In this document: positions 1-64,000 of the stretch, one piece after another
Position numbering within the stretch: the first letter of the stretch is position 1
How the letters are laid out: every line of letters starts with the position of its first letter
Source: Candidatus Anoxymicrobiaceae bacterium
Lineage (GTDB): Bacteria > Actinomycetota > Geothermincolia > Fen-727 > Anoxymicrobiaceae
DNA length: 64,000 nucleotides
Direction: 5' to 3'
Assembly: GCA_036845225.1 (NCBI GenBank)
Contig: DAIUEJ010000007.1
Span: forward strand, 6,578 to 70,577
The notes under the pieces: model-generated
The model's input: only the letters and a program-made list of their open reading frames with translations
Database searches by the model: none
Told to the model about the DNA's origin: nothing
Program-made: the position numbers and the translations under genes

Positions 1-374
1 AACAGGGCGACCACCAGAACGACCTGCGCGAGCGCCAGCTTCCTGCACTCCTCGAACCTCGAGACCAGCCTCTGGAGCGCCAGCAACTCGCCGCCGTGGG
101 CAGCGATCACCAGCACGGTGAAGATCGCAGTGATGAGCACGACCTCGGGCGTGGACGTGGCGTCCTCCAGCAGCCTGAACGCGACCACGAAGCAGAACCC
201 GAAGTAGAGAAAAGTGGCCACTCCGGCCATCGAGATCCAGTTCGAGTACTCGTGGAAATCCTCCGGCTCCTCGAGCGTGCTGAACGCGCTCCGAAGCGCG
301 AACACGAGCGCGATCAGGACGAGGCCGAACAGCGAGGCCGATGCTTTTCCCAGCGCGGTGAATGCGTGCTGCAT
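1..374 (-). CDS. Hypothetical membrane protein (3' end runs off the window)
   Basis: ATG at 374, open frame to position 1 (MQHAFTALGKASASLFGLVLIALVFALR...); several hydrophobic segments; directly downstream of the acyl-CoA dehydrogenase. Confidence 0.6.
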   Translation of the reverse strand, partial: MQHAFTALGKASASLFGLVLIALVFALRSAFSTLEEPEDFHEYSNWISMAGVATFLYFGFCFVVAFRLLEDATSTPEVVLITAIFTVLVIAAHGGELLALQRLVSRFEECRKLALAQVVLVVAL

Positions 375-396
375 ATGTCACTTTCGATTGCCGGTT

Positions 397-1539
397 TTAA
401 AGCGCGGAGCTGATGATTATCCGCTGGATCAGGTTCGCGCCCTCATAGATGGACATGGCCTTGGCGTCACGAAGATATTTCTCGAGCGGCAGGTCCTTCG
501 AGTATCCTACCGCACCGAGCAGGTCCATTGCCTTACTGCACACGCTCTCCGCGGTCTCCGTTGCGTTCACCTTGCTCATGGATGACGCCTTCGTGGAGTC
601 CATCCCCTGGTCCGTGAGCCATGCCGCCCTCCAGGTGAGGAGCCTTGCGGCGTCAATCGCTGTCGCCATATCGGCGAGCATGAAAGAGACGCCCTGGTTA
701 TCGATGAGCAGCCTGCCGTACTGCCTTCGCTGGCGCGCATAAGACAGGGCCGCTTCGTAGGCGGCGCGTGCCAGACCGACCGAAATGGCGCCGAGGCACG
801 GCCTCGAAGTGTCCAGCGTCTGCATGAGGACGAGGAACCCTGTGCCTTCTTCTCCGAGGAGATTCCCCGCGGGGACCTCCACATCCTCCAGGACCAGCTC
901 AGCATTGCGGCTGGCGCGCAGGCCCATCTTATCCTCGGTCCTGCCGACCGACAGCCCGCTGGAATCGCCGTCCACGATGAAAGCGTTTATGCCGGCGTGT
1001 CGCTTCGAGGGGTCGGTGGTGGCGAAGACCACGTAGAAGTCCGCCAGCCCCGCGTTCGTTATGTAGTGCTTGCGGCCGTTGAGCACGTAGCTGTCGCCTG
1101 TCCTGACCGCGAGTGTCTTCATAGCGGAGATGTCCGATCCGGCCTCCGCCTCTGTGGAAGCGAGAGCGGCAAGCTTGCCCGCCGGCTCGCAAATGCGAGG
1201 GAGATACCGCTCTTTTTGTTCTTCACTGCCGACAAGCATGATGCTGATGACCGCGAGCCAGGTCGTCCCCGCGACCACCGTCATCCCGGCACAGCCTGCC
1301 CCCAGTTCCTCCGACACGATCGCTGCTGTAAGGTAGTCGACGCCCGCCCCGCCGTACTCCGCGGGGATGGGGAGCCCGAGCAGTCTCGCGTCGGCGAACC
1401 GCTGGACGATCCCCGGGTCGAAAAAGGTCTGTTCCCTTCGATCCAGTTCCGCCGCATACGGCTTCATCTGGTTCTCGGCGAACTCGCGCGCCGCCTGCTT
1501 GAAGACCGACTGTTCCTCGGTCAGGTTGAAACCGATCAT
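397..1539 (-). CDS. Acyl-CoA dehydrogenase
   Basis: Motifs ALASTEAEAGSD, LNGRKHYITN, KMGLRAS and IYEGANLIQR; GGAGG SD before ATG 1539; ATGA overlap with the upstream XRE gene. Confidence 0.93.
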   Translation of the reverse strand: MIGFNLTEEQSVFKQAAREFAENQMKPYAAELDRREQTFFDPGIVQRFADARLLGLPIPAEYGGAGVDYLTAAIVSEELGAGCAGMTVVAGTTWLAVISIMLVGSEEQKERYLPRICEPAGKLAALASTEAEAGSDISAMKTLAVRTGDSYVLNGRKHYITNAGLADFYVVFATTDPSKRHAGINAFIVDGDSSGLSVGRTEDKMGLRASRNAELVLEDVEVPAGNLLGEEGTGFLVLMQTLDTSRPCLGAISVGLARAAYEAALSYARQRRQYGRLLIDNQGVSFMLADMATAIDAARLLTWRAAWLTDQGMDSTKASSMSKVNATETAESVCSKAMDLLGAVGYSKDLPLEKYLRDAKAMSIYEGANLIQRIIISSAL

Positions 1540-1886
1540 TTCTGTCGATCCCTCCTCCACTTCATGTAGTCGAGGAGTTGCACCCGCTCCTCCTGGGAAA
1601 GCTCCGAAAGGAGCCCGATTATTCCGGACGTGACCTCATCAGTGGAGTCCACCCGCGTCGCGGCTTCCCCGTCCGCCGGCTTCTCCTCTTCCATGAAATA
1701 GCTCAGTGGACGGCCCAGCACATTGGCCAGCTGCTCGAGGTTGGCGAGGTACAGGCGCCGTTTTCCCAGCTCGTAGTTAGATAGAGCCGATTGCGTGATG
1801 CCCAGTGCTGAAGCCAGTTCTTCCTGGGAGAGGCCTGATTCCTCCCTGGCTTTCTGTATTCGCTTGCCGATATCCCGGTATATCAA
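1536..1886 (-). CDS. XRE-family HTH transcriptional regulator
   Basis: IGKRIQKAREESGLSQEELASALGITQSALSNYELGKRR is a classic HTH_3 pattern; TTG start. Confidence 0.9.
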   Translation of the reverse strand: MIYRDIGKRIQKAREESGLSQEELASALGITQSALSNYELGKRRLYLANLEQLANVLGRPLSYFMEEEKPADGEAATRVDSTDEVTSGIIGLLSELSQEERVQLLDYMKWRRDRQK

Positions 1887-1955
1887 CTTGCTCCACCCCG
1901 ATTGCGTCTCTGCTGCAATCCTACACGCGGGGCCATCTGATTACAACAGTATGTC

Positions 1956-1984
1956 TTGACAGTAATGACGTAACGTCATAAGAT
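1956..1984 (+). promoter_or_regulatory. Sigma70-type promoter for the 2086 gene
   Basis: TTGACA (1956-1961), 17-bp spacer, TAAGAT (1979-1984). Confidence 0.7.
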
Positions 1985-2005
1985 TTATATGACAATATGT
2001 CATAT
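1965..2005. promoter_or_regulatory. Two palindromic operators, ATGAC-N5-GTCAT
   Basis: ATGACGT-A-ACGTCAT (1965-1979) and ATATGACA-ATA-TGTCATAT (1987-2005), overlapping the promoter, in the divergent intergenic region next to the XRE gene. Confidence 0.7.
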
Positions 2006-2085
2006 CGGCAGTCGGAACGATTGCGAAGGGAGGGTTTCCAATGGGTAGCGCCGGCTTGCACACGCGGGATCTTAACTCGGAGGTC

Positions 2086-2595
2086 ATGGCCGAGATCGGC
2101 GCCGTTCCCGGCGCCGAGATTCGCGAACTCCTCGCGAAGGGCCGGTACTCGTGTGAGTCGAGATGGATGATGGCGATGGTGGCGGCGGCCGGATGGGACA
2201 AGGCAAACGAGATGAACCGGCAGGTAGCCTCTGACGTCGGCGAGGGTGAGATGCACAGGCTCATGGAGCTCATGCGATGGGACACACAAAAGAGCAGCGA
2301 CGAGTTCATGCTGATGACCATGACCGCCGTTGAACTGTTTCTTCCGAAGAAGTACTTCGACTACGAGTTCAAGGTGCTCGGGGAAGGAAAGCTGACAAGT
2401 GTGATCTACAGCTGCCTTGCCTGCACCAAGGTGGTGAGCATAGGCGTAGAACATTTCTACCAGTGCGGTTGCATGGCCATGCGGGCCGGTTGGTACAAGG
2501 CGATGGGCATCGAGGTCAAAGAGACGCTGCTGGAATGCATGATAGATGGTGACGAGAAGTGCGAGATCCTCATCGAACCGCGAGGGATCTCATGA
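2086..2595 (+). CDS. V4R-like / L-2-amino-thiazoline-4-carboxylate hydrolase-like protein
   Basis: GGAGG SD before ATG 2086; Cys pattern CLAC...CGC...ETLLECMIDGDEKCEI matching the C-terminal V4R-type signature. Confidence 0.65.
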   Translation: MAEIGAVPGAEIRELLAKGRYSCESRWMMAMVAAAGWDKANEMNRQVASDVGEGEMHRLMELMRWDTQKSSDEFMLMTMTAVELFLPKKYFDYEFKVLGEGKLTSVIYSCLACTKVVSIGVEHFYQCGCMAMRAGWYKAMGIEVKETLLECMIDGDEKCEILIEPRGIS

Positions 2596-2624
2596 TGCGC
2601 GGCTCCAGAGAGAGGGTGGAGGAC

Positions 2625-2816
2625 ATGACGATTGAATACTCTTCAAAGGCAGGAGGAACGTCGAGTTCGGACGCCGACAAACGTGTCGTTCAACCGGCTT
2701 CAGGCGCGAAGCACGGAAGCGCTGTTCCGAACGGGGTCATTCTCAAAAGGAGCAACTGGTCGAAGTTCCTCACCGGAACGGCCGTGGCGCTCCCGGCGCA
2801 GTTCCAGAGGCGTTGA
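2625..2816 (+). CDS. Possible small hypothetical protein
   Basis: GGAGGA SD immediately before ATG 2625; 63 aa; no family recognised. Confidence 0.3.
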   Translation: MTIEYSSKAGGTSSSDADKRVVQPASGAKHGSAVPNGVILKRSNWSKFLTGTAVALPAQFQRR

Positions 2817-2973
2817 AGTCCGCCTGGCGATGACCGAATGGCGAACGCTATCATAAGGTCTTTTGCGACACTTCCCTGCCAGGATGCGTTTCTTCGATTC
2901 GGAGGGTATGAGGGAGGGTTCGGTGGGAAGGACTTGAATATGCAACTACTCCCATCGACCAAGGAGAAATGTC

Positions 2974-3450
2974 ATGCCGGACACTGAGCTTACTATCGAA
3001 CCCGGAAAACACAACCTCGTCATCACGCGTGTCTTTGACGCCCCGCGCGACCTCGTGTTCAAGACGGTAACCGACTCGAGCCTCATCCCTCAGTGGTGGG
3101 GACAGAGCAACCTCACGACCACGGTCGAGAAGATGGAAGTGAAGACCGGCGGCGTCTGGCGGTACGTCCAGCGCGACCCGGCGGGCAACGAGTTCGCGTT
3201 CAACGGCGTCTATCACGCGGTCGTACCTCCCGAGCTGCTTATCTATACTTTTGAATTCGAAGGTATGCCGAACCACGTGATGCTTGAAACCGTGACCTTC
3301 GAAGAACAGGACGGCAAGACCAGGATGATCGATACCCCGGTCTTCCAGACGGTCGAGGACCGCGACGCGGCGCTCGCCTCAGGGATGGAGCAGGAGGCTT
3401 CCGAGTCCACAGACCGTTTTGCGGAAGTGCTGGCCAAATCCGAACAGTAG
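2974..3450 (+). CDS. SRPBCC / AHSA1-like domain protein
   Basis: LVITRVFDAPRDLVFK...LIPQWWG...GGVWRYVQ...PELLIYTFEFE. Confidence 0.9.
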   Translation: MPDTELTIEPGKHNLVITRVFDAPRDLVFKTVTDSSLIPQWWGQSNLTTTVEKMEVKTGGVWRYVQRDPAGNEFAFNGVYHAVVPPELLIYTFEFEGMPNHVMLETVTFEEQDGKTRMIDTPVFQTVEDRDAALASGMEQEASESTDRFAEVLAKSEQ

Positions 3451-3570
3451 GGCTCGGGAGTCTCGAACTCCTTTATGTGCCCCTCAAGAGACCACTTGAA
3501 CCGGCCTTGTTTTCGTGGAACTATCGACTGGTGTCCGTGAGGTAAGAGGCATCACAACGAGGTGGCAGAC

Positions 3571-4797
3571 ATGATGGCAATAAGGTTCAACGCGTCGATA
3601 CCGCGTTACGCGTTCACGAAGGCCGCGGGGCGCCTCCGGCAGGCCGCATACTATAGCGGGCCGTTTTCCACGACCTTCATGGACGACATCCCCGAGCCGC
3701 AGCTCCCCGGGGAGGACTGGGTCAAGATACGCACAGTGTACGGGGGCGTCTGCGGCAGCGATATCAACCTCATCTTCCTGAAAGACTCCCCTTACTCCGA
3801 GCCGTACACGACAATGCCTCTCACCATAGGGCATGAGAACGTTGGGGTTATCGCGGAGGCAGGTGGGCAAGTCGAAGGGTACTCCGTGGGAGACCGCGTC
3901 GTCGCCGACCCCATGCTGCCCTGTGCGACCAGAGCCATCAGCCCGCCTTGCGAGAACTGCGCCAGGGGTGACTTCTCCCAGTGCCTCCGGATGCGAGACG
4001 GCTCCCTGTCCGCGGGGTTCTACACGGGCTTCACGGGCGCTTCGGGCGGGTCCTGGAGCGAGTACTTCCTGGCCCACAAGAGCCAGTTGCTGAAAGTCCC
4101 CGACCAGATGACCGATGAGCAGGCCCTGATGCTCGAGGCGTTCACCATCCCGTTGCACGCCATTATGCGAAACCTTCCCGAGCCGGGCCAGACCGTCCTT
4201 GTCTACGGCTGTGGAGTCATCGGAATGCTGTCAGTCGCGAGCCTGAAGGCACTCGTCCCTGAGTGCCGGGTGGTTGCTATCGCACGGTATCCGTTCCAGG
4301 CAGAGGTGGTTCGAGGCTACGGCGCAGACGAGGTCATCATGCAGCGAGAAGTGGACGATATCTATCATGCGGTTGCAGGCCTCACCGACGCCCAGGTCGT
4401 GAAACCGATGATCGGCGGGTGCTACCTGAACGGCGGGCCGGACGTGGTCCTCGAGTGCGTGGGGAGCCCGCCGACCCTCGACGATTCACTGCGCATGACG
4501 AAGTCCGGCGGCACGGTGGTCTTGATAGGCCTCGTCAGCTTCGCGCCCCGGGTCGATTGGACCCCGATCTGGTTCAAGGAGCTGACCGTCACCGGTTCCT
4601 TGTGCTCCTCGTCCGACAGCTACCAGGGCAGGACGATGAAGACTTTCGAGTGGGCCAGGGACCTGATCGCCGGCGGGACCGTGCAGGTGGACCACCTGCT
4701 CACCCACGCCTGGAGACTGGACGAGTACGAGTCCATGATCGACACGGCGCTCAGCAAAGGCAAAACAGGGTCGATTAAGCAGACTTTCCGGTTCTAA
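3571..4797 (+). CDS. Zinc-dependent MDR-family alcohol dehydrogenase
   Basis: GVCGSD and GHENVG zinc motifs, structural-Zn Cys cluster (PC...PCENC...C), VLVYGCGVIG Rossmann motif. Confidence 0.9.
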   Translation: MMAIRFNASIPRYAFTKAAGRLRQAAYYSGPFSTTFMDDIPEPQLPGEDWVKIRTVYGGVCGSDINLIFLKDSPYSEPYTTMPLTIGHENVGVIAEAGGQVEGYSVGDRVVADPMLPCATRAISPPCENCARGDFSQCLRMRDGSLSAGFYTGFTGASGGSWSEYFLAHKSQLLKVPDQMTDEQALMLEAFTIPLHAIMRNLPEPGQTVLVYGCGVIGMLSVASLKALVPECRVVAIARYPFQAEVVRGYGADEVIMQREVDDIYHAVAGLTDAQVVKPMIGGCYLNGGPDVVLECVGSPPTLDDSLRMTKSGGTVVLIGLVSFAPRVDWTPIWFKELTVTGSLCSSSDSYQGRTMKTFEWARDLIAGGTVQVDHLLTHAWRLDEYESMIDTALSKGKTGSIKQTFRF

Positions 4798-4832
4798 GCG
4801 AAAAAGAGCCTGAAACTCTTATGACCACCCGG

Positions 4833-5741
4833 CTAGGCGTCTGGCTCAGTATCAAACGGCTCCGTCACCAGCTCGGCCGTGCTCCCGGCAGTCCGTAGCC
4901 GCAGGAGAAGGATTCCCGCCGCGATGATCAGCACGGCCCCGACCAGGTCCTGCCAGTTGGGGGTCTCACCGAGCACGGCGAAGCCCAGGACCAACGCGCT
5001 GACCGGCTCTATATAGGAGAGCAACGCCGCGTCCTGTGCCTTCACACGCTTGAGCGCATAGATGTATGCGAGGCTGGCGCCGCCGAAGCTCACGGTCCCG
5101 AACACCACGATCGCAGCCCATGCTTTTGGCGTGACCAGCGCGGTCGACGGGATGGCAAACGCCGCGACGGCAACCGCGGCGACCCCGTTGGTCCAGACCC
5201 CGATCGTCAGAGGCGACATCGTCTCGCGCAGCTTCTTCCACGCGATCATCAACAGCGCCCACAACACGGCCGACCCGAAGGCGAACGCCAGTCCCCGCGC
5301 GCTCGCGTGAGCCGCGCCGCCGACCTGGCCCCAGGACATGATGGCGGTTCCGCCCAGCGCTATCGCCAGGCAGAGCCAGGTGCTCCGCTCGGTCTTCTCC
5401 TTGAGGAGGTAGGGAGCCAAGACCGCGATCAGCACCGGGAAGAGATAAAGGATGAAAGTCGCGACTCCGATCGGCAGCAGGTCGTACGCCTTGAACACGC
5501 ACATGGCGAAGGCCGCAGTCATCAGGCCGCTTGCGATCAGCAGAGGGGCCTGGCCGCCGGGCTTGAAGTCCCGGGTCCTCCTCATGGCGAGGATGACCAG
5601 CGAGTAGAACGCGACGGCGAAGCAGGAACGCCAGAAGACGAGCACCTGTTCGTGGCCCGCCAGGTGCGTCCAGCGAACGAAGACCCCGCTGGCCCCCCAC
5701 ACCGCCGGCGCGAGACATATCAGCGCGTACTGGAGCGCCAT
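4833..5741 (-). CDS. EamA/DMT-family transporter
   Basis: About 10 TM segments, YLFPVLIAVLAPYLLKEK and YIEPVSALVLGFAVLGE motifs; start uncertain. Confidence 0.88.
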   Translation of the reverse strand: MALQYALICLAPAVWGASGVFVRWTHLAGHEQVLVFWRSCFAVAFYSLVILAMRRTRDFKPGGQAPLLIASGLMTAAFAMCVFKAYDLLPIGVATFILYLFPVLIAVLAPYLLKEKTERSTWLCLAIALGGTAIMSWGQVGGAAHASARGLAFAFGSAVLWALLMIAWKKLRETMSPLTIGVWTNGVAAVAVAAFAIPSTALVTPKAWAAIVVFGTVSFGGASLAYIYALKRVKAQDAALLSYIEPVSALVLGFAVLGETPNWQDLVGAVLIIAAGILLLRLRTAGSTAELVTEPFDTEPDA

Positions 5742-5918
5742 ATTGTCTTGCTTCTTCTCGGTCAAAGCGTCTCCGTTCCGGTTCGCTGCCAGCATTCCGG
5801 GGGACAAGGATTCCAGGCCACTCTGAGTGCCGGGTTCACAGACCGCAGCGGGACTCAGTATATATAATGCGGATAGCCGGATGTCCTTCTTATGTGCCGC
5901 ACCGAAGGAGTTGATCAG

Positions 5919-6971
5919 GTGAGCAAGGACGCCTCAGGCTCAGGAGAGGATAAGCCCGTCCGACTTCACCGGTATCGTGGTCAGCATGTGAAGGCCAGAA
6001 CGGCGGGGCCTGCCGAGGATCGCATAGCTCTCATCCCCGGCCTGCAGTACAGGCCGCAGGAGCTCAATCTCTATTCCGAAGTAGACCCGCTCAGGGAGAA
6101 CATCCGACCCTTGAGAGGCGCGCGCGCCCTCAGCTATGTCGCTGTTCACCACAAGCGGGAGATGGTCACGGAGATAATGCCAACGGCGCCGGCGCTCGCC
6201 TACATGGAACTGGCACAGAGCATTGTCGATCGCCACCTGGTGAAAAAACACTCGGGAGAGCCCCCGGAAGCCGCGCGATTGAAAGCCGACATCAAGCAGT
6301 ATGCCGCGGCGCTCGGCTTCGCCCTCTGCGGTGTGACGAAGCTTGACCGACGGTTCGTGGTGGAAGGGATGGACTCAAGATTCCCGTATGAGACGGTGGT
6401 GGTCCTCGGGATGGAGATGAACAAAGATTTTCTTCTGCAGGCGCCGAACTACTGTCTCCGCCGCTACCCCGACTACGATGTTTACCGGAGGGGAGGCAAC
6501 CAGGTCCACAGAGTCGCCAACTTCATCCGCCGCCGGGGGGTGTCTTGCTCGGCACGGGTCCCGTTCAACGGGGCGGCCATCTACCCGGTGCACGCCATCA
6601 CGGCCGCCCTCGGCGAGCTCGGGGCCTTCGGCGGCGTGCTGACACCTCAGTTCGGCCCGCGCCAGCGCTGGTGCATGATCGCCATCGACTCACCGCTCCC
6701 CGTGGATGAGCCTGCACGAACCGGGCTCGCTGATTTCTGCGAGAATTGCCTGCTGTGCGTCAGGAAATGCCCGGCGGGAGCCATACCCGAAGAGCCCTTG
6801 TGGTGGCGCGGGGTCTACAAGCGCAAGATCGACGACCTGAAGTGCTTCACGTTTTTCACCTCGTGGCACACGTGCGCGATATGCATCAACGTCTGCCCCG
6901 TTGCACCGGTACCCGACAGCGTCAGTGCTCGAACATTTCGAGACGACCGGCGAGGTGATGGGCTACGATGA
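5919..6971 (+). CDS. Reductive-dehalogenase/QueG-like cobalamin- and 4Fe-4S-binding protein
   Basis: AITAALGELG...LTPQFGPRQR, FCENCLLCVRKCPAGAI and KC-x9-CAICINVCP; no TAT signal seen. Confidence 0.75.
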   Translation: MSKDASGSGEDKPVRLHRYRGQHVKARTAGPAEDRIALIPGLQYRPQELNLYSEVDPLRENIRPLRGARALSYVAVHHKREMVTEIMPTAPALAYMELAQSIVDRHLVKKHSGEPPEAARLKADIKQYAAALGFALCGVTKLDRRFVVEGMDSRFPYETVVVLGMEMNKDFLLQAPNYCLRRYPDYDVYRRGGNQVHRVANFIRRRGVSCSARVPFNGAAIYPVHAITAALGELGAFGGVLTPQFGPRQRWCMIAIDSPLPVDEPARTGLADFCENCLLCVRKCPAGAIPEEPLWWRGVYKRKIDDLKCFTFFTSWHTCAICINVCPVAPVPDSVSARTFRDDRRGDGLR

Positions 6972-7100
6972 GATACTGGCCGAGAGGTCGGTCTATAGAG
7001 GCAAGTAGGCTCAGGACTTTCTCGTATTGAGGGAATTCGGGCCGGACTCTCGAACTTGTTCTTCGAGAACGGCACATCGGCATCTTCCGCATCCGGGGGT

Positions 7101-9728
7101 ATGAACACCGTGGCAGTCGCCTCAGACGACGAACGACGCGCGATCGAGAAGCTAGAAGCGACCAATGCCGGAGCCGGCCTGTCTTCCGGCGAGGCTGCGG
7201 CAAGGTTGGCCGCCTTAGGGCCCAACCGCCTGGTGGAAGAGCGTCGAATAACCTTCCTTGCCATCCTCTGGGAAGAAGTGCGCGAGCCCATGATTCTGTT
7301 GCTCTTCGTCGTCGCCATCTTCTACAGCATCTGGGGACAGCTCCAGGACACCATAACGATCGTCGTAGTCATCGCTCTGCTGATCCTCGCGGAGGTGCTG
7401 AACGAGTTCAGGGCGAAGCGGGCCATAGCGGCTCTACGGAAGTTGTCCTCCCCGGAAGCGCCAGTGATTCGTGACGGTGAGTTTCGCCAGATACCTACCG
7501 CCGACCTCGTCCCTGGCGACCTGCTTCTCCTGCGGGTTGGTGAAAGGATCGGTGCCGACGCGCGCCTCATAGATTCGGCGGGCCTGGAGGTGGACGAGTC
7601 CACGCTCACTGGCGAGTCTTTCCCCGTCGGGAAGGACGAGCGGGCGAAAGTCCCGGAAGATGCGCCGCTTGGCGACCGAGTGGCTTCGGTGTTCGCGGGG
7701 ACAGTTGTCACCAGGGGAAAAGGGCGGGCCGTCGTCACCGCGACCGGCATGGACACCGAGCTCGGCCACATCGCCGGGTTGACCCGTGCCGTGAAAGAGC
7801 CCAAGACAAGACTGCAGCTTGCAATGAAGCAACTCGCAGGCTGGCTGGTCTGGGTGGCAGTGGGCTTCAGCGTTGTGATACCGGCAATCGGGATCGCGCA
7901 AGGCAAGCCCACGAAGACGATGATCCTGACCGGTCTGGGGCTGGCCTTTGCGACCATCCCGGAGGAGCTCCCGATTGTGATCACCATGGTGCTCGGGCTC
8001 GGCTCCCTGCAGCTCTCCCGGCATAACGCCCTGGTGAAGAGGCTGCGTGCGGCCGAGACACTCGGCAGTGTCACGGTGATCGCGACGGACAAGACGGGCA
8101 CGCTGACGGAGAACAGGATGACGATCAAACACCTGCTCACCGCATCCGGGTCGCAGGACTTCGCAGACAAACCTGTTACGCCGGTCGCTCGCAAGATGCT
8201 CGAGATCGGGGTCCTGGTGAACGACGTCGAGGCAACGGACGAAGGCGGAGGCCAGTCGCTGGTCGGTGACCCCATGGAGGTCGCCTTGATAGAGGGCGCC
8301 GAGGGCGCCGGGGTCACCGCGGCCGGCATCCGTTCCCGCTTCAAGATAACGGATGACTTCGAGTTCGATACGCGGCGCAAGGTCATGTCCGTGGTTGTGG
8401 ACTCCGACTCCAGGCGACAGGTGATGCTCAAGGGCGCCCCGGAGTCAGTGATTGACAGGTCAGTCGAGATCCTCGAGGACGATGGCCCCAGGCGCCTCGA
8501 GCCGGCGGAGCGGGAGACTATTATGTCGGAGATCGACGCCATGGCCGCCGAGGGTCTTCGGGTGGTCGCCTTCGCCAGCAAGGACCTGGCGCCTGGATTG
8601 CACCCGTATCGAGACGAGGCGGAGACCGGCCTGACTTTCGTGGGGGCAGCCGGTTTCTTCGACCCGCCACGGTCCGACGTCCCCGAGGCGGTCCGCGCAT
8701 GCAACACGGCGGGGATTCGCGTGATGATGATAACCGGGGACCACGCGTCGACGGCTGCTGCGGTGGCCAGGGAGATCGGGCTGGCATTCGATGATGGGGT
8801 GGTGACAGGCGCGGAGCTCGACGCGATGGACGATGAAACGCTCCGCGAGACGGTGGACACCAGGTCCGTTTTTGCTCGCGCGACGCCCGAACACAAGCTG
8901 CGGATAGTACGGGCTCTCCGTGAGAACGGCATGACGGTGGCAGTGACAGGCGATGGGGTGAACGACGCCCCCGCGTTGAGGGAAGCCGACATAGGCGTGG
9001 CGATGGGCGCGACGGGCACGGACGTTGCGAGAGAAGCCGCGGACATGATATTGACAGACGATAATTTCTCGACCATCGCCTATGCAGTCGGCCAGGGGCG
9101 GAAGCTCTTCGACAACCTCAGCAAGGGCGTGCGCTTCTACCTGGCGGTAAAGGTAGCCCTCGTTCTCATCTTCATCGTGCCGACCATCCTGTCCCTGCCC
9201 TTCCCCTTCGCACCGATCCAGATAGTGATTCTCGAGCTGTTCATGGACCTCGCCGCGTCGGCTTCTTTCGTCGCCGAGCCTGCCGAGAAGAGGATCATGT
9301 CGAGACCGCCGCGCGATCCTGCCGCAAGGTTCATGGACAAACCCATGCTGGAGACCATCGCCGCCGGAGCGATCTCCCTCTTCGCCGCGGTCACAACCGT
9401 CTATCTCCTGGCATATTACATAGTGGGCGGGCCCAAGACAGCGGGTTCTGCCGCATTTGCCACGTGGATGATAGGGACTGTGGCTCTGGCCTACAACACG
9501 AGGTCGAGAGAGCCACTCGCTTCAATCGGGTTCCTCACGAACAAGGTCATGGTCGCCTGGAGCGTCGCATCGATAGGGTTCCTAGTGCTCGCGATCAATA
9601 CACCGGGCCTTCAGGACGCGTTCAAGCTGACGGCTATTTCAGGGGCGCTGTGGGGGCTGGCAATCGGGGCCGCGTTGCTCTTCACTTCCTGGCTGGAACT
9701 CCTCAAGCTGGTCACTGCCAGGTCATGA
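7101..9728 (+). CDS. Cation-transporting P-type ATPase (type II-like)
   Basis: TGES, PEELP, DKTGTLT, MITGD and TGDGVNDAPAL motifs. Confidence 0.95.
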   Translation: MNTVAVASDDERRAIEKLEATNAGAGLSSGEAAARLAALGPNRLVEERRITFLAILWEEVREPMILLLFVVAIFYSIWGQLQDTITIVVVIALLILAEVLNEFRAKRAIAALRKLSSPEAPVIRDGEFRQIPTADLVPGDLLLLRVGERIGADARLIDSAGLEVDESTLTGESFPVGKDERAKVPEDAPLGDRVASVFAGTVVTRGKGRAVVTATGMDTELGHIAGLTRAVKEPKTRLQLAMKQLAGWLVWVAVGFSVVIPAIGIAQGKPTKTMILTGLGLAFATIPEELPIVITMVLGLGSLQLSRHNALVKRLRAAETLGSVTVIATDKTGTLTENRMTIKHLLTASGSQDFADKPVTPVARKMLEIGVLVNDVEATDEGGGQSLVGDPMEVALIEGAEGAGVTAAGIRSRFKITDDFEFDTRRKVMSVVVDSDSRRQVMLKGAPESVIDRSVEILEDDGPRRLEPAERETIMSEIDAMAAEGLRVVAFASKDLAPGLHPYRDEAETGLTFVGAAGFFDPPRSDVPEAVRACNTAGIRVMMITGDHASTAAAVAREIGLAFDDGVVTGAELDAMDDETLRETVDTRSVFARATPEHKLRIVRALRENGMTVAVTGDGVNDAPALREADIGVAMGATGTDVAREAADMILTDDNFSTIAYAVGQGRKLFDNLSKGVRFYLAVKVALVLIFIVPTILSLPFPFAPIQIVILELFMDLAASASFVAEPAEKRIMSRPPRDPAARFMDKPMLETIAAGAISLFAAVTTVYLLAYYIVGGPKTAGSAAFATWMIGTVALAYNTRSREPLASIGFLTNKVMVAWSVASIGFLVLAINTPGLQDAFKLTAISGALWGLAIGAALLFTSWLELLKLVTARS

Positions 9729-9848
9729 TGTGCTTGCCAGCTCCACAAGGATTCGCGTGACGTCCTCTGACGTTCGCAGGTCATCCCGCGACACGATCTC
9801 TATGCCGTTCTCCTCGAGGACCCGCAGTGGCCGGCTTTCGGCGAGCCA
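9723..9848 (-). pseudogene. Possible headless 3' gene remnant
   Basis: Frame WLAESRPLRVLEENGIEIVSRDDLRTSEDVTRILVELASTS* starts right after the TAG in the repeat arm (9849-9851); no start codon. Confidence 0.35.
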
Positions 9849-9880
9849 CTAAACTTCTTGGGGTCAGACCCCTTTTTGTA
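9849..9880. repeat. GGGGTCAGACCCC palindromic element
   Basis: CTAAACTTCTT-GGGGTCAGACCCC(9860-9872)-TTTTTGTA. Confidence 0.9.
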
Positions 9881-10215
9881 TCGCCGTAACCCAGCGACTT
9901 CGCCAGGCCTGCCATCTTCTTGACGACGAGGCCCAGGCCCGCCCGCCTGACCACGGGCCCCCTCCAGCTCACCATCAGTTTCTTCGTGAACTCCTGGGTC
10001 GCCCTGGCCTTGCTCTCGGTGATGATGTTCTGGATGGGTATGCCGATGATCCCCTCGACGTTGGCGAACAGCTCGTTGGTCCCCTCGACGTCGGCGAGCA
10101 CCATGCGGTGTTCGGGGTCTCGCGCCTCGGCGATGGTCCCGCTGGAGTTCCAGGTGAGGCTCTTTGCTGTCCGCTTGGAGACGCCGCATGTACCGCAGAC
10201 CTGTGTGCCGCTCAA
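9880..10215 (-). pseudogene. Truncated N-terminal fragment of a CxxC-GV...W-type hypothetical (V4R-like) gene
   Basis: AGGAGG SD + TTG 10215, MSGTQVCGTCGVSKR...LTWNSSGTI...GYGD, then the frame runs into the repeat (TKRGLTP). Confidence 0.65.
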
Positions 10216-10252
10216 CTGATCCCCTCCTGCTAGGTGCACGCGGATAATTCTA

Positions 10253-10483
10253 TCACTGCGCCGGTTGTGTTCCCCTTCGCGCGGAGTTGATGACATCGCA
10301 GGCGCGCCGGACGTTGTTCTTGAAGGAGGCGATCGACTTCTCCTGGAAGACGCCGCCTTCGGTGTACTGGATGTCGAGGACGTCCATCAGCGCGATGGGC
10401 GAAGGGTGAGGATACACCTGCACGGAGGTCATCGCCTCGTACGGTATCTGGAACGGGAGGTCCGACCCGGCTGCCCGCTTAAG
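10253..10483 (-). pseudogene. Headless 3' gene fragment
   Basis: Protein-like frame LKRAAGSDLPFQIPYEAMTSVQVYPHP...SARRGTQPAQ* begins at the arm of the 10489 repeat; no convincing start or RBS. Confidence 0.5.
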
Positions 10484-10510
10484 AAAAAGGACCCGACCCC
10501 AGGAAGTTAA
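10478..10510. repeat. Palindromic element variant GGACCCGACCCC
   Basis: CTTAAGAAAAA-GGACCCGACCCC-AGGAAGTTAA; near-identical to the 13248-13277 copy and to the reverse complement of 46778-46810. Confidence 0.85.
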
Positions 10511-11163
10511 GCGTCTCGCTGGGCTATTTCAAGGGCTTTCTTGTCGAGCTGCTCGGAGTATTCCTTCCATGTCGACATGTCTTCGGCGCTCCCGCGGAAG
10601 ATCACAAAGCGGCACGTTTCCGCGCCCGCGGGGATCGTCTGGGTGAAGCGAACCTGCCAGTCCATCCAGCCCAGCTCTTTCGCCGCGTCGAGCATTCCCT
10701 GGACGAAGTTCCTCTGGACGCGGCAGTCGAAGGCACTGTAGCAGTCCTGGTGCGGGCACCAGATGATGTGGAAGCTGACCTCGTCCTCGGAGTCGATGCT
10801 CGGCTCCTCGAGCGACGCGTAAGCGATACGGTTGATGACGGTCGCGAAGAAGCTGGCGAGCTCCGCCTCGGTGAGCCCCTCCGGCCTCTCGAGCCCGTCG
10901 AGCATCTGCCTGCCGACGTCCAGGCCCACCTTCCTTATGGCTTCGCAGACGACTCGCTGCCCGTCCTCGCCGAATTCGCGCTCGCACGCCTTGAGTATGC
11001 CTATCACCGCCATGGCCTGCATGGTCCCCCATTGCCAGAGCACGGCGGGGTCGAAGTCGGTCTTACCCAGGACCTCCTCGCGAAGCCGTGCCACGCCCTC
11101 GGCATACGGCTGGTTGAACTCGAATTCTTTCCAGGCGGGCTCGTCGCGGCGCTCCCAGTGCAT
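10507..11163 (-). CDS. V4R-like / ATC-hydrolase-like protein
   Basis: WCPHQDCY...DCRVQRNFVQG and FTQTIPAGAETCRFVI; GGAG SD before ATG 11163. Confidence 0.7.
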   Translation of the reverse strand: MHWERRDEPAWKEFEFNQPYAEGVARLREEVLGKTDFDPAVLWQWGTMQAMAVIGILKACEREFGEDGQRVVCEAIRKVGLDVGRQMLDGLERPEGLTEAELASFFATVINRIAYASLEEPSIDSEDEVSFHIIWCPHQDCYSAFDCRVQRNFVQGMLDAAKELGWMDWQVRFTQTIPAGAETCRFVIFRGSAEDMSTWKEYSEQLDKKALEIAQRDA

Positions 11164-11205
11164 TGCAGGACTCCTTCTCTGATGCCGATGCGCGTAAATC
11201 ATCGA

Positions 11206-11255
11206 GCCGGCGGGACGCCAGCGCTACGAACAGGCCGGCGGGACGCCAGCGCTAC
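11206..11255. repeat. GTAG-type REP doublet (tandem)
   Basis: GCCGGCGGGACGCCAGCGCTAC at 11206-11227 and 11234-11255; reverse complement begins GTAG. Confidence 0.85.
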
Positions 11256-11283
11256 GTCTTTCATTCTGACGGCGCGACGGCCG

Positions 11284-11314
11284 TGCAAAATAAAGGTTTG
11301 ACCCCTATTTTGCA
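11284..11314. repeat. Palindromic element variant overlapping the fadD stop codon
   Basis: TGCAAAATA-AAGGTTTGACCCC-TATTTTGCA with 9-bp inverted arms. Confidence 0.8.
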
Positions 11315-13104
11315 GGCTGCTGGTATTGCGCCTCGATCTCCTCGCCGAACGTGTCCACGACGATCCGGCGCTTGAGCTTCAGCGTCTGCGTCAGCATCCC
11401 GTTCTCGAGCGTGAAATCCTCTGTGAGGAAGACGAACTTCTTGGGTATCTCGTAGGAGCCGTACGTGCCCTTGAGGGCATCTTTCACCTGCTTCTCGATG
11501 GCGTCCTGGACGGCCTTGTCCTTCGCCAGCACGGCGGGCTCCTTCCCCTCGGCGCCCTCGACGTGCTTCGGGAGCACCTCGAAGTCGGGGACCAGCAGGC
11601 AGATGTTGTACTCCTTGCCCTCACCGAAGATCATGCAGTTGGCGACAAGGGGCAGGAGCTTTATCTCTTCCTCGATGGAGCTCGGGAACACGTACTTGCC
11701 GTTCAGCAGCTTGTACTGCTCTTTCAGCCGCCCCGTCACCTTGAGATATCCGTCGTTATCCAGCCTGCCGCGGTCGCCGGTCCTGAAGCCGCCGTCCGGC
11801 GTCATGACTTCGGCGGTCGCCTCGGGCTTGTTGTGATAGCCCTTCATGACGTTGGGCCCGTAGACGATGATCTCGCCGTCATCAGCGCCCTCATCCACCA
11901 CCGAGTTGTCTATGACTATCCGGCAGTTGGGGATCGCCGAGCCGACAGTCCCGATCTTGTTCTTGCCCGGCCGGTTCATGGTGGCCCCCGGCGACGTCTC
12001 GGTCAGGCCGTAGCAGTCGTAGGTCGGGATGCCCAGGTCGGAGAAGAAGTAGGCGATCTCGGGGTTCATCATCGCGCTGCCGGTGACCGCGCCCTTCAAG
12101 CGGCCGCCGAACTTATCGCGTATCTTCTTGAAGACTATCTTATCGGCGAGGTTGTACTTGACGTTGACCCACATGCTCGTCTTGCCCTGCTCAGCCAGCT
12201 CGCGCTTCTTCTTGCCGGCCTCGACCCCCATCACGAACAGCTTTCGCGGCAGGCCGCCGTCCTCGTCCATCTTCGCCCAGAGGCCGTCGTAGACCCTGTT
12301 GAAGATGCGCGGGACCGCGATAAGGAAGGTCGGCTCCGTCTTCCCAAGGTCTTCCACGACCGTCTGCGGGCTCTCGACCAGCCCCAGCGAGCCACCGATG
12401 TAGATGTAGTTGTTGAGGTCGGCGGTCTGGCCGAATGAGTGTGCCCACGGCAGGATCGAGAGGCTGCGGTCCTCCTCGTTGAGGTCGGGGAAACAGGCGC
12501 CGCAGTCGACGACGTTGGAGGTCAGGTTCCCGTGCGACAGCAGGACGCCCTTAGGCTCGCCCGTGGTGCCCGAGGTGTAGATGAGAAGAGCGATGTCGTC
12601 GGGGCCCGCCGGCTTGACGGACGGGACGGGCTTCTCGCGTCCCTTGCGCTCCAGGTCGGCCATTGTGTTCGGTCCGTCGCCCTCGATCAGGTACAGCTTC
12701 AGGCCCGGGAAGTCTGAGGCGAACCCCTCGACCTTCTCGAGCAACTCCGGCTTGGAGATGAACAGCGCCTTTATCCCGCTGTCGCCGATGATGTACTTCC
12801 AGGTGCTCTCGAGCTCGGCTTCGTACATGGGGATGAAGCGCGCGCCAAGACTGTAAGTCGCGTAAGCGATTATCGCCCACTCGACCCTGTTGTTAGCGAT
12901 GATCCCGACGCAGTCGCCTTTTCCGAAGCCATCTGCGGCCAGTCCGCCGCGCAGGTCGTCGACGCGCTTCGCCACCTCGGCGTAGGTGACCCACTCGTAC
13001 TCGCCGGCCTTGTTCTTGGTCCCGAAGAGCTTGTTTGACCCGTGTTTGGCCACACTGCGCTCGAACATGTCAACGAGGTTGTCCGGCCTGTCGTCACTGC
13101 TCAT
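11305..13104 (-). CDS. fadD: Long-chain fatty acid--CoA ligase (FadD/AMP-dependent synthetase)
   Basis: YTSGTTGEPKG, YGLTETSP, FRTGDRG, TGRLKE...GKYVFP and LTQTLKLKRR. Confidence 0.92.
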   Translation of the reverse strand: MSSDDRPDNLVDMFERSVAKHGSNKLFGTKNKAGEYEWVTYAEVAKRVDDLRGGLAADGFGKGDCVGIIANNRVEWAIIAYATYSLGARFIPMYEAELESTWKYIIGDSGIKALFISKPELLEKVEGFASDFPGLKLYLIEGDGPNTMADLERKGREKPVPSVKPAGPDDIALLIYTSGTTGEPKGVLLSHGNLTSNVVDCGACFPDLNEEDRSLSILPWAHSFGQTADLNNYIYIGGSLGLVESPQTVVEDLGKTEPTFLIAVPRIFNRVYDGLWAKMDEDGGLPRKLFVMGVEAGKKKRELAEQGKTSMWVNVKYNLADKIVFKKIRDKFGGRLKGAVTGSAMMNPEIAYFFSDLGIPTYDCYGLTETSPGATMNRPGKNKIGTVGSAIPNCRIVIDNSVVDEGADDGEIIVYGPNVMKGYHNKPEATAEVMTPDGGFRTGDRGRLDNDGYLKVTGRLKEQYKLLNGKYVFPSSIEEEIKLLPLVANCMIFGEGKEYNICLLVPDFEVLPKHVEGAEGKEPAVLAKDKAVQDAIEKQVKDALKGTYGSYEIPKKFVFLTEDFTLENGMLTQTLKLKRRIVVDTFGEEIEAQYQQPAK

Positions 13105-13225
13105 GATGCACCCCCAGGGCTAGAACGAGTCTTTCAACGTAGTGATATCGTCATCCGGCTCAAAGATTATAACCTGCCAGGCAAGGGCGCCACACGGGTC
13201 ACGCGGTCGGTCGGGATGCTCAAGT

Positions 13226-13277
13226 GGGGTCTGACCCCGGTGGCGCACTTAAGGAAAAGGACCTGACCCCGGAAAGT
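13226..13277. repeat. Two palindromic elements in tandem
   Basis: GGGGTCTGACCCC (13226-13238)-GGTGGCGCA and GGACCTGACCCC (13259-13270). Confidence 0.9.
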
Positions 13278-13413
13278 AAAGTGAAGTTTCCTTTGCCCGG
13301 CTGGCGGGGAGTTGGTAAGATAATCCTAGGCAGCATGGGGGCGACGGAGCATTCACCGGCGACGCGCGTCCCTCGCCACTAAGTGGCTGGTCACCTGATA
13401 AGGGAGGAATACG

Positions 13414-13974
13414 ATGGCCCCAAAGTACGGTACTGACGAATGGGAGAGCGCCTACCAGGCTTTTCTGGCGGAGAGGACGAAAGACGGCCCTCCGTACATC
13501 TACTTCACGCCCGAGTGGGCGGCCCTGTACGAGAAGACGATCCAGAACGATGAGGCGTACCGGGACGCGGCAAAGACGTGGGAAGGCACTGTTGTGCTGC
13601 ACGTCGAGGCTGCCCCCGAGTTCGGCCTCGAATTCGACCTCTTCGTCTTCATGGACCTCTGGCACGGCGAGTGCCGCTCGATCAGGATCGTGCCCACGGA
13701 CGCCGGCGAGGCGGGCGATTTCGTGATCAGCGGTTCACTCGAGCGCTGGACCCAGGTCGCCAAGAAAGAGCTCGACAGCACCAAGGGCATGATGCAGGGC
13801 AAGCTGAAGCTCAAGGGCGACCTCCCGACGATCGTACGCGCGGTGAGGGCGTCCCAGCGCCTGACCGACCTGAGCGCCGACGTCGGCGGGTTCTTCCCGA
13901 CCGAGCTCGAAGCCGCGAAGGTTCAGGAGCTCAGGGCCGTAATGAATGATTTCAAGGACAAGGTGCTCGGCTAG
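13414..13974 (+). CDS. SCP2 sterol-carrier domain protein
   Basis: WEGTVVL...DLWHGECR...GDFVISGSLERW...MMQGKLKLKGDL. Confidence 0.85.
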   Translation: MAPKYGTDEWESAYQAFLAERTKDGPPYIYFTPEWAALYEKTIQNDEAYRDAAKTWEGTVVLHVEAAPEFGLEFDLFVFMDLWHGECRSIRIVPTDAGEAGDFVISGSLERWTQVAKKELDSTKGMMQGKLKLKGDLPTIVRAVRASQRLTDLSADVGGFFPTELEAAKVQELRAVMNDFKDKVLG

Positions 13975-14082
13975 AACACGGCACCAGTCAAAATAATGTG
14001 AGGCGGACATGGGCAACCCGTGTGCCCGCTCGACGGACCGGGTTGCAGCCCATGCCGGCATCACCATCAAAGGGAGGTATAC

Positions 14083-15246
14083 ATGGCGTACGATCGAGAT
14101 CTTGCCTTCATCTACAGGAACCCGACCAAGATCGTCTTTGGCGAGAACACCGTAAATGACGCGGGCATAGAGGTGTCCGAGCTCGGCTGCAGCAAGGCGT
14201 TTATTGTGACCGATCCCGGCGTGGTGGCGGCCGGACTGGTAGAGAGAGTCCAGAAGGCGCTCGGGTCGAAGTTCGTCGGCATCTACGACAAGTGCATCCA
14301 AGACTCCGGCGTGCACATCATCAATGAGGCGTCCGCGCTCGCAAAAGAGGCCGGCGCCGACTGCCTCGTCAGCGTCGGCGGGGGCAGCACCATCGACACG
14401 GCCAAGGGCATGGCCGTCCTCATCAAGGAGGGTGGCAAGCTGGAGGACTACGCCGGCTTCCAGCTCCTGACCCGGCCCCAGACACCGCACGTAGTTGTGC
14501 CGACCACGGCCGGGACCGGCAGCGAGGCCACCATGACGGCGGTCGTCAAGGACTGGGACAGGCACCAGAAGATGCTCTTCTCAGACACCAACATGATCCC
14601 GAACGTAGGGATACTCGACCCGACGATAGTGGCCGGGCTTCCTAAGGGATTGACGGCGACCACGGGCATGGACGCGTTCACGCACGGGGTAGAATCGATA
14701 CATACACTCCAGGCGTCGCCCATCGCCGACGCGATGGCTCTCCAGTCCATCAGGCTGATCTACGAGAACCTCCCGAAGTGCGTCGAGGACGGCAGCGACC
14801 TGCTCGCGCGGGGACAGCAGCAGTGCGGGGCTACCATGGCGGGAATCGCGTTCGATAACGCGCAGGTGGGCCTGCCGCACGCGCTCGCGCATTCTCTCGG
14901 CGGGCTTTTCAAGGTGCCTCACGGGCTCGCCAACAGCATCGTGCTTCCGTACAGCATGCAGTTCAACCTGGAGGAGTCCGCCGACCGCTACGCGCTCATC
15001 GCGCGGGTGATGGGCCTGGACGTAAAAGGCATGAGCGACGTGGAGGCGGGACAGGCGGCGATAGACGCGGTCTTCGCGTTTACCAAGAAGCTCGGTATCC
15101 CGCAGAAGCTGAGCGAAGCGGGAGTGCCGGAGGAAGGGCTGATCGAGGTCGCGGAGCTCGCGCTCTCCGATGGCGCGATAGTCTACAACCCGACGCTTAT
15201 CTTCGAGACCGACCAGATAATGGAAGTGTTGAAGGCTGCGTACTAG
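14083..15246 (+). CDS. Iron-containing alcohol dehydrogenase
   Basis: GGGSTID, PTTAGTGSE, DAFTH, and GLPHALAH...HGLAN metal ligands; GGAGG SD before ATG 14083. Confidence 0.93.
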   Translation: MAYDRDLAFIYRNPTKIVFGENTVNDAGIEVSELGCSKAFIVTDPGVVAAGLVERVQKALGSKFVGIYDKCIQDSGVHIINEASALAKEAGADCLVSVGGGSTIDTAKGMAVLIKEGGKLEDYAGFQLLTRPQTPHVVVPTTAGTGSEATMTAVVKDWDRHQKMLFSDTNMIPNVGILDPTIVAGLPKGLTATTGMDAFTHGVESIHTLQASPIADAMALQSIRLIYENLPKCVEDGSDLLARGQQQCGATMAGIAFDNAQVGLPHALAHSLGGLFKVPHGLANSIVLPYSMQFNLEESADRYALIARVMGLDVKGMSDVEAGQAAIDAVFAFTKKLGIPQKLSEAGVPEEGLIEVAELALSDGAIVYNPTLIFETDQIMEVLKAAY

Positions 15247-15280
15247 ACCTTCCAGGAATGAACAATGACCAGGGGGTAAC

Positions 15281-15703
15281 ATGAGCGAGCCCAATATCGA
15301 ACTGGCGCCGGACGTGGAGCCCGGCATGGCTTCCATGCTGGCGGACATGATAAAGACAAACCTGAAGGACAAGCCCGACAGGATGAAGGACTTCAACAAG
15401 CTGGAGGGGACGATCTGGATAACCGCGGAGGACGCGGAGACCGAGATGACGATGGTCTTCGAGAGCGGGAAGCTGACGGTCCACTCCGGCAAGATCGGCA
15501 AGCCGATACTTGAGATAACCACCGACGCTTCGACACTGATGGACCTCGCCAACATCGACATCAAGATGGGGATGCCCTACTACTTCGACGAGACCGGGCG
15601 CATGGTCATCAAGAAGCTCCTCAAGAAAGAGCTGAAGATCAAAGGCATGTTCGCCCACAACATGGCACTGACGCGGATGACTAAGATCATGTCGGTCAAG
15701 TAG
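15281..15703 (+). CDS. SCP2-like domain protein
   Basis: 140 aa; ...TMVFESGKLTV...ILEITTDASTLM...KKLLKKELKIKG, an SCP2-type C-terminus. Confidence 0.6.
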   Translation: MSEPNIELAPDVEPGMASMLADMIKTNLKDKPDRMKDFNKLEGTIWITAEDAETEMTMVFESGKLTVHSGKIGKPILEITTDASTLMDLANIDIKMGMPYYFDETGRMVIKKLLKKELKIKGMFAHNMALTRMTKIMSVK

Positions 15704-15741
15704 GCCCGAGAAGCCAGGCCCTTACGATCGGAGGACGTACG

Positions 15742-17604
15742 ATGTTCGGAAACACCGGCAAGGTGCTGGAAGTCGACTTGAGCTCCGGGCAGATCGAGAC
15801 GCTCGAGCTCGAGGAAGACATCTACAAGAAGTACATCGGTGGAGTGGGTCTGGCGGCAAAGCTGCTGTTCGACCGTGGCAACCTCGATGCGGACCCCCTG
15901 GACCCCGACACGCTGCTGATATTCGCCACGGGGCCGATGGCCGGCACGGGCATGTACGGCACGAGCCGCTTCTCGGTCGGCGCCCGCTCGCCTCTGACCG
16001 GCATCTGGGGGCAGGCGAGCTGCGGGGGAAACTTCGGGCCCGAGCTCAGCAGGTGCGGCTACGACGCGGTGATATTCAAAGGCAAGGCGGACAAGCCTGT
16101 CAGCCTCGTCATCGGTGACGAGACCGCCGAGATCGTGGACGCGGGCGACCTCTGGGGCAAGGACGTCTACGAGACGACGGACATCCTCAAGGAGAAGTAC
16201 GGCAAGCAGGAGAAGATACTCGCCATCGGCCCGGCGGCCGAGAACGGAGTCCTCTTCGGCAGCATCACCAACGATTACGGGCACCACTTCGGCCGCGCCG
16301 GCATGGGCACCGTGATGGCTTCCAAGAACCTCAAGGCGATAGCCGCGAAGGGCGACATGAAATCCGAGTTCGCGGACCCGGAGGGGTTCAAAGAGTTCTG
16401 GCAGAACACCGTCCGACCGCAGATCGAGGAGAATATCTTCTGCAATGCGCTCAAGGCTTTCGGCACCGCCGCGAACATGGAACTGAAGATGATGGAGGGC
16501 GACGTCCCGACCAGGAACTGGTCGGTCGGCTCGTGGATGGAAGGGCCGGAAACCCTGAGCGGTATCACTATGGCCGACACCATCAGGACGGACACCGCCT
16601 CATGCCGGGGTTGCGCAGTGAAGTGCAAGCCTGTGGTCAAGGTCGATGAAGGTCCCTATCAGACGCCCGAGGGACCGGGGCCGGAGTACGAGACGATCGG
16701 GACCTTCGGAACCATGATGATGAACCCGAGCCTGGAGGCCGTTGCGAAGGCGAACGACCTCTGCAACCGCCTGGGGATGGACACCATGACCTGCGGCTCG
16801 ACCATCGCGTGGGCGATGGACTGCTACGAGGCGGGCATCCTCAAGCCCGAAGATTACGACGGGATCAAGCTCGAGTTCGGCGACATCGACACGCCGCTGG
16901 CCCTGCTTCCAAAGATAGCCGCGAAGGAAGGGAAGCTCGCGCAACTGCTCGCCATGGGCTCCCGCAAGGCATCCACGGAGATAGACGCCGGCAGCGAGAA
17001 GTTCCTCACCGACAGCAAAGGGCTGGAGGCCGCGATGCACGACCCGCGATGCAACTGGGGCGACGGGCTCGCCTACGCGGTCTCGGTGCGCGGCGCGTGC
17101 CACGTCTCGAACGTGACCTTCCTCTGGGAGTGGGGCGCGATCGAGTACCCGGAGGTCGGGCTGGACATGCTCTTCCAGGCGCAGTCGGCCGAGCACAAGG
17201 CGTTCGGCACGGCGGTGACCACGGACATGGGCTCTATCTTCAACTCGGCGTGCTGGTGCGAGTTCCCCGGGGCGAGCCTGACGCTGACCCAGTGGGTTGA
17301 GGCGTTCAACCTGGTCGCGGGGTACGGCTACGACATCGACTCGATGATGGAAGCGGCCGCGCGCGTGTGGTTCCTGCAGCGCGCCCTCGGCAACATCTGG
17401 GGCGCGACCGGTGAGGACGACCGGATAGGCGAGAGGATCATGACGCCCGTGGACGACGGCATGATTGCCGGCTCGGTGCCCGACATGGAGACCATGCTCA
17501 AGGAGTTCTACGAGCTGCGCGGACTCTCCGCCGACGGCCGCCCTACTCGCGAGGCGCTGGCGAAGTACGGCCTCGAGGACGTCGCCGAGAAGCTCGGGGT
17601 CTGA
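15742..17604 (+). CDS. aor: Aldehyde:ferredoxin oxidoreductase family (tungstopterin)
   Basis: SPLTG, GRAGMGTVMASKNLKAI, CRGCAVKC, PEYET, GMDTMTCG and RGACH. Confidence 0.92.
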   Translation: MFGNTGKVLEVDLSSGQIETLELEEDIYKKYIGGVGLAAKLLFDRGNLDADPLDPDTLLIFATGPMAGTGMYGTSRFSVGARSPLTGIWGQASCGGNFGPELSRCGYDAVIFKGKADKPVSLVIGDETAEIVDAGDLWGKDVYETTDILKEKYGKQEKILAIGPAAENGVLFGSITNDYGHHFGRAGMGTVMASKNLKAIAAKGDMKSEFADPEGFKEFWQNTVRPQIEENIFCNALKAFGTAANMELKMMEGDVPTRNWSVGSWMEGPETLSGITMADTIRTDTASCRGCAVKCKPVVKVDEGPYQTPEGPGPEYETIGTFGTMMMNPSLEAVAKANDLCNRLGMDTMTCGSTIAWAMDCYEAGILKPEDYDGIKLEFGDIDTPLALLPKIAAKEGKLAQLLAMGSRKASTEIDAGSEKFLTDSKGLEAAMHDPRCNWGDGLAYAVSVRGACHVSNVTFLWEWGAIEYPEVGLDMLFQAQSAEHKAFGTAVTTDMGSIFNSACWCEFPGASLTLTQWVEAFNLVAGYGYDIDSMMEAAARVWFLQRALGNIWGATGEDDRIGERIMTPVDDGMIAGSVPDMETMLKEFYELRGLSADGRPTREALAKYGLEDVAEKLGV

Positions 17605-17635
17605 CCACGGGTCGAGCCTCACAAGAGAGAAAGCC

Positions 17636-17911
17636 TTGAAGGTGCACGTCCGCTATGTCGGCCTGTTCGCGAAATACGTGGGCGAGCGGGAAAGAGACTT
17701 CGATCTGCCCGACGGCGCCACCGCGGACGACCTCCTCGGGCGGCTTGCTGACCAGTACAGGGAAACCCTCCCCGAAAGCTTCATGGACAAAGAGACCGGC
17801 CGGCTGCACAAGAGCGTCCGCCTGGCCGCCACCAGCGGCGCGATCGGACCGGAACAAGAGCTCAACGATGGCGACAACCTACTCGTATTGTTCACCCTCG
17901 CCGGCGGCTGA
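17636..17911 (+). CDS. MoaD/ThiS-family sulfur carrier
   Basis: Ubiquitin-like, about 91 aa, ends FTLAGG; follows aor; TTG/GTG start uncertain. Confidence 0.85.
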   Translation: MKVHVRYVGLFAKYVGERERDFDLPDGATADDLLGRLADQYRETLPESFMDKETGRLHKSVRLAATSGAIGPEQELNDGDNLLVLFTLAGG

Positions 17912-17973
17912 GTGTAAAACCGGTGCCAGGCACTTTCTTTTCACTTTGAAAAACGGGGGTCAGGCACTTTTTT
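17908..17973. repeat. Two palindromic element variants
   Basis: CTGAGTGTAAAACC-GGTGCCAGGCAC-TTTCTTTTCAC (36/37 identical to the reverse complement of 54553-54589), then AAAAAC-GGGGGTCAGGCAC-TTTTTT (matches 20716-20740). Confidence 0.9.
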
Positions 17974-18040
17974 GCCGAGGGCCTGTGAGCCCGTGGTGAA
18001 GAAGAGCGTGAGTTTCTCGTCGACAGCCCGCAGGTCCCTT

Positions 18041-18553
18041 TCAGATGCGTCTGATGGCGGACATTCGTTTCTGGTATTTGCTGAGGAGTTCCACTTTGAC
18101 GCTGTCCGGGTAGGCGTGAAGGATGAGGCCGTCCCCGATGTAGAGCGCCACGTGGCCGTTCTTGAAGAAATAGATGAGGTCTCCCGGGGCGAGCCCGGCG
18201 AGGGGGACCGGCTGGCCCACCTTGACCTGGTCGTAGGTCACCCGCGGCAGCTTGACCCCCGCCGCCGCGAACGCGTGCTGCACCAGAGCGCTGCAGTCGA
18301 AGGCGTCCGGCCCGTTGCCTCCCCATTCGTATTTCTTGCCGAGCTGGGCGAGGGCGGTATCGAGGACGACCTGCGCCCGCGGGCTTGCCTCGTCAAGGTG
18401 TATCTTCGAGAGCGCCAGCCAGAGGTCGAACTGTGTGACCACAGTCGGCCTTGTGCTTACGGGAGGCTGTCCGGTCTGAGCGGCGCCGCAGCCGCACGCC
18501 GCCAGGGCGACCACAACGAGAGCGGCGATCATCTTTGCGGTTGGATTCTTCAC
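18041..18553 (-). CDS. NlpC/P60-family peptidoglycan endopeptidase, lipoprotein
   Basis: Lipobox-like LAACGC, YEWGG...FDCSALV, GDLIYF, GHVALY. Confidence 0.9.
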   Translation of the reverse strand: MKNPTAKMIAALVVVALAACGCGAAQTGQPPVSTRPTVVTQFDLWLALSKIHLDEASPRAQVVLDTALAQLGKKYEWGGNGPDAFDCSALVQHAFAAAGVKLPRVTYDQVKVGQPVPLAGLAPGDLIYFFKNGHVALYIGDGLILHAYPDSVKVELLSKYQKRMSAIRRI

Positions 18554-18621
18554 TTGTTCATCGCGCCTCGGGTATAGAACTGTCGCGAATCATCATACCC
18601 GAACCGGGCGCGTCCACTGAT

Positions 18622-18742
18622 GCCGGCGGGACGCCGGCGCTACGGACGTAGAGCAGGAGGCCACATGCCGGCGGGACGCCGGCGCTACGAACACGCGGCG
18701 GGACGCCGGCGCTACGAAAGGATAGCGGGACGCCGGCGATAC
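18622..18742. repeat. GTAG-type REP array, 4 copies
   Basis: GCCGGCGGGACGCCGGCGCTAC at 18622 and 18667, and shortened or variant copies at 18695 and 18725. Confidence 0.85.
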
Positions 18743-18801
18743 GGACGTAGCCGTTGCTGATAGAATGCCCGTGTTGAAAGCGGCAAGCGGAGGATGCTTC
18801 G

Positions 18802-19824
18802 ATGAAAGCTCTCGTCTACAACGCGCCTGAGGACTTCGCGGTCAAGGACCTCCCGGTCCCGGAGGTGAGCCCGGACCATGTCCTGCTACGCGTGAAAGCG
18901 TGCGGGATATGCAAGACGGACGTCCATATCCACCATGGCAGGTTCATCGCCGAGTTCCCTTTGACCCCCGGTCACGAGTTCGCGGGTGAGGTGGCTGAAG
19001 TCGGCTCGGAGGTCACAGCTTTCAAGGCCGGAGACCGGGTTACCGCGGACAACGCCGTCCCCTGCGGGTACTGCTACTACTGCCGCAGGAACAAGCCGCT
19101 TTACTGCGAGAACTTCTACTCACTCGGCTGCAACGGCCCTGGCGGGTTCGCGGAATACGTGACGGTCAGGCACGATAAGGTCTTTCACCTGCCGGAACGG
19201 CTGACTTACGAAGAGGCGGTCTTCGCCGAACCGACAGCGTGCGTGGTCCACTGCATGGACGTTGTGGACGTGCAGGCCGGCGACGAGGCGCTGCTGTTCG
19301 GAGCCGGGCCCGCGGGCCTGCTCCTTGCCCAGATGATCAAGCACTGCGGAGCTTCCAGGCTCACCGTCGCCGCTCCGACAGCGTCGAAACTCGATGTCGC
19401 CGCCGAGCTCGCTGCCGACAACACGGTGCAGATCGGCAGGTCGGACCTGGCCTCGGCTGCCGCCGAAATCTTCGAGCCCGCCCCGAAAGGATACGATATC
19501 GTCTTCGACGCGACCGGCTCGGCCGGCGTGACCGGGCAGTGCGTACAGTTTTCCAGGAAAGGCGGGAAGGTCGTCGTTTTCGGCGTTCCCGACGAAGACG
19601 AGACGACAGAGATCAGCCCCTATGAGATATACAGGAACGAGATCAGGCTGATCGGCTCTTTCGCCCAGACGCACTGCTTCGACCGCGCCCTTGCTTTCCT
19701 GGAAAGCGGCGCCGTGCAGGTTAAGCAACTTGTAACCCACACCTTTCCCCTGGAGGATTACGCTGAGGCGCTTGAGGTCCTGTCCGGCGACAGGAACGCG
19801 CTCAAGATCGTGATAAAGCCCTGA
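18802..19824 (+). CDS. Zinc-dependent alcohol/polyol dehydrogenase
   Basis: CGICKTD, GHEFAG, CGYCYYC...C, and FGAGPAG. Confidence 0.92.
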   Translation: MKALVYNAPEDFAVKDLPVPEVSPDHVLLRVKACGICKTDVHIHHGRFIAEFPLTPGHEFAGEVAEVGSEVTAFKAGDRVTADNAVPCGYCYYCRRNKPLYCENFYSLGCNGPGGFAEYVTVRHDKVFHLPERLTYEEAVFAEPTACVVHCMDVVDVQAGDEALLFGAGPAGLLLAQMIKHCGASRLTVAAPTASKLDVAAELAADNTVQIGRSDLASAAAEIFEPAPKGYDIVFDATGSAGVTGQCVQFSRKGGKVVVFGVPDEDETTEISPYEIYRNEIRLIGSFAQTHCFDRALAFLESGAVQVKQLVTHTFPLEDYAEALEVLSGDRNALKIVIKP

Positions 19825-19877
19825 ACTGCGAGAAAAACGACGGTTCTCTTGCACGACCGGGTTAAGGGAGGAGCAGG

Positions 19878-20039
19878 ATGAAAGACGTAGTGTTCACGCT
19901 CGATCAGGACGCGCTGATATGGCTGCGCCGGATCATCACCGATGATGACAGGGACGAGGCCTTGAGGTTTATCCGCGAGGTGCTGGGTCCGAAAGTCAAC
20001 GAATCGGAACACCCGCCGGGCATCATCAGGGGTATCTGA
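19878..20039 (+). CDS. Small hypothetical protein, 53 aa (absent from the ORF track)
   Basis: GGGAGGAG SD, MKDVVFTLDQDALIWLRRIITDDDRDEALRFIREVLGPKVNESEHPPGIIRGI; fills the gap, 13 bp before the GNAT gene. Confidence 0.7.
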   Translation: MKDVVFTLDQDALIWLRRIITDDDRDEALRFIREVLGPKVNESEHPPGIIRGI

Positions 20040-20052
20040 GGAAAAGAGGCAG

Positions 20053-20697
20053 ATGATGGAACACTTGATTAGGGATGCCCACATGTCCGACGCGACTGAC
20101 ATCGCGAAGCTCAGCTACCTTGCCGGCCAGAGCCACGTCCAGGTCTCGATATTCGACCTGATGGTGTCGGGACCCTACGGGATGACCGACGAGAGAATCG
20201 AGAACATGGCGAAGATCGTCGCGGCCGAGGCGCCGTCCTGGATGTCGTACCGCCATTACCATGTGGTGGAAGCCGGAGGGAAGGTGGCAAGCGGGCTTGA
20301 GACTTTCATGCCTGAGGAGGCGGGCAACCGGCAGTTCGGGGACGCATTGAAAGAGGCAGGCTGGTCTGTCAAAGACATTATGGAGATGGCCGCGAGGATG
20401 CGCGTGTGGTTCAAGGTCGATCCAGGGCGCGAGCCGGGTTACCTGATAGTCGAGAACGTCGCGACATACGAGGAGTACAGGGGCAACGGCTTCACGTCCG
20501 AGCTGCTCGCCCAGGCGATCGCCACGGGGCGCGACGAGGGGCACAAGGGGCTCCAGCTCACGGTGCTGCTCGGCAACGAGCCCGCCATCCGCGCCTACGA
20601 GAAAGCCGGCTTTGCCATGGTGAAGACCATGGAAGGAAAGAAGTTTGAGAAGGTCTTCTCATCTCCGGGCGTGGGACAGATGCTCCTGAAGTTCTAG
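20053..20697 (+). CDS. GNAT-family N-acetyltransferase
   Basis: VENVATYEEYRGNGF...LTVLLGNEPAIRAYEKAGF. Confidence 0.9.
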   Translation: MMEHLIRDAHMSDATDIAKLSYLAGQSHVQVSIFDLMVSGPYGMTDERIENMAKIVAAEAPSWMSYRHYHVVEAGGKVASGLETFMPEEAGNRQFGDALKEAGWSVKDIMEMAARMRVWFKVDPGREPGYLIVENVATYEEYRGNGFTSELLAQAIATGRDEGHKGLQLTVLLGNEPAIRAYEKAGFAMVKTMEGKKFEKVFSSPGVGQMLLKF

Positions 20698-20700
20698 CGA

Positions 20701-20790
20701 AAAACGGGGGTCACGAAAAACGGGGGTCAGGCACTTTTTCGCCGTTTTTTTTCACGAGGTGCGCCACCGGGGTCTGACCCCGGTGGCGCA
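20701..20790. repeat. Cluster of palindromic elements
   Basis: Aborted AAAACGGGGGTCA, then AAAAACGGGGGTCAGGCACTTTTT, then the perfect 31-nt hairpin TGCGCCACCGGGGTC-T-GACCCCGGTGGCGCA (20760-20790). Confidence 0.9.
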
Positions 20791-20889
20791 GCTGAGTAAT
20801 AATAGGGGCAGCCGGTCGGGGACCAGAGCGAGGAAGGACAGAGGATGACCACCCAGGCGGATAAGGCGAAGCAGAAGAAGAAGAGGGCG

Positions 20890-21092
20890 CTCAGCCCCTT
20901 CGCTCCAGCCCCATTACAGGGCCTTCATCACTACTACGGGCTGATCCGCCCCCGTGCCCCACATCGGTACTCAGACCCTTGAGGGGGCTTCCCCCTTGGG
21001 TTTCTCCCTTTGCATCGGGGCAACGGGTTCCCACGTTCCGCACGAGAGCCTGGACCAGGTTCACGCCGCCTCTATGCCGGACGCCGCCCGGG
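20890..21092 (-). mobile_element. Group II intron RNA remnant (class D/RmInt1-like; distal DI to DII/DIII), no RT ORF
   Basis: Minus strand reads CGGGCGGCGTCCGGCATAGAGGCGGCGTGA...GGAACGTGGGAACC...GATGCAAAGGGAGAA...GAGTACCGATG...GGGGCGGA...CTGTAATGGGGCTGGAGCGAAGGGG, colinear with conserved group II intron segments as recalled for RmInt1. Confidence 0.85.
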
Positions 21093-21113
21093 CGAAAACA
21101 ACCTCTACAAGCA

Positions 21114-21136
21114 GGGTCTGACCCCAGAAAGTTTAG
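21114..21136. repeat. Palindromic element carrying the glycosyltransferase stop codon
   Basis: GGGTCTGACCCC-AGAAAGTTTAG; the same arm as the 9849-9872 copy. Confidence 0.85.
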
Positions 21137-22620
21137 TTGCTCCAGGTCAGCTCGACGGCAGTACCCCACTTGCTGTTGCGGGTTATCTTGTAAGGGACCC
21201 AATCCGCGAGCCCCGCGAGGAACGAATCCACCTGCCCCACGTCCGGCCGCGTCTTGATGTATATCCAGTCGGAGTTGTAGGGGATGGCGTATTGATCGAC
21301 CAGCTCTCTCGGCTTAGCCAGGATATTCGAGAACAGCGATATCTGCTTCGTGTTCCCGAGATAGTACGTGAGGATCGCGTCCCTGTTGATCTGCTTCTCG
21401 TCAAGGATCACCATGACCGGATTGCCCCCGGCCCGTGCCTTGAGGTATAGGGCGTCTTTCTTCACGCCCGCTGAATAGTCCCAGTAAGTCTTGTACCTCG
21501 CCCTGTTGTAGCTCAGGTAGCCGAGGGAGAACGCCGAGAAAACGGTGACCACGACAAGGGCTGCCACCAGCGCGGACTTCGTGGACCTCTCGGCCCAGGG
21601 GTTTGTCACCAGGCGCGGGACCATGCTCAGTATGCCGGCGGCTCCGATGCCGCACAGCATCGCGATAGCCGGCAACGCGGGCGGCACCATCCAGTACGGC
21701 TTGCCCACCGAGAGCGAAAGAAAGAGGTAGACGCCGAGGAACCAAACCACCGGCAGCGCGTAGTCCTTTTTCCCGTCCCGGATGCGCTTGTAGACGCAGA
21801 CCGCCAGACCCAGGGCCAGCAATGCCAGCATCAGCCATCCGATGTCTTTCGTGAGTCCCGTGAAGTAGTACCTGACAGGTTGCTTGAAGAGCGCGCCGTC
21901 CCCCGCGCCGCTCCAGAAGAAGCTCCAGAAGTGACCCACGCCCGTCGCGAGCCAGGCGTACCACCAGAAGGACATCACGAACCCGATCCCGGCGATGAAG
22001 GCGGTCTGCTTCAGTTTCTCCCTGTCCCAGCAAGCCAGGGAGAACAGGAATACAGCCATGAGCGCGAATATCGCCGTCTCCTTGGTCAGCATCCCGAGGC
22101 CGAAGACGACTCCGGCCCACTTCCAGCTTCCGCGCACGAACAGGTAGATAGTGAGGACGATGAGAAAGCCGACCATCGGGTCCTGCTTGACCCAGGTGTC
22201 CATGACGACAGCCGCCGGCATGACCGCGAGCACGAACGCGGCGAGCAGCGCGACCCCCTGGCTGAAAAGCCGTTTCGCGATCGCGTATGTCACGACGAGC
22301 GTGCCGAAGGAGAAGAGTATCGAAAAGACCTTATAAGCAATGACCCTGGCCCCGAAAGCCTTGGTGAGGAAAGCCATCAGCCAGAGGTAGAGCGGCGGGT
22401 GGATGTGTGAGAGCGAGGACCACACGTCCCTGGTGCCCGCGCTGAACGACTTGATGGTCAGGGCAAGCTGCGCCTCGTCCCGTCCCAGGAGCTGGTTGAT
22501 GTAACGCAGCCTGAGGACGAGGAAGAGCGCCGCGATGGCGGCAAGCCGCCCATACCAGCCATTTCCGGCTGCTATCAGTGGAGGTCTCGCCGTCGGTTTC
22601 CTCGGCAGTCGCTTTCTCAT
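21133..22620 (-). CDS. GT-C fold glycosyltransferase (GT39/ArnT/PMT-like)
   Basis: RDEAQ...HPPLY near the N-terminus, many TM segments, GMLTKETA; true start is likely ATG 22620 because the longer ORF only translates the repeat. Confidence 0.85.
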   Translation of the reverse strand: MRKRLPRKPTARPPLIAAGNGWYGRLAAIAALFLVLRLRYINQLLGRDEAQLALTIKSFSAGTRDVWSSLSHIHPPLYLWLMAFLTKAFGARVIAYKVFSILFSFGTLVVTYAIAKRLFSQGVALLAAFVLAVMPAAVVMDTWVKQDPMVGFLIVLTIYLFVRGSWKWAGVVFGLGMLTKETAIFALMAVFLFSLACWDREKLKQTAFIAGIGFVMSFWWYAWLATGVGHFWSFFWSGAGDGALFKQPVRYYFTGLTKDIGWLMLALLALGLAVCVYKRIRDGKKDYALPVVWFLGVYLFLSLSVGKPYWMVPPALPAIAMLCGIGAAGILSMVPRLVTNPWAERSTKSALVAALVVVTVFSAFSLGYLSYNRARYKTYWDYSAGVKKDALYLKARAGGNPVMVILDEKQINRDAILTYYLGNTKQISLFSNILAKPRELVDQYAIPYNSDWIYIKTRPDVGQVDSFLAGLADWVPYKITRNSKWGTAVELTWSN

Positions 22621-22655
22621 CCATGAGTTGATTAATTGTATCTCAGGGGTGTTGC

Positions 22656-22760
22656 GAAAATGCACCACTGGGGTCAGGCACCGGTGGTGCATTTCTGGAA
22701 GTCTGCGATCGTGCACGGAGAAAATGCACCACCGGTGCCTGACCCCAGTGGTGCGTTTTC
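22656..22760. repeat. Inverted doublet of palindromic elements (REPIN-like)
   Basis: GAAAATGCACCACT-GGGGTCAGGCACC-GGTGGTGCATTT and its inverted copy at 22720-22760 (38/39 identical), about 25-nt spacer. Confidence 0.92.
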
Positions 22761-23589
22761 AGGCCATCGCGGACGCCGGCTTCAGCGCGCGGGTGAGCCA
22801 GTTGTCGACGTAATCGACGACCTCTTCCCAGCCCGGCTCCACGTAGATCAGATGCGACCGGCCGGGAAACTCGATGAAGTCCGTCACCGCGCTCGAGTGC
22901 CAGTACTTGCGGAAGTTCGAGCGGGTCACGGCGGCAGGCACGATGTGGTCCTCGGAGCCGGTGATGAGGAGCAACGGCTTCCGCGTCTCGTTGCGGTAGT
23001 CGACCGCGGTCGGGGGGTTGCGCATGAAGTCCGCGAGCGCGACCTGGAACTGGGGCCTGCCGGTATCGGGGACGGCGTACTCCTCGTAGACGCGGTGCGC
23101 CTCTTCCTCGCTCAACGTGTTCGCGAACGCGTAGCGGAACTGCTTGTAGGTCAGCCCGACGGCCTTGTGCCGGTTGCCGGGATGCCCGAGCACCGGAAAA
23201 GTGGACTTGAACTCGGACAGGGTGATGCGGCGCACGCCCTTGGGCGGGGCGGGGTCGATTGCCACCGCGGCCGCCCCGAGCCCGCGGTCGAGCAGCACCT
23301 GGACCGTCAGCCCTCCCAGGGAGTGTCCGATGAGTATGGGCTGCTTCTCCATGGGGCGGATCATCTTGTCGTAGTGGTCGATTATCTCGGCCATCCCGAG
23401 GTCGGCCAGAGCTGTCGGCGCCGCCTTGCGCACCGACTCGATGTCCCCCTCGTGCCCGGGCCAGCCCGGAGCCTGCACCACGTAACCCAGACCGCTCAAC
23501 CTGGTCTCGAAGTTGTGCCACGAGAGAGGGGTCATGAAGAGCCCGTGGATGACGACGACGTCATTGTTTTCGTGGCCGGTTGCTTCCAT
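22759..23589 (-). CDS. Alpha/beta hydrolase (non-heme chloroperoxidase/esterase-like)
   Basis: IHGLF, GHSLGG nucleophile, GSEDHIVP, GRSH. Confidence 0.88.
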   Translation of the reverse strand: MEATGHENNDVVVIHGLFMTPLSWHNFETRLSGLGYVVQAPGWPGHEGDIESVRKAAPTALADLGMAEIIDHYDKMIRPMEKQPILIGHSLGGLTVQVLLDRGLGAAAVAIDPAPPKGVRRITLSEFKSTFPVLGHPGNRHKAVGLTYKQFRYAFANTLSEEEAHRVYEEYAVPDTGRPQFQVALADFMRNPPTAVDYRNETRKPLLLITGSEDHIVPAAVTRSNFRKYWHSSAVTDFIEFPGRSHLIYVEPGWEEVVDYVDNWLTRALKPASAMA

Positions 23590-23966
23590 TTCAATCCCCC
23601 CAACAGTCACGACAACTACCGATTGCGGCACATCCATCATTCGGCGCGGGGCCGGGCAATCCTGCGATGGCGCCGCAGGGGGGAAACCTTGACGTCCGTC
23701 ATGGAGCGACGATTTGCGCGCGGGTAGTATGCCGGTATGGAAAGAACGAGAAGGTGTACCAGATCACACGACGTAGACGGCCAGAAAAAGAATCTTCTCG
23801 TGAAGTAGGAGTCCGGATTTACAGGGTGAATAAAGCCCCAGAAGTAGAACCCGCGAACGCTAGAGACGACACCTGAGCAGACTTGTAGGCCAAGGTTTGC
23901 CGCTAGCGCTACGCAGGTCCGGTAAGTCAGGCACGTTTGTGCCAGGTTCAAAGGAGTTGGTTTTCC

Positions 23967-26900
23967 ATGCATCACTCGAGGAAACCCGCGACAAGGACGA
24001 TTGCCCCGATTCTCGCATTCCTTTTAGTTGCCGCCTTCTTCCTGGCAGGCGCGGGCCCGATCGCCGCGAAGCCGACGCCGGCCGCGCCGAAGGCTCAAAC
24101 GCAGCCGGCGGCCAACCCGGCGCAATCACCTGTGAGAACTCAGGACTCGAAACGCACAACGGCCGCGGACAGACAGGCCGCGGCGGACCGTGCGCAGGCT
24201 CAGGGACTGACACCGGGGGTGGCGAAGAGCGGCGGCGCGGTGCCGACGCCTGGAGGCGTACCTGACTACTTCGGCCCTTATCCTAACTACGCAAACAGCC
24301 CCCTGCCCACGGCGATTGCCGCGTTTCCTTATCCGACGTTCTACTTCGCTGAGGGCACGACCCGGCCGAATTTTGAGACTTACTTCACTATCCAGAACCC
24401 GGGCACCAAGACGGCAAACGTCAGGCTGACCTACATGAGAGGGAATGGCCAGAACGCAGTCGTTACTGTGGCTGTTCCAAAGAACACCAGGTCCACCATC
24501 AATCCGGTGAGCACCCTGGGCAGCGCGGACGATGCCGCTCACGACTTCAGCACCAAGGTCGAGTCCCTCAACAAAGTGCAGGTCATAGTCGAGCGCCCGA
24601 TGTATTTCAACTACAAGGGTGTCTGGACAGGCGGGTCCGACGCGGTGGGGGCAACCGCCACGGCGTCTGCGTTCTATTTCGCGGAAGGGACGTGCCGGCC
24701 CAACTTCGATGCTTACTTCACGATTCAGAACCCCGGAAACAATAACGCGATCATCCAGCTGACCTACATGAAGGGTGACGGCACAGTAGTCACGCAGGGC
24801 TTTGGCGTGACAGCCCATACGCGCGGAACGGTACACCCCGCGGACACGCTGGGGGTCGGCGACGACGCGGCCCATGACTTCAGCACATCGATAGTCTGCA
24901 CCAACGGTCAGAAGATAGTCGCCGAGCGGCCACAGTACTTCAACTACAAGGGGGTCTGGACCGGAGGCCACGACGTCGTAGGCGCCACGGCGGGCGCGAA
25001 GCAATACTACTTCGCGGAGGGCACCAGCCGGCCGAACTTCATCCCTTACCTCACGATACAGAACCCGAACGCGGGCTCGGTGCCCGTCAAGATAACCTAC
25101 TTCATGGCTGACGGAACGAGGAAAACGCAGAACATGACGCTCGCTCCTCATTCAAGAAGCACAGCCATTCCCTCGGACATCATAGGCTCGGGCGACGTAG
25201 GGCATGACTTCAGTTCAAAAGTCGAAAGCACGAACGGGAAGAACATCATCGTCGAGCGGCCGATGTACTTCAACTACAACAACGCCTGGACCGGCGGCTC
25301 GGACGTGATGGGCGCGACCGCTTCCGCGCCGGCATACTACTTCGCGGAGGGCACCAGCCGGCCCAACTTCGACCCGTATCTTTGCATACTCAACCCGGGA
25401 GACACGGTCGCCAACCTGACCATCACATACATGAAGGGTAACTCAACGACCTCGACTCAGCTCATTTCAGTGCCTGCTTTTTCGCGAGGTACAATCTCAA
25501 TTCGTGAGAAGACGGGGACCGGGAATGACGCGGCCCACGACTTCAGCATCCGTGCCGAGTGCACGAACGGCCAGCGGGTCATAGTCGAGCGGCCGATGTA
25601 CTTCAACTACAACGGCGTATGGAACGGCGGTCACGATGCGGTCGGGCTTGCCTATCAGGCGGTCGGCGTCCAGACGGGCACCGGCGTCAGGAAGTTCGTC
25701 GATTCGCTCCCCGGACTCGGGGCGGCGAACGCCAACGACCTCGGGCAGTATATCCCGGTGGCCGTTCCCGACAAGACGAGCTTCCCCGGCTCGGACTACT
25801 ACGAGATACAGCTCGGGCAGTACAGGGAAAAACTCCACAAAGACCTTCCGTCGACCTTGCTGCGCGGCTACCGGCAGACCAACAGCTCGAATCCATCCGT
25901 GACGAAGTTCAGCTACCTGGGGCCGACGATCATCGCCCAGAAGGGCCGCCCGGTGAGGGTCAAGTTCACGAACAGCTTGCCGACCGGCGCGGGAGGAAAC
26001 CTGTTCATCCCCGTCGATACGACGGTCATGGGCGCGGGAATGGGCCCTGATGGAGTGAACGGCTACACCGAGAACCGCGCGGTCATCCACCTTCACGGCG
26101 GTAACACCCCGTGGATCAGTGACGGGACCATGCACCAGTGGATCACTCCGGCCGGGGAGACCACGCCGTATCCCCAGGGAGTCAGCGTGCAGAGCGTCCC
26201 CGACATGCCCCAGCCGACGGTTGGAGACGGGACCGAGACGTTCTACTACACAAACCAGCAGAGCGCCAGGTTGATGTTCTACCACGACCATGCGTACGGG
26301 ATAACCCGCCTGAACGTCTATGCGGGCGAAGCGGCGCCCTATCTGCTGCAGGACTCGACCGAGACCTCGCTCATCAACAGCAAGTCCATCCCGGCCGACC
26401 AGATCCCCCTGGTGATCCAGGACAAGACCTTCGTACCCGCCCCGGCGCAGCTCGCGGCCGAGGACCCGACATGGGACACGAGCAAATACGGAGGCAAGGG
26501 CAACCTCTGGTTCCCGCACGTATACATGCCAAACCAGAATCCTGGTAGCATCGATGGCGCCAACGCAATGGGGCGCTGGGATTACGGCCCGTGGTTCTGG
26601 CCGCCGTTCACAGGGATCACCAACGGACCGGTCGCGAACCCCTACTACGATCCTGTCAACGCACCCTGGGAGCCGAAGGTGATTCCGGGGACGCCCAATC
26701 CATCGATAGTACCTGAGGGGTTCATGGATACGCCCCTGGTCAACGGGACCGCTTATCCCTACGTGAAGGTGGGGCCCAAGGCATACCGGTTCCGGATACT
26801 GAACGCCTCTAACGACCGTACACTCAACCTCCAGATGTACTTCGCGAAGTCGAACGGGCAGATGTGGAAGTCGAACGGGACGCTCACCGACGGCGATGCC

Positions 26901-29195
26901 GGCGAAGTCGCCATGGTGCCCGCGGTTCCCAACAACGGCCTGCCGGCCAGCTGGCCGACAGACGGCCGTGACGGAGGCGTGCCTGACCCGGCCTCGAGCG
27001 GACCGGCCATGGTGCAGATCGGCAACGAAGGGGGCTTCCTCCCGCAGGCGGCCGTACTGCCCAACACGCCGGTAGGATACATCTATAACCGCAGGGACAT
27101 CACGGTCCTGAACGTGTCCAACAAGACGCTGATGCTGGGGCCGGCCGAGAGGGCCGACGTCATCATCGACTTCTCCAAGATCCCCGACGGCACCAAGCTC
27201 ATCATGTACAACGACGCTCCGGCTCCGGTACCGGCGTTCGACCCGCGCATCGACTACTACACGGGCGGACCGGACCTGACCTCTTCAGGTGGAGCGCCCA
27301 CCACGCTTCCGGGCTACGGCCCGAACACGAGGACGGTCATGCAATTCCAGGTGTCCTCGAGCGTGAAGACCGGGATGACGGGATTCAACGTGAACACGCT
27401 GATGAACCACCTGCCGGCAGCCTACGCGACGTACCAGGAGAAGCCGATAGTGCCGAACGCGGCCTACAACGCGGCGTTTAACGCGGCCTACCCTGCCGAT
27501 TCCTACTCGAGGATCCAGGACACCACGAAGGACTTCTTCAATGGCCCGCTTGCCGGCCTTGCCGTGACGAACATGGGAAGCGGCTATACCTCGGCACCGG
27601 GAGTCAACATCACCGGAGGCGGAGGGACGGGCGCTACAGGAGTGTCCGAGATATCGGGTGTCACATCGATTGCGATAACCAACGGGGGGAGCGGCTATAC
27701 CGTTCCTCCGGACATCGGCTTCACTGGCGGAGGAGGCGGTTCGGGAGCCGCGGCTACCGCGCTGATCTCGGGTGTCACGGGATTCACCATTACGAACTTT
27801 GGAACGGGCTATACCTCGCCTCCTGATGTCACAATCACTGGCGGAGGCGGGTCGGGGGCCACCGCGGTCGCTACCGTGGCGAACGGGTCAATCACGGCTG
27901 TCAACCTCACGAACGGCGGCAGCGGTTACTCGACGCCACCGACCGTCACGTTCACAGGCGGGGGTATCGGCCCCAACGGCGCCGCCGCAACCGCCAATAT
28001 CGCGGTCGGCTCGGTTACGGGGATCATCATCACCGACTCGGGCGGCAACTACACGGTCGCGCCCGGTGTGGCCTTCTCCGGGGGCGGCGGCGGTATAAAC
28101 GCGGCCGCGAATGCGTCGATAACGGTGGGCGCGGTCACCTGGGTGAAACTCACCAACCCGGGCAACAACTACTCCTCGGCGCCAACTGTGGCGCTGTCCG
28201 GAGGAGGAGGCGCCAATGCCACGGCGGTAGCGTTGCCGATCCACATGGACCTGACGCCGAAGGCGATCCAGGAGCTGTTCGATCCGTTCTACGGGCGGAT
28301 GAACGCTCAGTTGGGTGTCGAAATACCCAACACTACGATGATCACGCAGACGACTATCCCATACTTCGATACCGATCCCCCGACGGAGCTCATCAAGAAC
28401 TCCGACGCGGCGCAGCCTATCGGCTCGCTGGCGGACGGGACCCAGATCTGGAAGATCACACATAACGGTGTGGACACGCACGCCATCCACTGGCACATGT
28501 TCAACGTCCAGTTGATCAACCGCGTCGGATGGGACGGAATGGTGAAACCGCCGGACGCGAACGAAGTCGGTTGGAAAGAGACCGTGCGGATGAACCCGCT
28601 CGAGGACGTGATCGTGGCTCTCAGGCCGATCAAGCCCAACATCCCGTGGGACATCCCTAACAGCATACGGTTGCTCGACCCGACGATGCCACTGAACAGC
28701 ACGATTAACTTCACGAGCATGGACCCGGCAGGTCAGCCCGCGCCAGTCCTCAACCACGAGATAAACTACGGCTGGGAGTACGTGTGGCACTGCCACCTGC
28801 TCGGCCACGAGGAGAATCTCATGATGCGCCCGATGTCCTTCGGAGAGGCGCCGATAGCGGCCAGCGGCCTGAGCGGCGCCGGACCGGCGGGCGGAGTCGC
28901 GCTCTCGTGGACCGACAACTCCAAGAACGAGACCAACTGGACGATCATGCGGTCAACGAGTCTGACCGGGCCGTTTGCCAAGATCGACCAGGTGGCATCG
29001 ACAACGGGGCCTGCCACAGGCGGGACGATAAACTACACCGACACCACGGCGGCAGCCGCGACGACTTACTACTACCAGATAATCGCAAACAACATCATCG
29101 GGGATACCACACCTTACACGGCGCCGGTCGTCGGGTATCCGAACATGTCGATGGATGCGACGGCGTCCAACACGGCGACGGTGGTCGTGCCCTGA
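23967..29195 (+). CDS. Very large secreted multicopper oxidase (OmpB/CotA-like) with 4 N-terminal ~111-aa repeats, 6 Gly-rich repeats and a C-terminal FN3-like domain
   Basis: Signal peptide; Cu motifs HLHG (~26088), YHDH (~26280), HAIHWH (~28479), WHCHLLGHEENLM (~28785); LSWTDNSKNET...YYYQI at the C-terminus. Confidence 0.92.
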   Translation: MHHSRKPATRTIAPILAFLLVAAFFLAGAGPIAAKPTPAAPKAQTQPAANPAQSPVRTQDSKRTTAADRQAAADRAQAQGLTPGVAKSGGAVPTPGGVPDYFGPYPNYANSPLPTAIAAFPYPTFYFAEGTTRPNFETYFTIQNPGTKTANVRLTYMRGNGQNAVVTVAVPKNTRSTINPVSTLGSADDAAHDFSTKVESLNKVQVIVERPMYFNYKGVWTGGSDAVGATATASAFYFAEGTCRPNFDAYFTIQNPGNNNAIIQLTYMKGDGTVVTQGFGVTAHTRGTVHPADTLGVGDDAAHDFSTSIVCTNGQKIVAERPQYFNYKGVWTGGHDVVGATAGAKQYYFAEGTSRPNFIPYLTIQNPNAGSVPVKITYFMADGTRKTQNMTLAPHSRSTAIPSDIIGSGDVGHDFSSKVESTNGKNIIVERPMYFNYNNAWTGGSDVMGATASAPAYYFAEGTSRPNFDPYLCILNPGDTVANLTITYMKGNSTTSTQLISVPAFSRGTISIREKTGTGNDAAHDFSIRAECTNGQRVIVERPMYFNYNGVWNGGHDAVGLAYQAVGVQTGTGVRKFVDSLPGLGAANANDLGQYIPVAVPDKTSFPGSDYYEIQLGQYREKLHKDLPSTLLRGYRQTNSSNPSVTKFSYLGPTIIAQKGRPVRVKFTNSLPTGAGGNLFIPVDTTVMGAGMGPDGVNGYTENRAVIHLHGGNTPWISDGTMHQWITPAGETTPYPQGVSVQSVPDMPQPTVGDGTETFYYTNQQSARLMFYHDHAYGITRLNVYAGEAAPYLLQDSTETSLINSKSIPADQIPLVIQDKTFVPAPAQLAAEDPTWDTSKYGGKGNLWFPHVYMPNQNPGSIDGANAMGRWDYGPWFWPPFTGITNGPVANPYYDPVNAPWEPKVIPGTPNPSIVPEGFMDTPLVNGTAYPYVKVGPKAYRFRILNASNDRTLNLQMYFAKSNGQMWKSNGTLTDGDAGEVAMVPAVPNNGLPASWPTDGRDGGVPDPASSGPAMVQIGNEGGFLPQAAVLPNTPVGYIYNRRDITVLNVSNKTLMLGPAERADVIIDFSKIPDGTKLIMYNDAPAPVPAFDPRIDYYTGGPDLTSSGGAPTTLPGYGPNTRTVMQFQVSSSVKTGMTGFNVNTLMNHLPAAYATYQEKPIVPNAAYNAAFNAAYPADSYSRIQDTTKDFFNGPLAGLAVTNMGSGYTSAPGVNITGGGGTGATGVSEISGVTSIAITNGGSGYTVPPDIGFTGGGGGSGAAATALISGVTGFTITNFGTGYTSPPDVTITGGGGSGATAVATVANGSITAVNLTNGGSGYSTPPTVTFTGGGIGPNGAAATANIAVGSVTGIIITDSGGNYTVAPGVAFSGGGGGINAAANASITVGAVTWVKLTNPGNNYSSAPTVALSGGGGANATAVALPIHMDLTPKAIQELFDPFYGRMNAQLGVEIPNTTMITQTTIPYFDTDPPTELIKNSDAAQPIGSLADGTQIWKITHNGVDTHAIHWHMFNVQLINRVGWDGMVKPPDANEVGWKETVRMNPLEDVIVALRPIKPNIPWDIPNSIRLLDPTMPLNSTINFTSMDPAGQPAPVLNHEINYGWEYVWHCHLLGHEENLMMRPMSFGEAPIAASGLSGAGPAGGVALSWTDNSKNETNWTIMRSTSLTGPFAKIDQVASTTGPATGGTINYTDTTAAAATTYYYQIIANNIIGDTTPYTAPVVGYPNMSMDATASNTATVVVP

Positions 29196-29227
29196 TGTCG
29201 ACAAGGCGTTGAACGCCTGAAAGTGAC

Positions 29228-29258
29228 GCGCCCGCCTTTCGAGGCGGGCGCTTCCCTT
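29228..29258 (+). terminator. Intrinsic terminator-like hairpin between convergent genes
   Basis: GCGCCCGCCT-TTCG-AGGCGGGCGC followed by TTCCCTTT. Confidence 0.75.
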
Positions 29259-29271
29259 TGAGCGGGCGTGC

Positions 29272-30039
29272 TCAGTCCGGCTGTTCGCTGGTGCGCTCGG
29301 GAAGAAGGAGTATCGCGCCGACCTGGAAACAGAGTGCGCCCACGAAAGTCCCGAGGTTCACGAGCATCTTATTCACGTCGTTGCCCGTGGTAGGCACGAT
29401 GTATGAGGCGGCGGCGGAGACGCCGAAGGCGAATGACCCGGCGAAGTTGAGATAAACGATCCACCATGAGAGCGTGCGTGGCCTGAGGGACCTCGCGGCG
29501 CGCCCGAGCTCGAACCACGCCAGGAGGCTCGCGATGAGGAAGCAGATAGAGCCGAAGGCGTCGGGCTTCCAGACCAGCTTGTCGACCTGCGTTCCGGAGA
29601 GGCTGGTGTTGATCGCCATGAGAGTGCTCACGTTGAAATAGATAGTGCCCGCCAGCTGGATAAGGCACGCCCACCAGGCGTAGCTCTTCGGTTCGAGAGC
29701 CAGCACGCGGAGCCGCTGCTTGCCTTCGGCGTGCAGTTCCTTGCGCCGTACGTTTATTGCCTCGAGGAACTGGAGAGCGGCAGCGGTCGTAAAGAAGATC
29801 GACCCGATGAAGAAAGTGATCGCATCGGTTTTGTTGCCGACCTTGTAGACATAGCCCGGCGCCGCGCCCAGCGCGAAGAAGCCCGCGCCGATCGCAAAGA
29901 GGACCCCTATCCACCAGCCGACGGCGCCCGGCGCCCACCAGGTGCCGCCCTTCCCCGTATCGAGAAGCGAATGGAGCTTGCGCGCCTCCCGGGGGGCCCA
30001 GCGCGTGGAAAGAGCCGGCGCAGATTGATCGACGCTCAT
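29272..30039 (-). CDS. YrhK-like integral membrane protein
   Basis: FAIGAGFFALG, FFIGSIFFTTAA, GSICFLIAS and NLGTFVGALCFQVG repeated-helix pattern. Confidence 0.65.
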   Translation of the reverse strand: MSVDQSAPALSTRWAPREARKLHSLLDTGKGGTWWAPGAVGWWIGVLFAIGAGFFALGAAPGYVYKVGNKTDAITFFIGSIFFTTAAALQFLEAINVRRKELHAEGKQRLRVLALEPKSYAWWACLIQLAGTIYFNVSTLMAINTSLSGTQVDKLVWKPDAFGSICFLIASLLAWFELGRAARSLRPRTLSWWIVYLNFAGSFAFGVSAAASYIVPTTGNDVNKMLVNLGTFVGALCFQVGAILLLPERTSEQPD

Positions 30040-30054
30040 GCCCGCCCGTCCCCG

Positions 30055-31110
30055 CTATTTGAGCCCGCGCTCGGCAGAGATCTTCATCTGCATCTCGAGG
30101 AAGTTGGCAGGCGGTGCCGCGGCTTCAGACTTCGCGACGAGCGAGACCGCTTCCACGGGGCACGTCGTCACACAGAGTCCGCAACCGATGCAGCGGGCCG
30201 TGTCGACCTCCATGAAGTCGTCGCCCTCGATGACGGCTTCGATCTGGCAACGCTCGACGCAGGTCGCGCACGCGGTGCACTCCTCGGAGTCGATCCTCGC
30301 CTGGAACGTGGAGCCGGCGTGGTCCGCCGGGCGCTCGTAGGTCCTGAGCGCGCGCAGGTTGCCGCACGAGTCGCCGCAGCAGATGCAGATGTTCATTACC
30401 GCCTGGGAGTTGCTGGGGGAGACGACCATGCCTTCTTTCTCGGCGTTGTCGAGTATCTTGAGGCACTCGTCGAGAGAGATCTCCCGACCGATGCCGTTCT
30501 CGATGTAGTAGTCGGCGGCCATGCCGAAGGTCATGCAATTCTCGAGCGTGTGGTCGCAGCCCTTGCCGACGAGGAGCCTCTCCTTGCGGCATATGCAGTC
30601 CGCGACCGCGATCTTGTCCTGCGCCTTCACGAGTTCGCGGGCGACGTCGTAGGTAGCGACAGTGGTAGAGGTGTCCAGCGCTGCCCCGACCGGTACGACC
30701 CTCAACTGCTTGGTGGGCACGTCTTCCCAGGTTCTGGTGAGGTAAGGCGTGTACTCCTCGAGCAGTTCGGCGAGCTCACGGTCCATGGACCCGACGTGGA
30801 ACTCGTAGATGCCGACGAGGAACTGTTGCGCCATGTAGTATGGCACGCCCTCGATGCGCAGGCGGTAGATGCTGCCCTCGCTGGCCATCTTCTCGAGGCG
30901 GGGCGCCAGTTCGGATTCCTCGGCGCCAATGCGCTCGGCGATGGACGCGACGGACTCGGGCACTCTCTGGAGTTGCAGAACCAGTTCCGCCTCCTCGGGG
31001 GTGAAGTACCTCTGAAGGATCTTGAGCTCGACGCCGGTGTCCGTGGCGGGGAACCCCCCCGGCAGATTGTCGAGGAACACGCGCAGCTTCTGGTAAACGT
31101 CTTCGGCCAT
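30055..31110 (-). CDS. 4Fe-4S dicluster-binding protein with N-terminal winged-helix region
   Basis: GAGGAGG SD before ATG 31110; DCICRK, ICICCGDSC, CTACATCVERC and CIGCGLCVTTCP. Confidence 0.88.
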   Translation of the reverse strand: MAEDVYQKLRVFLDNLPGGFPATDTGVELKILQRYFTPEEAELVLQLQRVPESVASIAERIGAEESELAPRLEKMASEGSIYRLRIEGVPYYMAQQFLVGIYEFHVGSMDRELAELLEEYTPYLTRTWEDVPTKQLRVVPVGAALDTSTTVATYDVARELVKAQDKIAVADCICRKERLLVGKGCDHTLENCMTFGMAADYYIENGIGREISLDECLKILDNAEKEGMVVSPSNSQAVMNICICCGDSCGNLRALRTYERPADHAGSTFQARIDSEECTACATCVERCQIEAVIEGDDFMEVDTARCIGCGLCVTTCPVEAVSLVAKSEAAAPPANFLEMQMKISAERGLK

Positions 31111-31174
31111 GTCGACCTCCTCATGACTGGCGGCTGATGATGCGCAGCCGCTCCAGTACAGTTTACATGAGGGA

Positions 31175-31187
31175 GGGGTCAGGCACC
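31175..31187. repeat. Isolated element core GGGGTCAGGCACC
   Basis: Exact core in the divergent intergenic region; arms degenerate. Confidence 0.7.
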
Positions 31188-31266
31188 GTCCACTATTTTG
31201 TCCACCCTTGACCCCTGTCCTGTAACATGGTGAAGACCTGGTGGCTGTGACTCCGGAGTCGCGTCG

Positions 31267-31618
31267 ATGGACGAAGCAAACGCGATATGCCTCAAAGACA
31301 GAAAGCAGTGGCGCTCGTGGCTGCGGAAGAACCACGCCATCGAACGCGAGATCTGGCTGGTCATCTATAAGAAGAACCACCGGCAAGCCTTCCCTCACGT
31401 ATGAGGAAGCGGTCGAGGAGGCCGTCTGCTTCGGGTGGATCGACGGTCGCATGAAGAGCATCGACGACGAGAAGTATATGCAGCGCTATTCGCCGAGGAC
31501 GGCGAAGAGCACATGGTCGGAGTCCAATATCGCGAGAGCCGAGAAGATGATCGCCGAGGGAAAGATGACGGAGGCAGGACTCAGAGCCTACCGGCAGGGA
31601 GTGAAAGGAGGGGTCTGA
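31267..31618 (+). pseudogene. YdeI/OmpD-associated family gene with a frameshift
   Basis: ATG 31267 frame MDEANAICLKDRKQWRSWLRKNH...EIWLVIYKK stops early; a second frame continues GKPSLTYEEAVEEAVCFGWIDG...FSPR-like; shift at about 31375-31382. Confidence 0.8.
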
Positions 31619-31623
31619 GATAC

Positions 31624-31660
31624 CACCCCCACCCCGACCCTCCCCCCTCAAGGGGGAGGG
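31624..31660. repeat. CCCTCCCCC/GGGGGAGGG palindromic repeat
   Basis: 37 nt identical to the reverse complement of 44181-44217. Confidence 0.88.
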
Positions 31661-31769
31661 AGCCAGGATGATGAAAATAATCCTTGCATAACTTGCGGAT
31701 TGCTGTAACATAAACTCCCATCAGTCACTGGTTCAACTTACCGCCTGGCGGTGAGGAGCGGTCTCTAAA

Positions 31770-34460
31770 GTGGCAGGTACCTCTATCCGTATAAACGGCA
31801 AAAGGGTTTCAGCCTACCCGGGCTCAAGGATCATCGACCTCGCTTGCGACCTCGGCGTTCCGATTCCAACCTTGTGCGATCACCCGTTGCTTGCGCCCGC
31901 GGGCTACTGCGGAGTCTGCGTTGTCGAGGACATCGCGAGCGGCAGGCTCGTGACCGCGTGCGACACGCCCGCCAGGCCGGGCATGGATATCAGGACCGAC
32001 TCTCCCCGGGCCCTCGAGGCGCGAAGGCGGACTCTCGAGCTCATCCTCACCAACCACCCCGAGACCTGCGTCATCTGCGAGAAAGGAAACGCCTGCAGGC
32101 TCCGCGATCTTTCCTCGAGCATCGGGCTCGCGCTCTCGAGCGAGAAACGCGTCGGGACCCTGCGCGGGATAGTGGACGCGAACCCGTTCATCCACCGCGA
32201 CCTCTCTAAGTGCATAGGCTGCCAGATATGCGTACGCGCCTGCCGGGAGATACAGGGCGCCGAAGCCGTCGAGTTCACGGGGATCGGCACGGGCAGCATG
32301 CCCCTGACGGCGGAGGACCACGAGCTGGCGGGCTCGGATTGCGAGCTGTGCGGGCTCTGCGTCACCATGTGCCCTGTCGGCGCCCTGATCGAAAAGCCGA
32401 GCAAGCACACCGGTACTGAGGACAGGAGGGCGAACGTCATCTGCCCGTACTGCGGGGTCGGATGCACCCTCGAGCTGAGGATCCGTGAGGACGCGATAGT
32501 CAGCGTGGGAGCGGGCGTCGAGGGCTCGGTCAACGGCCCGAGCCTGTGTGCCAAGGGCAGATACGGGCTGGGTTACGTCGGACACCCCGACCGGCTGAAG
32601 GTGCCCCTGGTACGCGAAGGCGACGAGCTCGTCGAGACGACGTGGGAGGAAGCACTGTCGCGCGTGGCGGCGAACCTGCATCGCATGGTCAAGGATCACG
32701 GCCCCGACTCTGTAGGCGTGCTGGCGTCGGCAAAAGCGACCAACGAGGAGAACTACCTCATCCAGAAATTCGCCCGCGCCTGCATCGGCACCAACAACGT
32801 CGACCACTGCGCGAGGTTGTGACACAGCCCCACCGTCGCCGGTCTGGCGGCAGCGTTCGGCAGCGGAGCCATGACCAATTCGCTCGAGGACCTTGCGGAC
32901 GCCGACGTCATCCTGCTCACAGGTAGCAACACCATCGAGAACCATCCCGTCATCGCGCAGATGATCAAGACCGCTGTCCTGTCGGGCGGCACCCGGCTCA
33001 TCGTGAGCGACCCGAGGGACATCTCGATGGCACGATACGCCGAGGTGAGGCTCAGCCCGAGGCCCGGAACGGACGTCGCATGGCTCAACGGGATGGCCAA
33101 CGTGATATTGAGCGAGGGGCTGGCCGACGAGCGCTTCATACGGGAGCGCACCGAGGGCTCCGACGGGTGGCGCAAGTCGGTGGAGCGCTATACCCCCGAG
33201 TTCGTGCAGAAGATAACGGGCATCAAGCCCGCGGACTTACGAAAGGCGGCTCGCCTCTACGCGTCGGCCGGCGCGGCCGCGATCTACTACGCCATGGGCA
33301 TCACCCAGCACTCGACGGGCACCGATAACGTCAAGGCGATCGCAAACCTCGCGATGCTCACGGGCAACATCGGCAGGCCGGGCACGGGAGTCAACCCGTT
33401 GCGCGGCCAGAACAACGTGCAGGGCGCCTGCGATATGGGCGCGCTGCCCAACGTCTTCCCCGGCTACCAGCGGGTCGACGATGACGTGGTCCGGGGCAAG
33501 TTTGAGAAAGCCTGGGGCGTGAAGCTCCCCTCGAAGCCGGGGCTCACCGTAACCGAGATGATTGGTGCCGCCGCCAAGGGCAAGCTCAAGGCAATGTACA
33601 TCGTCGGAGAGAACCCGGTGCTGACCGAGCCGGACGCAAACCATGCCGTCGCGGCTCTCGGAAAGCTCGACTTCCTCGTCGTCCAGGACATATTCCTCAC
33701 CGAAACGGCGGCTCTCGCCGACGTTGTGCTGCCCGGTGCGGCCTCGGTTGAAAAGGAAGGGACCTTCACCAACACGGAGCGCATGGTCCAGAGGTCGCGC
33801 GCGGCCGTGCCCGCTCCCGGAGAGGCGCGCAGCGATGCCGACATAATCTGCGCCGTCGCGGGCCAGATGAAGTGCGCCATGACCTGCGGCAGTCCCTCGG
33901 ACGTCATGGACGAGATAGCTTCTCTCACGCCTTCGTACGGCGGCATGTCTCACAGCCGGCTTGCGCGGCACGGCATGCGCTGGCCGTGCCCTGATGCAAA
34001 GCACCGCGGCACAAGGATAATGCACTCGCGCGAGTTCACCCGCGGCAAGGGCAGGTTCCATCCCATCGACTACATCGAGCCGGCAGAGATGCCGGACGTC
34101 GATTACCCGTTGATCCTGACCACGGGCAGGATGCTCTACCAGTATCACTCGGGCTCGATGTCGCGCCGCTCGGCCGCGCTGGACGAATACACTCCGGCCG
34201 GCTGGGCTGAGCTGAACCCGAGCGATGCCAGGAGGCTGGGCATACGAGAGGGCGAACCCATCGCTCTGACCTCGCGGAGAGGCTCGGTCCGCACGACCGC
34301 CAGGCTGAGCCGCCGCTCTCCGAAGGGGGTCGTCTTCATGAGCTTCCACTTCGCCGAGGAGGCGGTCAACAAGCTTACGAATCCAGCTCTCGACAAAGAG
34401 GGAAAGATACCTGAGTTCAAGGTCTGCGCGGTCAAGGTCGAGCCTGCCGCGCGCGAGTGA
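31770..34460 (+). CDS. fdhA: Selenocysteine-containing formate dehydrogenase alpha subunit (N-terminal 2Fe-2S/4Fe-4S plus Mo/W-bisPGD domain)
   Basis: In-frame TGA at 32820-32822 in DHCARL-U-HSPTVAGL; the two track ORFs join in frame; CPYCGVGC, RGQNNVQGACDMG and PEFKVCAV motifs. Confidence 0.93.
32823..32856 (+). promoter_or_regulatory. Bacterial SECIS element
   Basis: Hairpin GTCGCC-GGTCT-GGCGGC (32835-32851) 12 nt after the UGA, as in fdhF-type SECIS elements. Confidence 0.85.
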
Positions 34461-36118
34461 GGAGAGGCTTCTTGGATGTACGCGGTCCGGGCAGCGCGCT
34501 GGTCGAGCGGCTGCTCGAGGAGAGCGACAAGAAGGGATTCCTGGACCCCGCCTCCGTGGAGGCGGTGTCCCGCGAGTTCTCGATACCCGCGAGCAGGGCG
34601 TACTCCATCGCGGGACAACTGGAGCATTTCCACTTCGCGCCCACCCCCAAGGGGACGACAAGCGTCTGCGCCGGCCCGGCATGCGAGCTGGCAGGCTCGG
34701 CGGACGTCGCGAGCGCGCTGAAGGCCCTGCCGGGAGCGAACCCGATCCCTTTGCTCGGCAGCCCCATCTGGCACACGCCCGTCCTGGCGATGGTGCCGGG
34801 CAGGAGGGGATCGATGCCCCGCAGGGTGGGAGTAGAGGCGGCATCATCCATGGGCGATCTCCAGAGGTCTCCACTGGCGACAAGCGCGGAACCGGCGAAA
34901 GAGCTGCTTACCGGGAGCGGCGAGCTGCTGGGCGGCCTCAAGCGCCGGCGCTCGGCGGCTGACTACTTCAAGTCGGACGCGCGGCGGTTTGCCAATTTCA
35001 TGGAGCAGAATACGGGCGCGGAAGTCCGGAGCGACATCCGGTCCTCGCGAATCGTGGACACCGCGACCGGGCACGAGATCGCGGACATCATCGAGACGCT
35101 GGGGCGCTCCGAGGTGGCCGAGAGGATGGTCGTGTGCGACGCGGGCGGCCGGGAGCCGGAGAACGACGCCGCGCCGGTCCTCGCGTGGATCGACCCGATG
35201 GGCGTGGTCGAAGGGATGCTCCTCGCCGCGCACGCCTCGGGAGCCGGGCGCGCACTGCTATTTGTGCCGCACGAGCACGCCGGGCTCAGGGAGTCGTTCG
35301 CCAGGGCCTTGCGGGACCTCGAGAGCGAGAGCCTCTGGCCCGCGGTCGAGGTCGGGATGTTTTCCGGGCCTAACTTCGTGCCGACCGACCGCGAGATCGG
35401 GATTGCCTCGCTGTACGGCGGGCTGACCCTGAGCGAGGGAGCGACCCGCGCCTCCGAATCTCGCGCGCGGCTCTGGGGCGCTCACGTTCTGATGTCCGAC
35501 CCGGAGGCTTTCCTGAGGCTCTCGCGCAGGGCTTCGGGCGGCCCGAAGGCGACGGCGGCCAGGATCGTGTCGGTCGGGGGACGGGTGAAGGCGCCTTGCG
35601 TCGCCGAAGCCTCTCTCACCGCCACGGTGGGTGAATTCCTCGGCGAGTCCACCGGCGGGTTCCCCGAGGGCAGCGTCGTGAAAGCCCTCCACTTCGGAGG
35701 CGTCTACGGCGGCCCGCTCAGGCCTGTCGCATTGAACTCCAGGCTGCGAAGCCTCTTCGGCCGGCTGGACGGCGGAGGAAGCGGCCAGATACTCGTGATC
35801 GACCGGGACACCTGCATGGTCCGCTGGAGCGAATACTTCTCCTGGCTGGGCGAGCGTCTCTGCTGCGGAGCCTGCGTCACGGGAAGGCTCGGCCCTTCAT
35901 ACGTGAGGCGTCTCATCAGGAAGATCACCGACGGTCGCGGCGAGCTCGCCGACCTCGAGGACATACGGGCCACCATCGAGCTCATGAAGGAGACCGCGCT
36001 CTGTCCGCAGGGCGGCAGGGTGCTGAACCCCGTCCTGGTCTGCCTCGAGAACTTCTCCGGGGAGTTCGAGGAACACATCATCGAAAAGAAATGCCAGGCG
36101 CACGTCTGCTGGCCGTAG
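34457..36118 (+). CDS. Fused NuoE/NuoF (HydC/HydB)-like subunit, degenerate
   Basis: VCAGPAC (NuoE-like), DPMGVVEGML, GGVYGGPL, CCGACVTGR...ALCPQG, and HIIEKKCQAHVC; GTGA overlap with fdhA. Confidence 0.8.
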   Translation: MRRGFLDVRGPGSALVERLLEESDKKGFLDPASVEAVSREFSIPASRAYSIAGQLEHFHFAPTPKGTTSVCAGPACELAGSADVASALKALPGANPIPLLGSPIWHTPVLAMVPGRRGSMPRRVGVEAASSMGDLQRSPLATSAEPAKELLTGSGELLGGLKRRRSAADYFKSDARRFANFMEQNTGAEVRSDIRSSRIVDTATGHEIADIIETLGRSEVAERMVVCDAGGREPENDAAPVLAWIDPMGVVEGMLLAAHASGAGRALLFVPHEHAGLRESFARALRDLESESLWPAVEVGMFSGPNFVPTDREIGIASLYGGLTLSEGATRASESRARLWGAHVLMSDPEAFLRLSRRASGGPKATAARIVSVGGRVKAPCVAEASLTATVGEFLGESTGGFPEGSVVKALHFGGVYGGPLRPVALNSRLRSLFGRLDGGGSGQILVIDRDTCMVRWSEYFSWLGERLCCGACVTGRLGPSYVRRLIRKITDGRGELADLEDIRATIELMKETALCPQGGRVLNPVLVCLENFSGEFEEHIIEKKCQAHVCWP

Positions 36119-36154
36119 CGCCCGATCCGGCGAGTGGAACGCTAAGGAGTTGAG

Positions 36155-36814
36155 ATGAAGAGCATAACGGCTCAGAAGCCTCTCGAGGAACTGCTCGAGA
36201 TCCTGGGCACCGCGAGCAAAGTGTTCATCGCGGGGTGCGGCACCTGCCCGACCCTCATCGGCACGGGCGGCATCGACCAGGTGGCTGACCTCGCCGCTTC
36301 GCTCAAAGAAGCGGGAAAGCGTGTCACCGGGACAGTAGTGCTTCCCGTCGCGTGCGAGCCGCTGCCGTTCGAGGCGCGCCGTGAGTTCCTCGAGGGCACT
36401 TCCAAGGCGGACGCGGTCCTGGTGATGTCCTGCGCCTACGGCGTGCGACAGGTGGCGGACATCGTGGCCGGGCCGACGCTCCCGGCTCTCAACACGCTCT
36501 TCATCGGCCGCGAAGAGGGGCCGGGTGTCTTCGTGGAGGAATGCAGCCAGTGCGGCGATTGCGTACTCGGTCTGACCGCCGGGATCTGCCCGATCACCAG
36601 GTGCGCGAAGAGCCTGTTCAACGGGCCCTGCGGCGGCTCGGTCGCAGGCAAGTGCGAAGTCGACCCGAAGATCCCTTGCGGCTGGCAGATGATCTACGAC
36701 CGGCTCAAGGAGCTGGGCCGCCTCGAGCAGATGGAGGTAATCATCCCCATCAGGGACTGGAGCAAAGGCTGGTCCGGCGGGCCGAGGCGGTACTCGATGA
36801 ACGAGAAGAAATAA
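36155..36814 (+). CDS. metV: Methylene-THF reductase small Fe-S subunit (MetV)
   Basis: GCGTCPT, CSQCGDCVLGLTAGICPITRCAKSLFNGPCGG, KCEV...CGWQ. Confidence 0.88.
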   Translation: MKSITAQKPLEELLEILGTASKVFIAGCGTCPTLIGTGGIDQVADLAASLKEAGKRVTGTVVLPVACEPLPFEARREFLEGTSKADAVLVMSCAYGVRQVADIVAGPTLPALNTLFIGREEGPGVFVEECSQCGDCVLGLTAGICPITRCAKSLFNGPCGGSVAGKCEVDPKIPCGWQMIYDRLKELGRLEQMEVIIPIRDWSKGWSGGPRRYSMNEKK

Positions 36815-36821
36815 GAGGGCC

Positions 36822-38063
36822 ATGCGCTACGAACTGCTCTACGAGATATCCAAGCCGGTCATCGAGGCCGCGGGAGTCAGCAACGTCCTGAGCTCCATTG
36901 TCGAGAGCACCTCGAAGGGGACAGGCGCCAAAGGCTGCTCGCTTCTGACCCTCTCTCCGGACGGCAAGACGCTGGAGCACATGGTGTCCTACGGCCTCAG
37001 CGCAGATTACCTGAGCAAGGGCGAGATCGTGGTCGATGACGCGATCAGGGAGATGCTCGCGGGGCAGCCCATCAACATCGTGAACGTGGCCGACGACCCG
37101 CGCATCCAGTACTCCGAGCAGGCGCTGAAGGAAGGGATCTCGTCGCTCCTCTCGATCCCGGTCCGCGGGACGTCGGGCAACATCATCGGGCTGCTGCGGC
37201 TCTACATGTCCAAGGTGACGAAGTTCAAGCGCGGCGAGACGGACTTCCTCGTCTCGATCGCCGACCTGGGAGGGATAGTCCTCGAGAAAGCCGAGGCCTA
37301 CGACCGCCTGAAGACTGACGTGGATGACGCGAAGTCCGAGATAGAGAAACTCGAAGATGACCGCGAGATGTTTCTGCAGTTCCTCTCCATGGTGGCGCAC
37401 GACCTGAAAGCGCCGGTCGGCGCGGTCGAGAGCTACCTCAAGGTCATGCTGCGGGGCTCGCCGGGCCCCCTGACGGAGAAACAGGAGCGTTGGCTCGAGC
37501 GCAGCATCGTGCGGCTCGACAGCATGCTCGAGCTGATAAGCGACCTGCTGGACGTGTCGCGCCTGGAGACCGGCCAGGTGGCTCCTGAGATGGAGATGAC
37601 CTCGCTCAGGGGCGTCCTGGAGAACTGCGTGGAGACGGCCAGGGGGTTGGCCGACCCCAGGGGCGTCCGCATAATCGCGGACATCGATGGCGATTTCCCC
37701 GCGGTCTACGCGTCGGGGAGGCGCCTGGCGCAGGTCATCAACAACCTGGTATCGAACGCGGTGAGGTATACGCCGGAGGACGGGACCATCGAGATGCGCG
37801 CCGGTCTCGAGGGCGACCACATGCTGGTCGTCGTCGAGGACTCGGGCTCCGGGATCAAGGCCGAGGCGATGCCGAAGATATTTGATGACTTCTTCAGGGG
37901 CGACCACGAGACCGAGGGCACCGGACTGGGGCTGTCGATATGCAAGCGCGTCGTGGAACTTCATGGCGGCAGGATCTGGGCCGAGAGCCCCGTGCCTGGC
38001 AGCACCGACGGCACGAGGTTCTCCTTTACCATTCCTATGAGGCAAGCCGGGAGCGTGGGATAG
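36822..38063 (+). CDS. GAF-domain sensor histidine kinase (soluble)
   Basis: GAF region, VAHDLKAP H-box, NNLVSNA, DSGSG, GTGLGL. Confidence 0.93.
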   Translation: MRYELLYEISKPVIEAAGVSNVLSSIVESTSKGTGAKGCSLLTLSPDGKTLEHMVSYGLSADYLSKGEIVVDDAIREMLAGQPINIVNVADDPRIQYSEQALKEGISSLLSIPVRGTSGNIIGLLRLYMSKVTKFKRGETDFLVSIADLGGIVLEKAEAYDRLKTDVDDAKSEIEKLEDDREMFLQFLSMVAHDLKAPVGAVESYLKVMLRGSPGPLTEKQERWLERSIVRLDSMLELISDLLDVSRLETGQVAPEMEMTSLRGVLENCVETARGLADPRGVRIIADIDGDFPAVYASGRRLAQVINNLVSNAVRYTPEDGTIEMRAGLEGDHMLVVVEDSGSGIKAEAMPKIFDDFFRGDHETEGTGLGLSICKRVVELHGGRIWAESPVPGSTDGTRFSFTIPMRQAGSVG

Positions 38064-38084
38064 ACTCAAAAGGGGTTTATTAAG

Positions 38085-39002
38085 ATGAAAGCCGGGACGA
38101 ATCTGGAGAAAGTGCTCGAGGCGGGCAATTTCGCGGTGACCGCGGAGATCGGCCCCCCCAAGGGCGGGTCGGCAAAGGTGATCGAGTCGAAGGGCGAGAC
38201 GCTGCGGCATGCCGCGGACGCGTTCAACGTGACCGATAACCAGACCGCGGTGGTTCGGATGTCCAGCCTGGCCGCGTGCGGCATCTTGAAGAGCATGGGC
38301 CTGGACCCTGTCATGCAGATGCTCTGCCGCGACCGCAACCGGATCATGCTGCAGGGGGACGTGTGCGGGGCGGTGGCGCTCGGCGTCGGCAACCTCCTGT
38401 GTCTCACTGGCGACCACGTCAAGTTTGGAAACCATCCCGAGGCCAAGGTCGTGTTCGATATCGACTCGGTGCAGCTCATCCAGGCGGTCAAGACCATGCG
38501 CGACGAGGGCAAGTTCATAAGCGGCGAGGAGATCGCGGGGCCGATCCCGATGTTCATCGGCGCGGTCGAGAACCCGTACGCGGACCCCTTCGAGTTCCGC
38601 ACGGCGAGGCTCGACAAGAAGGTCAGGGCCGGCGCCGACTTCATCCAGACGCAGGCGGTGTACGACGTCGGAAAGTTCGCTAAGTGGATGGACGAGATCT
38701 GCGCAGCGGGTATCGATCAGCGGACTCACATTCTCGCCGGAATCATCCCGGTGAAGGCCGTCGGCATGGCTCGCTACATGAGGGACTACGTCTCGGGCGT
38801 CGAGATCCCCGATTCGATGATCAAGAGACTGGAGAAGTCAAAGGACGTCAGGGAAGAAGGGATTCAGGTCATCCTCGATATAATAGAAGAGGTCAAGCTG
38901 ATACCCGGTGTGCACGGAATACATATCCAGGCCGTCGGTTGGGAGGATATCGTCCCCGAGATCGTAGAGCGGGCGGGCCTGCTACCGAGACCGATGCTTT
39001 AG
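38085..39002 (+). CDS. metF: Methylenetetrahydrofolate reductase
   Basis: VTAEIGPPKG, NVTDNQ, CRDRNRI, LCLTGDH, GADFIQTQ, GIHIQA. Confidence 0.92.
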   Translation: MKAGTNLEKVLEAGNFAVTAEIGPPKGGSAKVIESKGETLRHAADAFNVTDNQTAVVRMSSLAACGILKSMGLDPVMQMLCRDRNRIMLQGDVCGAVALGVGNLLCLTGDHVKFGNHPEAKVVFDIDSVQLIQAVKTMRDEGKFISGEEIAGPIPMFIGAVENPYADPFEFRTARLDKKVRAGADFIQTQAVYDVGKFAKWMDEICAAGIDQRTHILAGIIPVKAVGMARYMRDYVSGVEIPDSMIKRLEKSKDVREEGIQVILDIIEEVKLIPGVHGIHIQAVGWEDIVPEIVERAGLLPRPML

Positions 39003-39015
39003 GGAGGGGAGCAAA

Positions 39016-39420
39016 TTGGCAGCGAAGATACTGGTCGTTGACGACGATCCCGACATCAGGGACGTGCTCGAGGAGTTGCTGGTGGGCGAGGGGTACGAAG
39101 TGGTGACGGCCAACGACGGCGTCCAGGGGCTAGCGGCGATCAAGAAAGAGAATCCCGACATGATGATCCTGGACCTGCTGATGCCTCAGTTGGACGGGTT
39201 CGGCGTGTGCAAGCAGTTGCAGGACCCTCGCTGGTCGAAGTGGAAGGGCATGCCCATCCTCATCCTGACCTCGGTCCGCGAGGAGGTCAGCCAGAGGCGC
39301 TACGAGCTCGAGACCGGCTTGAGCCTGGACGTCGACGACTACGTCGAGAAGCCGATAGATCCCGACGTGGTGCTGGAACGGGTCAAGAACCTGCTGGCTC
39401 GCAAAGGCATTGATGTATAA
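39016..39420 (+). CDS. Single-domain response regulator
   Basis: ILVVDDD, ILDLLMPQLDG, LTS, YVEKP; no output domain. Confidence 0.92.
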   Translation: MAAKILVVDDDPDIRDVLEELLVGEGYEVVTANDGVQGLAAIKKENPDMMILDLLMPQLDGFGVCKQLQDPRWSKWKGMPILILTSVREEVSQRRYELETGLSLDVDDYVEKPIDPDVVLERVKNLLARKGIDV

Positions 39421-39459
39421 TAGGAATCCGTTCAATACGGGCTAGAGCAGGAGGATGGA

Positions 39460-39834
39460 ATGAAGAAAGTACTTCTGGTTGATGACGACAAGGACTTCGT
39501 AGAGTCCACGAAAGCTGTGCTCGAGGAGAAATACGAGGTAATCGTGGCCTACGACGGCGACGAGGGAATCAAGACCGCCAAGGCCGAGATGCCCGACCTC
39601 ATCATCCTGGACGTGATAATGCCTACGGAAGACGGCTTCAGTGCAGCAGAGGAGATGAAGAACGATCCCGACATCTCCATGATCCCGATAATAATGCTGA
39701 CCAGCTTCTCGACGCGCGGGGTCGAGACGAACATCCCGCGGAGCAAGGGCATGGACCTCCAGTCCGAGGACTACATAGAGAAGCCGGTCGAGCCGGACGT
39801 CCTGCTCGCGCACGCGGAGAAGCTGCTCAGCTAG
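39460..39834 (+). CDS. Single-domain response regulator
   Basis: VLLVDDD, ILDVIMP, LTS, YIEKP. Confidence 0.92.
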   Translation: MKKVLLVDDDKDFVESTKAVLEEKYEVIVAYDGDEGIKTAKAEMPDLIILDVIMPTEDGFSAAEEMKNDPDISMIPIIMLTSFSTRGVETNIPRSKGMDLQSEDYIEKPVEPDVLLAHAEKLLS

Positions 39835-39885
39835 ATCCGCCCGGCGGGTGAGTGCCCGGGCGCGCGCGATAAGCCGGGCACCGGT

Positions 39886-40602
39886 CTAGACCAGCACCTC
39901 GTACTCAGTGATTTTCAGAGGTTCTCCAAGAAGAGTCGTGCCTGTGCGCATGAAGTTGTGGAAGAGGCCGTCAAAGATCGCCTTGGCCTCGTCGTGCAGG
40001 TAATAGATCGGCACCGCCGGGTTCACATCATCGTAGAAGAACCCCGTCAGGATCCCACCGCGCGGGTAATCCAGCCGGGCCCCGTGTATCTCGTGCAGCG
40101 CCGGAAGGTCCAGGTGCTCGAAGAGCTGCATGAAGGAACGCTTGATGGTGCTCACCCCGCCGCACAGGCCCGCCTTGAACCCGTAATCGATAAGGGCTGA
40201 GATCATCGTCGTGGAGACGAAGTGGCGCGGTAGCGGGTTGTCTCCGGGTCGTTTGATGGCGGTGAGGCGGCTCACCTCGCGGACGCCCTCGCGAGGGCAA
40301 GGGGCAAGCTGAGTCGGCGTCTCGAACTCGTAGTAGACCGATTCGGTCGGGAGCTCCTCGGAATCGATGAGACGAGCGGCGGCAAGCAGCGCTCCGTTCG
40401 CGTACGTGCCGAAGTAGATACTGGCCAGGTCGTATTCGTCGTCGAATATCGCCAGGTCGCCTGGGATGTACCCGCGGCGCTGGTACTCATTCTTGATGAG
40501 GTCCTTGACCTCGCGAAGCTCGCCCTCTTTCGCGACCAGGCCGGAGACTATCTCGATATGCTCGCCGCGATACTCAATGCCGAGCCTCTTAACGGGTTCC
40601 AT
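39886..40602 (-). CDS. N-acyl amino acid synthase (FeeM)/AHL-synthase-like GNAT-fold protein
   Basis: EYQRRGYI...FDDEYD...YFG...AAARLI and EVSRLT, a LuxI/FeeM-like pattern. Confidence 0.62.
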   Translation of the reverse strand: MEPVKRLGIEYRGEHIEIVSGLVAKEGELREVKDLIKNEYQRRGYIPGDLAIFDDEYDLASIYFGTYANGALLAAARLIDSEELPTESVYYEFETPTQLAPCPREGVREVSRLTAIKRPGDNPLPRHFVSTTMISALIDYGFKAGLCGGVSTIKRSFMQLFEHLDLPALHEIHGARLDYPRGGILTGFFYDDVNPAVPIYYLHDEAKAIFDGLFHNFMRTGTTLLGEPLKITEYEVLV

Positions 40603-40649
40603 TCAAAGCCTTTCGGTCGTGCCGGTCTGTCGCACACGCGTAGATTACC

Positions 40650-42125
40650 TTACTCCGTCGGCCTCATGTCAACAATGCGCATGGCCTTAAGCGTCACCGT
40701 CGGGTCGAATATCTCGGACATCTCCACGAAATCGATCTTCGCCGTCATCTCCACGGCCTTGCGCATGCGCTCCTGGAGCTCCACCTCGATCTCGCCCTCG
40801 GCGCGCGACGGCATCGCCGCCACCTTGATGATGAGCTCGTCCCCGGAGTACGGGTCGTTCGGATCCTTGGTGGTCAGGACGATCTGGTACTCGGCGACAC
40901 CTGCGGTGTTCGCGATCTCGTCGCGCATGATCTCCGGGTTTATCAGCGTCCCCTTGAGGTTGATGAGCTCGCTGGTGCGGCTCGCGTAGGTGCTGCCGAC
41001 GGCGACCTGCATCCGGACGCTGTTGCGCCCGCAGTGCGGGCACGTCTCGTGCGTGATGGCGGCGAAGTCCCCGATGACATAGCGCAAGAGGACTGTCCCG
41101 GTGCGCACGAGGTGTGTGATGCAGAGCAGTCCCACTTCGCCGTCGGGAACGCGCTCACCGGTCTCCTCGTCCACGACCTCGAAGAAATACGAGCCGGGGT
41201 CGGGCGAGTGGCAGCCCGAGAATTCCTCGCACTCGGACAGGGCTCCCTGCATCTCGGTGAAGCCGTACGAGTTCGAGATGAACGGGCGGTCGGCGCCCAT
41301 GTTCTCGAGCCGCATCCGGATGTCGTCGCGCATGCCCTTCGGCGCGGCCTCACCCAGCAGCTGGCACCCGAGGATGTGCGAATAGTCGCGGCCCTGCTCC
41401 TCCGCCTTCATTATCACCCGGCGCACGAAGCTCCCGATCCCAACCAGGACATCCGCCTCGGTGTACTCGATGAGCTCGATGGCGTAGTCCATGCTTCGGT
41501 GAATGTGGAACTCCTCGTGCGGCATGCCCGTGCAGGCGAACGCGCCCTGCCCCAGCGGCGACATGGTGATGATATCGCGCGCCCGGAAGAACCCGATGTG
41601 AGGGATAGGGCCGAGCGGGAAGAGGTTCACCGTGTGCATGCCTGAGATGGCTCCCCCGATCTTCATAGCCCGGAAGATGAGCTGATAGGTCGCGTAGGCG
41701 TCGTTGATGGTGTTGTAGAAGGGCGTTGGCACGCCAGTCGTGGTGCCGGTAGTGTAGGTGACCTCCCAGAGCCAGTCGTAGAGGGTCGCGTTGGTCAGCT
41801 TCAGCTTGAAAGCCTCAGGGTCTGCCATGTAGTCGCGCTTGTAGGTCAGCGGCAGCGCCTTGAGGTCGTCGACGGTCTGGATCTTCGCCGGGTCGATCTT
41901 CTCTCGCTTGAAGAGCTCCTTGTAGTAGGCGCTGCCGTCGGCGATGCGCTCCATCTCGCGGCGGAGGTTCTTGTTCTGCAGCGCGAGGATATCGTCCTTT
42001 GAGAAGAAGTTAGGGTCGTCTTTGTCCTCGGCGTACAGGGGCTCGCTCGCGATGAACTTCAGGGTGTTCTCGGGAGTGACCTCGAACGCGGTCATCGAGC
42101 CGTCGGGGTTTCGCATCCGGAGCAT
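40650..42125 (-). CDS. Phenylacetate--CoA ligase (PaaK)-like adenylating enzyme
   Basis: LPLTYKRD, YTTGTTTGVP, YGFTE, EVVDEETGE, LRYVIGD, LINLKGTLINP. Confidence 0.85.
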   Translation of the reverse strand: MLRMRNPDGSMTAFEVTPENTLKFIASEPLYAEDKDDPNFFSKDDILALQNKNLRREMERIADGSAYYKELFKREKIDPAKIQTVDDLKALPLTYKRDYMADPEAFKLKLTNATLYDWLWEVTYTTGTTTGVPTPFYNTINDAYATYQLIFRAMKIGGAISGMHTVNLFPLGPIPHIGFFRARDIITMSPLGQGAFACTGMPHEEFHIHRSMDYAIELIEYTEADVLVGIGSFVRRVIMKAEEQGRDYSHILGCQLLGEAAPKGMRDDIRMRLENMGADRPFISNSYGFTEMQGALSECEEFSGCHSPDPGSYFFEVVDEETGERVPDGEVGLLCITHLVRTGTVLLRYVIGDFAAITHETCPHCGRNSVRMQVAVGSTYASRTSELINLKGTLINPEIMRDEIANTAGVAEYQIVLTTKDPNDPYSGDELIIKVAAMPSRAEGEIEVELQERMRKAVEMTAKIDFVEMSEIFDPTVTLKAMRIVDMRPTE

Positions 42126-42187
42126 GGCGTTCCTCCTTCGTGCGGGTGTCGCGTGCCGGGAACAAATATATCAGAGCCACCGCAATG

Positions 42188-42307
42188 ACGTCGTTCGTTT
42201 TCCACTTTTCTTTACACTTTTTCAGCGCGAACAATCTGCGCCACTGGGGTCTGACCCCGCTGGCGCAGCCTCGAGAAGTGTAAAGAAAAGTGGAAAACGA
42301 ACGACGT
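42188..42307. mobile_element. 120-bp MITE-like unit: 32-bp perfect terminal inverted repeats around a GGGGTCTGACCCC hairpin
   Basis: ACGTCGTTCGTTTTCCACTTTTCTTTACACTT (42188-42219) is the exact reverse complement of 42276-42307; the centre holds TGCGCCACT-GGGGTCTGACCCC-GCTGGCGCA (42237-42267). Confidence 0.75.
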
Positions 42308-42314
42308 AACCTGG

Positions 42315-43334
42315 TTACTTCATCACTTTCTTGAGCCACGTCGAGACCGCCGGGATGATCTCGTCCACGAAGTCCGTCATCACCAGGTGGTATGCCTCCG
42401 GCAGGTACAGGAACTCCTTCTCGCAGGTCAGCCGGCCGTAGACGCGACGCACGTAATCTTCCGGGAAGATATTGTCGTGCCCCGCATGGACGACCATCAC
42501 GGGTGTCTCTATCTCCTCGACCTTGCGCGCCATCGGGGTCGTGGACAGGGACGCCAGCGCGCGCAGGCTGATGGCACGGACCACCAGCGGGTCTTCTTTC
42601 ATGAAGGCATTGAGGTCGGGGATGAAGCGGCTCTCCTCCGCTCCGAGGTTGAGGTAGAGCCATATCGGGGTCCGCAGCTCGCCGAGCGGAGACTGCGTCA
42701 GAGGAAGCAGGTACGGCAGCAGCGGCATCGCGGGCCGGAACAGTCCGGGCCACCGCGTGATGCGCTCGTTGTCCGGCTCGTCCGGGGCGATGAGGTTGTG
42801 GCACACAGCGGCTTTCAGGCGCGGGTCGGCCGCCGCGGCGTAGAAGGCGACCATGCCGCCCTGGCTGGAGCCGGAGACGGCAACCTTGTCGTTGTATGTC
42901 TCGATGGCGTGGCTTGTTACCTCGCGTGCGTCCTCGACCTGTGAGCCCAGAGTGTAGCTGCCCCGCTTGCCGCTGCTCCGGCCGTGCCCCTTGGGGTCGA
43001 ACCCGACAACGTTGAAACCCTGCCGGCTGAGCTTGTACATGAACTCCAGATAGAGCAGCGCGTAAACCGCCGTCCCCGGGATGAACACCATCACGGGGTC
43101 CTCCGGTTTCGATTCAAAGTGGTACAGGTGGAGGTCGCGGCCCTCGAGGCGCAGCACCTCGTCCTTCCAGGTGCCCCATAGTCCTTCCTGGCCGAAGCGC
43201 CCCATGAGCGCCTTGCCGTACGCGTCGGTCTCCTCGACGGGCGGGACGGGCCTGTTCATCTCGTAGTAGCTGTAGCCGGCCCATCCAAGCATCCCTGACG
43301 CGGCTGCAGCGGCGGCCTTCTTCTTGAACGCCAT
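42315..43334 (-). CDS. Alpha/beta hydrolase (monoacylglycerol lipase/lysophospholipase-like)
   Basis: DPKGHGRSSGKRG, GSSQGG nucleophile, AGHDNI, AYH; N-terminal hydrophobic anchor. Confidence 0.88.
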   Translation of the reverse strand: MAFKKKAAAAAASGMLGWAGYSYYEMNRPVPPVEETDAYGKALMGRFGQEGLWGTWKDEVLRLEGRDLHLYHFESKPEDPVMVFIPGTAVYALLYLEFMYKLSRQGFNVVGFDPKGHGRSSGKRGSYTLGSQVEDAREVTSHAIETYNDKVAVSGSSQGGMVAFYAAAADPRLKAAVCHNLIAPDEPDNERITRWPGLFRPAMPLLPYLLPLTQSPLGELRTPIWLYLNLGAEESRFIPDLNAFMKEDPLVVRAISLRALASLSTTPMARKVEEIETPVMVVHAGHDNIFPEDYVRRVYGRLTCEKEFLYLPEAYHLVMTDFVDEIIPAVSTWLKKVMK

Positions 43335-43499
43335 CAACAGGCTCCTTTCGCAAGACATGAACGGTCAGCGAGAATCTCTCACATGCCGGTTGTTCCCGCA
43401 AGTTGGCGGACGTAATCCAGGTGACCTGCGAACAAGGTGAGCAGGCAGAGCGCCGCAAAGACTATTGTGTGACCGTCATATGGAGACTGGGGGTATGAC

Positions 43500-44144
43500 A
43501 TGTACTTCGCATACACCGAAGCGGCCGAGCAAGCCCTCCGTAACCTGAGGAGCACCGCAAACTTCCAGTGGTTCCTGATCCCGCTGCTGGCGTTCTGCTT
43601 CTACGTCTATTTCGTGGAGGTCGAGCGCAAGAACTGGAACGTCATCATGGCGGGCCTGGCGTTCTGGGGGCTCGAGTGGTTCCTGGAGATCTGCAACGCG
43701 CTGTGACTGCGCGGCACCCACCACGCCGCCGTGTGGTTGGCGCCGGGGAGGTCGGCGTACCTGATCATGGTCGGGCTGACTATCGAGATAAGCATGATGT
43801 TCCTCGTGGCGGGCGTGATCCTCGCGAAGAGCCTGCCGGCCGACAAGAAGATGAAGATCCGGGGGATCCCGAACAGGTGGGTCCTCATCGTGGCGTACTC
43901 GCTGCTGTTCGTCTTCATCGAGGTGATACTGCACTTCTGGGGCGTGCTGGTGTGGACCTACTGGTGGTGGAACTGGCCGTTCGTGCTGCTCATCATCCTC
44001 ATCGGGTACATGCCTTACATGATCTTCTCGTTCTGGATACACGACATGCCGTCGCTGAAGAAGAAGATCGTCATCGTCTCGGGCGTGTATGCGCTTGATA
44101 TCGTGCTGCTGGTCGTGTTCATGGGAATACTGAAGTGGATATAA
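43500..44144 (+). pseudogene. Membrane protein interrupted by an in-frame TGA at 43704-43706
   Basis: The track ORFs 43500-43706 and 43731-44144 are in the same frame and continuous (CNAL*LRGTHHAAVWLAPGRSAY). Confidence 0.75.
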
Positions 44145-44180
44145 CTTCTCCCTCCCCCTTCAGCGGTGGGGCTTGATGTC

Positions 44181-44217
44181 CCCTCCCCCTTGAGGGGGGA
44201 GGGTCGGGGTGGGGGTG
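44181..44217. repeat. CCCTCCCCC/GGGGGAGGG palindromic repeat (second copy)
   Basis: Identical inverted copy of 31624-31660; a degenerate partial copy precedes it at about 44148. Confidence 0.88.
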
Positions 44218-44236
44218 CAATGAAAGGGAGGCGAGA

Positions 44237-45013
44237 GTGACCACACTGAAAGCCGTGCTGGCCCTGATGGACTTCAGCGACAGTCATCCGAGGCTGATCA
44301 AGTACCTGGCGCGCCCGATCGCGAACGCGCCGGTGTTGTCGGCGAGGCTGCCGGTGATGGTCCGCGCGTACATGGGGGCGACCTCCTTCGACATCCACGA
44401 CGTCGACGTGGAGAACGGGCGGTACGGAATAGGCGGGGTGGACGAGATCATGTTCGGCTCGGAGTTGCTGCGGGTCCTGCACCTGGTGCTCGCACGGATG
44501 GGGCCTGCGGAGCAGGAGCGGGCGCTCTATGACATCGGGTTCCTGACAGGCTATTACGAGGCAAAGGACGCCGTGAGGAAAGGGCGCTGGGCGCCGCGCG
44601 TGCTGGTCCCCCTGATAACGAGCGCGGGCTTGCTCGAGCGTGTGCGCAGCGACCCGACCATGGCGGAGTTCCTCAACAAGGTGCTCGCGACCGAGTCCCG
44701 CATCATCATCAATGAAGGCGGCTGGGGGAGCGTGGAGGAGTTCGACTTCAGCTCGACCCCGCTCCGGGCGGTCCTCGCGAACTCGCAGGAGGCTGCCTGG
44801 ATGGGGCCATCCGACAGCCCGGTCTGCCACTACTTCGCTGGCGGAGCGGCGGGACACGCGAGCGCGATCACGGGTGAGTTCTTCGAGGGCAGGGAGGTCG
44901 AGTGCGCCGCCGCCGGGGCGCGGAGGTGCGTCTTCGAGATGACGCCGGCTGTCGAGAGCGAAGCCGAACTCGAGCGCCGTGAGATGGCTGCTGCGCTGCT
45001 GGCGCTTCGCTGA
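44237..45013 (+). CDS. V4R-domain protein
   Basis: GWGSVE, PVCHYFAGGAAG...EVECAAAGARRCVFE V4R signature. Confidence 0.82.
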   Translation: MTTLKAVLALMDFSDSHPRLIKYLARPIANAPVLSARLPVMVRAYMGATSFDIHDVDVENGRYGIGGVDEIMFGSELLRVLHLVLARMGPAEQERALYDIGFLTGYYEAKDAVRKGRWAPRVLVPLITSAGLLERVRSDPTMAEFLNKVLATESRIIINEGGWGSVEEFDFSSTPLRAVLANSQEAAWMGPSDSPVCHYFAGGAAGHASAITGEFFEGREVECAAAGARRCVFEMTPAVESEAELERREMAAALLALR

Positions 45014-45139
45014 GCAAGGTGACCGGATTGGTCTAGGTGACACAGCGGAGATGCATTTCGATGAAACGCACCACCGCTGCAAGATTTGAGGCGCCAATGC
45101 GCCGTGCGGTCAGGTTAAAACCTGCCCCCTCCCTCTTGT

Positions 45140-53614: not shown

Positions 53615-54514
53615 ATGACTGACGTAGTTCTGAAGAAGCTGGTACTCGTCCTGGTAGTCGTGGCTTTGCTCGTGGCGATCGGCTGTTCATCTTGCGGAAA
53701 CAGTGCCCGTCCCACGACGAAGGCGAAGACAGGCACGCTGACCGTTCCGGGCAATGCGCCGGCCCCAACACCGGGGAACATCCCGGCGCACCTGAACGCC
53801 GACCAGCTCCAGAAGTTCGACCATTCGAAGAACGACTTCACTTTTGCCATCTTCGGGGACAACCGCGGCTCCATGACGGTGTTCCCGGCGCTTATCAGCA
53901 AGGTCAACGCTGACGATGTGCTTTTCGGCTTCGACAACGGCGACCTGGTGGACAGCCCGACTGTCGCGAACTACAGGGTGTTCATGGACCAGTTCGACGC
54001 CGCGACAAAGCCGATGCTCACCTCGGCAGGCAACCACGACGACGGCTCGAGCGACCTGTACAGCTCGCTCTTCGGCGCCCCCTACTACGACTTCACCGTG
54101 GGCAACAGCCTCTTCATCGTCCTCGACGATTCGAACGAGAACAACATCGACCCCGCTCAGCTCGAGTGGCTCAAGGGGAAGCTCACCGCCGGGCAGACTT
54201 ACAAGAACCGCATCGTCATCATGCACGTGCCGCTGTTCGACCCCCGTGTCGGCCCGCAGGGGGTGGGCCATTCGCTCGCGGACGTCCAGCACGCGAAGAT
54301 GCTCAACGCCCTGTTCGACCAGTACCACGTGACACTGCTGGTGACGTCCCACATCCACGGTTACTTCGAAGGGGTCTGGGGCGCCACTCCCTACGTAATC
54401 TCGGCGGGCGCGGGGGCGCCGCTGTACGGGACGGACCCGGCTCACTTCTTCTACCATTATGTGCGGGTGCACGTGTCCGACCAGGGCGTTACCCACGAGG
54501 TCGTGAAGATCTGA
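53615..54514 (+). CDS. Metallophosphoesterase lipoprotein
   Basis: Lipobox IGCSSC; FGDNR, GDLVD, GNHD, MHVP, SHIH motifs. Confidence 0.9.
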   Translation: MTDVVLKKLVLVLVVVALLVAIGCSSCGNSARPTTKAKTGTLTVPGNAPAPTPGNIPAHLNADQLQKFDHSKNDFTFAIFGDNRGSMTVFPALISKVNADDVLFGFDNGDLVDSPTVANYRVFMDQFDAATKPMLTSAGNHDDGSSDLYSSLFGAPYYDFTVGNSLFIVLDDSNENNIDPAQLEWLKGKLTAGQTYKNRIVIMHVPLFDPRVGPQGVGHSLADVQHAKMLNALFDQYHVTLLVTSHIHGYFEGVWGATPYVISAGAGAPLYGTDPAHFFYHYVRVHVSDQGVTHEVVKI

Positions 54515-54552
54515 CGACGCGAACGCGCAAGGGGCCGCTATTGCGTCAAAAA

Positions 54553-54589
54553 GTGAAAGGAAAGTGCCTGGCACCGGTTTTACACTCAG
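54553..54589. repeat. Palindromic element variant GTGCCTGGCACC
   Basis: 36/37 identical to the reverse complement of 17908-17944. Confidence 0.9.
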
Positions 54590-54600
54590 GGGTTTCTCAG
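54584..54600 (+). promoter_or_regulatory. Candidate OmpR-family (MprA-like) direct-repeat box
   Basis: ACTCAG-N5-TCTCAG upstream of the response regulator; a second copy lies at 56424-56440. Confidence 0.5.
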
Positions 54601-54689
54601 GTTTCAAAGGTAGAAATCATGTTGTAACAGTTTGTTCTGGATTAATGTCGTAACATGGCATCCGGTAGATGCCACGACCGGGATAACAG

Positions 54690-55370
54690 ATGAGGATTCT
54701 CATAATAGAAGACGATGCCAAGATCGCCAGGGCGATCAAGAAAGGGCTCGAGCAGGAAGCCTACGCCGTGGACGTGGCCGGCGACTACGAGGGCGGGCTG
54801 GGCCTCGCGGTCACGCAGGAGTACGACCTGCTGGTGCTCGACCGCATGCTCCCGGGTTTCGCGGAGGGCATGGACCTGTGCAAGGACGTGCGCAAGCGCG
54901 GCATGGACCTCCCGATCCTGATGCTGACCGCCAAGGACAAGATCTCCGACCGCGTGGAGGGCCTGAACGCCGGCGCCGACGATTACCTGGTGAAGCCTTT
55001 CGCGTTCGAGGAGCTGCTCGCGCGCGTGAGGGCGCTACTGCGCAGGCCCCAGAGCAGCCTGGGGGAGACGCTCGAGGTCGCCGACCTCACCCTCGATACC
55101 GTGAACTTCAACGCGAAGCGCGCGGGCAAGGCGATTATGCTCTCCAAGACCGAGTACGCCCTGCTCGAGTACCTGATGAGAAACGAGGGGATAGTCCTCT
55201 CCAGGGACAGCATAATCAGCCACGTCTGGGACTACGACGCCGACGTGCTTCCTAATACGGTCGAGGTCTACATAGGTTACCTGCGCTCGAAGATCGACAA
55301 GCCGTTCAAGGGCCCGAAGCTGATCCACACCGTGCGTGGCTTCGGTTACATGATCGGGGTGCGCGAGTGA
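54690..55370 (+). CDS. OmpR-family response regulator
   Basis: IIEDD, LDRMLPG, LTAKD, DDYLVKPF, HTVRGFGY. Confidence 0.95.
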   Translation: MRILIIEDDAKIARAIKKGLEQEAYAVDVAGDYEGGLGLAVTQEYDLLVLDRMLPGFAEGMDLCKDVRKRGMDLPILMLTAKDKISDRVEGLNAGADDYLVKPFAFEELLARVRALLRRPQSSLGETLEVADLTLDTVNFNAKRAGKAIMLSKTEYALLEYLMRNEGIVLSRDSIISHVWDYDADVLPNTVEVYIGYLRSKIDKPFKGPKLIHTVRGFGYMIGVRE

Positions 55371-56398
55371 ACTTCCGCCGGTCCCTCATCAAGCTGACCC
55401 TGGGTTACATGCTCCTGATAATCGTCATCAGCGGTGTCTTGAGCTACGGGGTGTTCAGACTGGGAAGCATGCAGCTCGAGCGCAGGCTGGAGCTCCGGCA
55501 ACAGGTGATGATGGACGATCCCCTGATGGTCGGCCCGGACCCGCACTTCCTCGACCCCCACGCGGTCCGCGAGGTCAAGCACCGCCTGGGCATGTCTCTC
55601 ATCTACTTCAACTTCGGCGTGCTGTGCCTGGCCGGACTGATCAGCTACGGGCTCGCCAGGCGAGAGCTGAAGCCGATGGAGACCGCGCTCGACCTGCAGG
55701 GGCGGTTCACCTCCGATGCCGCCCACGAGCTGCGGACCCCGCTCACGGCCATGAAGACCGAGATAGAGGTGGCGCTTCGCGGCGGAGAGCTGGAGGCTTC
55801 AGAGGTGCGCGAGCTGCTCGAGAGCAACCTCGAGGAGATCGGGAAGCTCGAGTCGCTGTCCAGCAGCCTCCTGAAGCTCGCCCAGTACGAGGAGGGCGCC
55901 CAGAAGAAGAGTGCCCTCGGCGCGAACGACGTCGGCTCCGTCCTGAACGAGGCCCTTGAAAGGGTCAGCCGGACCGCCGAGGCGCGCGGCATCAAAGCCG
56001 AACTCGTCACCGAGGAGGTGACGGTCGCCGGGGACAGGGACAGCCTGGTGGAGCTCTTCGTCATCCTCCTCGACAACAGCCTCAAGTACAGCGACGATAA
56101 CACCACGGTGACTCTCGCCGCCCACGCGCAGAAGCGCCAGACCGTTATCGCGGTCAAGGACGAGGGCTACGGCATCAGCGAGGAAGACCTTGACCACGTG
56201 TTCGACCGCTTCTACCGCGGGAAGTTCCCGGCTGAGAAGAAGCGGGTGAGCGGGTACGGCCTGGGGCTGTCCATCGCCAGGAGGATCGCCGAGATCAACC
56301 ACGGCACCATCGAGATACACAGCAAGCCCGGCCAGGGGACGACGGTCACCGTCAAGCTCCCCCTCGGCCGTCACACGGGCAGGGCGCCGGGGGCTTGA
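55367..56398 (+). CDS. Membrane sensor histidine kinase
   Basis: Two TM helices, AAHELRTPL, LLDNSLKY, DEGYG, FDRFYR, GLGLSI; GTGA overlap. Confidence 0.95.
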   Translation: MNFRRSLIKLTLGYMLLIIVISGVLSYGVFRLGSMQLERRLELRQQVMMDDPLMVGPDPHFLDPHAVREVKHRLGMSLIYFNFGVLCLAGLISYGLARRELKPMETALDLQGRFTSDAAHELRTPLTAMKTEIEVALRGGELEASEVRELLESNLEEIGKLESLSSSLLKLAQYEEGAQKKSALGANDVGSVLNEALERVSRTAEARGIKAELVTEEVTVAGDRDSLVELFVILLDNSLKYSDDNTTVTLAAHAQKRQTVIAVKDEGYGISEEDLDHVFDRFYRGKFPAEKKRVSGYGLGLSIARRIAEINHGTIEIHSKPGQGTTVTVKLPLGRHTGRAPGA

Positions 56399-56423
56399 AA
56401 CAAGCTGACCGCCCTGAAGCATC

Positions 56424-56440
56424 TCTAAGCGTTTTCTCAG
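56424..56440 (+). promoter_or_regulatory. Candidate OmpR-family (MprA-like) direct-repeat box
   Basis: TCTAAG-N5-TCTCAG upstream of the lipoprotein-ABC-htrA genes. Confidence 0.5.
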
Positions 56441-56501
56441 GATTCGACTGTAAAAGTAGCAGGAAAGAACGGCGGCTGAGTTTTTCAAGAAAGGAACTGC
56501 C

Positions 56502-57260
56502 ATGAGAAAGGCCGGACGCAGGTGGGGCCGGGCAGGCCTCGTATTGTGCATCGTCGCGGCGCTGGCTCTGATGACGGTCTACCTGGCATCATGCGGCGGG
56601 ACCTCGACCAAGAAACAGGCATCGAGCAGCAGCACCAAGCTGCCGCCCGGCGTCACCAGGTCTGAAACGACTCAGCCGTCAACGGTGCCCACCAGCACCC
56701 CGACGGGCACCGGCAACCAGGCCCAGAGCACAGCGCCCTCGACAACGCAGACAGCGGCGACGCCCTCGGCCAGTGCCGGGCTGGTCGGTGCCAAGTTCAC
56801 GGTTGTCGCCGCGACGAGGCCGAACACCAACCAGAGTGTCATCTCTTCCAGCGCGCGCGCGGTGCCGGGCGACTACCTGGAGGTCGAGTTCAGCATCTAC
56901 AACGACGGGACCCAGGGCCTCGTCGACCTGTCCCAGTACTCCTTCCGCCTCCAGAGTACGGGCATCCAGGCCGACACCTACTCCGACTACTATGGGACTG
57001 TCGGGACGTATGGCGCCTACGTGGATACCAACGAGATCTCGGCCACCCTCATGGACTTTGGGAACCTCCAGCCCGTGGCATACAAGGTCAAGGTCGGCGA
57101 GACCGTCACGAAGGTGTTCTGTTTCTTCGACTTGAACCCCCTGACCGACGCTCCGAACACGGGCGTCACCAAAGACAATACACAAGTGATAATCCACAAG
57201 ACGGGCGGCACGGACTCCGGCACGCAGGTAGGCATACCTCTTGCCGGCTATCCGGATTGA
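56502..57260 (+). CDS. Lipoprotein with a Ser/Thr-rich linker and beta-rich C-terminal domain
   Basis: Lipobox LASC, low-complexity S/T/Q linker, then YLEVEFSIYN...FDLNP. Confidence 0.75.
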   Translation: MRKAGRRWGRAGLVLCIVAALALMTVYLASCGGTSTKKQASSSSTKLPPGVTRSETTQPSTVPTSTPTGTGNQAQSTAPSTTQTAATPSASAGLVGAKFTVVAATRPNTNQSVISSSARAVPGDYLEVEFSIYNDGTQGLVDLSQYSFRLQSTGIQADTYSDYYGTVGTYGAYVDTNEISATLMDFGNLQPVAYKVKVGETVTKVFCFFDLNPLTDAPNTGVTKDNTQVIIHKTGGTDSGTQVGIPLAGYPD

Positions 57261-57281
57261 TTGAGAGGCAGGTCAGGCAAC

Positions 57282-58826
57282 ATGAGGACTTTCCATAGAG
57301 GATTCAGGAGCTTCAGGCGCAACTACACCCGCAACATCGTGGTGGTCGTGCTGCTGTTCGTGTGCCTCACGTTCTCCATGTCGATGCTCGCGGTGAAGCT
57401 CGCCGCGGACAACCAGGTCAGCACGATCAAGCAACAGGTGGGCAATTACGGCCAGATACAGATCAGCTCCGCCTACCAGATGAAACAGTTCCAGGCCGAG
57501 CGCAACAAGACGGCGGCCGAGCGCCAGGCCGAGGCGCGGAGCCTGACCACCGAACAAGCGTTCGCTAACAAGGTAGCCAACCTGGTGCCGGAGAAGCTGA
57601 CCGACCAGTTCGCCAAGGACTCTTACATCAAGACGTACGACAAGGTCCTCGAGACGAACGTCACCATGAACAACCTCACCAACACCAACCTGACGCAGTT
57701 ATTCGCCCTGCGCCAGGGTGAAGCTAACAGCGGCGGAGGCGGCGGCGGAGGTCGCGGCGTCTTCGGCATGAACCAGAACAGTTTTATATTCGGCGGGAAC
57801 ACGAACGGCGCTTCCGCCTCGGACTTCACGACGGGCGCCAAGAAGCTTGTAGCCGGCAGTCTCTTCACGTACGCGGATTATCAGAACGCAAACCCCGTCG
57901 TCGTGATCGAGAAGAACTTCGCCGACCAGAACTCGCTCAAGGTGGGCAGCACGGTGCAGGCGCAGATATCAGGTGCGACAGGGGTCGGCTCGACCATGGA
58001 CCTGAAGGTCATCGGTATCTACGAGACGGTCCAGGCCCAGCAGCAGAGCCAGAGCAACTCGCCATTGGGCAACATCAACCCCGCGGGCAACGAGTTCTAC
58101 GCTCCGGTGTCCGTCATCCAGAAGCTGAACGCGACGCCGGGCTACCTGTCATTGGGTTCGTATTACTTCGACTCCGTGGAGAATACGCCCACGCTCAAGG
58201 TCACCTTCAAGAAAGAGGCCGCGGGCACGGACAATAAATACGAGTTGGCTACCGACCTCACCGATTACCAGGCCATCGCGGATCCGCTGCTGAAGGCGAA
58301 GAATACCTCACTGATAGGACTGGCCGGAGCGCTCGGCGCGTGCGCCGTGATCATCCTGCTGGCCATGGTCATCATCATCAGCGGCCGGACCAGGGAGCTC
58401 GGCATCCTCAAGGCCATCGGCTCGACCGACCGGCAGGTGATCGGCCAGTTCGCCGTCGAGATCCTCTGCATCTGCCTGGTGGCGATAATCCTGGCCATGG
58501 GAGCGACTGCGATCATCGGCCAGAGCCTGGGCAACTGGATCCTGCCCAAGAGCCAGCCTGCCACAAACCAGCAGGCGCAGGACCAGAGCGGCCCCGGCGG
58601 CCTCGTGAACAGGCTGATTAACCAGCAACTCTACAACAAGGGTGGCAGGTTCACGGCCGCGGCCTCTACACAGAAACAGCAGGCCGCGAAGCTGAACGTG
58701 GTCTACCGGGGAGCGCTGTTCCTCTACGGGATACTGATCCTGGTGGGCTTGAGCCTGGTAGGGATGGCGATACCGCTCATCTGGATAATCCGACTGAGAC
58801 CCGCGCGAGTCCTGAGCATGGAATGA
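57282..58826 (+). CDS. ABC transporter permease (FtsX/MacB-like)
   Basis: N-terminal TM, large periplasmic domain, RTRELGILKAIG motif, C-terminal TMs. Confidence 0.9.
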   Translation: MRTFHRGFRSFRRNYTRNIVVVVLLFVCLTFSMSMLAVKLAADNQVSTIKQQVGNYGQIQISSAYQMKQFQAERNKTAAERQAEARSLTTEQAFANKVANLVPEKLTDQFAKDSYIKTYDKVLETNVTMNNLTNTNLTQLFALRQGEANSGGGGGGGRGVFGMNQNSFIFGGNTNGASASDFTTGAKKLVAGSLFTYADYQNANPVVVIEKNFADQNSLKVGSTVQAQISGATGVGSTMDLKVIGIYETVQAQQQSQSNSPLGNINPAGNEFYAPVSVIQKLNATPGYLSLGSYYFDSVENTPTLKVTFKKEAAGTDNKYELATDLTDYQAIADPLLKAKNTSLIGLAGALGACAVIILLAMVIIISGRTRELGILKAIGSTDRQVIGQFAVEILCICLVAIILAMGATAIIGQSLGNWILPKSQPATNQQAQDQSGPGGLVNRLINQQLYNKGGRFTAAASTQKQQAAKLNVVYRGALFLYGILILVGLSLVGMAIPLIWIIRLRPARVLSME

Positions 58827-58835
58827 GGTAGCGAA

Positions 58836-59522
58836 ATGCCTGAAGAGATAATGAACGTCAAAGACGTCAGCAAGACCTTCGAGGTCAAGGCCGGTGACGT
58901 GACCGCGGTCGACCAGGTGAGCTTCACCGCCGCGAGGGGTCAGGTCACCACCATCGTGGGCCCGTCAGGCTCGGGAAAGACGACGCTGCTCTACGTGATC
59001 GGCTCGCTGGAGAAGCCGGAGTCGGGGGAGATCGACGTCGCCGGGCAAGATATCCTCGACGCGGGCACCGACCTGGTCAAGTACCGCCGCGAGAACGTGG
59101 GGTTCGTCTTCCAGTTCTTCAACCTGGTCCCGACGCTCACCGCCCTCGAGAACGTGATGCTGCCGATGGACCTCGCGGGGGTCCCGGTGGAGGAGCAGCG
59201 AAAGCGCGGCACGGCTCTGCTCGAGAAGATGGGGGTCGAAGGCAGGCTGCTGAAAGCGCGACCGAACAAGATGAGCGGCGGCGAGAACCAGAGGGTCGCA
59301 ATCGCCCGCGCGCTCGCGAACGACCCGGACGTGATACTCGCAGACGAGCCCACCGGCAACCTCGATACAGCCACCGGCAAGGTGGTAGTGGAGATCCTCT
59401 CGAACCTGGCGCACGACGAGGGCAAGTGCGTCCTCATGGTGACCCATGACGAGAGCATCCTCGACGTTTCCGACAGGGCGTTCCACATGACGGACGGCAA
59501 GCTCAGCGAGATGCCGCATTAG
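58836..59522 (+). CDS. ABC transporter ATP-binding protein (LolD/MacB-like)
   Basis: GPSGSGKT, MSGGENQRVAIAR, LADEPTGNLD. Confidence 0.95.
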   Translation: MPEEIMNVKDVSKTFEVKAGDVTAVDQVSFTAARGQVTTIVGPSGSGKTTLLYVIGSLEKPESGEIDVAGQDILDAGTDLVKYRRENVGFVFQFFNLVPTLTALENVMLPMDLAGVPVEEQRKRGTALLEKMGVEGRLLKARPNKMSGGENQRVAIARALANDPDVILADEPTGNLDTATGKVVVEILSNLAHDEGKCVLMVTHDESILDVSDRAFHMTDGKLSEMPH

Positions 59523-59555
59523 CGGGGGATCGCAGAGATAAGGAAGCGAGAGATC

Positions 59556-60146
59556 TTGGACAGAAGGAAGACGATCTGGCCCATAGCGCTGTCGCTGGCA
59601 TTGCTGGCGCTGACGGTCGTGGCGGTCGCGGGCTGCGGCGCCTCGAGCACCGCCAAGGGTTCCGGCGGCGCAGTCACCGAAGCCCAACTCGGCGCCCCGG
59701 TCTATCCGGGTGCCACAAGAGTGGACGCGTCGCAGACGATGGGCGGGCAAGGGTTCAGGCCGGGCTTCTCGAACGGCACGGCGCCGCGGTTCGAGGGCAG
59801 CGCGCCGCAGTTCCAGGGGAGCCGCCCGAACTGGAACACGCAGGGCTCCGCGCCGAGGGCACCGGGTGGCTCGGCCGTGGCGCTGTGGACGCCCGATGCA
59901 TCCACCAAGGTAGCCGCGTGGTACAGGGGCAAGCTCAAGAGCAAGACCGGTTTCCAGGAGAGGACTTTCCCGGCGATGTCGGCGGGAGGCATGTCGGCTC
60001 CGGCGATCTTCTCCTTCAAGTCCGGTAGCGACACGAGGACCGTGATGGTGCGGGCCGCGGCGCAGGACAAGGGCGGCAGCTACATAACGGTCAGGACGGT
60101 CAACCAGGGAGTGCCTTCGGGGGCTCCATCCAACCAGGGCACATAG
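59556..60146 (+). CDS. Hypothetical lipoprotein
   Basis: Lipobox VAGC; PVYPGAT...AAWYRGKL pattern; Gly/Gln-rich insert. Confidence 0.75.
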   Translation: MDRRKTIWPIALSLALLALTVVAVAGCGASSTAKGSGGAVTEAQLGAPVYPGATRVDASQTMGGQGFRPGFSNGTAPRFEGSAPQFQGSRPNWNTQGSAPRAPGGSAVALWTPDASTKVAAWYRGKLKSKTGFQERTFPAMSAGGMSAPAIFSFKSGSDTRTVMVRAAAQDKGGSYITVRTVNQGVPSGAPSNQGT

Positions 60147-60165
60147 AGACCAGGAGAGAGAAATC

Positions 60166-61482
60166 ATGGACGAGTACCAGCAGGGAGCAGGACAGCAGTA
60201 CAACGGAGGTCAGCCACCGTACGGTAACTACGGAACGGGCGGCGGGCAGGTCCCACCGGCATACGCGCAACCAGCCGCGCCGCGGCCTCCACGCCGCGGG
60301 AGCGCGGGCGGCGGCCGGGGACGGACCGCGCTGATGACCATCGCAGCGGGAATAATCGGGGCGCTGATCGTCCTTCTGATCATGCCCGCTGTCTTCGGGG
60401 TCAATCCCTACGACCTCGTGCGTGGCAAGGTGAAGAATGTCAACAACGTCGTCGTCACCCCGGGCAAGCAGGCGTCGAACGTGGTCAGCCCGACGCAGGG
60501 CGCGCAGGACGTGTCGTCTATCGCAAAGCAGGTGACGCCGTCCATAGTCAACATCGACGTGACCAGCACCCCGCAGCAGCAGAACCCGTTCTTCCAGACC
60601 GCGCCCCAATCGGGGACCGGCTCGGGCGTCATCTACACGGCTGATGGTTACATAATCACCAACAACCACGTGGTGGAAGGCGCCACGGACATCACGGTAA
60701 CGCTGGCGAGCGGTGCGGAGCTCAAGGCGAAGCTCGTAGGCACCGACCCCGAGAATGACATCGCGGTCGTCAAGATCGACAAGACCGGCCTGCCTGCCAT
60801 CGCCGTCGGCAACTCCGACACCCTTGTCGTCGGCCAGCTTGTGGTGGCCGTTGGAAGCCCGCTCGGCTTCGAGCAGACCGTGACCGCGGGGATCATCAGT
60901 GCGCTCCACCGCAATGTCGCGGCGGACAATACCAGCGGACAGACGTCCGTGCTGACCGACCTGATCCAGACCGACGCGCCCATCAACCCGGGCAACTCCG
61001 GCGGAGCGCTCTGCGACTCGGGAGCGGACCTCATCGGCATCAACGCGCTTATCGCCAGCCAGTCGGGCGGGTCCGTGGGAATCGGTTTCGCTATCCCCGC
61101 CAATACCGCGAAGCGGGTTGCGGATAGCCTGATCGCCGGAAAGTCGGTGTCCCATCCGTACATCGGGGTGCAGGGCCAGACCGTCAGCAGCGACATTGCG
61201 ACCCAGTACAACCTGCCCGTCAGTGAGGGTGCGTTCGTGACCGGCGTGGTCCAGGGAAGCCCCTCACAGAAGGCCGGCCTCAAGACCGGCGACATCATAG
61301 TCGCGGCGGACGGGCAGCCGGTGAAGTCGGTGGACGACCTCATCGCAGCGGTACGCAAGAAGAACGTCGGCGACAAGATGTCCATCACCTACTACGACGG
61401 CAGCAACAAGAAGACCGTCGACGTGACCATCCAGGAAGAGCCCGCGAACCTGGGACAGTCCGCCGTGGACAACGGCGCCTGA
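60166..61482 (+). CDS. htrA: HtrA/DegP-family serine protease with PDZ domain
   Basis: TM anchor, TNNHV, DIAV, QTDAPINPGNSGG, PDZ (GDIIVAADG). Confidence 0.95.
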   Translation: MDEYQQGAGQQYNGGQPPYGNYGTGGGQVPPAYAQPAAPRPPRRGSAGGGRGRTALMTIAAGIIGALIVLLIMPAVFGVNPYDLVRGKVKNVNNVVVTPGKQASNVVSPTQGAQDVSSIAKQVTPSIVNIDVTSTPQQQNPFFQTAPQSGTGSGVIYTADGYIITNNHVVEGATDITVTLASGAELKAKLVGTDPENDIAVVKIDKTGLPAIAVGNSDTLVVGQLVVAVGSPLGFEQTVTAGIISALHRNVAADNTSGQTSVLTDLIQTDAPINPGNSGGALCDSGADLIGINALIASQSGGSVGIGFAIPANTAKRVADSLIAGKSVSHPYIGVQGQTVSSDIATQYNLPVSEGAFVTGVVQGSPSQKAGLKTGDIIVAADGQPVKSVDDLIAAVRKKNVGDKMSITYYDGSNKKTVDVTIQEEPANLGQSAVDNGA

Positions 61483-61488
61483 CATACA

Positions 61489-61580
61489 TAGAAAAACGCA
61501 AAAAAGGGGTCAGACCCCTTCTTTGCGTTTTCTAAGCACCTGCACCAACTGCGCCACTGGGGTCAGACCCCGGTGGCGCA
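61489..61580. repeat. Two GGGGTCAGACCCC elements with different arms
   Basis: TAGAAAAACGCAAAAAA-core(61506)-TTCTTTGCGTTTTCTA and TGCGCCACT-core(61559)-GGTGGCGCA. Confidence 0.92.
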
Positions 61581-61589
61581 TTCATCTGA

Positions 61590-61817
61590 TATCATCTCGT
61601 CGTATCGACACCGGTCCTGATGTTCATTGCGGGTGACGACACGAGCGTTCCGCCGGCGCAGACCTGGGTGACGTACCGTGGCATCCAGAAGTACGCGCAG
61701 GCGCCGACGGACCTGTTCGTGTTCCCGGGGGAGCCTCACGTGATGCAGAAGCTGGCGCACCAGAAGCGGAAGATGGTCGAAGAGCAGAAGTGGTTCGACA
61801 AGTACCTGTTCAGATGA
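61590..61817 (+). pseudogene. C-terminal remnant of an S9 (prolyl oligopeptidase-like) peptidase
   Basis: TPVLMFIAGDDTSVP (catalytic Asp) and FPGEPH (catalytic His), ending WFDKYL; the upstream part, including the Ser, is missing. Confidence 0.75.
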
Positions 61818-61852
61818 TGAAGTCGTTCGATTTTACACTTTGATTACACTTT

Positions 61853-62338
61853 TCAGGCCTGCTGCTCGGAAAGCTTCGCGCCCAGCTCTCTGCCGAACTC
61901 CACAGCGCGGGCTACTTCGGTCTCCGGGAGCGTGCCCTTCTGGCGCCCGGGGGGCTTGTATCCCTTCATGCCCGCGATGAACGGCCGAGCGAGCGGGGTG
62001 AGGCCGCCTTTCTCGAGCAAATCGTACAGCTGCTCGGAAGCCTGCAGGTTGGGTTTCTCATCGAAAACGGTTCCGCCCGTGCTGAACGCCGCAAACGGCT
62101 TGCCCGCGAACCCGGACTTGATGACCTGTCTTGCGTAGCTCTTGATCTTCCTGGTCGCGCCGGGCCAGCGGGTCGCGCCGCCGATGACCACGAAATCGAG
62201 TGTGGGGTCCGGCTTGTCGGCGTACGCGACAGAGACGAGGCGTACCTCCTGGCCCGATTCATAGAGCCCATTCGCGATGGCCTCCGCGATCGTTCTGCAG
62301 CTGCCCCAGAAGCTGTGATAGACAACGACGCCTTTCAT
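61853..62338 (-). CDS. Flavodoxin-family protein
   Basis: VVYHSFWGSCRTIAEAIA, VVIGGAT, FAAFST; ATG 62338 (the longer ORF translates the repeat). Confidence 0.82.
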   Translation of the reverse strand: MKGVVVYHSFWGSCRTIAEAIANGLYESGQEVRLVSVAYADKPDPTLDFVVIGGATRWPGATRKIKSYARQVIKSGFAGKPFAAFSTGGTVFDEKPNLQASEQLYDLLEKGGLTPLARPFIAGMKGYKPPGRQKGTLPETEVARAVEFGRELGAKLSEQQA

Positions 62339-62454
62339 GGTGTGCCACCTTTCACCGTGTTCCACGAACGTCAACAGCCGACGACTATCGTACACCTTCC
62401 CGAGGTCCTTGAGCCGGCCCCCAGAACGCGATAGGATTCTGTGAAAACCTGGTG

Positions 62455-62531
62455 GAAAACCGGTGCCAGGCACTTTTTACCTCATTTTTTACACTTCGGG
62501 GTAGACGATGGGGCAGACGGTGCCTGACCCC
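62455..62531. repeat. Two element variants
   Basis: GAAAACC-GGTGCCAGGCAC-TTTTT (62462) and GGTGCCTGACCCC (62519). Confidence 0.85.
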
Positions 62532-62548
62532 TCTAGTGGAGGTGGATC

Positions 62549-63700
62549 ATGGGCAAGGCAGTTCTTCGGACAAAGCTGTGCGAGATGCTGGACATCGAGT
62601 ACCCGATCATGAGCGCGGGCATGGGACCCAATACTCTGACGGAGGAGGTCGGCGCTCCGGTCGACCTGGTCGTCGCGGTCTCTGAGGCGGGAGGCTGCGG
62701 GGTGCTCGGCGCCAGCGGCTATTCGCTCGCCGAGCTGCGCGACGCGATCCACGAGATCAGGGACAAGACGAGCAAGCCGTTCGGCGTGGACATCCTGCTC
62801 CCCAAGAACGTCGCTGACCTGGGAGCGACCGAGGGAGTCTCCGAGGTCCCCTTGAGCCAGATCCTCGCGACCATGCCCCAGCCATACCAGGACTACGTCG
62901 CGAAGTTGAAGAGCGGCCTGGACCTTCCCGACGTGGACGCGATGGTCAAGACCGACACAACCACGATGCGCCCGAAAGAAGCGGTCGAAATCTGCATCGA
63001 TGAGAAGATCCCCTTGTTCTGCGCCGGGCTCGGCAACCCCGACTTCATGGTCGAGGAGGCACACGCCAACGGTATCAAGGTGCTCGCGATCACGGGCAAC
63101 AGCAAGAACGCCAAGCGCATGGCCGCCGGTGGTATCGACATGCTGGTGGCGCAGGGGCACGAGGCGGGCGGCCACACGGGCAGGGTCGGCACCATGGCGC
63201 TCATCCCCGCATGTATCGACGCGGCTTTTCCCGTGCCGGTGATCGCCGCCGGCGGCATCGCCGACGGGCGCGGCGTCGCCGGGGCGCTTGCGATGGGCTG
63301 CATCGGTGTCTGGGTCGGCACGCGCTTCCTCGCGACCAACGAGGGCGGCGCCTCGGATATCATCAAGCAGAACATCGTCGATGCCACCGACGAGGGCACA
63401 TGCGTGAGCACGATGTTCACGGGCAAGACGCTGCGCGCGATCCGCTCGAAGTTCCACGAGTCCTGGGAGGAGTCGGGGCTGACGGCGCTGCCGTTCCCGA
63501 TGCAGATCATCGTCTCCTCGTCGCTGTTCGGCAGCTTCGTCGAGGCGAACGCCTCCGAATACATCGGTGGGTTCGCGGGACAGGCTTCGGGGATCATTCA
63601 CGAGATCAAGCCCGCGGGCGAGGTCCTGCAGGACATGGTGGACGGGGCGGTCGAGATCCTCACGAAGAAGCTGCCAGGAAGCGTGACCGCGTCCGCGTAG
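62549..63700 (+). CDS. Nitronate monooxygenase/FabK-like flavin-dependent oxidoreductase
   Basis: IEYPIMSAGM, QGHEAGGHTG, AAGGIADGRG, VGTRFLAT, GQASG. Confidence 0.9.
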   Translation: MGKAVLRTKLCEMLDIEYPIMSAGMGPNTLTEEVGAPVDLVVAVSEAGGCGVLGASGYSLAELRDAIHEIRDKTSKPFGVDILLPKNVADLGATEGVSEVPLSQILATMPQPYQDYVAKLKSGLDLPDVDAMVKTDTTTMRPKEAVEICIDEKIPLFCAGLGNPDFMVEEAHANGIKVLAITGNSKNAKRMAAGGIDMLVAQGHEAGGHTGRVGTMALIPACIDAAFPVPVIAAGGIADGRGVAGALAMGCIGVWVGTRFLATNEGGASDIIKQNIVDATDEGTCVSTMFTGKTLRAIRSKFHESWEESGLTALPFPMQIIVSSSLFGSFVEANASEYIGGFAGQASGIIHEIKPAGEVLQDMVDGAVEILTKKLPGSVTASA

Positions 63701-63704
63701 ACAT

Positions 63705-63742
63705 AAAAACGCAAAAAGGGGTCAGACCCCTTTTTGCATTTT
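63705..63742. repeat. GGGGTCAGACCCC element
   Basis: AAAAACGCAAAAA-GGGGTCAGACCCC(63718)-TTTTTGCATTTT. Confidence 0.92.
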
Positions 63743-63752
63743 GGACCAAGGC

Positions 63753-64000
63753 TTACGTCTCGCAGTCCTCGGCCGCGACCCTGCCGCGCACTTCGTCCGG
63801 GATCAGGACGTTGAGCGGCTTGCAGAGGATCTCGTTGACGCGCAGGTTCTCGAGGTGCTGGGATGATGCCGCCTGGACTACGAGGGCGGTGTCCGAGCCA
63901 CGGCCGGTGCCCGCGAGGGCGATCACCCGCTCGCCCCGGCCGAGAAGCCCCGCGTCGCTTGCCATCAGCACGATCTCGAAGCACACCTTCACTCCCTGCG
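63753..64000 (-). CDS. Pyruvate-kinase C-terminal-like (alpha/beta) standalone protein, partial
   Basis: KVCFEIVLMASDAGL...VIALAGTGRGSDTALVV...EILCKP; the 5' end lies outside the window. Confidence 0.75.
   Translation of the reverse strand, partial: QGVKVCFEIVLMASDAGLLGRGERVIALAGTGRGSDTALVVQAASSQHLENLRVNEILCKPLNVLIPDEVRGRVAAEDCET

Follow-up and report, generated by a model that had tools for sequence, protein, structure and literature searches.

Does a cluster of gene pieces whose ends coincide with small palindromic elements record rearrangement at those elements, or did the assembler join unrelated loci at repeats? The question is raised by a 64,000-nucleotide (nt) stretch of DNA from a Candidatus Anoxymicrobiaceae bacterium (here called the window). 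The pieces lie in a ∼778-bp interval bounded by two intact genes. On one side is an 890-amino-acid (aa) P-type cation ATPase gene (plus strand, positions 7056 to 9728), an open reading frame (ORF) assigned from the Pfam families of the identical gene in strain L003. On the other is a 231-aa gene that matches ATC_hydrolase weakly (minus strand, 10507 to 11202). The interval itself consists of a 113-codon gene stub and two short reading frames. The TGA stop of the ATPase gene (9726 to 9728) adjoins a minus-strand stop at 9723 to 9725. The TAA stop of the 231-aa gene (10507 to 10509) is provided by the TTAAC end of a palindromic element, and the C terminus of its product is of normal length compared with its relatives.

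Gene order and junctions were identical in eight assemblies including the window, at 98.6 to 99.3% identity. The seven other assemblies that contain both junctions come from JGI, ENA, and Logan samples and from different pipelines. The exact sequence that the two junction elements have in common with other copies in the window is only 19 and 13 nt long. Because seven other assemblies have both junctions and exact repeats do not exceed 19 nt, we rejected assembler chimerism, which the original prediction had offered as its alternative; we found no point in favor of such an artifact, and its probability is negligible. The locus is remodeled and is truly present across the species population. Protein records of the same locus list products of 59, 63, 116, 144, 157, 163, 171, and 190 aa. 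No intact syntenic ancestor was found among 80 loci carrying relatives of the hydrolase-like gene. In that set the ATPase or the same neighbors occurred only at L008 and L009, both from this species, and no relative was seen to carry an intact family gene between the hydrolase-like and ATPase genes. Protein P0001 had no relatives among GTDB representative genomes.

The best-defined piece is the gene that starts on the minus strand at TTG 10213 to 10215, 5 nt downstream of a Shine-Dalgarno sequence recognized by sequence reading (AGGAGGGG, 10221 to 10228). Homology identifies the region from 9881 to 10215 as the 5′ remnant (codons 1 to 113) of a gene from a family of ∼351-aa proteins that combine a Zn-ribbon with a V4R/Bet3-like fold. 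Residues 1 to 113 align with residues 1 to 114 of ∼350-aa proteins (114 HMMER hits), hhalign matched the stub to the family with a probability of 99.9 over columns 2 to 114 only, and only profile positions 3 to 114 are present. None of the six frames of the window contains the remaining two thirds, and the second family module is missing from the window as a whole. By sequence comparison, the 10215 gene is confirmed as a fragment from which some two thirds of the original length are gone.

The parent family consists of ∼351-aa proteins in which a module made up of a Zn-ribbon and a V4R/Bet3/H-NOX-like fold occurs twice in tandem, with invariant cysteines C7, C10 … C200, and C203; by these hallmarks, the stub is not a full-length member. 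No sequence-level match to the family was found in Pfam, NCBIfam, or the PDB, and its fold class was assigned from Foldseek hits to TRAPP Bet3, YslB, and H-NOX. For P0005, a full-length member 66% identical to the stub, AlphaFold2 gave a model (mean pLDDT, 89.9) in which each module matched Bet3, YslB, and H-NOX chains with a Foldseek probability of 0.97 to 1.0, although TM-scores were modest (0.4 to 0.57 on the target). Both modules of the model share the fold of V4R, TRAPP Bet3, and H-NOX-like proteins but differ from them by an added N-terminal Zn-ribbon. Since the strand E112-119 of the model starts at the breakpoint, the cut falls within the first module. This two-module family, for which there is no Pfam model, seems to be new to description.

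The palindromic elements proposed in the original prediction proved real: their core, GGGGTCNGNCCCC, gave 25 strand-matches against 4.0 expected (0 of 100 shuffles reached 25), and a subtype, type C, present at 9852 to 9871 (plus) and 10489 to 10508 (minus), has 5 copies against 0.06 expected. At the locus, one type C element of ∼35 nt (…ACTAAACTTCTTGGGGTCAGACCCCTTTTTGTA; plus strand, 9843 to 9880; here the 9860 element) is read through by a minus-strand ORF, and the other (CGCTTAACTTCCTGGGGTCGGGTCCTTTTTCTTAAGCG on the minus strand, 10477 to 10513; the 10489 element) adjoins the hydrolase-like gene. Core G- and C-run lengths of the 9860 element differ among strains. The idea that this copy is truncated at its right end was dropped, the copy at 21120 having the same TTGTA end. 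In a comparison with miniature inverted-repeat transposable elements (MITE), which have terminal inverted repeats and a target-site duplication of constant length, TTAA…TTAA and CGCTTAA/TTAAGCG were seen around the 10489 copy, a pattern absent from the other four copies. The element copies compared with a rough gene map are intergenic except for the 9860 copy, which lies inside a chimeric ORF; a core match at 31175 may also fall within a predicted ORF. The exact type C pattern was absent from GTDB representative genomes, the element has no Rfam family, and a literature search gave no match to the core. The GGGGTCAGACCCC-cored repeat set seems to be new to description.

DNA homology to two relatives, L002 and L004 (79% and 77% identity), stops at position 9881 in both, which is the edge of the 9860 element. 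Element edge and homology breakpoint are thus 0 to 1 nt apart, with element ends defined from five copies only and the conserved segment extending to about 9880. The original prediction held that several gene pieces break at palindromes. For the 10215 gene this stands as regards homology; the other frame boundaries are partly trivial, because the AT-rich elements hold most of the local stop codons in this GC-rich DNA. Only the homology breakpoint of the 10215 gene is a nontrivial coincidence. Nor is this gene cut in the sense first proposed, of stopping at the element: its frame stays open, and translation would pass through.

The piece next to the 10489 element, first described as a headless fragment at 10253 to 10483, is an open frame, but one that runs on through the element (open from 10528 to 10253) and contains an ATG at 10432. 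From that ATG it forms a 59-codon ORF (P0004; minus strand, 10253 to 10432), which is a gene call in other assemblies; upstream lies an in-frame open leader without a start codon (10433 to 10476), whose coding-like usage extends over 15 codons only. The ORF has a coding-like codon-usage score (0.48), and its variable sites are 2 synonymous and 1 nonsynonymous. It has no relatives outside the species. The 85-aa and 41-aa pieces of the interval had no matches in Pfam, NCBIfam, PHROGs, or a 5.8-billion-protein search, nor in tblastn against 87 related loci, and the 85-aa piece had none among PDB sequences. As the 59-codon ORF is an orphan, its status as a fragment is unsupported. It is either a small orphan gene or a relic of some age, and any frame beside an intergenic, stop-rich repeat would be expected to touch that repeat as this ORF touches the 10489 element.

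The second supposed headless fragment, at 9723 to 9848, likewise exists as an open frame, but in the seven other assemblies it is the 3′ continuation of the 10215 ORF. The minus-strand ORF reads in frame across the 9860 element (TKRGLTPRSL…) and, in most same-species assemblies, runs from TTG 10215 into a tail of 32 codons (VLEENGIEIVSRDDLRTSEDVTRILVELASTS) plus stop (minus strand, 9723 to 9820), the 3′ end of a 163-aa chimeric ORF. In the window, a G-run at 9821 to 9823 on the minus strand reads GGG where the seven other assemblies have GG; this +1 frameshift ends the ORF at 9781 to 9783 instead of 9723 to 9725. A homopolymer sequencing error was considered and set aside, the same allele being recorded as P0118 and P0128 on two other contig records (20.7 and 78.8 kb) and other run-length variants being seen in short-read k141 assemblies. 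The additional G is more likely a real allele, although not certainly so. One of the two contig records may be the source of the window itself, and a second window-only +1 sits at ∼6896.

Beyond codon 113, strains carry four independent indel or nonsense alleles, including a nonsense allele in the tail at L008, and ORF lengths are 116, 144, 157, and 163 aa, the 144-aa length arising from two separate frameshifts. Because strains differ in frameshifts and a nonsense codon there, nothing past codon 113 is under constraint, and the 3′ extension is junk. The codon-usage score of the tail was 0.33 (wrong-frame 95th percentile, 0.25), and no homolog of the tail was found, including by tblastn against 87 related loci. 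Two derivations of the tail from the family were rejected. As the family's own C terminus, left by an internal deletion, it gave a blank hhalign result and an HMM score no better than 2,000 shuffles, and a by-eye EDGDLxVEV resemblance was dropped for that reason. As a continuation from codon 114 onward after a pure insertion, it was detected neither by HMM nor by blastn at word size 7.

The stub itself behaves differently from the drifting tail. Its 14 variable sites (8 synonymous, 6 nonsynonymous) gave a pN/pS of 0.24 (binomial P = 0.009), matching its intact neighbors, so that the 113 codons appear to be under purifying selection. Of 21 cluster members, 20 are free of frameshifts in the stub. 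Strain L003 carries a 43-nt deletion within the stub, which may thus have been lost in at least one strain.

We consider it probable that the locus was remodeled by rearrangement, and most likely by a deletion that has one end at a REP-like palindromic element or within it. Such a deletion would have cost the Zn-ribbon plus V4R/Bet3-like gene its codons from 114 to about 351 and joined the remaining 113 codons directly onto the element; translation from TTG 10215 would now cross the element into flanking DNA up to the first in-frame stop, the 3′ extension drifting in frame and length while the stub would stay under purifying selection. That the element caused the deletion we infer from the coincidence of breakpoint and element. 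The element-mediated deletion or recombination first proposed fits the 10215 gene, where the loss starts 0 to 1 nt from the element, but the other two pieces could not be linked to any parent gene. Alternatively, an ordinary deletion came first and a mobile or terminator-like palindrome settled at the junction later, as a marker rather than a cause. Elsewhere, elements do sit at gene ends (the TAA stops of the 231-aa and a 527-aa gene lie inside element ends), and in the relative L002 the gene breaks off at codon ∼128 with no element there, so that truncation near the end of the stub does not require one. This order of events is nevertheless unlikely: it requires that chance or a targeting rule placed the element edge 0 to 1 nt from the breakpoint, and the eight assemblies show no presence/absence polymorphism of the 9860 element. 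Still less likely, the stub was copied from the 5′ end of a full-length paralog elsewhere in the same genome rather than left over from a gene at this site. P0005 does occur in metagenomes whose contig accessions are in the same JGI number series as the locus, but nothing places it in the same genome, the 77% DNA identity argues against a recent copy, and there is no paralog within the 64 kb.

A further proposal differs from deletion at the element, our preferred reading, only as to present function, being compatible with it on origin: the 113 codons would encode a functional small protein (Zn-ribbon plus helices) maintained for its own sake, for which the element is only a 3′ boundary or terminator. 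The pN/pS equal to that of intact neighbors, the strong Shine-Dalgarno sequence and conserved start, the nearly complete lack of stub frameshifts, and the independent truncation of L002 near the same point speak for it. Against it, the cut is predicted from the model to fall inside a compact fold, ahead of its β-sheet, short database members resemble broken or contig-end pieces, and L003 has its deletion. We regard this proposal as possible, if less than an even prospect.

Known repeat systems resemble the elements in part. Proteobacterial REPs are known as recombination or deletion join points. Like REP/REPIN sequences, the elements are short (30 to 40 nt), GC-cored, multicopy imperfect palindromes, nearly all extragenic and often directly after stops, and some window copies form inverted doublets with a fixed 27-nt spacer (22656 to 22760 and 49103 to 49199). 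However, the GGGGTCAGACCCC families lack the GTAG head recognized by the RAYT transposase; a distinct GTAG-headed family is present in the window (11204 to 11274 and 18620 to 18761), and no transposase was found among the 14 of ∼58 window proteins scanned with Pfam. Folding z scores were −7.1 and −5.5 for types A and B, whereas type C, including the copies at the locus, folds weakly (z about 0). Rickettsia palindromic elements (RPE) are likewise translated in frame, as here in most strains (…GYGD-TKRGLTPRSLVARRKPATA-…), but they are 100 to 150 bp long and insert in otherwise intact genes that remain functional, with homology to either side of the insertion. At this locus, by contrast, two thirds of the gene are lost at the element, where homology ends, the tail has no similarity to family residues 114 onward, and strains differ in the frame that crosses the element. 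Similarly, AAAAAGGGGTCAGACCCCTTTTT copies, which are perfect hairpins with A-run and T-run flanks between convergent genes, recall intrinsic bidirectional terminators, but the family keeps conserved arms beyond what a terminator needs and also occurs in divergent promoter regions (13212 to 13282). At 9860 to 9872 on the plus strand, 3′ of the ATPase gene, a 5-bp stem followed by TTTTT scores as a weak terminator; the minus strand has no T-run after the stem. Terminator-like hits in the region numbered 3, against 3.5 expected in shuffles.

Rearrangement at a REP-like repeat is an ordinary phenomenon, and neither the locus, the element set, nor the protein family changes a general principle. The locus is a clean, population-sampled case of a gene cut at a repeat, with a constrained stub and a drifting new tail. 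It also holds a lesson for annotation: because small palindromes hold most of the local stop codons in this GC-rich genome, gene callers yield chimeric or “headless” ORFs around them. More tentatively, and with doubt prevailing, repeat-associated truncation may have made a selectively maintained mini-protein, the Zn-ribbon and helical part of a V4R/Bet3-like sensor module, with a C terminus that is supplied by the palindrome and is freely variable. If so, the similar stub that arose independently in L002 would suggest that two-module proteins have repeatedly given rise to stand-alone N-terminal domains.

A P-type ATPase gene (7056-9728, plus strand) and a 231-aa gene with a weak ATC_hydrolase-like match (10507-11202, minus strand), both well supported, are separated by 778 bp that hold two ~35-nt palindromic element copies, the 9860 element (9843-9880) and the 10489 element (10477-10513), and three minus-strand open frames. 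The original prediction took these frames for gene pieces broken at the elements. The middle one starts at a TTG at 10215, with the Shine-Dalgarno sequence AGGAGGGG 5 nt ahead of it. An exhaustive HMMER search returned 114 relatives of its protein, mostly 345 to 377 aa long, to whose residues 1-114 it aligns by residues 1-113 only; hhalign against a 37-member alignment gave a probability of 99.9 for columns 2-114 and nothing past 114. Run over the 64-kb window in six-frame translation, the family profile matched this stub alone. DNA homology stops at 9881 against two loci of relatives, L002 (79%) and L004 (77%), and the segment common to copies of the element's subtype, type C, stops at ~9880, so that breakpoint and element edge coincide within ~1 base, far closer than chance placement in the interval would yield. 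We conclude that the middle frame is genuinely the 5′ piece of a longer gene.

The family from which the stub derives has no sequence match in Pfam, NCBIfam, or PDB. Its proteins, of ~351 aa, include full-length P0005 and its relatives (loci L004 to L007, L017, and L086). The AlphaFold2 model of full-length P0005 is confident (mean pLDDT 89.9, pTM 0.89) and contains two tandem modules, each with a Zn-ribbon, a helical part, and a beta-beta-alpha-beta-beta part; Foldseek matched the modules to TRAPP Bet3, YslB, and H-NOX chains. The family is uncharacterized, and each module is predicted to combine a Zn-ribbon with a V4R/Bet3/H-NOX-like fold. In the model, the cut at residue 113 coincides with the beginning of module 1's first beta-strand and so lies inside a fold rather than at a domain boundary. 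The nearest relative of the stub (L002, 2136-2546; 69% identical) is itself truncated, at ~codon 128, and a gene judged by eye to be radical-SAM-like from its N terminus starts 6 nt past its stop. In L086, a full-length family member adjoins a homolog of the hydrolase-like gene in divergent orientation.

The homology ends at the 9860 element, as predicted, but the reading frame does not: it stays open through the element (…GYGD-TKRGLTPRSLVARRK…). In P0001 and P0003, which are close relatives, the open reading frame (ORF) runs on to a stop at 9723-9725, abutting the ATPase stop. What had been read as a second headless fragment (9723-9848) is indeed an open frame, but in these relatives it is the ORF's own 3′ continuation. 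In the window, one additional G at 9821-9823 moves the stop to 9781-9783. The 90%-identity cluster of the ORF comprises 21 sequences, and further contigs were compared by DNA alignment. The majority form encodes 163 aa and the window's +G allele 144 aa. Two short-read k141 contigs, L088 and L089, have a different 144-aa form, due to a +C within the core of the element; in L090, a GGG/CCCCC core makes an in-frame TGA and yields 116 aa, and in L008, a nonsense mutation within the tail yields 157 aa. Past codon 113, therefore, the sequence can shift frame freely. Codons 1-113 carry no single-base indels in eight sequences, and their variable sites are 8 synonymous versus 6 nonsynonymous (pN/pS 0.24; binomial P = 0.009); the intact hydrolase-like and ATPase genes give 0.24 to 0.27 and 0.19, respectively. 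In the L003 assembly, the stub has lost 43 nt between direct repeats. The 113-codon stub looks constrained, and the tail is unconstrained and frame-polymorphic. In-frame read-through of a repeat recalls the Rickettsia palindromic elements, although in this case only one side of the repeat retains the host gene.

The tail (9723-9820) scored no better than shuffles with hhalign and a hidden Markov model of the family C terminus, found no candidate relative in a large protein search, and by tblastn against 87 related loci matched the same species only. By codon usage it is mildly coding-like, with a score of 0.33 against a mean of 0.54 for real genes and a 95th percentile of 0.25 for wrong frames. 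The tail may be the relic of a lost gene convergent with the ATPase gene, or chance.

The other supposed headless fragment (10253-10483) belongs to a frame that is open across the 10489 element, extending from 10528 down to 10253, but nothing marks it as a fragment. The frame contains an ATG at 10432 with GAGG at short spacing before it, and other pipelines call the resulting 59-aa ORF as a gene. Its codon usage is coding-like (0.48); the 15 codons that precede the ATG, a very small sample, score 0.45. Variable sites are 2 synonymous and 1 nonsynonymous, and searches gave no relative outside its own species. A position beside the element is expected of any frame that flanks an intergenic repeat. 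The hydrolase-like gene takes its TAA stop from the same element, and its C terminus is normal in length compared with its relatives; in a parallel arrangement at 21133, a 527-aa gene terminates in the element's CTAAAC.

Both interval copies have a core of the GGGGTC(N)G(N)CCCC type, which is strongly overrepresented in the window (25 strand-matches versus 4.0 expected; 0 of 100 shuffles reached 25). Type C (AACTTYYTGGGGTCRGRYCC) occurs five times versus 0.06 expected. Other subtypes, of which TGCGCCACYGGGGTCWGACCCCGGTGGCGCA and AAACGCAAAAAGGGGTCAGACCCCTTTTTGC are examples, are long perfect palindromes with strong folding (z = −7.1 and −5.5); folding of the two interval copies is on a par with that of shuffled sequence. 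On its gene-side half, the 9860 element matches a type B copy at 63718 exactly over 19 nt; its other half is type C. This hints at a hybrid, though five copies are a small basis for the idea. The elements had no match in Rfam families, GTDB representative genomes, or papers. They resemble REPs and REPINs in being short, many-copied, intergenic palindromes, sometimes paired as inverted doublets across a constant 27-nt spacer, but differ in lacking a GTAG head; of the 14 of ~58 window proteins scanned with Pfam, none was a RAYT. Some copies take the form of bidirectional terminators. In a relative (L017, 5660-5720; L018, 1650-1662), a GGGGTCAGACCCC palindrome lies ~15 nt past the stop of a 71%-identical hydrolase-like gene; its arms differ (TGTCGCATTGGGGTCAGACCCCGATGTCGCA), so the core is more widely shared than any one arm type.

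Other repeats also populate the window. A second family (11204-11274 and 18620-18761) has a classical REP look, reading in reverse complement GTAG-CGCCGGCG-TCC-CGCCGGC, a GTAG head and then a 7-bp GC hairpin; two copies lie immediately upstream of the hydrolase-like gene, and at 18.6 kb there are four in a tandem-like arrangement (spacing 45, 27, and 27). REPIN-like doublets at 22656-22760 and 49103-49199 consist of inverted palindromic copies exactly 27 nt apart (complementarity 97% and 100%), and a perfect 32-nt inverted pair (42188-42307) surrounds the 42246 element. Longer-range inverted pairs are 31624-31660 with 44181-44217 (37 nt, 100%, CACCCCCACCCCGACCCTCCCCCCTCAAGGGGGAGGG, 12.5 kb apart) and 17908-17947 with 54550-54589 (40 nt, 98%, 36.6 kb apart). 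About four tandem copies of a 330- to 333-nt unit (24337-25646; 63 to 74% identity to the reference copy) fall within a 1752-aa ORF (23937-29195) and probably encode a repeated ~111-aa domain.

The alternative offered was that an assembler joined unrelated loci at these repeats. We reject such a chimera: seven other assemblies, 98.6 to 99.3% identical, have the same gene order and both junctions (L001, JGI 3300025575; L003, Logan SRR30681573; L008, Ga0209746; L009, Ga0209538; L088, ENA ERZ27294308; L089, ENA ERZ27262903; L090, JGI 3300022818), and the longest exact sequences that the elements share with the rest of the window, 19 nt and 13 nt, are too short to mislead an assembler. As for the proposed element-mediated deletion or recombination, the truncation endpoint is the 9860 element, but the data establish this endpoint and not the route. 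Two copies, one in the gene and one downstream, could have recombined across their shared 13-nt core; a deletion could have occurred adjacent to an inserted element; or a hairpin could have stimulated illegitimate deletion. Against a necessary role of the element stand the truncated L002 relative, which has no element near, and the failure to find an intact ancestral locus: relatives of the hydrolase-like gene at 58 to 81% identity have other neighbors.

Two observations concern the surroundings. At ~6896, the window alone has an extra C (CCCC versus CCC in L003, L008, and L009) that frameshifts the final ~35 codons of a gene for a 4Fe-4S protein; the 339-aa product in other assemblies has a more plausible C terminus. 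The 14020-17604 neighborhood encodes an Fe-alcohol dehydrogenase, two SCP2-domain proteins, and an aldehyde:ferredoxin oxidoreductase, a content that points to an anaerobe.

In sum, the original observation holds in part, and its interpretation is supported in part. The interval genuinely exists across the population as a gene remnant joined to a REP-like repeat, with an orphan 59-codon ORF beside it. Such a fusion is an ordinary type of genome scar; the element family and the protein family both seem to be undescribed so far.

Follow-up and report, generated by a model that had tools for sequence, protein, structure and literature searches.

The window, a stretch of 64,000 nucleotides, contains about 25 short intergenic repeats with a GGGGTCAG-type core, or roughly one element per 2 kb. 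We conclude, with a probability of about three in four, that they are REP/REPIN-like, non-autonomous members of the GGGG[AT][CG]A[CG] class and that a gene elsewhere in the genome specifies their cognate TIRYT-type Y1/HUH enzyme. In related contigs, a gene for a RAYT-like tyrosine transposase has the same sequences on its flanks, which argues that the repeats belong to a known, little-studied class of non-autonomous mobile elements. The kind is known but poorly characterised; what is new here is a very dense, multi-family set in Ca. Geothermincolia/Anoxymicrobiaceae.

Enrichment, placement and families of the repeats

All 24 cores listed in the preliminary description were verified in coordinates and sequence, and the elements to which they belong are collected in Table 1. 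When the window was searched for GGGGTCAGACCCC with up to two mismatches, we obtained 23 strand-matches compared with 3.5 ± 2.3 in shuffled sequences, and none of 100 shuffles reached 23. The 8-mer GGGGTCAG occurred 17 times in the 6,679 bases of intergenic DNA (2.55 per kb) and twice in the 57,321 bases of coding DNA (0.03 per kb) of the window, in whose intergenic DNA control 8-mers did not occur at all. The claim that all copies are intergenic or at gene ends held after three over-long ORF starts had been trimmed (the element at 31175, for one, is upstream of a true start near 31110), and 200 of 242 unique elements from the lineage are likewise intergenic. A 13-mer at 17596 that the mismatch search also picked up spans a coding-sequence end and probably matches by chance, and the 'GTAGAC' preceding the element at 63718 is the stop codon with which the upstream gene ends.

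We distinguish at least seven families (A-G) among the repeats, whose units measure about 30-45 nt; common to all is an oriented core that reads GGGGWCAG and then R-Y-M-C-C. Arms and cores had been described as freely exchanged, but among the 242 unique lineage elements they are mostly linked within a family: TGCACCAC arms accompany the GGGGTCAGGCACC core in 50 of 58 cases, TGCGCCAC arms the GGGGTCAGACCCC core in 38 of 42, and A arms the GGG(G)ACAGGCACC core in 26 of 33. The further proposal that the hairpin is conserved while its sequence is swapped applies to the A, B and C types only. These form significant hairpins with the core at the apex (fold z −5 to −7; −7.2 for 61493..61531 and −6.0 for 61549..61580), and in 77 unique B and C elements, with the right arm outside the search pattern, the variable arm position covaries perfectly (56 A...T, 21 G...C and 0 mismatched). 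The inverted doublets reach fold z values of −14 to −15 (C-type 22658..22758, a DNA fold of −54.5 kcal/mol, z −15.3; A-type 49103..49200, −44.6 kcal/mol, z −14.4), and the larger palindrome around 42236..42268 reaches −11.9. No significant hairpin was detected for the D and E types (fold z +0.8 and −1.1; +0.76 for the single unit 46774..46815) and no palindrome for the G type, so hairpin recognition cannot be general.

Table 1. Repeat elements in the window, by position
Position	Strand	Type and composition	Context
9849..9882	+	D-like, CTAAACTTCTT-GGGGTCAGACCCC-TTTTTGTATC	Downstream of P-type ATPase gene; terminator-like flag
10477..10512	-	D-type, GGGGTCGGGTCC core on - strand	Adjoins stop of gene 10507-11202(-)
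11285..11313	-	A-like, GCAAAATAAA-GGTTTGACCCC-TATTTTGC, degenerate core	Overlaps stop codon of 11305-13104(-); similar core, GGGGTTTGACCCC, in relative L121
13226..13247	-	B-type half element, only core and right arm GGTGGCGCA	Divergent intergenic region
13246..13283	-	D-type, GGACCTGACCCC on + strand	
17911..17948	+	E-type, GGTGCCAGGCAC core, 38-nt unit	Missing in 98%-identical L207; TGA...TGA bounds
17946..17977	+	F-type, TTGAAAAAC-GGGGGTCAGGCAC-TTTTTTGCCG	
20698..20744	+	F-type, 16-nt tandem duplication (CGAAAAACGGGGGTCA x2)	Duplication missing in strain L194
20757..20793	-	B-type hairpin, AGGTGCGCCACC-GGGGTCTGACCCC-GGTGGCGCAGCT	
21111..21137	-	D-type	At stop of 21133-22716(-)
22658..22758	.	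C-type inverted doublet	22658-22694 +, 22721-22758 -, 26-nt spacer
31175..31207	+	G-type, GGGGTCAGGCACC-GTCCAC-N7-GTCCAC, non-hairpin	Upstream of true 4Fe-4S gene start (about 31110, -)
42236..42268	-	B-type hairpin	Inside 120-nt palindrome 42188-42307, outer arms ACGTCGTTCGTTTTCCACTTTTCTTTACAC
46774..46815	+	D-type, GCGACTAAACTTTTT-GGGGTCAGGTCC-TTTTTCTTGAGTCGC	Pairing limited to outer 5-6 bp
46828..46863	+	C-type hairpin, left arm degenerate	
49103..49200	.	A-type inverted doublet, cores GGGACAGGCACC / GGTGCCTGTCCC	49103-49136 +, 49166-49200 -; spacer contains CATCGGTAGACGATG
54548..54587	-	E-type, GTGCCTGGCACC on + strand	
61493..61531	+	A-type hairpin, AAAACGCAAAAAA-GGGGTCAGACCCC-TTCTTTGCGTTTT	Missing at orthologous site of L121
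61549..61580	+	B-type hairpin, CTGCGCCACT-GGGGTCAGACCCC-GGTGGCGCA	Strain-variable segment ~28 nt downstream (L228, L212)
62451..62495	+	E-type	Upstream of NMO gene; kept in relative L121
62500..62531	-	G-type, GGTAGAC-N6-GGCAGAC-GGTGCCTGACCCC	17 nt upstream of NMO start codon; kept in L121, L212, L260
63706..63742	+	A-type hairpin, AAAACGCAAAAA-GGGGTCAGACCCC-TTTTTGCATTTT	Between convergent genes; missing in L121

Transposase genes flanked by the same repeats

A Pfam search of about 58 ORFs revealed no transposase in the window, as the preliminary description had stated. The probable link between the repeats and a transposase comes from the metagenome contig L156, a family-level relative of uncertain species from the same lineage (Actinomycetota, Ca. 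Geothermincolia/Anoxymicrobiaceae), which contains an F-type element, has 62.9% GC and correlates with the window at 0.973 in tetranucleotide composition. In this contig, a gene for a 251-aa Y1/HUH transposase (320-1084, minus strand; also seen as L261) lies between two inverted C-type elements, ACGCACCACT-GGGGTCAGGCACC-GGTGGTGCATTTT and AAAATGCACCACC-GGTGCCTGACCCC-AGTGGTGCATTTT, which are nearly identical to window positions 22658-22758. The C-type doublet of the window thus has the ends of the transposase unit with the gene missing and is REPIN/MITE-like. The protein matches Y1_Tnp (PF01797, E 2e-7) and contains the motifs NHYH and YIALNP; its top NCBIfam model is the REP-associated tyrosine transposase, at 63 bits compared with the 80-bit cut-off of the RayT equivalog, and no IS200 model matched. 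The gene-flanking role was seen for the C-type only, and the A, B, D, E, F and G types are tied to it by the shared core alone.

Homologous Y1 genes were present in 7 of 120 element-ascertained 8-kb genome loci, and in five of these seven GGGGTCAG lies to the left and CTGACCCC to the right of the gene. At least five other bacterial groups show this layout (Myxococcota, Acidimicrobiia, Alpha- and Betaproteobacteria, Bacillota), and it surrounds plasmid-borne homologues of Rhodospirillum rubrum and Sporomusa termitida; a plasmid-borne Legionella adelaidensis homologue carries a GGGTCAGGCC inverted repeat, which has only three Gs and falls short of the GGGG consensus. Together with the L156 gene, these loci support the earlier suggestion that non-autonomous elements are served by an HUH enzyme of the RAYT/TnpA-REP-like kind. 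The L156 protein is 34-41% identical to published TIRYTs (E 1e-27 to 1e-41) and 23-24% identical to canonical RAYTs (E 1e-5). A GGGGWCA-type motif near some RAYT subclasses, which the preliminary description had mentioned, is real: the inverted repeats flanking 'TIRYT' tyrosine transposases were reported to share GGGGWSAS (Di Nocera et al. 2013, PMC3733652). TIRYTs have been attributed mainly to TnpAY1 subclass 2.1 (Quentin et al. 2018, PMC6006769), the counterpart of RAYT Group 1 (Bertels et al. 2017, PMC5581495). A literature search that was not targeted at enzymatic activity found none for subclass 2.1 proteins.

Strain comparison and alternative explanations

The window and the 98%-identical L207 differ by the precise presence or absence of the 38-nt E-type unit 17911..17948, which is the only clean indel in a comparison of about 16 elements at 95-99.5% identity; the 3-nt repeat (TGA) bounding it also fits microhomology-mediated deletion. 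In the relative L121 (91% amino-acid identity), the elements at 61493, 61549 and 63706 are either missing or replaced, and orthologous intergenic sites in relatives hold different families. We considered it unlikely that the repeats are immobile relics or host-maintained sites, or have spread by other means (recombination, gene conversion or a different transposase), with the Y1 protein domesticated for another single-stranded DNA task. In favour of such relics or other spread are the high stability of the elements among strains, the strain-variable segments that start beside elements (61608; L207 junction at 20124/29272), and the argument of Bertels et al. 2017 (PMC5581495) that RAYTs resemble domesticated single-copy genes, as well as the low copy number (about 12) of the 16-mers that flank Group 1 genes in the same study. 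The precise 38-nt difference, the replacement of families at orthologous sites and the very high density of many families argue against it, as do the doublets, which mirror the ends of the gene-bearing unit as expected of still-mobilisable deletion derivatives.

It also seems quite improbable that the repeats act mainly as intrinsic terminators, many of them bidirectional, or as stabilisers of mRNA 3' ends, having arisen and been kept by selection at gene ends, with the core as a favourable hairpin tip. Most copies do lie just 3' of stop codons, often between convergent genes, with A/C-rich left and T/G-rich right flanks; the terminator consensus is met by the D-like element at 9860, the A-type elements at 61506 and 63718 and three E-type copies, and elements downstream of stops are biased to the sense orientation (93 versus 54). 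Further, in viral contigs, single matches to control palindromes of similar design (18 and 1 stretches) were as common as those to the real motif (5 stretches), so an isolated copy elsewhere may be no more than an ordinary hairpin. However, the B and C types lack a T-run, the D and G types do not fold, some copies lie in divergent promoter regions and 17-60 nt 5' of start codons (13226/13259, 62451-62531 and 31175), and terminator-like sites were not enriched over shuffles (20 versus 13.6 ± 4.4; 16 versus 12.8 ± 3.5). Convergence would not be expected to yield near-identical 38-nt copies or inverted doublets, and Y1 transposase genes in many phyla are bracketed by the same sequences. As a secondary function, a terminator role is compatible with mobile elements, and it is plausible that some copies serve the host as 3'-end hairpins (terminator or mRNA stabiliser). 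The 6-1-6 dyad symmetry of the core, the mixed pairing of half-sites and the promoter or 5'-UTR position of some copies (62500-62531 and 31175) would suit operators for a DNA-binding regulator that acts as a dimer and whose half-sites, GGGGTC / GGTGCC, lie one base apart, but we regard this as very improbable, given that stop codons precede most copies, that about 25 copies in 54 kb adjoin functionally unrelated genes, that the central A/T orients the core consistently around transposase genes, and that long complementary arms, inverted doublets and transposase linkage are not operator features.

Proposed mobilisation and relation to known systems

From their association with Y1 genes, we infer that the repeats, as REP/REPIN-like elements, are mobilised by a Y1 enzyme. 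This enzyme would recognise the conserved core in single-stranded form, displayed by a hairpin where one exists, and would cut and rejoin it via a 5'-phosphotyrosine intermediate, the route used by IS200/IS605 TnpA and E. coli TnpA-REP. Single units or doublets may spread with a preference for sites beside existing elements, which would explain the hetero-pairs 33-64 nt apart, and, because the core alone is common to them, several arm families could be served by one enzyme.

The elements and the L156 gene resemble TIRYT/TIRtron systems in the protein (NH[YFV]H and Y[IV]xLNP motifs, about 240-250 aa, a C-terminal helix-turn-helix-like tail), in the inverted repeats with GGGGTCAG flanking the L156 gene, which fit GGGGWSAS, and in the occurrence of dispersed singles, dimers and clusters, some self-complementary (Di Nocera et al. 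2013, PMC3733652). In contrast to these systems, the host lineage is new, the density is far above that of the 'moderately abundant' families or ~12-copy 16-mers (PMC3733652, PMC5581495), at least seven core-sharing families coexist within one lineage, and strong hairpins of three families bear the core at their apex. In the neighbourhood of subclass 2.1 genes, REP-like sequences were reported to be absent (Quentin et al. 2018, PMC6006769), which weighs against the proposed assignment. With the REP/REPIN-RAYT systems of E. coli, Pseudomonas and Stenotrophomonas (RAYT Groups 2 and 3), the elements share high-copy short extragenic palindromes, inverted doublets (REPINs), a Y1/HUH gene with repeats on both sides (REPtron layout), clusters of different units (BIME-like hetero-pairs) and a likely secondary 3'-end role. 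Unlike canonical REPs, they lack GT[AG]G at the hairpin foot and have a conserved GGGGWCAG inside or at the hairpin tip, and the L156 protein, below the RayT cut-off, shares only about 23% identity with E. coli RayT. With IS200/IS605 insertion sequences and their gene-less derivatives, PATE-type MITEs, the system would have in common Y1/HUH chemistry, the recognition of hairpin-bearing single-stranded DNA and the expected lack of a classical target duplication, but the L156 protein is longer, with Y---NP instead of Y---Q, no tnpB gene was seen adjoining its gene, and its unit ends in genuine inverted repeats, not in a left and a right subterminal hairpin that differ from each other. Also against the proposed reading, the elements in the window differ from the IS608 type in being unbiased in strand orientation (about 13 on the plus and 11 on the minus strand).

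Density and placement of the repeats

All 24 cores named in the preliminary description were recovered in place, and the repeat population to which they belong is real, dense and well structured. When the window was searched for GGGGTCAGACCCC with up to two mismatches, we obtained 23 strand-matches against 3.5 expected, and 0 of 100 shuffled sequences reached 23. The 8-mer GGGGTCAG was found 17 times in the 6.7 kb of intergenic DNA of the window versus 2 times in the 57.3 kb of coding DNA, and control 8-mers had 0 occurrences in the intergenic DNA. These counts were made on a gene map based on ORF length, third-position G+C content and Pfam annotation; they were obtained after over-long ORF starts had been trimmed, and uphold the earlier placement of the elements as intergenic or at gene ends. 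The strand bias of the cores is about 13 to 11 and therefore uninformative. At about one element per 2 kb, the window illustrates the density that such repeats can attain in an uncultured anaerobic actinobacterium. Anaerobe-type genes are present (aldehyde:ferredoxin oxidoreductase, selenocysteine formate dehydrogenase and MTHFR), and, among named proteins, the nearest homologues of NMO come from Ca. Anoxymicrobiaceae and Ca. Geothermincolia MAGs (Actinomycetota). Rfam at gathering thresholds matched no family, ARAGORN returned no tRNA, and the core sequence strings (13-mers and shorter) had no relevant match in the literature searched.

The density has consequences for annotation, since over-long gene starts and small spurious ORFs cross the elements: automatic annotation of such genomes is expected to over-extend genes across them. 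It also bears on the assembly and strain-level comparison of such MAGs. Of four mechanically called ORFs that cross elements, three begin too far upstream and the fourth is probably spurious; read-through of an element was also seen in another genome ("MGSDPIV" in L017, an Iamiaceae locus).

Element families and other features (window coordinates unless a locus is named)
Feature	Position	Description
Family A		AAAAYGCAAAAA - core - TTTTTGCRTTTT
Family B		TGCGCCACY - GGGGTCWGACCCC - RGTGGCGCA
Family C		AAATGCACCACY - GGGGTCAGGCACC - GGTGGTGCATTT
Family D		CTAAACTTYTT - GGGGTCAG(G/A)(T/C)CC - TTTTYCTTAAG
Family E		GTGTAAAACC - GGTGCCAGGCAC - TTTCYTTTCAC
Family F		GAAAAAC - GGGGGTCAGGCAC - TTTTTYG
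Family G		GGGGTCAGGCACC - GTCCAC - N6-7 - GTCCAC
G-type units	62500-62531; 31175-31207; also loci L170, L189, L194, L198, L224, L231	two direct GT[GA]GAC repeats, then GGTGCCTGACCCC; 14 unique copies
Inverted doublet, C type	22658-22758	long hairpin, z -15
Inverted doublet, A type	49103-49200	long hairpin, z -14
G+C-rich stem-loop with T-run directly after	9860 (D-like), 17922, 54564, 61506, 62462, 63718	core coordinates
Y1 gene	L156 320-1084(-)	between two inverted C-type elements
Element-free stretch	1-9848	zero elements; third-position G+C somewhat lower in several genes; may be a separately acquired segment
XRE-type HTH gene	1536-1886	
AT-rich palindromes	near 1950-2010	
ORFs crossing elements	9781-10296(-), 21133-22716(-), 30055-31461(-), 61853-62473(-)	mechanical calls
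Formate dehydrogenase alpha subunit	31770-34460	single reading frame
In-frame TGA	32820-32822	...CARL*HSPTVAGL...; fits a selenocysteine codon
GCCGGCGGGACGCCGGCGCTACG repeat, ~23 nt	11203-11270; 18620-18750	arrays of strain-variable copy number; 18 nt and 27 nt of the second array missing from L207
CCCTCCCCCT(C/T)(A/G)AGGGGGAGGG	31625-31665; 44150-44225	G/C-run palindromic motif with GGGGTGGGGGTG tracts alongside
GTGGAAAA / GTGTAAA	42188-42307; 53590-53614; 61830-61852; L121 1040-1080	direct repeats, e.g. AAGTGTAAAGAAAAGTGGAAAACGAACGACGT
E-type unit, 38 nt	17908-17948	in the window, absent from L207
Tandem duplication, 16 nt	20698	polymorphic
Strain-variable segment, ~9 kb	20124-29272	part of a GNAT gene, PMT-type glycosyltransferase, hydrolase, 1752-aa ORF without a Pfam hit
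Hypervariable slot	61609-61852	starts ~28 nt past a B-type element
S9 peptidase fragment	61620-61817	C-terminal, 65 aa; within the slot

Core, arms and folding of the element families

The families, which we label A to G, have in common only a core of fixed orientation, GGGGWCAG and then R-Y-M-C-C; even the "palindromic" cores are directional because of their central A/T. Over about 13 nt, the left flank of the core is A/C-rich and the right flank T/G-rich. The hairpin had initially been described as conserved in most elements while the arm sequence is swapped, which holds for families A, B and C, all of which fold strongly as single-stranded DNA (z -5 to -7), but not for D (z +0.8) and E (z -1.1), which do not fold strongly, or for G, which is not palindromic. 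Free exchange of arms, also proposed at that stage, does not describe the population, as arms and cores are largely linked. In 77 unique B/C elements, the variable arm position is A...T in 56, G...C in 21 and mismatched in 0, and this position co-varies with core type too; B and C are essentially two families, and the co-variation therefore counts as one compensatory event rather than many. Like units are paired in the inverted doublets of C and A type (see the table), and six further loci are pairs of unlike families lying 33-57 nt apart. Both window units of type G lie 17-60 nt upstream of a start codon and face it, which makes a promoter or 5'-UTR role possible for them.

A secondary role of the elements at RNA 3' ends is possible. 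The copies mostly lie after stop codons, with a sense bias of 93 versus 54, and a G+C-rich stem-loop directly followed by a T-run is present in A- and E-type copies and in the D-like copy at 9860, and absent from the B, C, D and G types. Terminator-like sites overall were not enriched over shuffles in the window.

We note that other repeats share the intergenic DNA of the window. The GCCGGCGGGACGCCGGCGCTACG arrays are of a different repeat, and the G/C-run palindromic motif is a third, unrelated intergenic repeat type. The GTGGAAAA / GTGTAAA direct repeats form, at 42188-42307, a 120-nt palindrome that encloses a B-type element, an arrangement that looks like a nested insertion; elsewhere they are coreless.

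A Y1 transposase gene bracketed by the elements

In agreement with the preliminary description, the Pfam-annotated gene map shows no Y1 gene within the 64-kb window. All-against-all clustering of element-near ORFs gave no dominant neighbour family, and a Y1 cluster was recognised only after every ORF in all fetched loci had been searched with phmmer seeded with E. coli RayT, the matches being Y1_Tnp proteins. One of them is encoded on L156, a metagenome contig (L261 is another sighting of the same gene), between C-type elements of almost the same sequence as the C-type doublet of the window. The doublets mirror the ends of a gene-bearing unit. The link of the window elements to a Y1 gene runs via this related contig from the same metagenome set, which resembles the window in composition, with 62.9% G+C and a tetranucleotide correlation of 0.973, and has an F-type element as well. 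The elements had been proposed to be non-autonomous and mobilised by an HUH (RAYT-like) transposase encoded elsewhere, and the bracketing of the L156 gene by C-type repeats bears this out in kind.

The elements are linked to this type of gene across phyla. Searching one genome per species for arm-core-arm palindromes, we obtained at least 120 stretches from very many phyla; among the stretches listed, the core is always inside a longer palindrome with lineage-specific arms, and additional copies or tight clusters occur at many loci. In viral contigs, the real motif gave 5 stretches versus 18 and 1 for two control palindromes, so that single hits can be ordinary hairpins, and we therefore relied on multi-copy loci and gene linkage; a reading of the cross-phylum hits as a universal element was tempered on the same ground. 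Among the matches listed, a homologous Y1 gene was present in 7 of 120 genome loci ascertained by their elements, and in 5 of these 7 the gene lies between GGGGTCAG to its left and CTGACCCC to its right. The same flanks are seen around the L156/L261 gene, the genes of Sandaracinaceae (L023), Iamiaceae (L017), Burkholderiales (L028) and a further locus (L096), and the plasmid homologues of two cultured bacteria, Rhodospirillum rubrum ATCC 11170 and Sporomusa termitida. Dispersed and gene-flanking copies have the same arms in the MAGs from Sandaracinaceae and Iamiaceae.

Class of the enzyme and its candidate substrate

The best example of bacterial mobile DNA that is long-lived and passed on vertically is provided by REP/REPIN-RAYT systems, and to our knowledge their study has been almost confined to Gammaproteobacteria (RAYT Groups 2 and 3). 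The tyrosine transposases known as TIRYTs (Group 1) form the most widespread, largest and least understood RAYT clade, and we know of no substrate demonstrated for them to date. The main value of the present data is a testable enzyme-substrate pair for this clade, namely the L156 protein and the C-type hairpin; the window and related contigs supply a clear candidate recognition motif and natural arm variants with compensatory changes.

Several features of the protein and the repeats distinguish between the known classes. The L156 protein (251 aa counted from Met) has the motifs NHYH and YIALNP, fitting the NH[YFV]H and Y[IV]xLNP of TnpAY1 subclass 2.1, whose median length is about 238 aa and to which 20 of 26 TIRYTs belong, the subclass being equivalent to Bertels' Group 1 (Quentin et al. 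2018, PMC6006769). Aligned with six other element-linked homologues, it yields the consensus YCLMxNHxHLL ... RYIExNPVxAGLV ... WSSY. The C-terminal helix-turn-helix domains of reference members are Bac_DnaA_C, HTH_23 or HTH_28; in L156, residues 183-245 matched HTH_38 (E 8e-5), HTH_32 and HTH_23 (E 1e-3), all below Pfam gathering scores, and a protein homologue search with the C-terminal query gave no match. By BLASTP, L156 is closer to the published TIRYTs sml1152, pfs148A, gbm2474, dau2153, aba2776 and gsu2396 (34-41% identity, E 1e-27 to 8e-41) than to the canonical RAYTs eco b228 and sml2816 (23-24%, E 1e-5). A canonical RAYT would be suggested by the RayT equivalog model NF047646, which is the best-scoring model for L156; however, L156 reaches 63 bits, with 24-74 for the other element-linked homologues, under the cut-off of 80, whereas E. 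coli RayT scores 179. The IS200/IS605 family does not fit, as its TnpA is about 150 aa with Y---Q, whereas L156 has Y---NP and no match to NF033573, against which the other element-linked homologues score 16-22 bits versus a cut-off of 55.

Like canonical REPs and REPINs, the repeats are short, imperfectly palindromic, extragenic and high-copy, and form inverted doublets; they depart from canonical REPs in that the hairpin foot lacks a 5' GT[AG]G tetranucleotide. We found no conserved tetranucleotide beyond the core (information content no higher than 0.42 bit between positions -20 and -1). GGTAGACGATG and GTAGAC were considered as a REP-type GTAG tag and rejected: the GTAG preceding 63718 represents a stop codon, and the remaining cases are part of the G-type family or of a doublet spacer. 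The system agrees with TIRtrons (TIRYT units with their flanking repeats) in protein motifs, in sequence similarity and in its gene flanks. Core variants in the flanks of subclass 2.1 genes are GGGGTCAGACCCC, GGGGTCAGGCACC, GGGGACAGTCCCC and GGGGTCAGGCC. The flanks carry inverted repeats of the type GGGG[AT][CG]A[CG], a consensus also quoted by Quentin et al. 2018 (PMC6006769), who reported no REP-like structures near those genes; the repeat of the Legionella adelaidensis plasmid homologue, GGGTCAGGCC, has three Gs only. The GGGGWCA-type motif mentioned in the preliminary description as occurring near some RAYT subclasses corresponds to the GGGGWSAS shared by TIRYT flanking repeats, which can reach moderate abundance, form dimers or clusters, or be self-complementary (Di Nocera et al. 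2013, PMC3733652). The 16-mers flanking Group 1 genes have only about 12 genome-wide copies (Bertels et al. 2017, PMC5581495), and in the literature searched TIRYTs are mentioned only in these three papers, and their repeats in only two. The class is thus known and barely studied, and the kind of system is not new; the population described here is unusually rich.

We tentatively propose, with a probability of roughly 0.4, that RAYT Group 1 (subclass 2.1, TIRYT) does have REP-like cognates, with the conserved oriented core GGGGWCAG plus RYMCC extending from Actinomycetota to Bacillota and Proteobacteria and with lineage- or family-specific arms, and that in some lineages, this one included, one enzyme type sustains a large population of several families as dense as REPINs, in which the recognition motif occupies the apex of the hairpin rather than the foot. 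Several families could be served by one enzyme, since the core alone is shared by all; paralogues beyond those sampled may instead exist. On the model of IS200/IS605 TnpA and E. coli TnpA-REP, a Group 1 enzyme would recognise the core on single-stranded DNA and cleave and rejoin it via a phosphotyrosine intermediate, which would spread single units or doublets, with new copies prone to land beside existing ones.

With the B/C-type pattern, a metagenome scan yielded 119 loci (833 kb), most of them from the window's lineage and several 95-99.5% identical to parts of the window. A systematic indel search in all overlapping metagenome loci showed that, among about 16 elements compared at this identity, one alone differs: the 38-nt E-type unit missing from L207, which has TGA...TGA bounds and directly adjoins an F-type unit. 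At greater distance, L121 (91% amino-acid identity) lacks the elements 61493, 61549 and 63706 or has other units in their place and retains the E+G region that precedes the NMO gene, and L125 (83% identity) has A-type arms around another core, GGGGACAGTCCCC. The ~9-kb segment is absent from L207, a 98%-identical strain, which has in its place 168 nt with two elements, one C-like and one D-type. The hypervariable slot is occupied by a different 557 nt in L228 and L212 and by two other small genes in L121.

Follow-up and report, generated by a model that had tools for sequence, protein, structure and literature searches.

Two SCP2-fold proteins bracket an alcohol dehydrogenase beside an aldehyde:ferredoxin oxidoreductase: a putative anaerobic route from poorly soluble alcohols to acids

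Why should two proteins resembling lipid carriers be encoded on either side of an alcohol dehydrogenase (ADH), directly upstream of an aldehyde:ferredoxin oxidoreductase (AOR)? The question is raised by a locus within a 64,000-nucleotide stretch of a Candidatus Anoxymicrobiaceae genome, referred to here as the window. The original prediction described an SCP2-ADH-SCP2-AOR-MoaD gene order with a divergent fadD, and this arrangement is borne out by open reading frame, Pfam and NCBIfam evidence, with 6 of 6 genes found at the predicted positions. SCP2a, an iron-type ADH, SCP2b, AOR and a MoaD-like protein follow one another on the + strand, with an ACSL-type acyl-CoA ligase transcribed divergently. 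The operon is closed by a terminator-like hairpin and T-run (17922..17934, + strand). An ATC_hydrolase-like gene (10507..11202, − strand) lies 3' of fadD in the same orientation; its match to PF14196 (26 bits) is under the gathering score of 28.1, and an orthologue with 86% identity shares the fadD operon at two related loci (L166 and L167). The window also contains Wood-Ljungdahl-type genes, namely a selenocysteine formate dehydrogenase and MetF/MetV.

SCP2a (13414..13974, + strand) is a long-form, Thermus-type SCP2 protein of 186 residues, matching PF02036 at 2e-13 (51 bits vs a gathering score of 21.3) and 2cx7/1wfr in a profile comparison at 5e-27. The AF2 model is a confident SCP2 fold (pLDDT 95.3) that aligns with 2cx7 in Foldseek at a TM of 0.89 and an rmsd of 1.5 Å. 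SCP2b (15281..15703, + strand, 140 residues) is a very divergent member whose PF02036 match (1e-5, 26.2 bits) is barely over the gathering score, and its homologues mostly carry a 'hypothetical' annotation. Its model is nonetheless a confident SCP2 fold (pLDDT 89.2), with the SCP2 domain of UbiJ as top fold match (TM 0.72-0.74). Fold matches of the two proteins include ligand-bound SCP2s, UbiJ and the alkylsulfatase SCP2 domain; among them are 1IKT and alkylsulfatase C-terminal domains, one of them in a dodecanol complex. The long form of SCP2a is defined by an additional N-terminal and C-terminal helix. AOR is linked to it at 56 loci and missing at 14, whereas the short form occurs at 6 loci that have AOR and 82 that lack it, a correlation that hints at docking.

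A DLWHGxC motif in SCP2a contains three near-invariant residues: D81 (79/79 sequences), H84 (76/79) and C87 (78/79), a set that covers all variants as well as the Thermus SCP2. The original prediction does not mention this motif. In the model, the His and Cys are located either side of a β-hairpin turn. Judged from the alignment, this polar cluster does not look like a feature explained by passive, non-specific lipid carriage, and its near-invariance counts against SCP2a being a mere non-specific carrier. Aldehydes react with thiols, and it could be envisaged that Asp81/His84/Cys87 forms a covalent tether, binding an aldehyde as thiohemiacetal or an acyl group as thioester. Conservation of the three residues in every variant and the modelled position of His and Cys around the turn would suit such chemistry. 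However, the motif may just as well be a binding site for a head group, a metal or a partner protein, and AOR is a free-aldehyde oxidase, hence a covalent route is unneeded. We regard covalent attachment as decidedly unlikely, and give the same low standing to the associated idea that SCP2a passes the bound group between ADH and AOR or ligase.

The Fe-ADH (14083..15246, + strand; Pfam Fe-ADH 4e-45, ADH_Fe_C 3e-56) probably starts at ATG 14083 behind AAGGGAGG, not at GTG 14020. A GGGSTID nucleotide motif can be seen in its translation, as can the metal-ligand motifs DAFTH, LPH and PHG, and it shares 57-87% identity with ADHs from other loci. AOR (15742..17604, + strand; AFOR_N 3e-77, AFOR_C 3e-103) belongs to the single-subunit (archaeal-type), broad-specificity clade, can be aligned from end to end with 9mqx, 9g7j and 1aor and retains the C-x2-C-x3-C, GPEYE and CH(V/I) motifs. 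The MoaD/ThiS-like small protein (17636..17911, + strand) likely starts at TTG 17636 as opposed to 17465 and terminates in Gly-Gly, the residues AGG being followed by the stop codon. Its matches are both under cut-off (ThiS, 19 bits vs 22.5; TIGR01687 moaD_arch, 28 vs 49.5), and the gene is kept 3' of AOR at L001, L002, L004-L007, L032, L079 and L166-L169. MoaD-like aorD/aorE genes are known from AOR operons (PMC6365974), and the protein is a probable tungsten-cofactor maturation factor.

No marks of long-chain specificity were identified in the Fe-ADH or AOR sequences, the nearest named relatives being short-chain or broad-range. Indeed, the top scores of the Fe-ADH are with short-chain enzymes, namely lactaldehyde reductase, ErcA, 1,3-propanediol dehydrogenase and methanol dehydrogenase. 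The locus could accordingly encode an ordinary short-chain AOR/ADH pair, in which the SCP2-like proteins serve the ADH as subunits for structure, assembly or regulation and bind no lipid. The small or broad substrates of the named relatives, the borderline Pfam score and largely hypothetical homologues of SCP2b and the polar motif of SCP2a are all compatible with such a role. Against this stand two confident models matching lipid-bound carriers, ligases that score highest against long-chain models and the reported FadR regulation in Thermus, as well as features of the wider gene neighbourhood.

SCP2a was found at 78 genome loci, 43 of which have at least 2.5 kb of upstream and 4.5 kb of downstream flank. 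In these well-flanked loci, ADH or AOR adjoins SCP2a in 41/43 cases and the full Fe-ADH, SCP2b and AOR set is present in 26/43, which places adjacency far beyond chance, for a sample that is not phylogenetically independent and consists almost entirely of MAGs. The well-flanked loci derive from Actinomycetota, Desulfobacterota, Spirochaetota and Bacillota, with Chloroflexota added by a second scan, and overall the module was seen in at least six bacterial phyla. Two gene orders occur, SCP2a-ADH-SCP2b-AOR and AOR-SCP2a-ADH-SCP2b, and unbiased neighbour clustering of the SCP2a loci revealed no other widely shared gene. The invariant core is SCP2a-ADH-SCP2b, with or without AOR, a point absent from the original prediction. 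A lack of conserved SCP2 linkage would have spoken against that prediction, and the loci clearly show the opposite: across phyla, the ADH has no partners more constant than the SCP2 genes, which also occur fused to it. P0355, a natural fusion of SCP2a, Fe-ADH and SCP2b (717 residues; C-terminus homologous to SCP2b at 98%), occurs on two contigs from two samples, and P0402 fuses SCP2a to a Zn-ADH. Related genomes do share gene order as a general caveat, but association across phyla in rearranged order, non-orthologous enzyme displacement within the bracket and the fusion proteins make adjacency without functional meaning extremely improbable; synteny and fusion data (P0355, P0402) contradict it. 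Our searches found no published description of an SCP2-ADH-SCP2-AOR module and no relevant paper linking SCP2 ('sterol carrier protein') with AOR.

A Zn-ADH replaces the Fe-ADH at ~57 Actinomycetota/Thermus loci. In Actinomycetota it is flanked by homologues of SCP2a and SCP2b (hhalign, 99% for SCP2b against the trio's third gene), and at L075 stop and start codons overlap. A fold-specific assembly role sits poorly with this, since the ADHs bracketed by the same two proteins belong to two unrelated superfamilies. In addition, a further Fe-ADH-AOR pair that lacks SCP2 genes lies a few kb from the SCP2-bearing set in Smithella-type loci, suggesting that the SCP2 pair brings a capability of its own. 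We consider a short-chain system with ligand-free SCP2 subunits unlikely. The Actinomycetota Zn-ADH trio is surrounded by housekeeping genes (atp operon, murA, MeaB/MCM), a neighbourhood more in keeping with constitutive function than with a catabolic island, which weighs against a catabolic reading.

The acyl-CoA ligases bear on the direction of flux. In the window, the AMP-forming ligase (ACSL/FadD11-like; 11305..13104, − strand; Pfam AMP-binding 9.5e-76 plus AMP-binding_C_3) has FadD11 and long-chain-fatty-acid--CoA ligase as its top NCBIfam names, all under cut-off. The intergenic region separating it from SCP2a (13105..13413) contains a REP-like palindrome (13183-13250), an inverted repeat and genome-wide element whose GGGGTCWGACCCC recurs in other intergenic regions, and the SCP2a ribosome-binding site, AAGGGAGG, 5' of the ATG at 13414; its final ~130 nt are conserved with L166-L168. 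The predicted divergent fadD is present, but its conservation is lineage-local: it is kept only in the close relatives L166-L169 (SCP2a 87% identical) and in L006/L007, where it is a paralogue with 33% identity. An acyl-CoA ligase occurs near SCP2a in 18/78 loci. GMC oxidoreductases from three unrelated subfamilies adjoin SCP2a in three lineages, and a Desulfobacterales variant combines, in this order, a GMC flavoenzyme, SCP2a (without ADH), AOR and a ligase whose top models are long-chain-fatty-acid--CoA ligase. There, the genes for AOR and the ligase directly adjoin or overlap one another (L054, L073, L162), which together with the neighbouring flavoenzyme points to the oxidative direction.

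Acid reduction by AOR and ADH is established in acetogens and hyperthermophiles, and the pathway might run in reverse, with AOR, driven by reduced ferredoxin, reducing a hydrophobic acid (a fatty acid or another) to the aldehyde, ADH yielding the alcohol and the SCP2 proteins carrying lipids; it would then serve as an electron sink or as a source of alcohols for wax esters or ether lipids. The Wood-Ljungdahl-type genes in the window would be in keeping with this, as would the housekeeping setting of the Zn-ADH trio (suited to biosynthesis) and a 4HBT thioesterase that takes the place of fadD, divergent from SCP2a, at L079-L081 and could release free acid. The placing of AOR in one operon with an AMP-forming ligase, the GMC flavoenzymes beside SCP2a, the divergent fadD of the window and the reported co-regulation of the Thermus operon with degradation genes all speak for oxidation, and net reduction appears improbable.

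We favour, with evenly balanced confidence, an anaerobic route in which a poorly soluble primary alcohol is converted via the aldehyde to the carboxylic acid, centred on SCP2a-ADH-SCP2b. Both SCP2-fold proteins would dock on the ADH, their lipid-binding cavities holding the hydrophobic substrate and the aldehyde, which is both reactive and hydrophobic, by analogy with the UbiJ proposal, and would hand these to ADH and AOR. The Fe-ADH would oxidise the alcohol with NAD(P)+, and the tungsten AOR, matured with the help of the MoaD-like protein, would irreversibly convert aldehyde to acid while reducing ferredoxin, pulling the unfavourable ADH step. The divergent ligase could then activate the acid to its CoA form for β-oxidation. 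Complex formation in the host, a lipid-like substrate, its chain length, the oxidative direction and SCP2 hand-over are what we infer from these data. The lipid role put forward in the original prediction draws support from the Thermus FadR regulon, the GMC-SCP2a-AOR-ligase cluster and the SCP2 folds, while its chain length, sterol or acyl nature, wax source and flux stay conjectural. If correct, an SCP2-ADH-AOR module would give anaerobes a means of converting water-insoluble alcohols and aldehydes into fatty acids by oxidation.

Among the closest known systems is T. thermophilus HB8 TTHA0401 (2CX7/1WFR), a member of the SCP2a subfamily with 37% identity and the DLWHGxC motif. As with SCP2a, TTHA0401 lies directly upstream of an ADH (TTHA0400), and SCP2 and Zn-ADH genes abut at the Thermus loci. 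The operon is reported to be FadR-regulated alongside β-oxidation genes, and the two genes are up 3.1-fold and 2.6-fold in a fadR mutant (PMC5597230); membership of SCP2a in this family provides a lipid link. TTHA0401 differs in being an orphan short form (130 residues, without the terminal helices), with a Zn-type ADH, no AOR and an aerobic host, and no SCP2b was detected in Thermus. UbiJ, like SCP2b, is a stand-alone SCP2-fold accessory protein, and UbiJ/UbiT are proposed to hold hydrophobic ubiquinone intermediates for the soluble enzymes that make up a complex (PMC9499169). UbiJ differs in its hydroxylase/methyltransferase partners, polyprenyl quinone precursor ligand, 13-15% identity and lack of ADH/AOR context. 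The tungsten enzyme can be compared with that of Aromatoleum aromaticum AorABCDE, where MoaD-like aorD and aorE lie 3' of AOR for putative W-cofactor maturation (PMC6365974). That AOR is a three-subunit enzyme that includes AorA and AorC, in contrast to the single-subunit enzyme of the window, beside which no AorA/AorC-type genes were found. The Pyrococcus furiosus (1AOR) and acetogen routes share the ADH plus AOR logic and the conserved motifs of the AOR cluster and active site, and literature searches turned up no SCP2 partners for them. MFE-2/HSD17B4, SCPx thiolase and the alkylsulfatases SdsA1/Pisa1 join an SCP2 module to an enzyme acting on long alkyl chains, the same logic as P0355; they use acyl-CoA or alkyl sulfate substrates and one SCP2 domain per enzyme, whereas two divergent SCP2 proteins flank the ADH in the window. 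In the AlkJ-AlkH-AlkK pathway of aerobic alkane degraders, a flavin alcohol dehydrogenase, aldehyde oxidation and an acyl-CoA synthetase act in succession. It employs an NAD-dependent aldehyde dehydrogenase in place of AOR, without SCP2 and in aerobic hosts, but its chemical logic is that of the GMC-SCP2a-AOR-ligase variant.

ORF listing and family scans confirmed every gene of the original prediction, each in its expected place. An AMP-forming acyl-CoA ligase gene (fadD; 11305-13104, minus strand), whose product is matched in its AMP-binding adenylation domain (9.5e-76) as well as by AMP-binding_C_3, lies together with an ATC_hydrolase-like gene (10507-11202, minus strand) divergent from an operon on the plus strand. 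The latter starts with the 186-residue SCP2a (13414-13974; PF02036 2e-13, 51 bits) and an Fe-type ADH, for which the ATG at 14083, preceded by AAGGGAGG, is the likely start and 15246 the end. The 140-residue SCP2b follows (15281-15703; PF02036 26.2 bits), then the AOR (15742-17604; AFOR_N 3e-77, AFOR_C 3e-103) and a 91-residue MoaD/ThiS-like protein read from a TTG (17636-17911), with the C-terminus ...LAGG. A hairpin with a T-run is located after this last gene (17922-17934). The closest homologues were found in Geothermincolia/Anoxymicrobiaceae MAGs (Actinomycetota).

The inverted repeat in the fadD/SCP2a intergenic region was ruled out as a specific operator, as it proved to be a genome-wide REP-like element. 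This palindrome has the core GGGGTCWGACCCC and occurs in intergenic regions at 9860, 13226, 20769, 21113, 42246, 61506, 61559 and 63718, with the core forming part of either TGCGCCACYGGGGTCWGACCCCGGTGGCGCA or a longer terminator-like element that has an A-run and a T-run; 19 matches to the 11-mer core were counted against 2.2 expected. Wood-Ljungdahl-type genes are also encoded in the window. Here, the ORF of a formate dehydrogenase alpha subunit (31770-34460, plus strand), with a NuoG-like Fe-S N-terminus and molybdopterin domains, is split by a single in-frame TGA (32820-32822) within CARL-[TGA]-HSPTVAG, the usual selenocysteine position, and a NuoF-like gene followed by MetV/MetF is found downstream. 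A 1752-residue ORF (23937-29195, plus strand) has coding-like GC3 and is without a Pfam match at E <= 1e-5, and the sole Pfam match of an 839-residue protein (49202-51721, minus strand), an unusual length for the enolase superfamily, is an Enolase_C TIM-barrel segment at residues 393-586.

Both the N- and C-terminal domains of the Fe-ADH were matched (Pfam 4e-45 and 3e-56), and the translation contains a GGGSTID nucleotide motif in addition to the metal-ligand motifs DAFTH, LPH and PHG. Alignment of the AOR with 9mqx, 9g7j and P. furiosus 1aor covers its whole length (1e-103 to 2e-93), with the motifs CRGCAVKC, GPEYE and GACHV lining up with their 1aor equivalents (the [4Fe-4S] Cys motif and the active-site Glu and His). 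By sequence it belongs to the AOR clade and is predicted to be a tungsten enzyme; it is of the single-subunit type, since AorA/AorC-type genes are lacking. MoaD-like genes behind AOR genes are already known as aorD/aorE (PMC6365974). The window protein has the Gly-Gly C-terminus and the size of approximately 90 residues, with scores below both curated cut-offs (ThiS 19 versus 22.5 bits; moaD_arch 28.4 versus 49.5 bits), and is therefore termed MoaD-like as opposed to MoaD. For the ligase, the best NCBIfam names are FadD11 (267 bits) and long-chain-fatty-acid--CoA ligase, all far under the cut-offs (950).

SCP2a and, narrowly, SCP2b pass the PF02036 gathering score of 21.3. AF2 models of both adopt the alpha/beta SCP2 fold (pLDDT 95.3 for SCP2a and 89.2 for SCP2b), and the top Foldseek matches of either model are all SCP2 proteins or domains. 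The SCP2a profile matches T. thermophilus TT1886/TTHA0401 (1WFR, 2CX7) with an E-value of 5e-27, and the model superposes on 2CX7 with a TM-score of 0.89 (rmsd 1.5 Å). The Thermus protein also carries an identical DLWHGxC motif; profile, fold and motif thus place SCP2a in the Thermus-type SCP2 subfamily. Next in the ranking of SCP2a fold matches are eukaryotic SCP2, MFE-2 SCP2L, UbiJ and alkylsulfatase SCP2 domains, with a further match to a mosquito SCP2 containing a bound C16 fatty acid. The SCP2b model is nearest to the UbiJ SCP2 domain (TM 0.72-0.74). The two proteins are not recent paralogues: their profile-profile match is insignificant, and they have the fold alone in common. Across all variants of SCP2a, D81 is conserved in 79 of 79 sequences, C87 in 78 and H84 in 76, while W35, Y49, W56 and W112 are invariant; the motif His and Cys are predicted by the model to flank a β-hairpin turn.

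A genome scan with SCP2a yielded 78 loci, in which the window proteins were then placed by tblastn. Where sufficient flank was available (at least 2.5 kb upstream and 4.5 kb downstream of SCP2a; 43 loci), an ADH or AOR adjoins SCP2a in 41 cases, and the set of Fe-ADH, SCP2b and AOR is complete in 26. Conserved linkage of the SCP2 genes holds more broadly than the original prediction had it, and is robust as an association. The loci belong to Actinomycetota, Desulfobacterota (Smithella, Desulfatiglandales, Desulfobacterales), Spirochaetota and Bacillota, and the gene order is either SCP2a-ADH-SCP2b-AOR or AOR-SCP2a-ADH-SCP2b. Unbiased clustering of neighbouring ORFs at these loci revealed no further widely common gene, the only recurring extras being acyl-CoA ligases (18 loci), GMC oxidoreductases (7 loci) and MoaD-like genes; beyond these and the ADH, AOR and SCP2b, no neighbour that would name the substrate recurs. 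Among those listed matches that have a source name, no cultured isolate with the cluster was found, all being MAGs.

The window SCP2a is of a long form, with an extra N-terminal helix (residues 8-24) and an extra C-terminal helix (residues 167-185). An AOR is linked to the long form in 56 loci and missing from 14, and is linked to the short form in 6 and missing from 82, counts that come from loci which are not phylogenetically independent. The additional helices are candidate AOR-docking elements. In Smithella-type loci, a second Fe-ADH and AOR pair (35-37% and 31-32% identical, respectively) without SCP2 genes is present 2-4 kb downstream of the SCP2-bracketed cluster (L043 12362-15544, L047 13295-16476 and L049 12442-15624). 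Anoxymicrobiaceae/Geothermincolia MAGs contain 2-3 paralogous SCP2a loci per genome (L008/L011 in PMDX01; L009/L010/L013 in DATCGY01; L004/L005), and in L004/L005 the second SCP2a copy is convergent and directly past the MoaD-like gene.

A comparison of the loci reveals distinct variants of the cluster. In Desulfobacterales/Desulfatiglandales, genes for a GMC oxidoreductase, SCP2a, AOR and an acyl-CoA ligase occur in sequence, with the AOR and ligase genes abutting or overlapping and long-chain models scoring best for the ligase. Identification of the GMC as a cholesterol oxidase was rejected, as a ChoxAB-like match is seen solely in the Desulfobacterales protein and at 590 bits compared with a cut-off of 850. 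The GMCs from Geothermincolia and Actinomycetes are generic and 23-28% identical to that of Desulfobacterales, and the SCP2-linked AORs are 36-63% identical pairwise to the window AOR (up to 84% in close relatives); these values suggest that the association arose on more than one occasion. On two Desulfatiglandales contigs, a further small SCP2/Alkyl_sulf_C-type protein of 108-117 residues is encoded a few kb from the GMC-SCP2a-AOR-ligase cluster (L162 17013-17366; L163 9657-9983) and may replace SCP2b.

A Zn-ADH replaces the Fe-ADH in the Actinomycetota/Thermus variant. The SCP2a, Zn-ADH and SCP2b genes overlap in locus L075, and the third gene of the Zn-ADH trio is a true homologue of the window SCP2b (hhalign 99%). 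A 136-residue gene downstream of the Thermus Zn-ADH was ruled out as SCP2b-like, being unrelated to SCP2b. With both Zn-ADH and Fe-ADH trios in existence, the invariant unit is a pair of SCP2-fold proteins around an ADH, and the dehydrogenase superfamily is interchangeable. The trio in Actinomycetota MAGs (L101-L158) is part of a conserved string, preceded by ATP synthase beta and epsilon, a MurA-like protein and a CAAX protease, and followed by a 199-residue protein, a PrsW protease, MeaB and methylmalonyl-CoA mutase. The divergent position of fadD is kept in close relatives of the window (L166-L169). Two of these have a longer fadD operon (L166 1053-7228; L167 243-6417), consisting of fadD, a 268-residue protein without family match, an ATC_hydrolase-like gene, a short COesterase (carboxylesterase) fragment, a 151-residue protein and a GMC oxidoreductase, of which the window retains fadD and the ATC_hydrolase-like gene alone.

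A profile search of the full library placed approximately 450 clusters (50% identity, E <= 1e-10) in the SCP2a family, including some longer proteins. One of these, the 717-residue P0355, combines SCP2a, an Fe-ADH and a C-terminal domain matching the SCP2b profile (98% probability), and is present on two contigs from two samples; in another, P0402, SCP2a is joined to the N-terminal domain of a Zn-ADH. Of the computational evidence, this tri-domain fusion points most strongly to SCP2a, ADH and SCP2b as a probable single physical unit; like the overlapping genes, it lends indirect support to a putative association of the SCP2 proteins with partner enzymes, by analogy with a UbiJ-type chaperone. 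Chance adjacency of the SCP2 genes with those for ADH and AOR is excluded by synteny together with the fusions. Three other SCP2a-family proteins (P0411, P0455 and P0386) carry a fused Ribonuc_red_sm (R2-like di-iron) domain, possibly another lipid-enzyme partnership of this SCP2 subfamily.

An independent experimental link to lipid catabolism is reported for Thermus, where the SCP2 gene abuts the Zn-ADH gene in ten genomes. The TTHA0401-TTHA0400 operon, tabulated as a hypothetical protein and a zinc-binding dehydrogenase, is among those repressed by T. thermophilus FadR, alongside β-oxidation genes and acyl-CoA ligases; its promoter has a reported FadR site, and derepression in the fadR mutant is 3.1-fold for TTHA0401 and 2.6-fold for TTHA0400 (PMC5597230). 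We found no other papers on this gene pair.

The evidence best supports reading the cluster as a route by which hydrophobic primary alcohols are oxidised. SCP2a and SCP2b would dock on the ADH and solubilise both alcohol and aldehyde, and the aldehyde made by the ADH would be oxidised irreversibly by the AOR, with ferredoxin as acceptor, before the ligase forms the acyl-CoA. In a less likely rival reading, the flux would run in reverse, from acid to alcohol. The oxidative direction is preferred because AOR and ligase are coupled in operons, GMC flavoenzymes occur beside SCP2a, and co-regulation by FadR is reported; for the window itself, we infer this direction by analogy and from the divergent fadD. 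Counting against the oxidation route, a thioesterase occupies the expected place of fadD in one relative, and the Actinomycetota Zn-ADH trio has housekeeping genes as its neighbours (atp operon, murA, MeaB/MCM). A further point against it is that no mark of long-chain specificity was found in the ADH and AOR sequences; a rival reading is a short-chain system with the SCP2-like proteins as structural subunits.

The Asp/His/Cys motif of SCP2a is likewise not accounted for by passive carriage. It raises the alternative that SCP2a, with its SCP2 fold and conserved cluster, is an aldehyde- or acyl-shuttling protein of a new kind, engaged in covalent channelling with the ADH and SCP2b. Such a protein would trap the product of the ADH, a lipid aldehyde, in a thiohemiacetal, or else bind an acyl group through a thioester, and hand the captured group to the AOR or onward. 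We consider this improbable, and favour the alcohol oxidation route with SCP2a and SCP2b docked on the ADH.

If correct, this would supply a role for a widespread orphan family, one member of which is a Thermus protein that has had a released structure since 2004-2005 but is still without an assigned function. Little is known of how strict anaerobes deal with alcohols and aldehydes that are long-chain, insoluble in water and reactive (from waxes, ether lipids, phytol or hydrocarbon degradation), and the module is found in lineages from peat, groundwater, the deep subsurface and sediment (Geothermincolia, Smithella, Desulfatiglandales). It represents a concrete, expressible and testable set of four or five proteins, and would be of use where AOR is employed to convert fatty alcohols and aldehydes biocatalytically.

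A search of the open-access literature found no relevant paper linking AOR with SCP2 or describing an SCP2-bracketed ADH arrangement. The components of the module all come from known families; their arrangement, in which two stand-alone SCP2 proteins flank an ADH that in anaerobes is usually accompanied by an AOR, was absent from the papers searched. In its proposed mechanism, the SCP2-ADH module resembles SCP2 domains fused to lipid enzymes, and is similarly akin to UbiJ as a lipid chaperone for soluble enzymes (PMC9499169), an idea that would here be extended to catabolic redox enzymes.

What the first reader, a model, noticed from the sequence alone, without database searches (positions are those of the whole stretch)
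23967..29195. Giant modular multicopper oxidase in an apparent anaerobe
Seen: a signal peptide; four 110-111-aa repeats starting at 24339, 24672, 25005 and 25335 (YFAEG...ERPMYF); a complete MCO Cu-ligand set; six Gly-rich repeats (NxGSGYTxxPxVxxxGGGGxGA, ~27550-28240) inserted before the last cupredoxin domain; and an FN3-like tail. From memory, the core resembles Geobacter OmpB-type MCOs linked to metal-oxide reduction, and the Gly-rich repeat resembles phage structural proteins. Inference: a surface-displayed metal-redox or O2-scavenging enzyme on a stalk.
Basis: partly seen in the sequence, partly recalled or inferred. Interest (0 to 1): 0.62.

Follow-up and report, generated by a model that had tools for sequence, protein, structure and literature searches.

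The report
Wall-anchored giant copper oxidase, anaerobe
An oxygen-avoiding peat actinobacterium encodes a 1742-residue secreted copper oxidase of the poorly understood MofA/OmpB family. It is fused to a four-repeat sugar-binding module that this whole bacterial class uses on dozens of surface proteins, so the enzyme is a real new variant of a widespread family rather than a one-off oddity.

Summary
Window 23967-29195 (+) is one intact, monocistronic gene of 1742 aa. It encodes, in order:
- a Sec-type signal peptide;
- four 110-111-aa YFAEG repeats;
- a three-cupredoxin multicopper oxidase (MCO) with every Cu ligand and both proton-relay acids;
- six ~38-aa Gly-rich repeats inserted in the D2-D3 linker;
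- an FN3-like tail.

**Core.** It belongs to a very large family (more than 6,000 homologues, 60-85% identical across phyla and in Methanoperedens). Two Geobacter MCOs flanked by mofB/mofC-like genes nest inside this family, so it is MofA/OmpB-type and not CotA-type.

**YFAEG block.** It is a tetrad of ASRT/TM1070-like (ASRAH, Pfam DUF5719) beta-sandwiches.
- 33 proteins of this genome carry it, and every relative searched up to class level has 31-79 matches.
- Partner domains include amidase, NlpC/P60, SpoIID, L,D-transpeptidase, a protease and a second MCO.
- It is therefore most likely a cell-wall glycan anchor, not a stalk.

**Gly repeat.** It is shared with phage virion proteins, occurs in more than 9,000 protein clusters and sits at two different sites in this MCO family. 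It is common but uncharacterised.

**Genome.** It is 96% complete. It has no haem-copper oxidase, no cytochrome bd oxidase and no multihaem cytochromes.

**Verdict.** This is a surface-tethered, O2-reducing MCO. Substrate and physiological role remain inferred.

The parts
23952..23956 (+). Shine-Dalgarno AGGAG, 10 nt before the ATG
   Evidence: Read from the sequence.
23967..24068 (+). Sec-type signal peptide (residues 1-34; predicted cleavage after IAA)
   Evidence: Sequence. It has a basic n-region, a 19-residue hydrophobic core and an AxA-like site. There is no RR motif and no lipobox.
24069..24335 (+). Ala/Pro/Thr/Gln-rich low-complexity linker (residues 35-123)
   Evidence: Composition A19 P16 T8 Q7 G7 of 89 residues.
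24336..25667 (+). Tetrad of YFAEG...ERPMYF repeats (residues 124-567; units start at about 24336, 24669, 25002, 25332). This is an ASRAH/DUF5719 tetrad and the predicted cell-envelope glycan anchor.
   Evidence: Pfam DUF5719 E 1.6e-6. AF2 pLDDT 95.7, pTM 0.93. A single unit matches TM1070 and ASRT with TM 0.77-0.82. Profile against the PDB: 1nc7 E 2.7e-6. 33 paralogous tetrads occur in the genome.
25674..27551 (+). MCO cupredoxin domains 1 and 2 with an expanded D2 and D2-D3 linker (residues 570-1195). HLH lies at 26088-26096 and HDH at 26283-26291.
   Evidence: PDB sequence hit to CotA E 9e-39. Fold match to CotA, TM 0.80. More than 6,252 homologues.
27555..28241 (+). Six ~38-aa Gly-rich repeats (NxGxGYTxxPxVxxxGGGGxGA; residues 1197-1425) inserted at 'site A' of the D2-D3 linker
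   Evidence: PHROG 701/708 E 2e-39 and 1e-33. No Pfam hit and no PDB sequence hit. Predicted all-beta, three strands per unit. 9,255 cluster representatives carry it.
28242..28841 (+). MCO cupredoxin domain 3 (residues 1426-1625). HAIHWH lies at 28479-28496 and HCHLLGHEENLM at 28788-28823.
   Evidence: Pfam Cu-oxidase_2 E 9e-7. The ligands are invariant in the family.
28854..29192 (+). FN3-like beta-sandwich tail (residues 1630-1742)
   Evidence: AF2 strands. 36% identity to the post-D3 module of fn3-bearing relatives. Pfam fn3 itself is not significant.
29228..29251 (+). Intrinsic-terminator-like hairpin (10 bp, 9 GC) followed by a T-rich tail

Best explanation
The gene encodes a Sec-exported three-cupredoxin multicopper oxidase of the MofA/OmpB clade that is held on the cell envelope.

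Anchor. The N-terminal tetrad of ASRT-like (ASRAH/DUF5719) beta-sandwich domains folds into one compact pseudo-tetramer. By inference, it binds a cell-wall or secondary-wall glycopolymer non-covalently. It would then play the same role as SLH or CWB2 triplets in other Gram-positive lineages.

Catalysis. The core has a complete T1 site (His, Cys, His, axial Met), a complete trinuclear cluster and both proton-relay acids. It should therefore take single electrons from an extracellular donor and reduce O2 to water. The most likely donors are Mn(II)/Fe(II) or humic and phenolic hydroquinones.

Appendages. The six Gly-rich repeats (probably three two-repeat units) and the FN3-like tail are beta-rich surface appendages on the catalytic body. 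By inference they act as adhesion or spacing modules of the kind used on phage virions.

Physiology. The organism has no respiratory oxidase and no c-type multihaem cytochromes. The enzyme and its smaller Tat-exported, tetrad-anchored paralogue most plausibly act when O2 intrudes, consuming O2 at the surface and oxidising metals or phenolics.

Status of the steps. Shown computationally: gene integrity, ligand set, fold, family placement, tetrad fold and its genome-wide distribution. Inferred: wall binding, the substrate, the physiological role and the function of the Gly array.
For: Gene integrity:
- SD, signal peptide and terminator are present.
- An independent assembly holds a 97%-identical 1742-aa protein, and a congener holds an 85%-identical 1647-aa one.

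Catalytic competence:
- All 12 Cu-site residues plus the D116 and E498 equivalents are invariant in 51 sequences.
- The AF2 model matches CotA (TM 0.80 over CotA).

Family placement:
- 60% identity to Geobacter MCOs with MofB (FKBP) and MofC-like (one haem motif plus Peripla_BP_6) neighbours. This is the cluster type described for OmpB/MofA in PMC5566968.
- Both Geobacter MCOs nest inside the family in the tree.

Anchor:
- Tetrad pLDDT 95.7, pTM 0.93.
- Fold and profile homology to TM1070 and ASRT.
- ASRAH tetrads were predicted to be sugar-binding pseudo-tetramers on secreted amidases (PMC2739507).
- 33 tetrad proteins occur in this genome, most with signal peptides.
- Partner domains: Amidase_3, NlpC/P60 plus SLH, SpoIID, YkuD, subtilase, C39-like peptidase, PGA_cap, GH116/malectin and a second MCO.
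- The tetrad gives 31-79 matches per genome in all 31 genomes searched (own genome included), up to class level.

Anaerobe:
- No COX1, no cytochrome bd subunit I and no ORF with two or more CxxCH motifs.
- Sec-FDH and methylene-THF reductase genes lie in the window.
Against:
- The substrate cannot be read from the sequence.
- The protein has no EXXE motif, which the literature notes for OmpB, and no Met-rich segment.
- No MofB/MofC-like partner exists in this genome or near any of the 80 non-Geobacter loci.
- The gene is patchy in the class (11 of 31 genomes), so it is accessory.
- Most MCOs are Tat substrates, whereas this one has a Sec-type signal, so copper loading outside the cell is assumed.
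- Sugar binding by ASRAH domains is itself only a published prediction.
- The AF2 model of the catalytic part has low-confidence loops (mean pLDDT 74). Its coordinates could not be inspected, so the geometry of the Gly array relative to the core is unknown.
- If the signal peptide is not cleaved, the protein would also be membrane-tethered.
Confidence: 0.6

Rival explanations
1. O2-independent role in extracellular electron transfer to or from metal oxides, as proposed for Geobacter OmpB. The copper protein would bind Fe(III)/Mn(IV) minerals and take part in their reduction or dissolution under anoxia, rather than working as an oxidase.
For: - The family contains Geobacter OmpB/MofA-type genes. 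OmpB is required for reduction of insoluble Fe(III) oxide (PMC5566968).
- Close relatives occur in Methanoperedens, Anaeromyxobacter and Desulfosporosinus.
- The organism has no O2 respiration.
- The adhesion-type appendages (FN3-like tail, Gly array) could bind minerals.
Against: - The genome has no multihaem cytochrome and no MofC-like haem protein to pass electrons to a wall-bound copper protein.
- It has no EXXE motif.
- The whole O2-reducing trinuclear site and proton relay are invariant.
- The same family at 60-74% identity is abundant in obligate aerobes such as Micromonospora and Neobacillus.
Confidence: 0.15
2. An ordinary laccase-type polyphenol oxidase. It would be displayed on the wall to detoxify or depolymerise peat phenolics and humics whenever traces of O2 are present, with no special link to metals.
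For: - The nearest solved structures are the CotA laccase and bilirubin oxidases.
- The T1 site has the Met axial ligand.
- Relatives come from fen and peat MAGs.
- Phenol oxidases matter in peat carbon cycling (PMC11153144).
- A second, CotA-like MCO in the genome is anchored the same way.
Against: - The core is far from CotA in the tree.
- The only genetic data for this clade concern Mn and Fe (PMC5566968).
- No substrate-pocket analysis was possible.
Confidence: 0.2
3. A copper-homeostasis cuprous oxidase of the CueO type, or an inactive adhesin that merely retains an MCO scaffold.
For: - There is a weak NCBIfam hit to CueO (E 8e-16, far below cut-off).
- Many accessory adhesion-like modules are present.
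Against: - There is no Met-rich insert (Met 2.7%).
- All catalytic residues are invariant under strong conservation, 60-85% across phyla.
- The FtsP/SufI-type loss of ligands is not seen.
Confidence: 0.05

Closest known systems
MofA (Leptothrix discophora) / OmpB and OmpC (Geobacter sulfurreducens) large extracellular multicopper oxidases
   Same: - Large size, with an expanded D2/linker: about 560 residues between Cu motifs 1 and 3, against about 314 in CotA.
- 60% identity over 620 aa to Geobacter MCOs that sit in mofB/mofC-like clusters, and these nest in one clade with it.
- An extra beta-sandwich (FN3-type) C-terminal module.
- A surface or extracellular location.
   Different: - No mofB/mofC-like or SCO1 neighbours; the gene is monocistronic.
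- No EXXE motif.
- An N-terminal ASRAH tetrad anchor in a Gram-positive-type envelope rather than outer-membrane association.
- A six-repeat Gly array in the D2-D3 linker.
- The host has no cytochromes.
- Authentic GSU1394 and MofA sequences were not compared directly; the link goes through a Geobacter MAG.
ASRAH superfamily (ASRT of Anabaena, TM1070; secreted amidase-linked tetrads of Chloroflexi; actinobacterial dyad lipoprotein = Pfam DUF5719), De Souza, Iyer and Aravind 2009 (PMC2739507)
   Same: - Same beta-sandwich fold (TM 0.77-0.82).
- Profile E 2.7e-6 to TM1070.
- Conserved W...N positions.
- Occurs as a tetrad on secreted proteins.
- An amidase fusion is also present in this genome.
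   Different: - The 2009 paper reported secreted tetrads as always fused to an amidase.
- Here the tetrad sits on 33 proteins of one genome with at least 15 different partner domains.
- It gives 31-79 matches per genome throughout a class of Actinomycetota, i.e. it is a general display module.
- The ligand is unknown in both cases.
CotA laccase / bilirubin oxidase (Bacillus)
   Same: - Three-cupredoxin fold.
- Identical ligand set and proton-relay residues.
- The best solved-structure match (E 9e-39, TM 0.80).
   Different: - Only about 18% identity in the structural alignment.
- About 250 extra residues in D2 and the linker, plus the 229-residue Gly array.
- A branch of about 5.8 substitutions/site separates a CotA-like MCO from this family.
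- Secreted and anchored rather than a spore-coat protein.
SLH and CWB2 cell-wall-binding repeat modules of Gram-positive bacteria
   Same: - A fixed number of tandem repeats forms one pseudo-symmetric unit.
- The unit is attached N- or C-terminally to many unrelated exo-enzymes, especially peptidoglycan hydrolases.
- This is an analogy of use, from established knowledge.
   Different: - Unrelated fold and sequence.
- Four repeats rather than three.
- Binding to a wall polymer has not been shown.
Gly-rich G-x-G-Y-T...P-x-V...GGGG-x-GA repeats of phage virion, baseplate and tail-fibre proteins (PHROG 701, 708, 460, 5342)
   Same: - Same repeat at E 1e-23 to 2e-39.
- 28-40% identity to cyanophage structural proteins in BFVD.
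   Different: - Here it is an internal insertion in an enzyme.
- No Pfam family and no solved structure were found for the repeat.

Membership tests
Three-domain multicopper oxidase (laccase-like, active) | Four Cu-binding motifs: HxH, HxH, HxxHxH and HCHxxxHxxxxM (10 His, 1 Cys, axial Met) | tested here: met
   Residues 708/710, 773/775, 1505/1508/1510 and 1608-1619. All are invariant in 51 homologues.
Three-domain multicopper oxidase (laccase-like, active) | Three cupredoxin domains with the trinuclear site between D1 and D3 | tested here: met
   The AF2 model against CotA 1w6l gives E 2e-31 and TM 0.80 normalised on CotA. This is a model, not a structure.
Three-domain multicopper oxidase (laccase-like, active) | Copper content and O2-dependent substrate oxidation | not testable with these tools
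   Needs expression and assay.
MofA/OmpB-type large extracellular MCO | Closer to MofA/OmpB than to CotA, CueO or other MCOs in sequence and phylogeny | tested here: met
   60% identity and E 1e-182 to a Geobacter MCO with MofB- and MofC-like neighbours. Both Geobacter MCOs nest inside the family, while a CotA-like outgroup lies on a 5.8 branch. Caveat: identification of the Geobacter genes as OmpB/OmpC-type rests on size and gene context, not on GSU1394 itself.
MofA/OmpB-type large extracellular MCO | Operon with mofB (PPIase), mofC (haem plus periplasmic-binding domain) or an SCO1 copper chaperone | tested here: not met
   The neighbours are on the opposite strand. No MofC-like protein is found in the genome or in the 80 non-Geobacter loci.
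MofA/OmpB-type large extracellular MCO | FN3 domain and EXXE Fe(III)-binding motifs (reported for OmpB) | tested here: inconclusive
   An FN3-like tail is present but below the Pfam threshold. There are zero EXXE motifs.
MofA/OmpB-type large extracellular MCO | Role in Mn(II) oxidation or Fe(III)/Mn(IV) oxide reduction | not testable with these tools
   Needs biochemistry or genetics.
ASRAH superfamily (ASRT/TM1070-like; Pfam DUF5719/ASRT) | ASRT-type beta-sandwich fold | tested here: met
   Foldseek probability 1.00, TM 0.77-0.82 and rmsd 2-3 A to 1nc7 and 2ii7-9 for a single repeat.
ASRAH superfamily (ASRT/TM1070-like; Pfam DUF5719/ASRT) | Significant sequence or profile similarity | tested here: met
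   Pfam DUF5719 E 1.6e-6, above cut-off. The tetrad profile against the PDB gives 1nc7 E 2.7e-6 and 2ii7 E 6e-4.
ASRAH superfamily (ASRT/TM1070-like; Pfam DUF5719/ASRT) | Tetrameric or pseudo-tetrameric assembly | tested here: inconclusive
   There are always four units per module, and pTM 0.93 indicates one rigid body. The model coordinates could not be inspected for four-fold symmetry.
ASRAH superfamily (ASRT/TM1070-like; Pfam DUF5719/ASRT) | Sugar or glycan binding | not testable with these tools
   This is only predicted in PMC2739507. Here it is supported by the partner domains.
MnxG-type six-domain Mn oxidase | Six cupredoxin domains | tested here: not met
   There is one set of four Cu motifs and a three-domain fold match. 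No MnxG sequence was placed in the tree.

The most novel reading that the evidence does not exclude
The ASRAH tetrad may be the principal surface-display system of an entire uncultured class of Actinomycetota (Geothermincolia-like), with 31-79 matches per genome. It would bind an unknown wall glycopolymer as an intramolecular pseudo-tetramer, which would make it a fourth major Gram-positive wall-anchoring system beside sortase/LPXTG, SLH and CWB2. On that platform, cytochrome-free, oxidase-free anaerobes display copper oxidases of the MofA/OmpB clade. The same clade has been exchanged with Methanoperedens, Anaeromyxobacter and Clostridia. These oxidases would be the cells' only extracellular redox catalysts, either as an external O2 sink or as a copper-based route of electron exchange with Mn/Fe or humics.
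Probability: 0.3. Interest if true: 0.7.

Novelty: new variant of a known kind. Interest (0 to 1): 0.5.

Why it matters
1. MofA/OmpB-type MCOs have been linked genetically to Mn oxidation and Fe(III)-oxide reduction for about 20 years without a biochemical mechanism. This family turns out to be huge. It is extraordinarily conserved across phyla and domains, and present in both aerobes and strict anaerobes. That makes it a good target for structure and enzymology, and soluble, monocistronic Gram-positive versions like this one are easier to express than the Geobacter outer-membrane ones.

2. The YFAEG tetrad gives a concrete, testable candidate for how a whole uncultured actinobacterial class attaches exo-enzymes to its wall. 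It also extends the 2009 ASRAH prediction well beyond amidases.

3. O2-dependent oxidases on the surface of oxidase-free acetogen-like peat bacteria bear on how anaerobes cope with fluctuating water tables, and on phenol-oxidase ('enzyme latch') budgets in peat.

4. The Gly-rich repeat is a very common module of phages and bacteria (more than 9,000 clusters) for which the Pfam and PDB searches run here found no family and no structure.

Tried and rejected
- **Conserved gene neighbours.** An all-against-all BLAST of ORFs within 8 kb in 83 loci found only generic ABC ATPase/permease clusters shared by a few loci. No operon partner for the window gene emerged.
- **MofC-like and MofB-like partners.** They are present beside both Geobacter genes. 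A MofC-like protein is absent from this genome and from all other loci.
- **Fetching G. sulfurreducens through its PilA sequence.** This did not return that species. Geobacteraceae MAGs were used instead, so the OmpB link is indirect.
- **Pfam on the whole protein.** It gave almost nothing because the family is divergent from Pfam's MCO models. Splitting the protein was needed.
- **Gly array.** Pfam and PDB sequence searches returned nothing. A literature search for such an insert in MCOs also found nothing, and 'DUF5719' occurs in no paper of the library.
- **DNA-level tandem repeats.** None were found in either array, so the arrays are old and not recent slippage products.
- **Rfam, 20-36 kb.** No RNA family was detected, including no SECIS-type hit.
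- **Rejected readings.** MnxG-type six-domain oxidase (only one ligand set and a three-domain fold). CueO-type oxidase (no Met-rich region). Pseudogene or assembly chimera (the same architecture occurs in independent assemblies at 85-97% identity).
Full report
**1. Observation**

The window holds one long ORF on the + strand, 23937-29195.
- The ATG at 23967 is preceded by AGGAG at 23952-23956.
- The stop codon is followed by a 10-bp, 9-GC hairpin with a T-rich tail at 29228-29251.
- The upstream genes (alpha/beta hydrolase and a PMT_2 glycosyltransferase) and the downstream genes (YrhK-like, 4Fe-4S protein) are on the opposite strand. The gene is therefore monocistronic.

- a Sec-type signal peptide;
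- an 89-residue Ala/Pro/Thr/Gln linker;
- four 110-111-aa repeats (YFAEG at 24342, 24675, 25008 and 25338, each closed by ERPxYF, 50-58% identical);
- the four Cu motifs HLH(708), HDH(773), HAIHWH(1505) and HCHLLGHEENLM(1608);
- six ~38-aa Gly-rich repeats at residues 1197-1425;
- a C-terminal beta-sandwich with the FN3 sequence pattern.

Pfam on the intact protein is almost blind to it. On pieces it gives DUF5719 for the YFAEG repeats and Cu-oxidase_2/_3 for the core. It gives nothing for the Gly array or the tail.

**2. The catalytic core**

Fold and catalytic residues:
- By sequence, the nearest solved structures are the CotA laccases (E 9e-39).
- An AlphaFold2 model of residues 570-1742, built on 51 family members, has mean pLDDT 74 and pTM 0.74. 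It superposes on CotA with TM 0.80 normalised on CotA. This is a three-cupredoxin MCO, not a six-domain MnxG type.
- In the 51-sequence alignment all ten His, the Cys and the axial Met are invariant. So are D719 and E1615, the equivalents of CotA D116 and E498 in the proton relay. The O2-reducing machinery is intact.

Size and spread of the family:
- The family is unusually conserved. The 626-residue D1-D2 region is 73-74% identical to Neobacillus proteins in the protein search. Whole-core identities in the 51-row alignment and the locus search are about 57-63% to Micromonospora, 56% to Anaeromyxobacter and 61% to Candidatus Methanoperedens.
- Source annotations are only generic: 'FtsP/CotA-like multicopper oxidase', 'fibronectin type III domain-containing protein'.

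**3. OmpB/MofA or CotA?**

I reached Geobacteraceae genomes through pilin loci and searched them with the core.
- Geobacter sp. L1geo has two homologues of 1282 and 1342 aa, each 60% identical to the core. The first aligns over 620 of 626 residues at E 1e-182. The second aligns at E 2e-129 over residues 82-568, with a separate match over residues 5-72.
- The first lies next to an FKBP-type PPIase and a 572-aa protein with one CxxCH and a Peripla_BP_6 domain.
- The second lies next to a 581-aa protein of the same kind.
- This matches the mofA-mofB-mofC / ompB cluster type described in PMC5566968.

In a maximum-likelihood tree (753 columns, inserts removed) both Geobacter proteins nest inside the family. 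The genome's own CotA-like MCO sits on a branch of 5.8 substitutions per site.

Limits to the assignment:
- GSU1394 and Leptothrix MofA themselves were not compared.
- The window protein has no EXXE motif.
- It has no mofB/mofC-like partner anywhere in the genome.

Within the family the window protein groups with two Actinomycetota MAGs, fen_680 and an Anoxymicrobiaceae MAG (support 100). This trio is sister, in a starred clade (98), to Methanoperedens, two Neobacillus species and a Chitinophagales MAG. That pattern points to lateral transfer across phyla and domains.

**4. The YFAEG block**

An HMM built from the four repeats finds the same block in 33 proteins of this 2.7-Mb genome, plus fragments.
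- The block always has four units. Usually it is C-terminal and sometimes N-terminal, and most carriers have signal peptides.
- Partner domains: N-acetylmuramoyl-L-alanine amidase, NlpC/P60 (with an SLH domain), SpoIID, L,D-transpeptidase, subtilase, C39-like peptidase, PGA_cap, two malectin/GH116-like proteins, FG-GAP, NHL, Big_13, TIG and DUF362.
- A second MCO also carries it. This one is CotA-like, has a twin-arginine signal and a full ligand set, and lies at genome contig C5:79074-82034.

The AF2 model of residues 118-572 is very confident (pLDDT 95.7, pTM 0.93), which indicates one rigid body.
- A single unit superposes on Thermotoga TM1070 and on the Anabaena sensory rhodopsin transducer (probability 1.0, TM 0.77-0.82).
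- The tetrad profile finds TM1070 by sequence at E 2.7e-6.

De Souza, Iyer and Aravind (PMC2739507) defined this 'ASRAH' superfamily.
- They predicted sugar binding in a cleft at the dimer interface.
- They noted that secreted versions occur as dyads (the actinobacterial lipoprotein, now DUF5719) or as tetrads 'always fused to an amidase' in Chloroflexi.
- They proposed that tetrads mimic the ASRT homotetramer.

Here the tetrad is a general-purpose module. It gives 31-79 matches per genome in all 31 genomes searched (own genome included), up to class level. The partner set, dominated by peptidoglycan-active enzymes and exo-enzymes, is the classic signature of a wall-binding anchor by analogy with SLH and CWB2 (established knowledge). 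I therefore read the block as a cell-envelope glycan anchor and not a stalk. Binding itself is an inference.

**5. The Gly-rich array**

- It matches phage virion, baseplate and tail-fibre PHROGs at E 2e-39 to 1e-23.
- In the BFVD fold search it matches cyanophage structural proteins at 28-40% identity.
- It has no Pfam family and no PDB relative by sequence.
- An exhaustive phmmer search finds it in 9,255 cluster representatives (2,858 at E<=1e-10), mostly proteins of 1,000-7,000 aa.

Within the MCO family:
- About 25 of the 80 loci carry arrays in the D2-D3 linker.
- The arrays sit at two different sites. Site A is at query residue ~1191 (this protein, Neobacillus citreus and cucumis, Methanoperedens, Anaeromyxobacter, Planctomycetota, Chloroflexia). 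Site B is at ~1135-1141 (Desulfosporosinus and other Clostridia).
- Some members also have N-terminal arrays of up to about 37 units.
- Site-A copy numbers are 2, 6 or 8. The closest relatives differ: 6 here and in fen_680, 2 in the Anoxymicrobiaceae MAG. This suggests a two-repeat structural unit and repeated gain and loss.
- There is no DNA-level repeat.
- The model predicts three strands per unit.

The insert is therefore common but uncharacterised. Because it lies inside the enzyme, it cannot be the tether between wall and enzyme. I infer a protruding adhesion or spacer appendage.

**6. The organism**

- The assembly is 96.4% complete and 0.06% contaminated. It has no haem-copper oxidase and no cytochrome bd subunit I, and the controls for both searches were positive.
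- It has no ORF with two or more CxxCH motifs.
- It has exactly two MCOs.
- The window also carries a selenocysteine formate dehydrogenase (HCARLUHS, TGA at 32820-32822), an NADH-dehydrogenase-type subunit and a methylene-THF-reductase C-terminal domain protein. These are consistent with Wood-Ljungdahl-type anaerobic metabolism.
- The nearest named genomes are Candidatus Anoxymicrobiaceae and Candidatus Solincola.
- The MofA/OmpB-type MCO is accessory in the class: 11 of 31 genomes, always in ORFs of 1,558-1,678 aa where these are complete, a length that implies the tetrad is attached.

**7. Mechanism and verdict**

Best-supported reading: a Sec-exported, tetrad-anchored, catalytically competent MofA/OmpB-clade MCO. 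It oxidises an extracellular one-electron donor (Mn(II)/Fe(II) or humic and phenolic hydroquinones) and reduces O2 to water at the cell surface. It would be useful to an oxidase-free anaerobe when O2 intrudes.

Rival readings cannot be excluded without biochemistry:
- an OmpB-like, O2-independent role at metal oxides;
- a plain polyphenol oxidase;
- a CueO-like role.

The first is weakened by the absence of any cytochrome partner, by the invariant O2-reducing site and by the family's abundance in aerobes.

It is best classed as a new variant of a known kind: a known MCO clade, a computationally known anchor superfamily in a new and much wider role, and a common but unnamed repeat.

Noticed in passing
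genome contig C5:79074-82034 (outside the window): A second multicopper oxidase. It is CotA-like, has three domains and about 545 aa, carries a twin-arginine signal (RREFLK) and the full Cu ligand set, and is fused C-terminally to the same YFAEG/ASRAH tetrad. These are the only two MCOs in a genome without respiratory oxidases.
   Followed up: partly
window 31770-34460 (+): The formate dehydrogenase alpha subunit appears as two ORFs in one frame, split by a TGA at 32820-32822. Reading TGA as Sec gives the classic HCARLUHS active-site motif, so this is a selenocysteine FDH. It is followed by an NADH-dehydrogenase-F-like subunit and a methylene-THF reductase C-terminal domain protein. Rfam found no SECIS element at the gathering threshold.
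   Followed up: partly
whole genome G000 and 30 relatives: The four-unit ASRAH tetrad gives 31-79 matches per genome in every genome of the class searched. It is fused to peptidoglycan hydrolases, proteases, glycosidases and beta-propellers. The 2009 description of the superfamily knew secreted tetrads only on amidases.
   Followed up: yes
window 21133-22716 (-): A PMT_2/GT39-like glycosyltransferase lies one gene upstream of the MCO gene, on the opposite strand, beyond the alpha/beta hydrolase gene. The MCO's N-terminal Ala/Pro/Thr-rich linker could be an O-glycosylation substrate, but nothing was tested.
   Followed up: no
L008 and L051 (Candidatus Methanoperedens), L023 (Dehalococcoidia): Archaeal Methanoperedens MCOs fall in the same starred clade as the window protein. 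They carry Gly arrays both N-terminally and in the D2-D3 linker. A Dehalococcoidia homologue of about 4,057 aa carries about 37 Gly repeats.
   Followed up: partly
L006, L007, L018, L021, L058, L080 and Geobacter L172: A MacB/FtsX-type ABC transporter (ATPase plus permease) recurs next to the MCO gene in one subclade of the family, including one Geobacter locus. It is not present at the window gene.
   Followed up: no
genome G000: No stop-to-stop ORF of 60 aa or more contains two or more CxxCH motifs, so the organism appears to lack multihaem c-type cytochromes altogether.
   Followed up: partly
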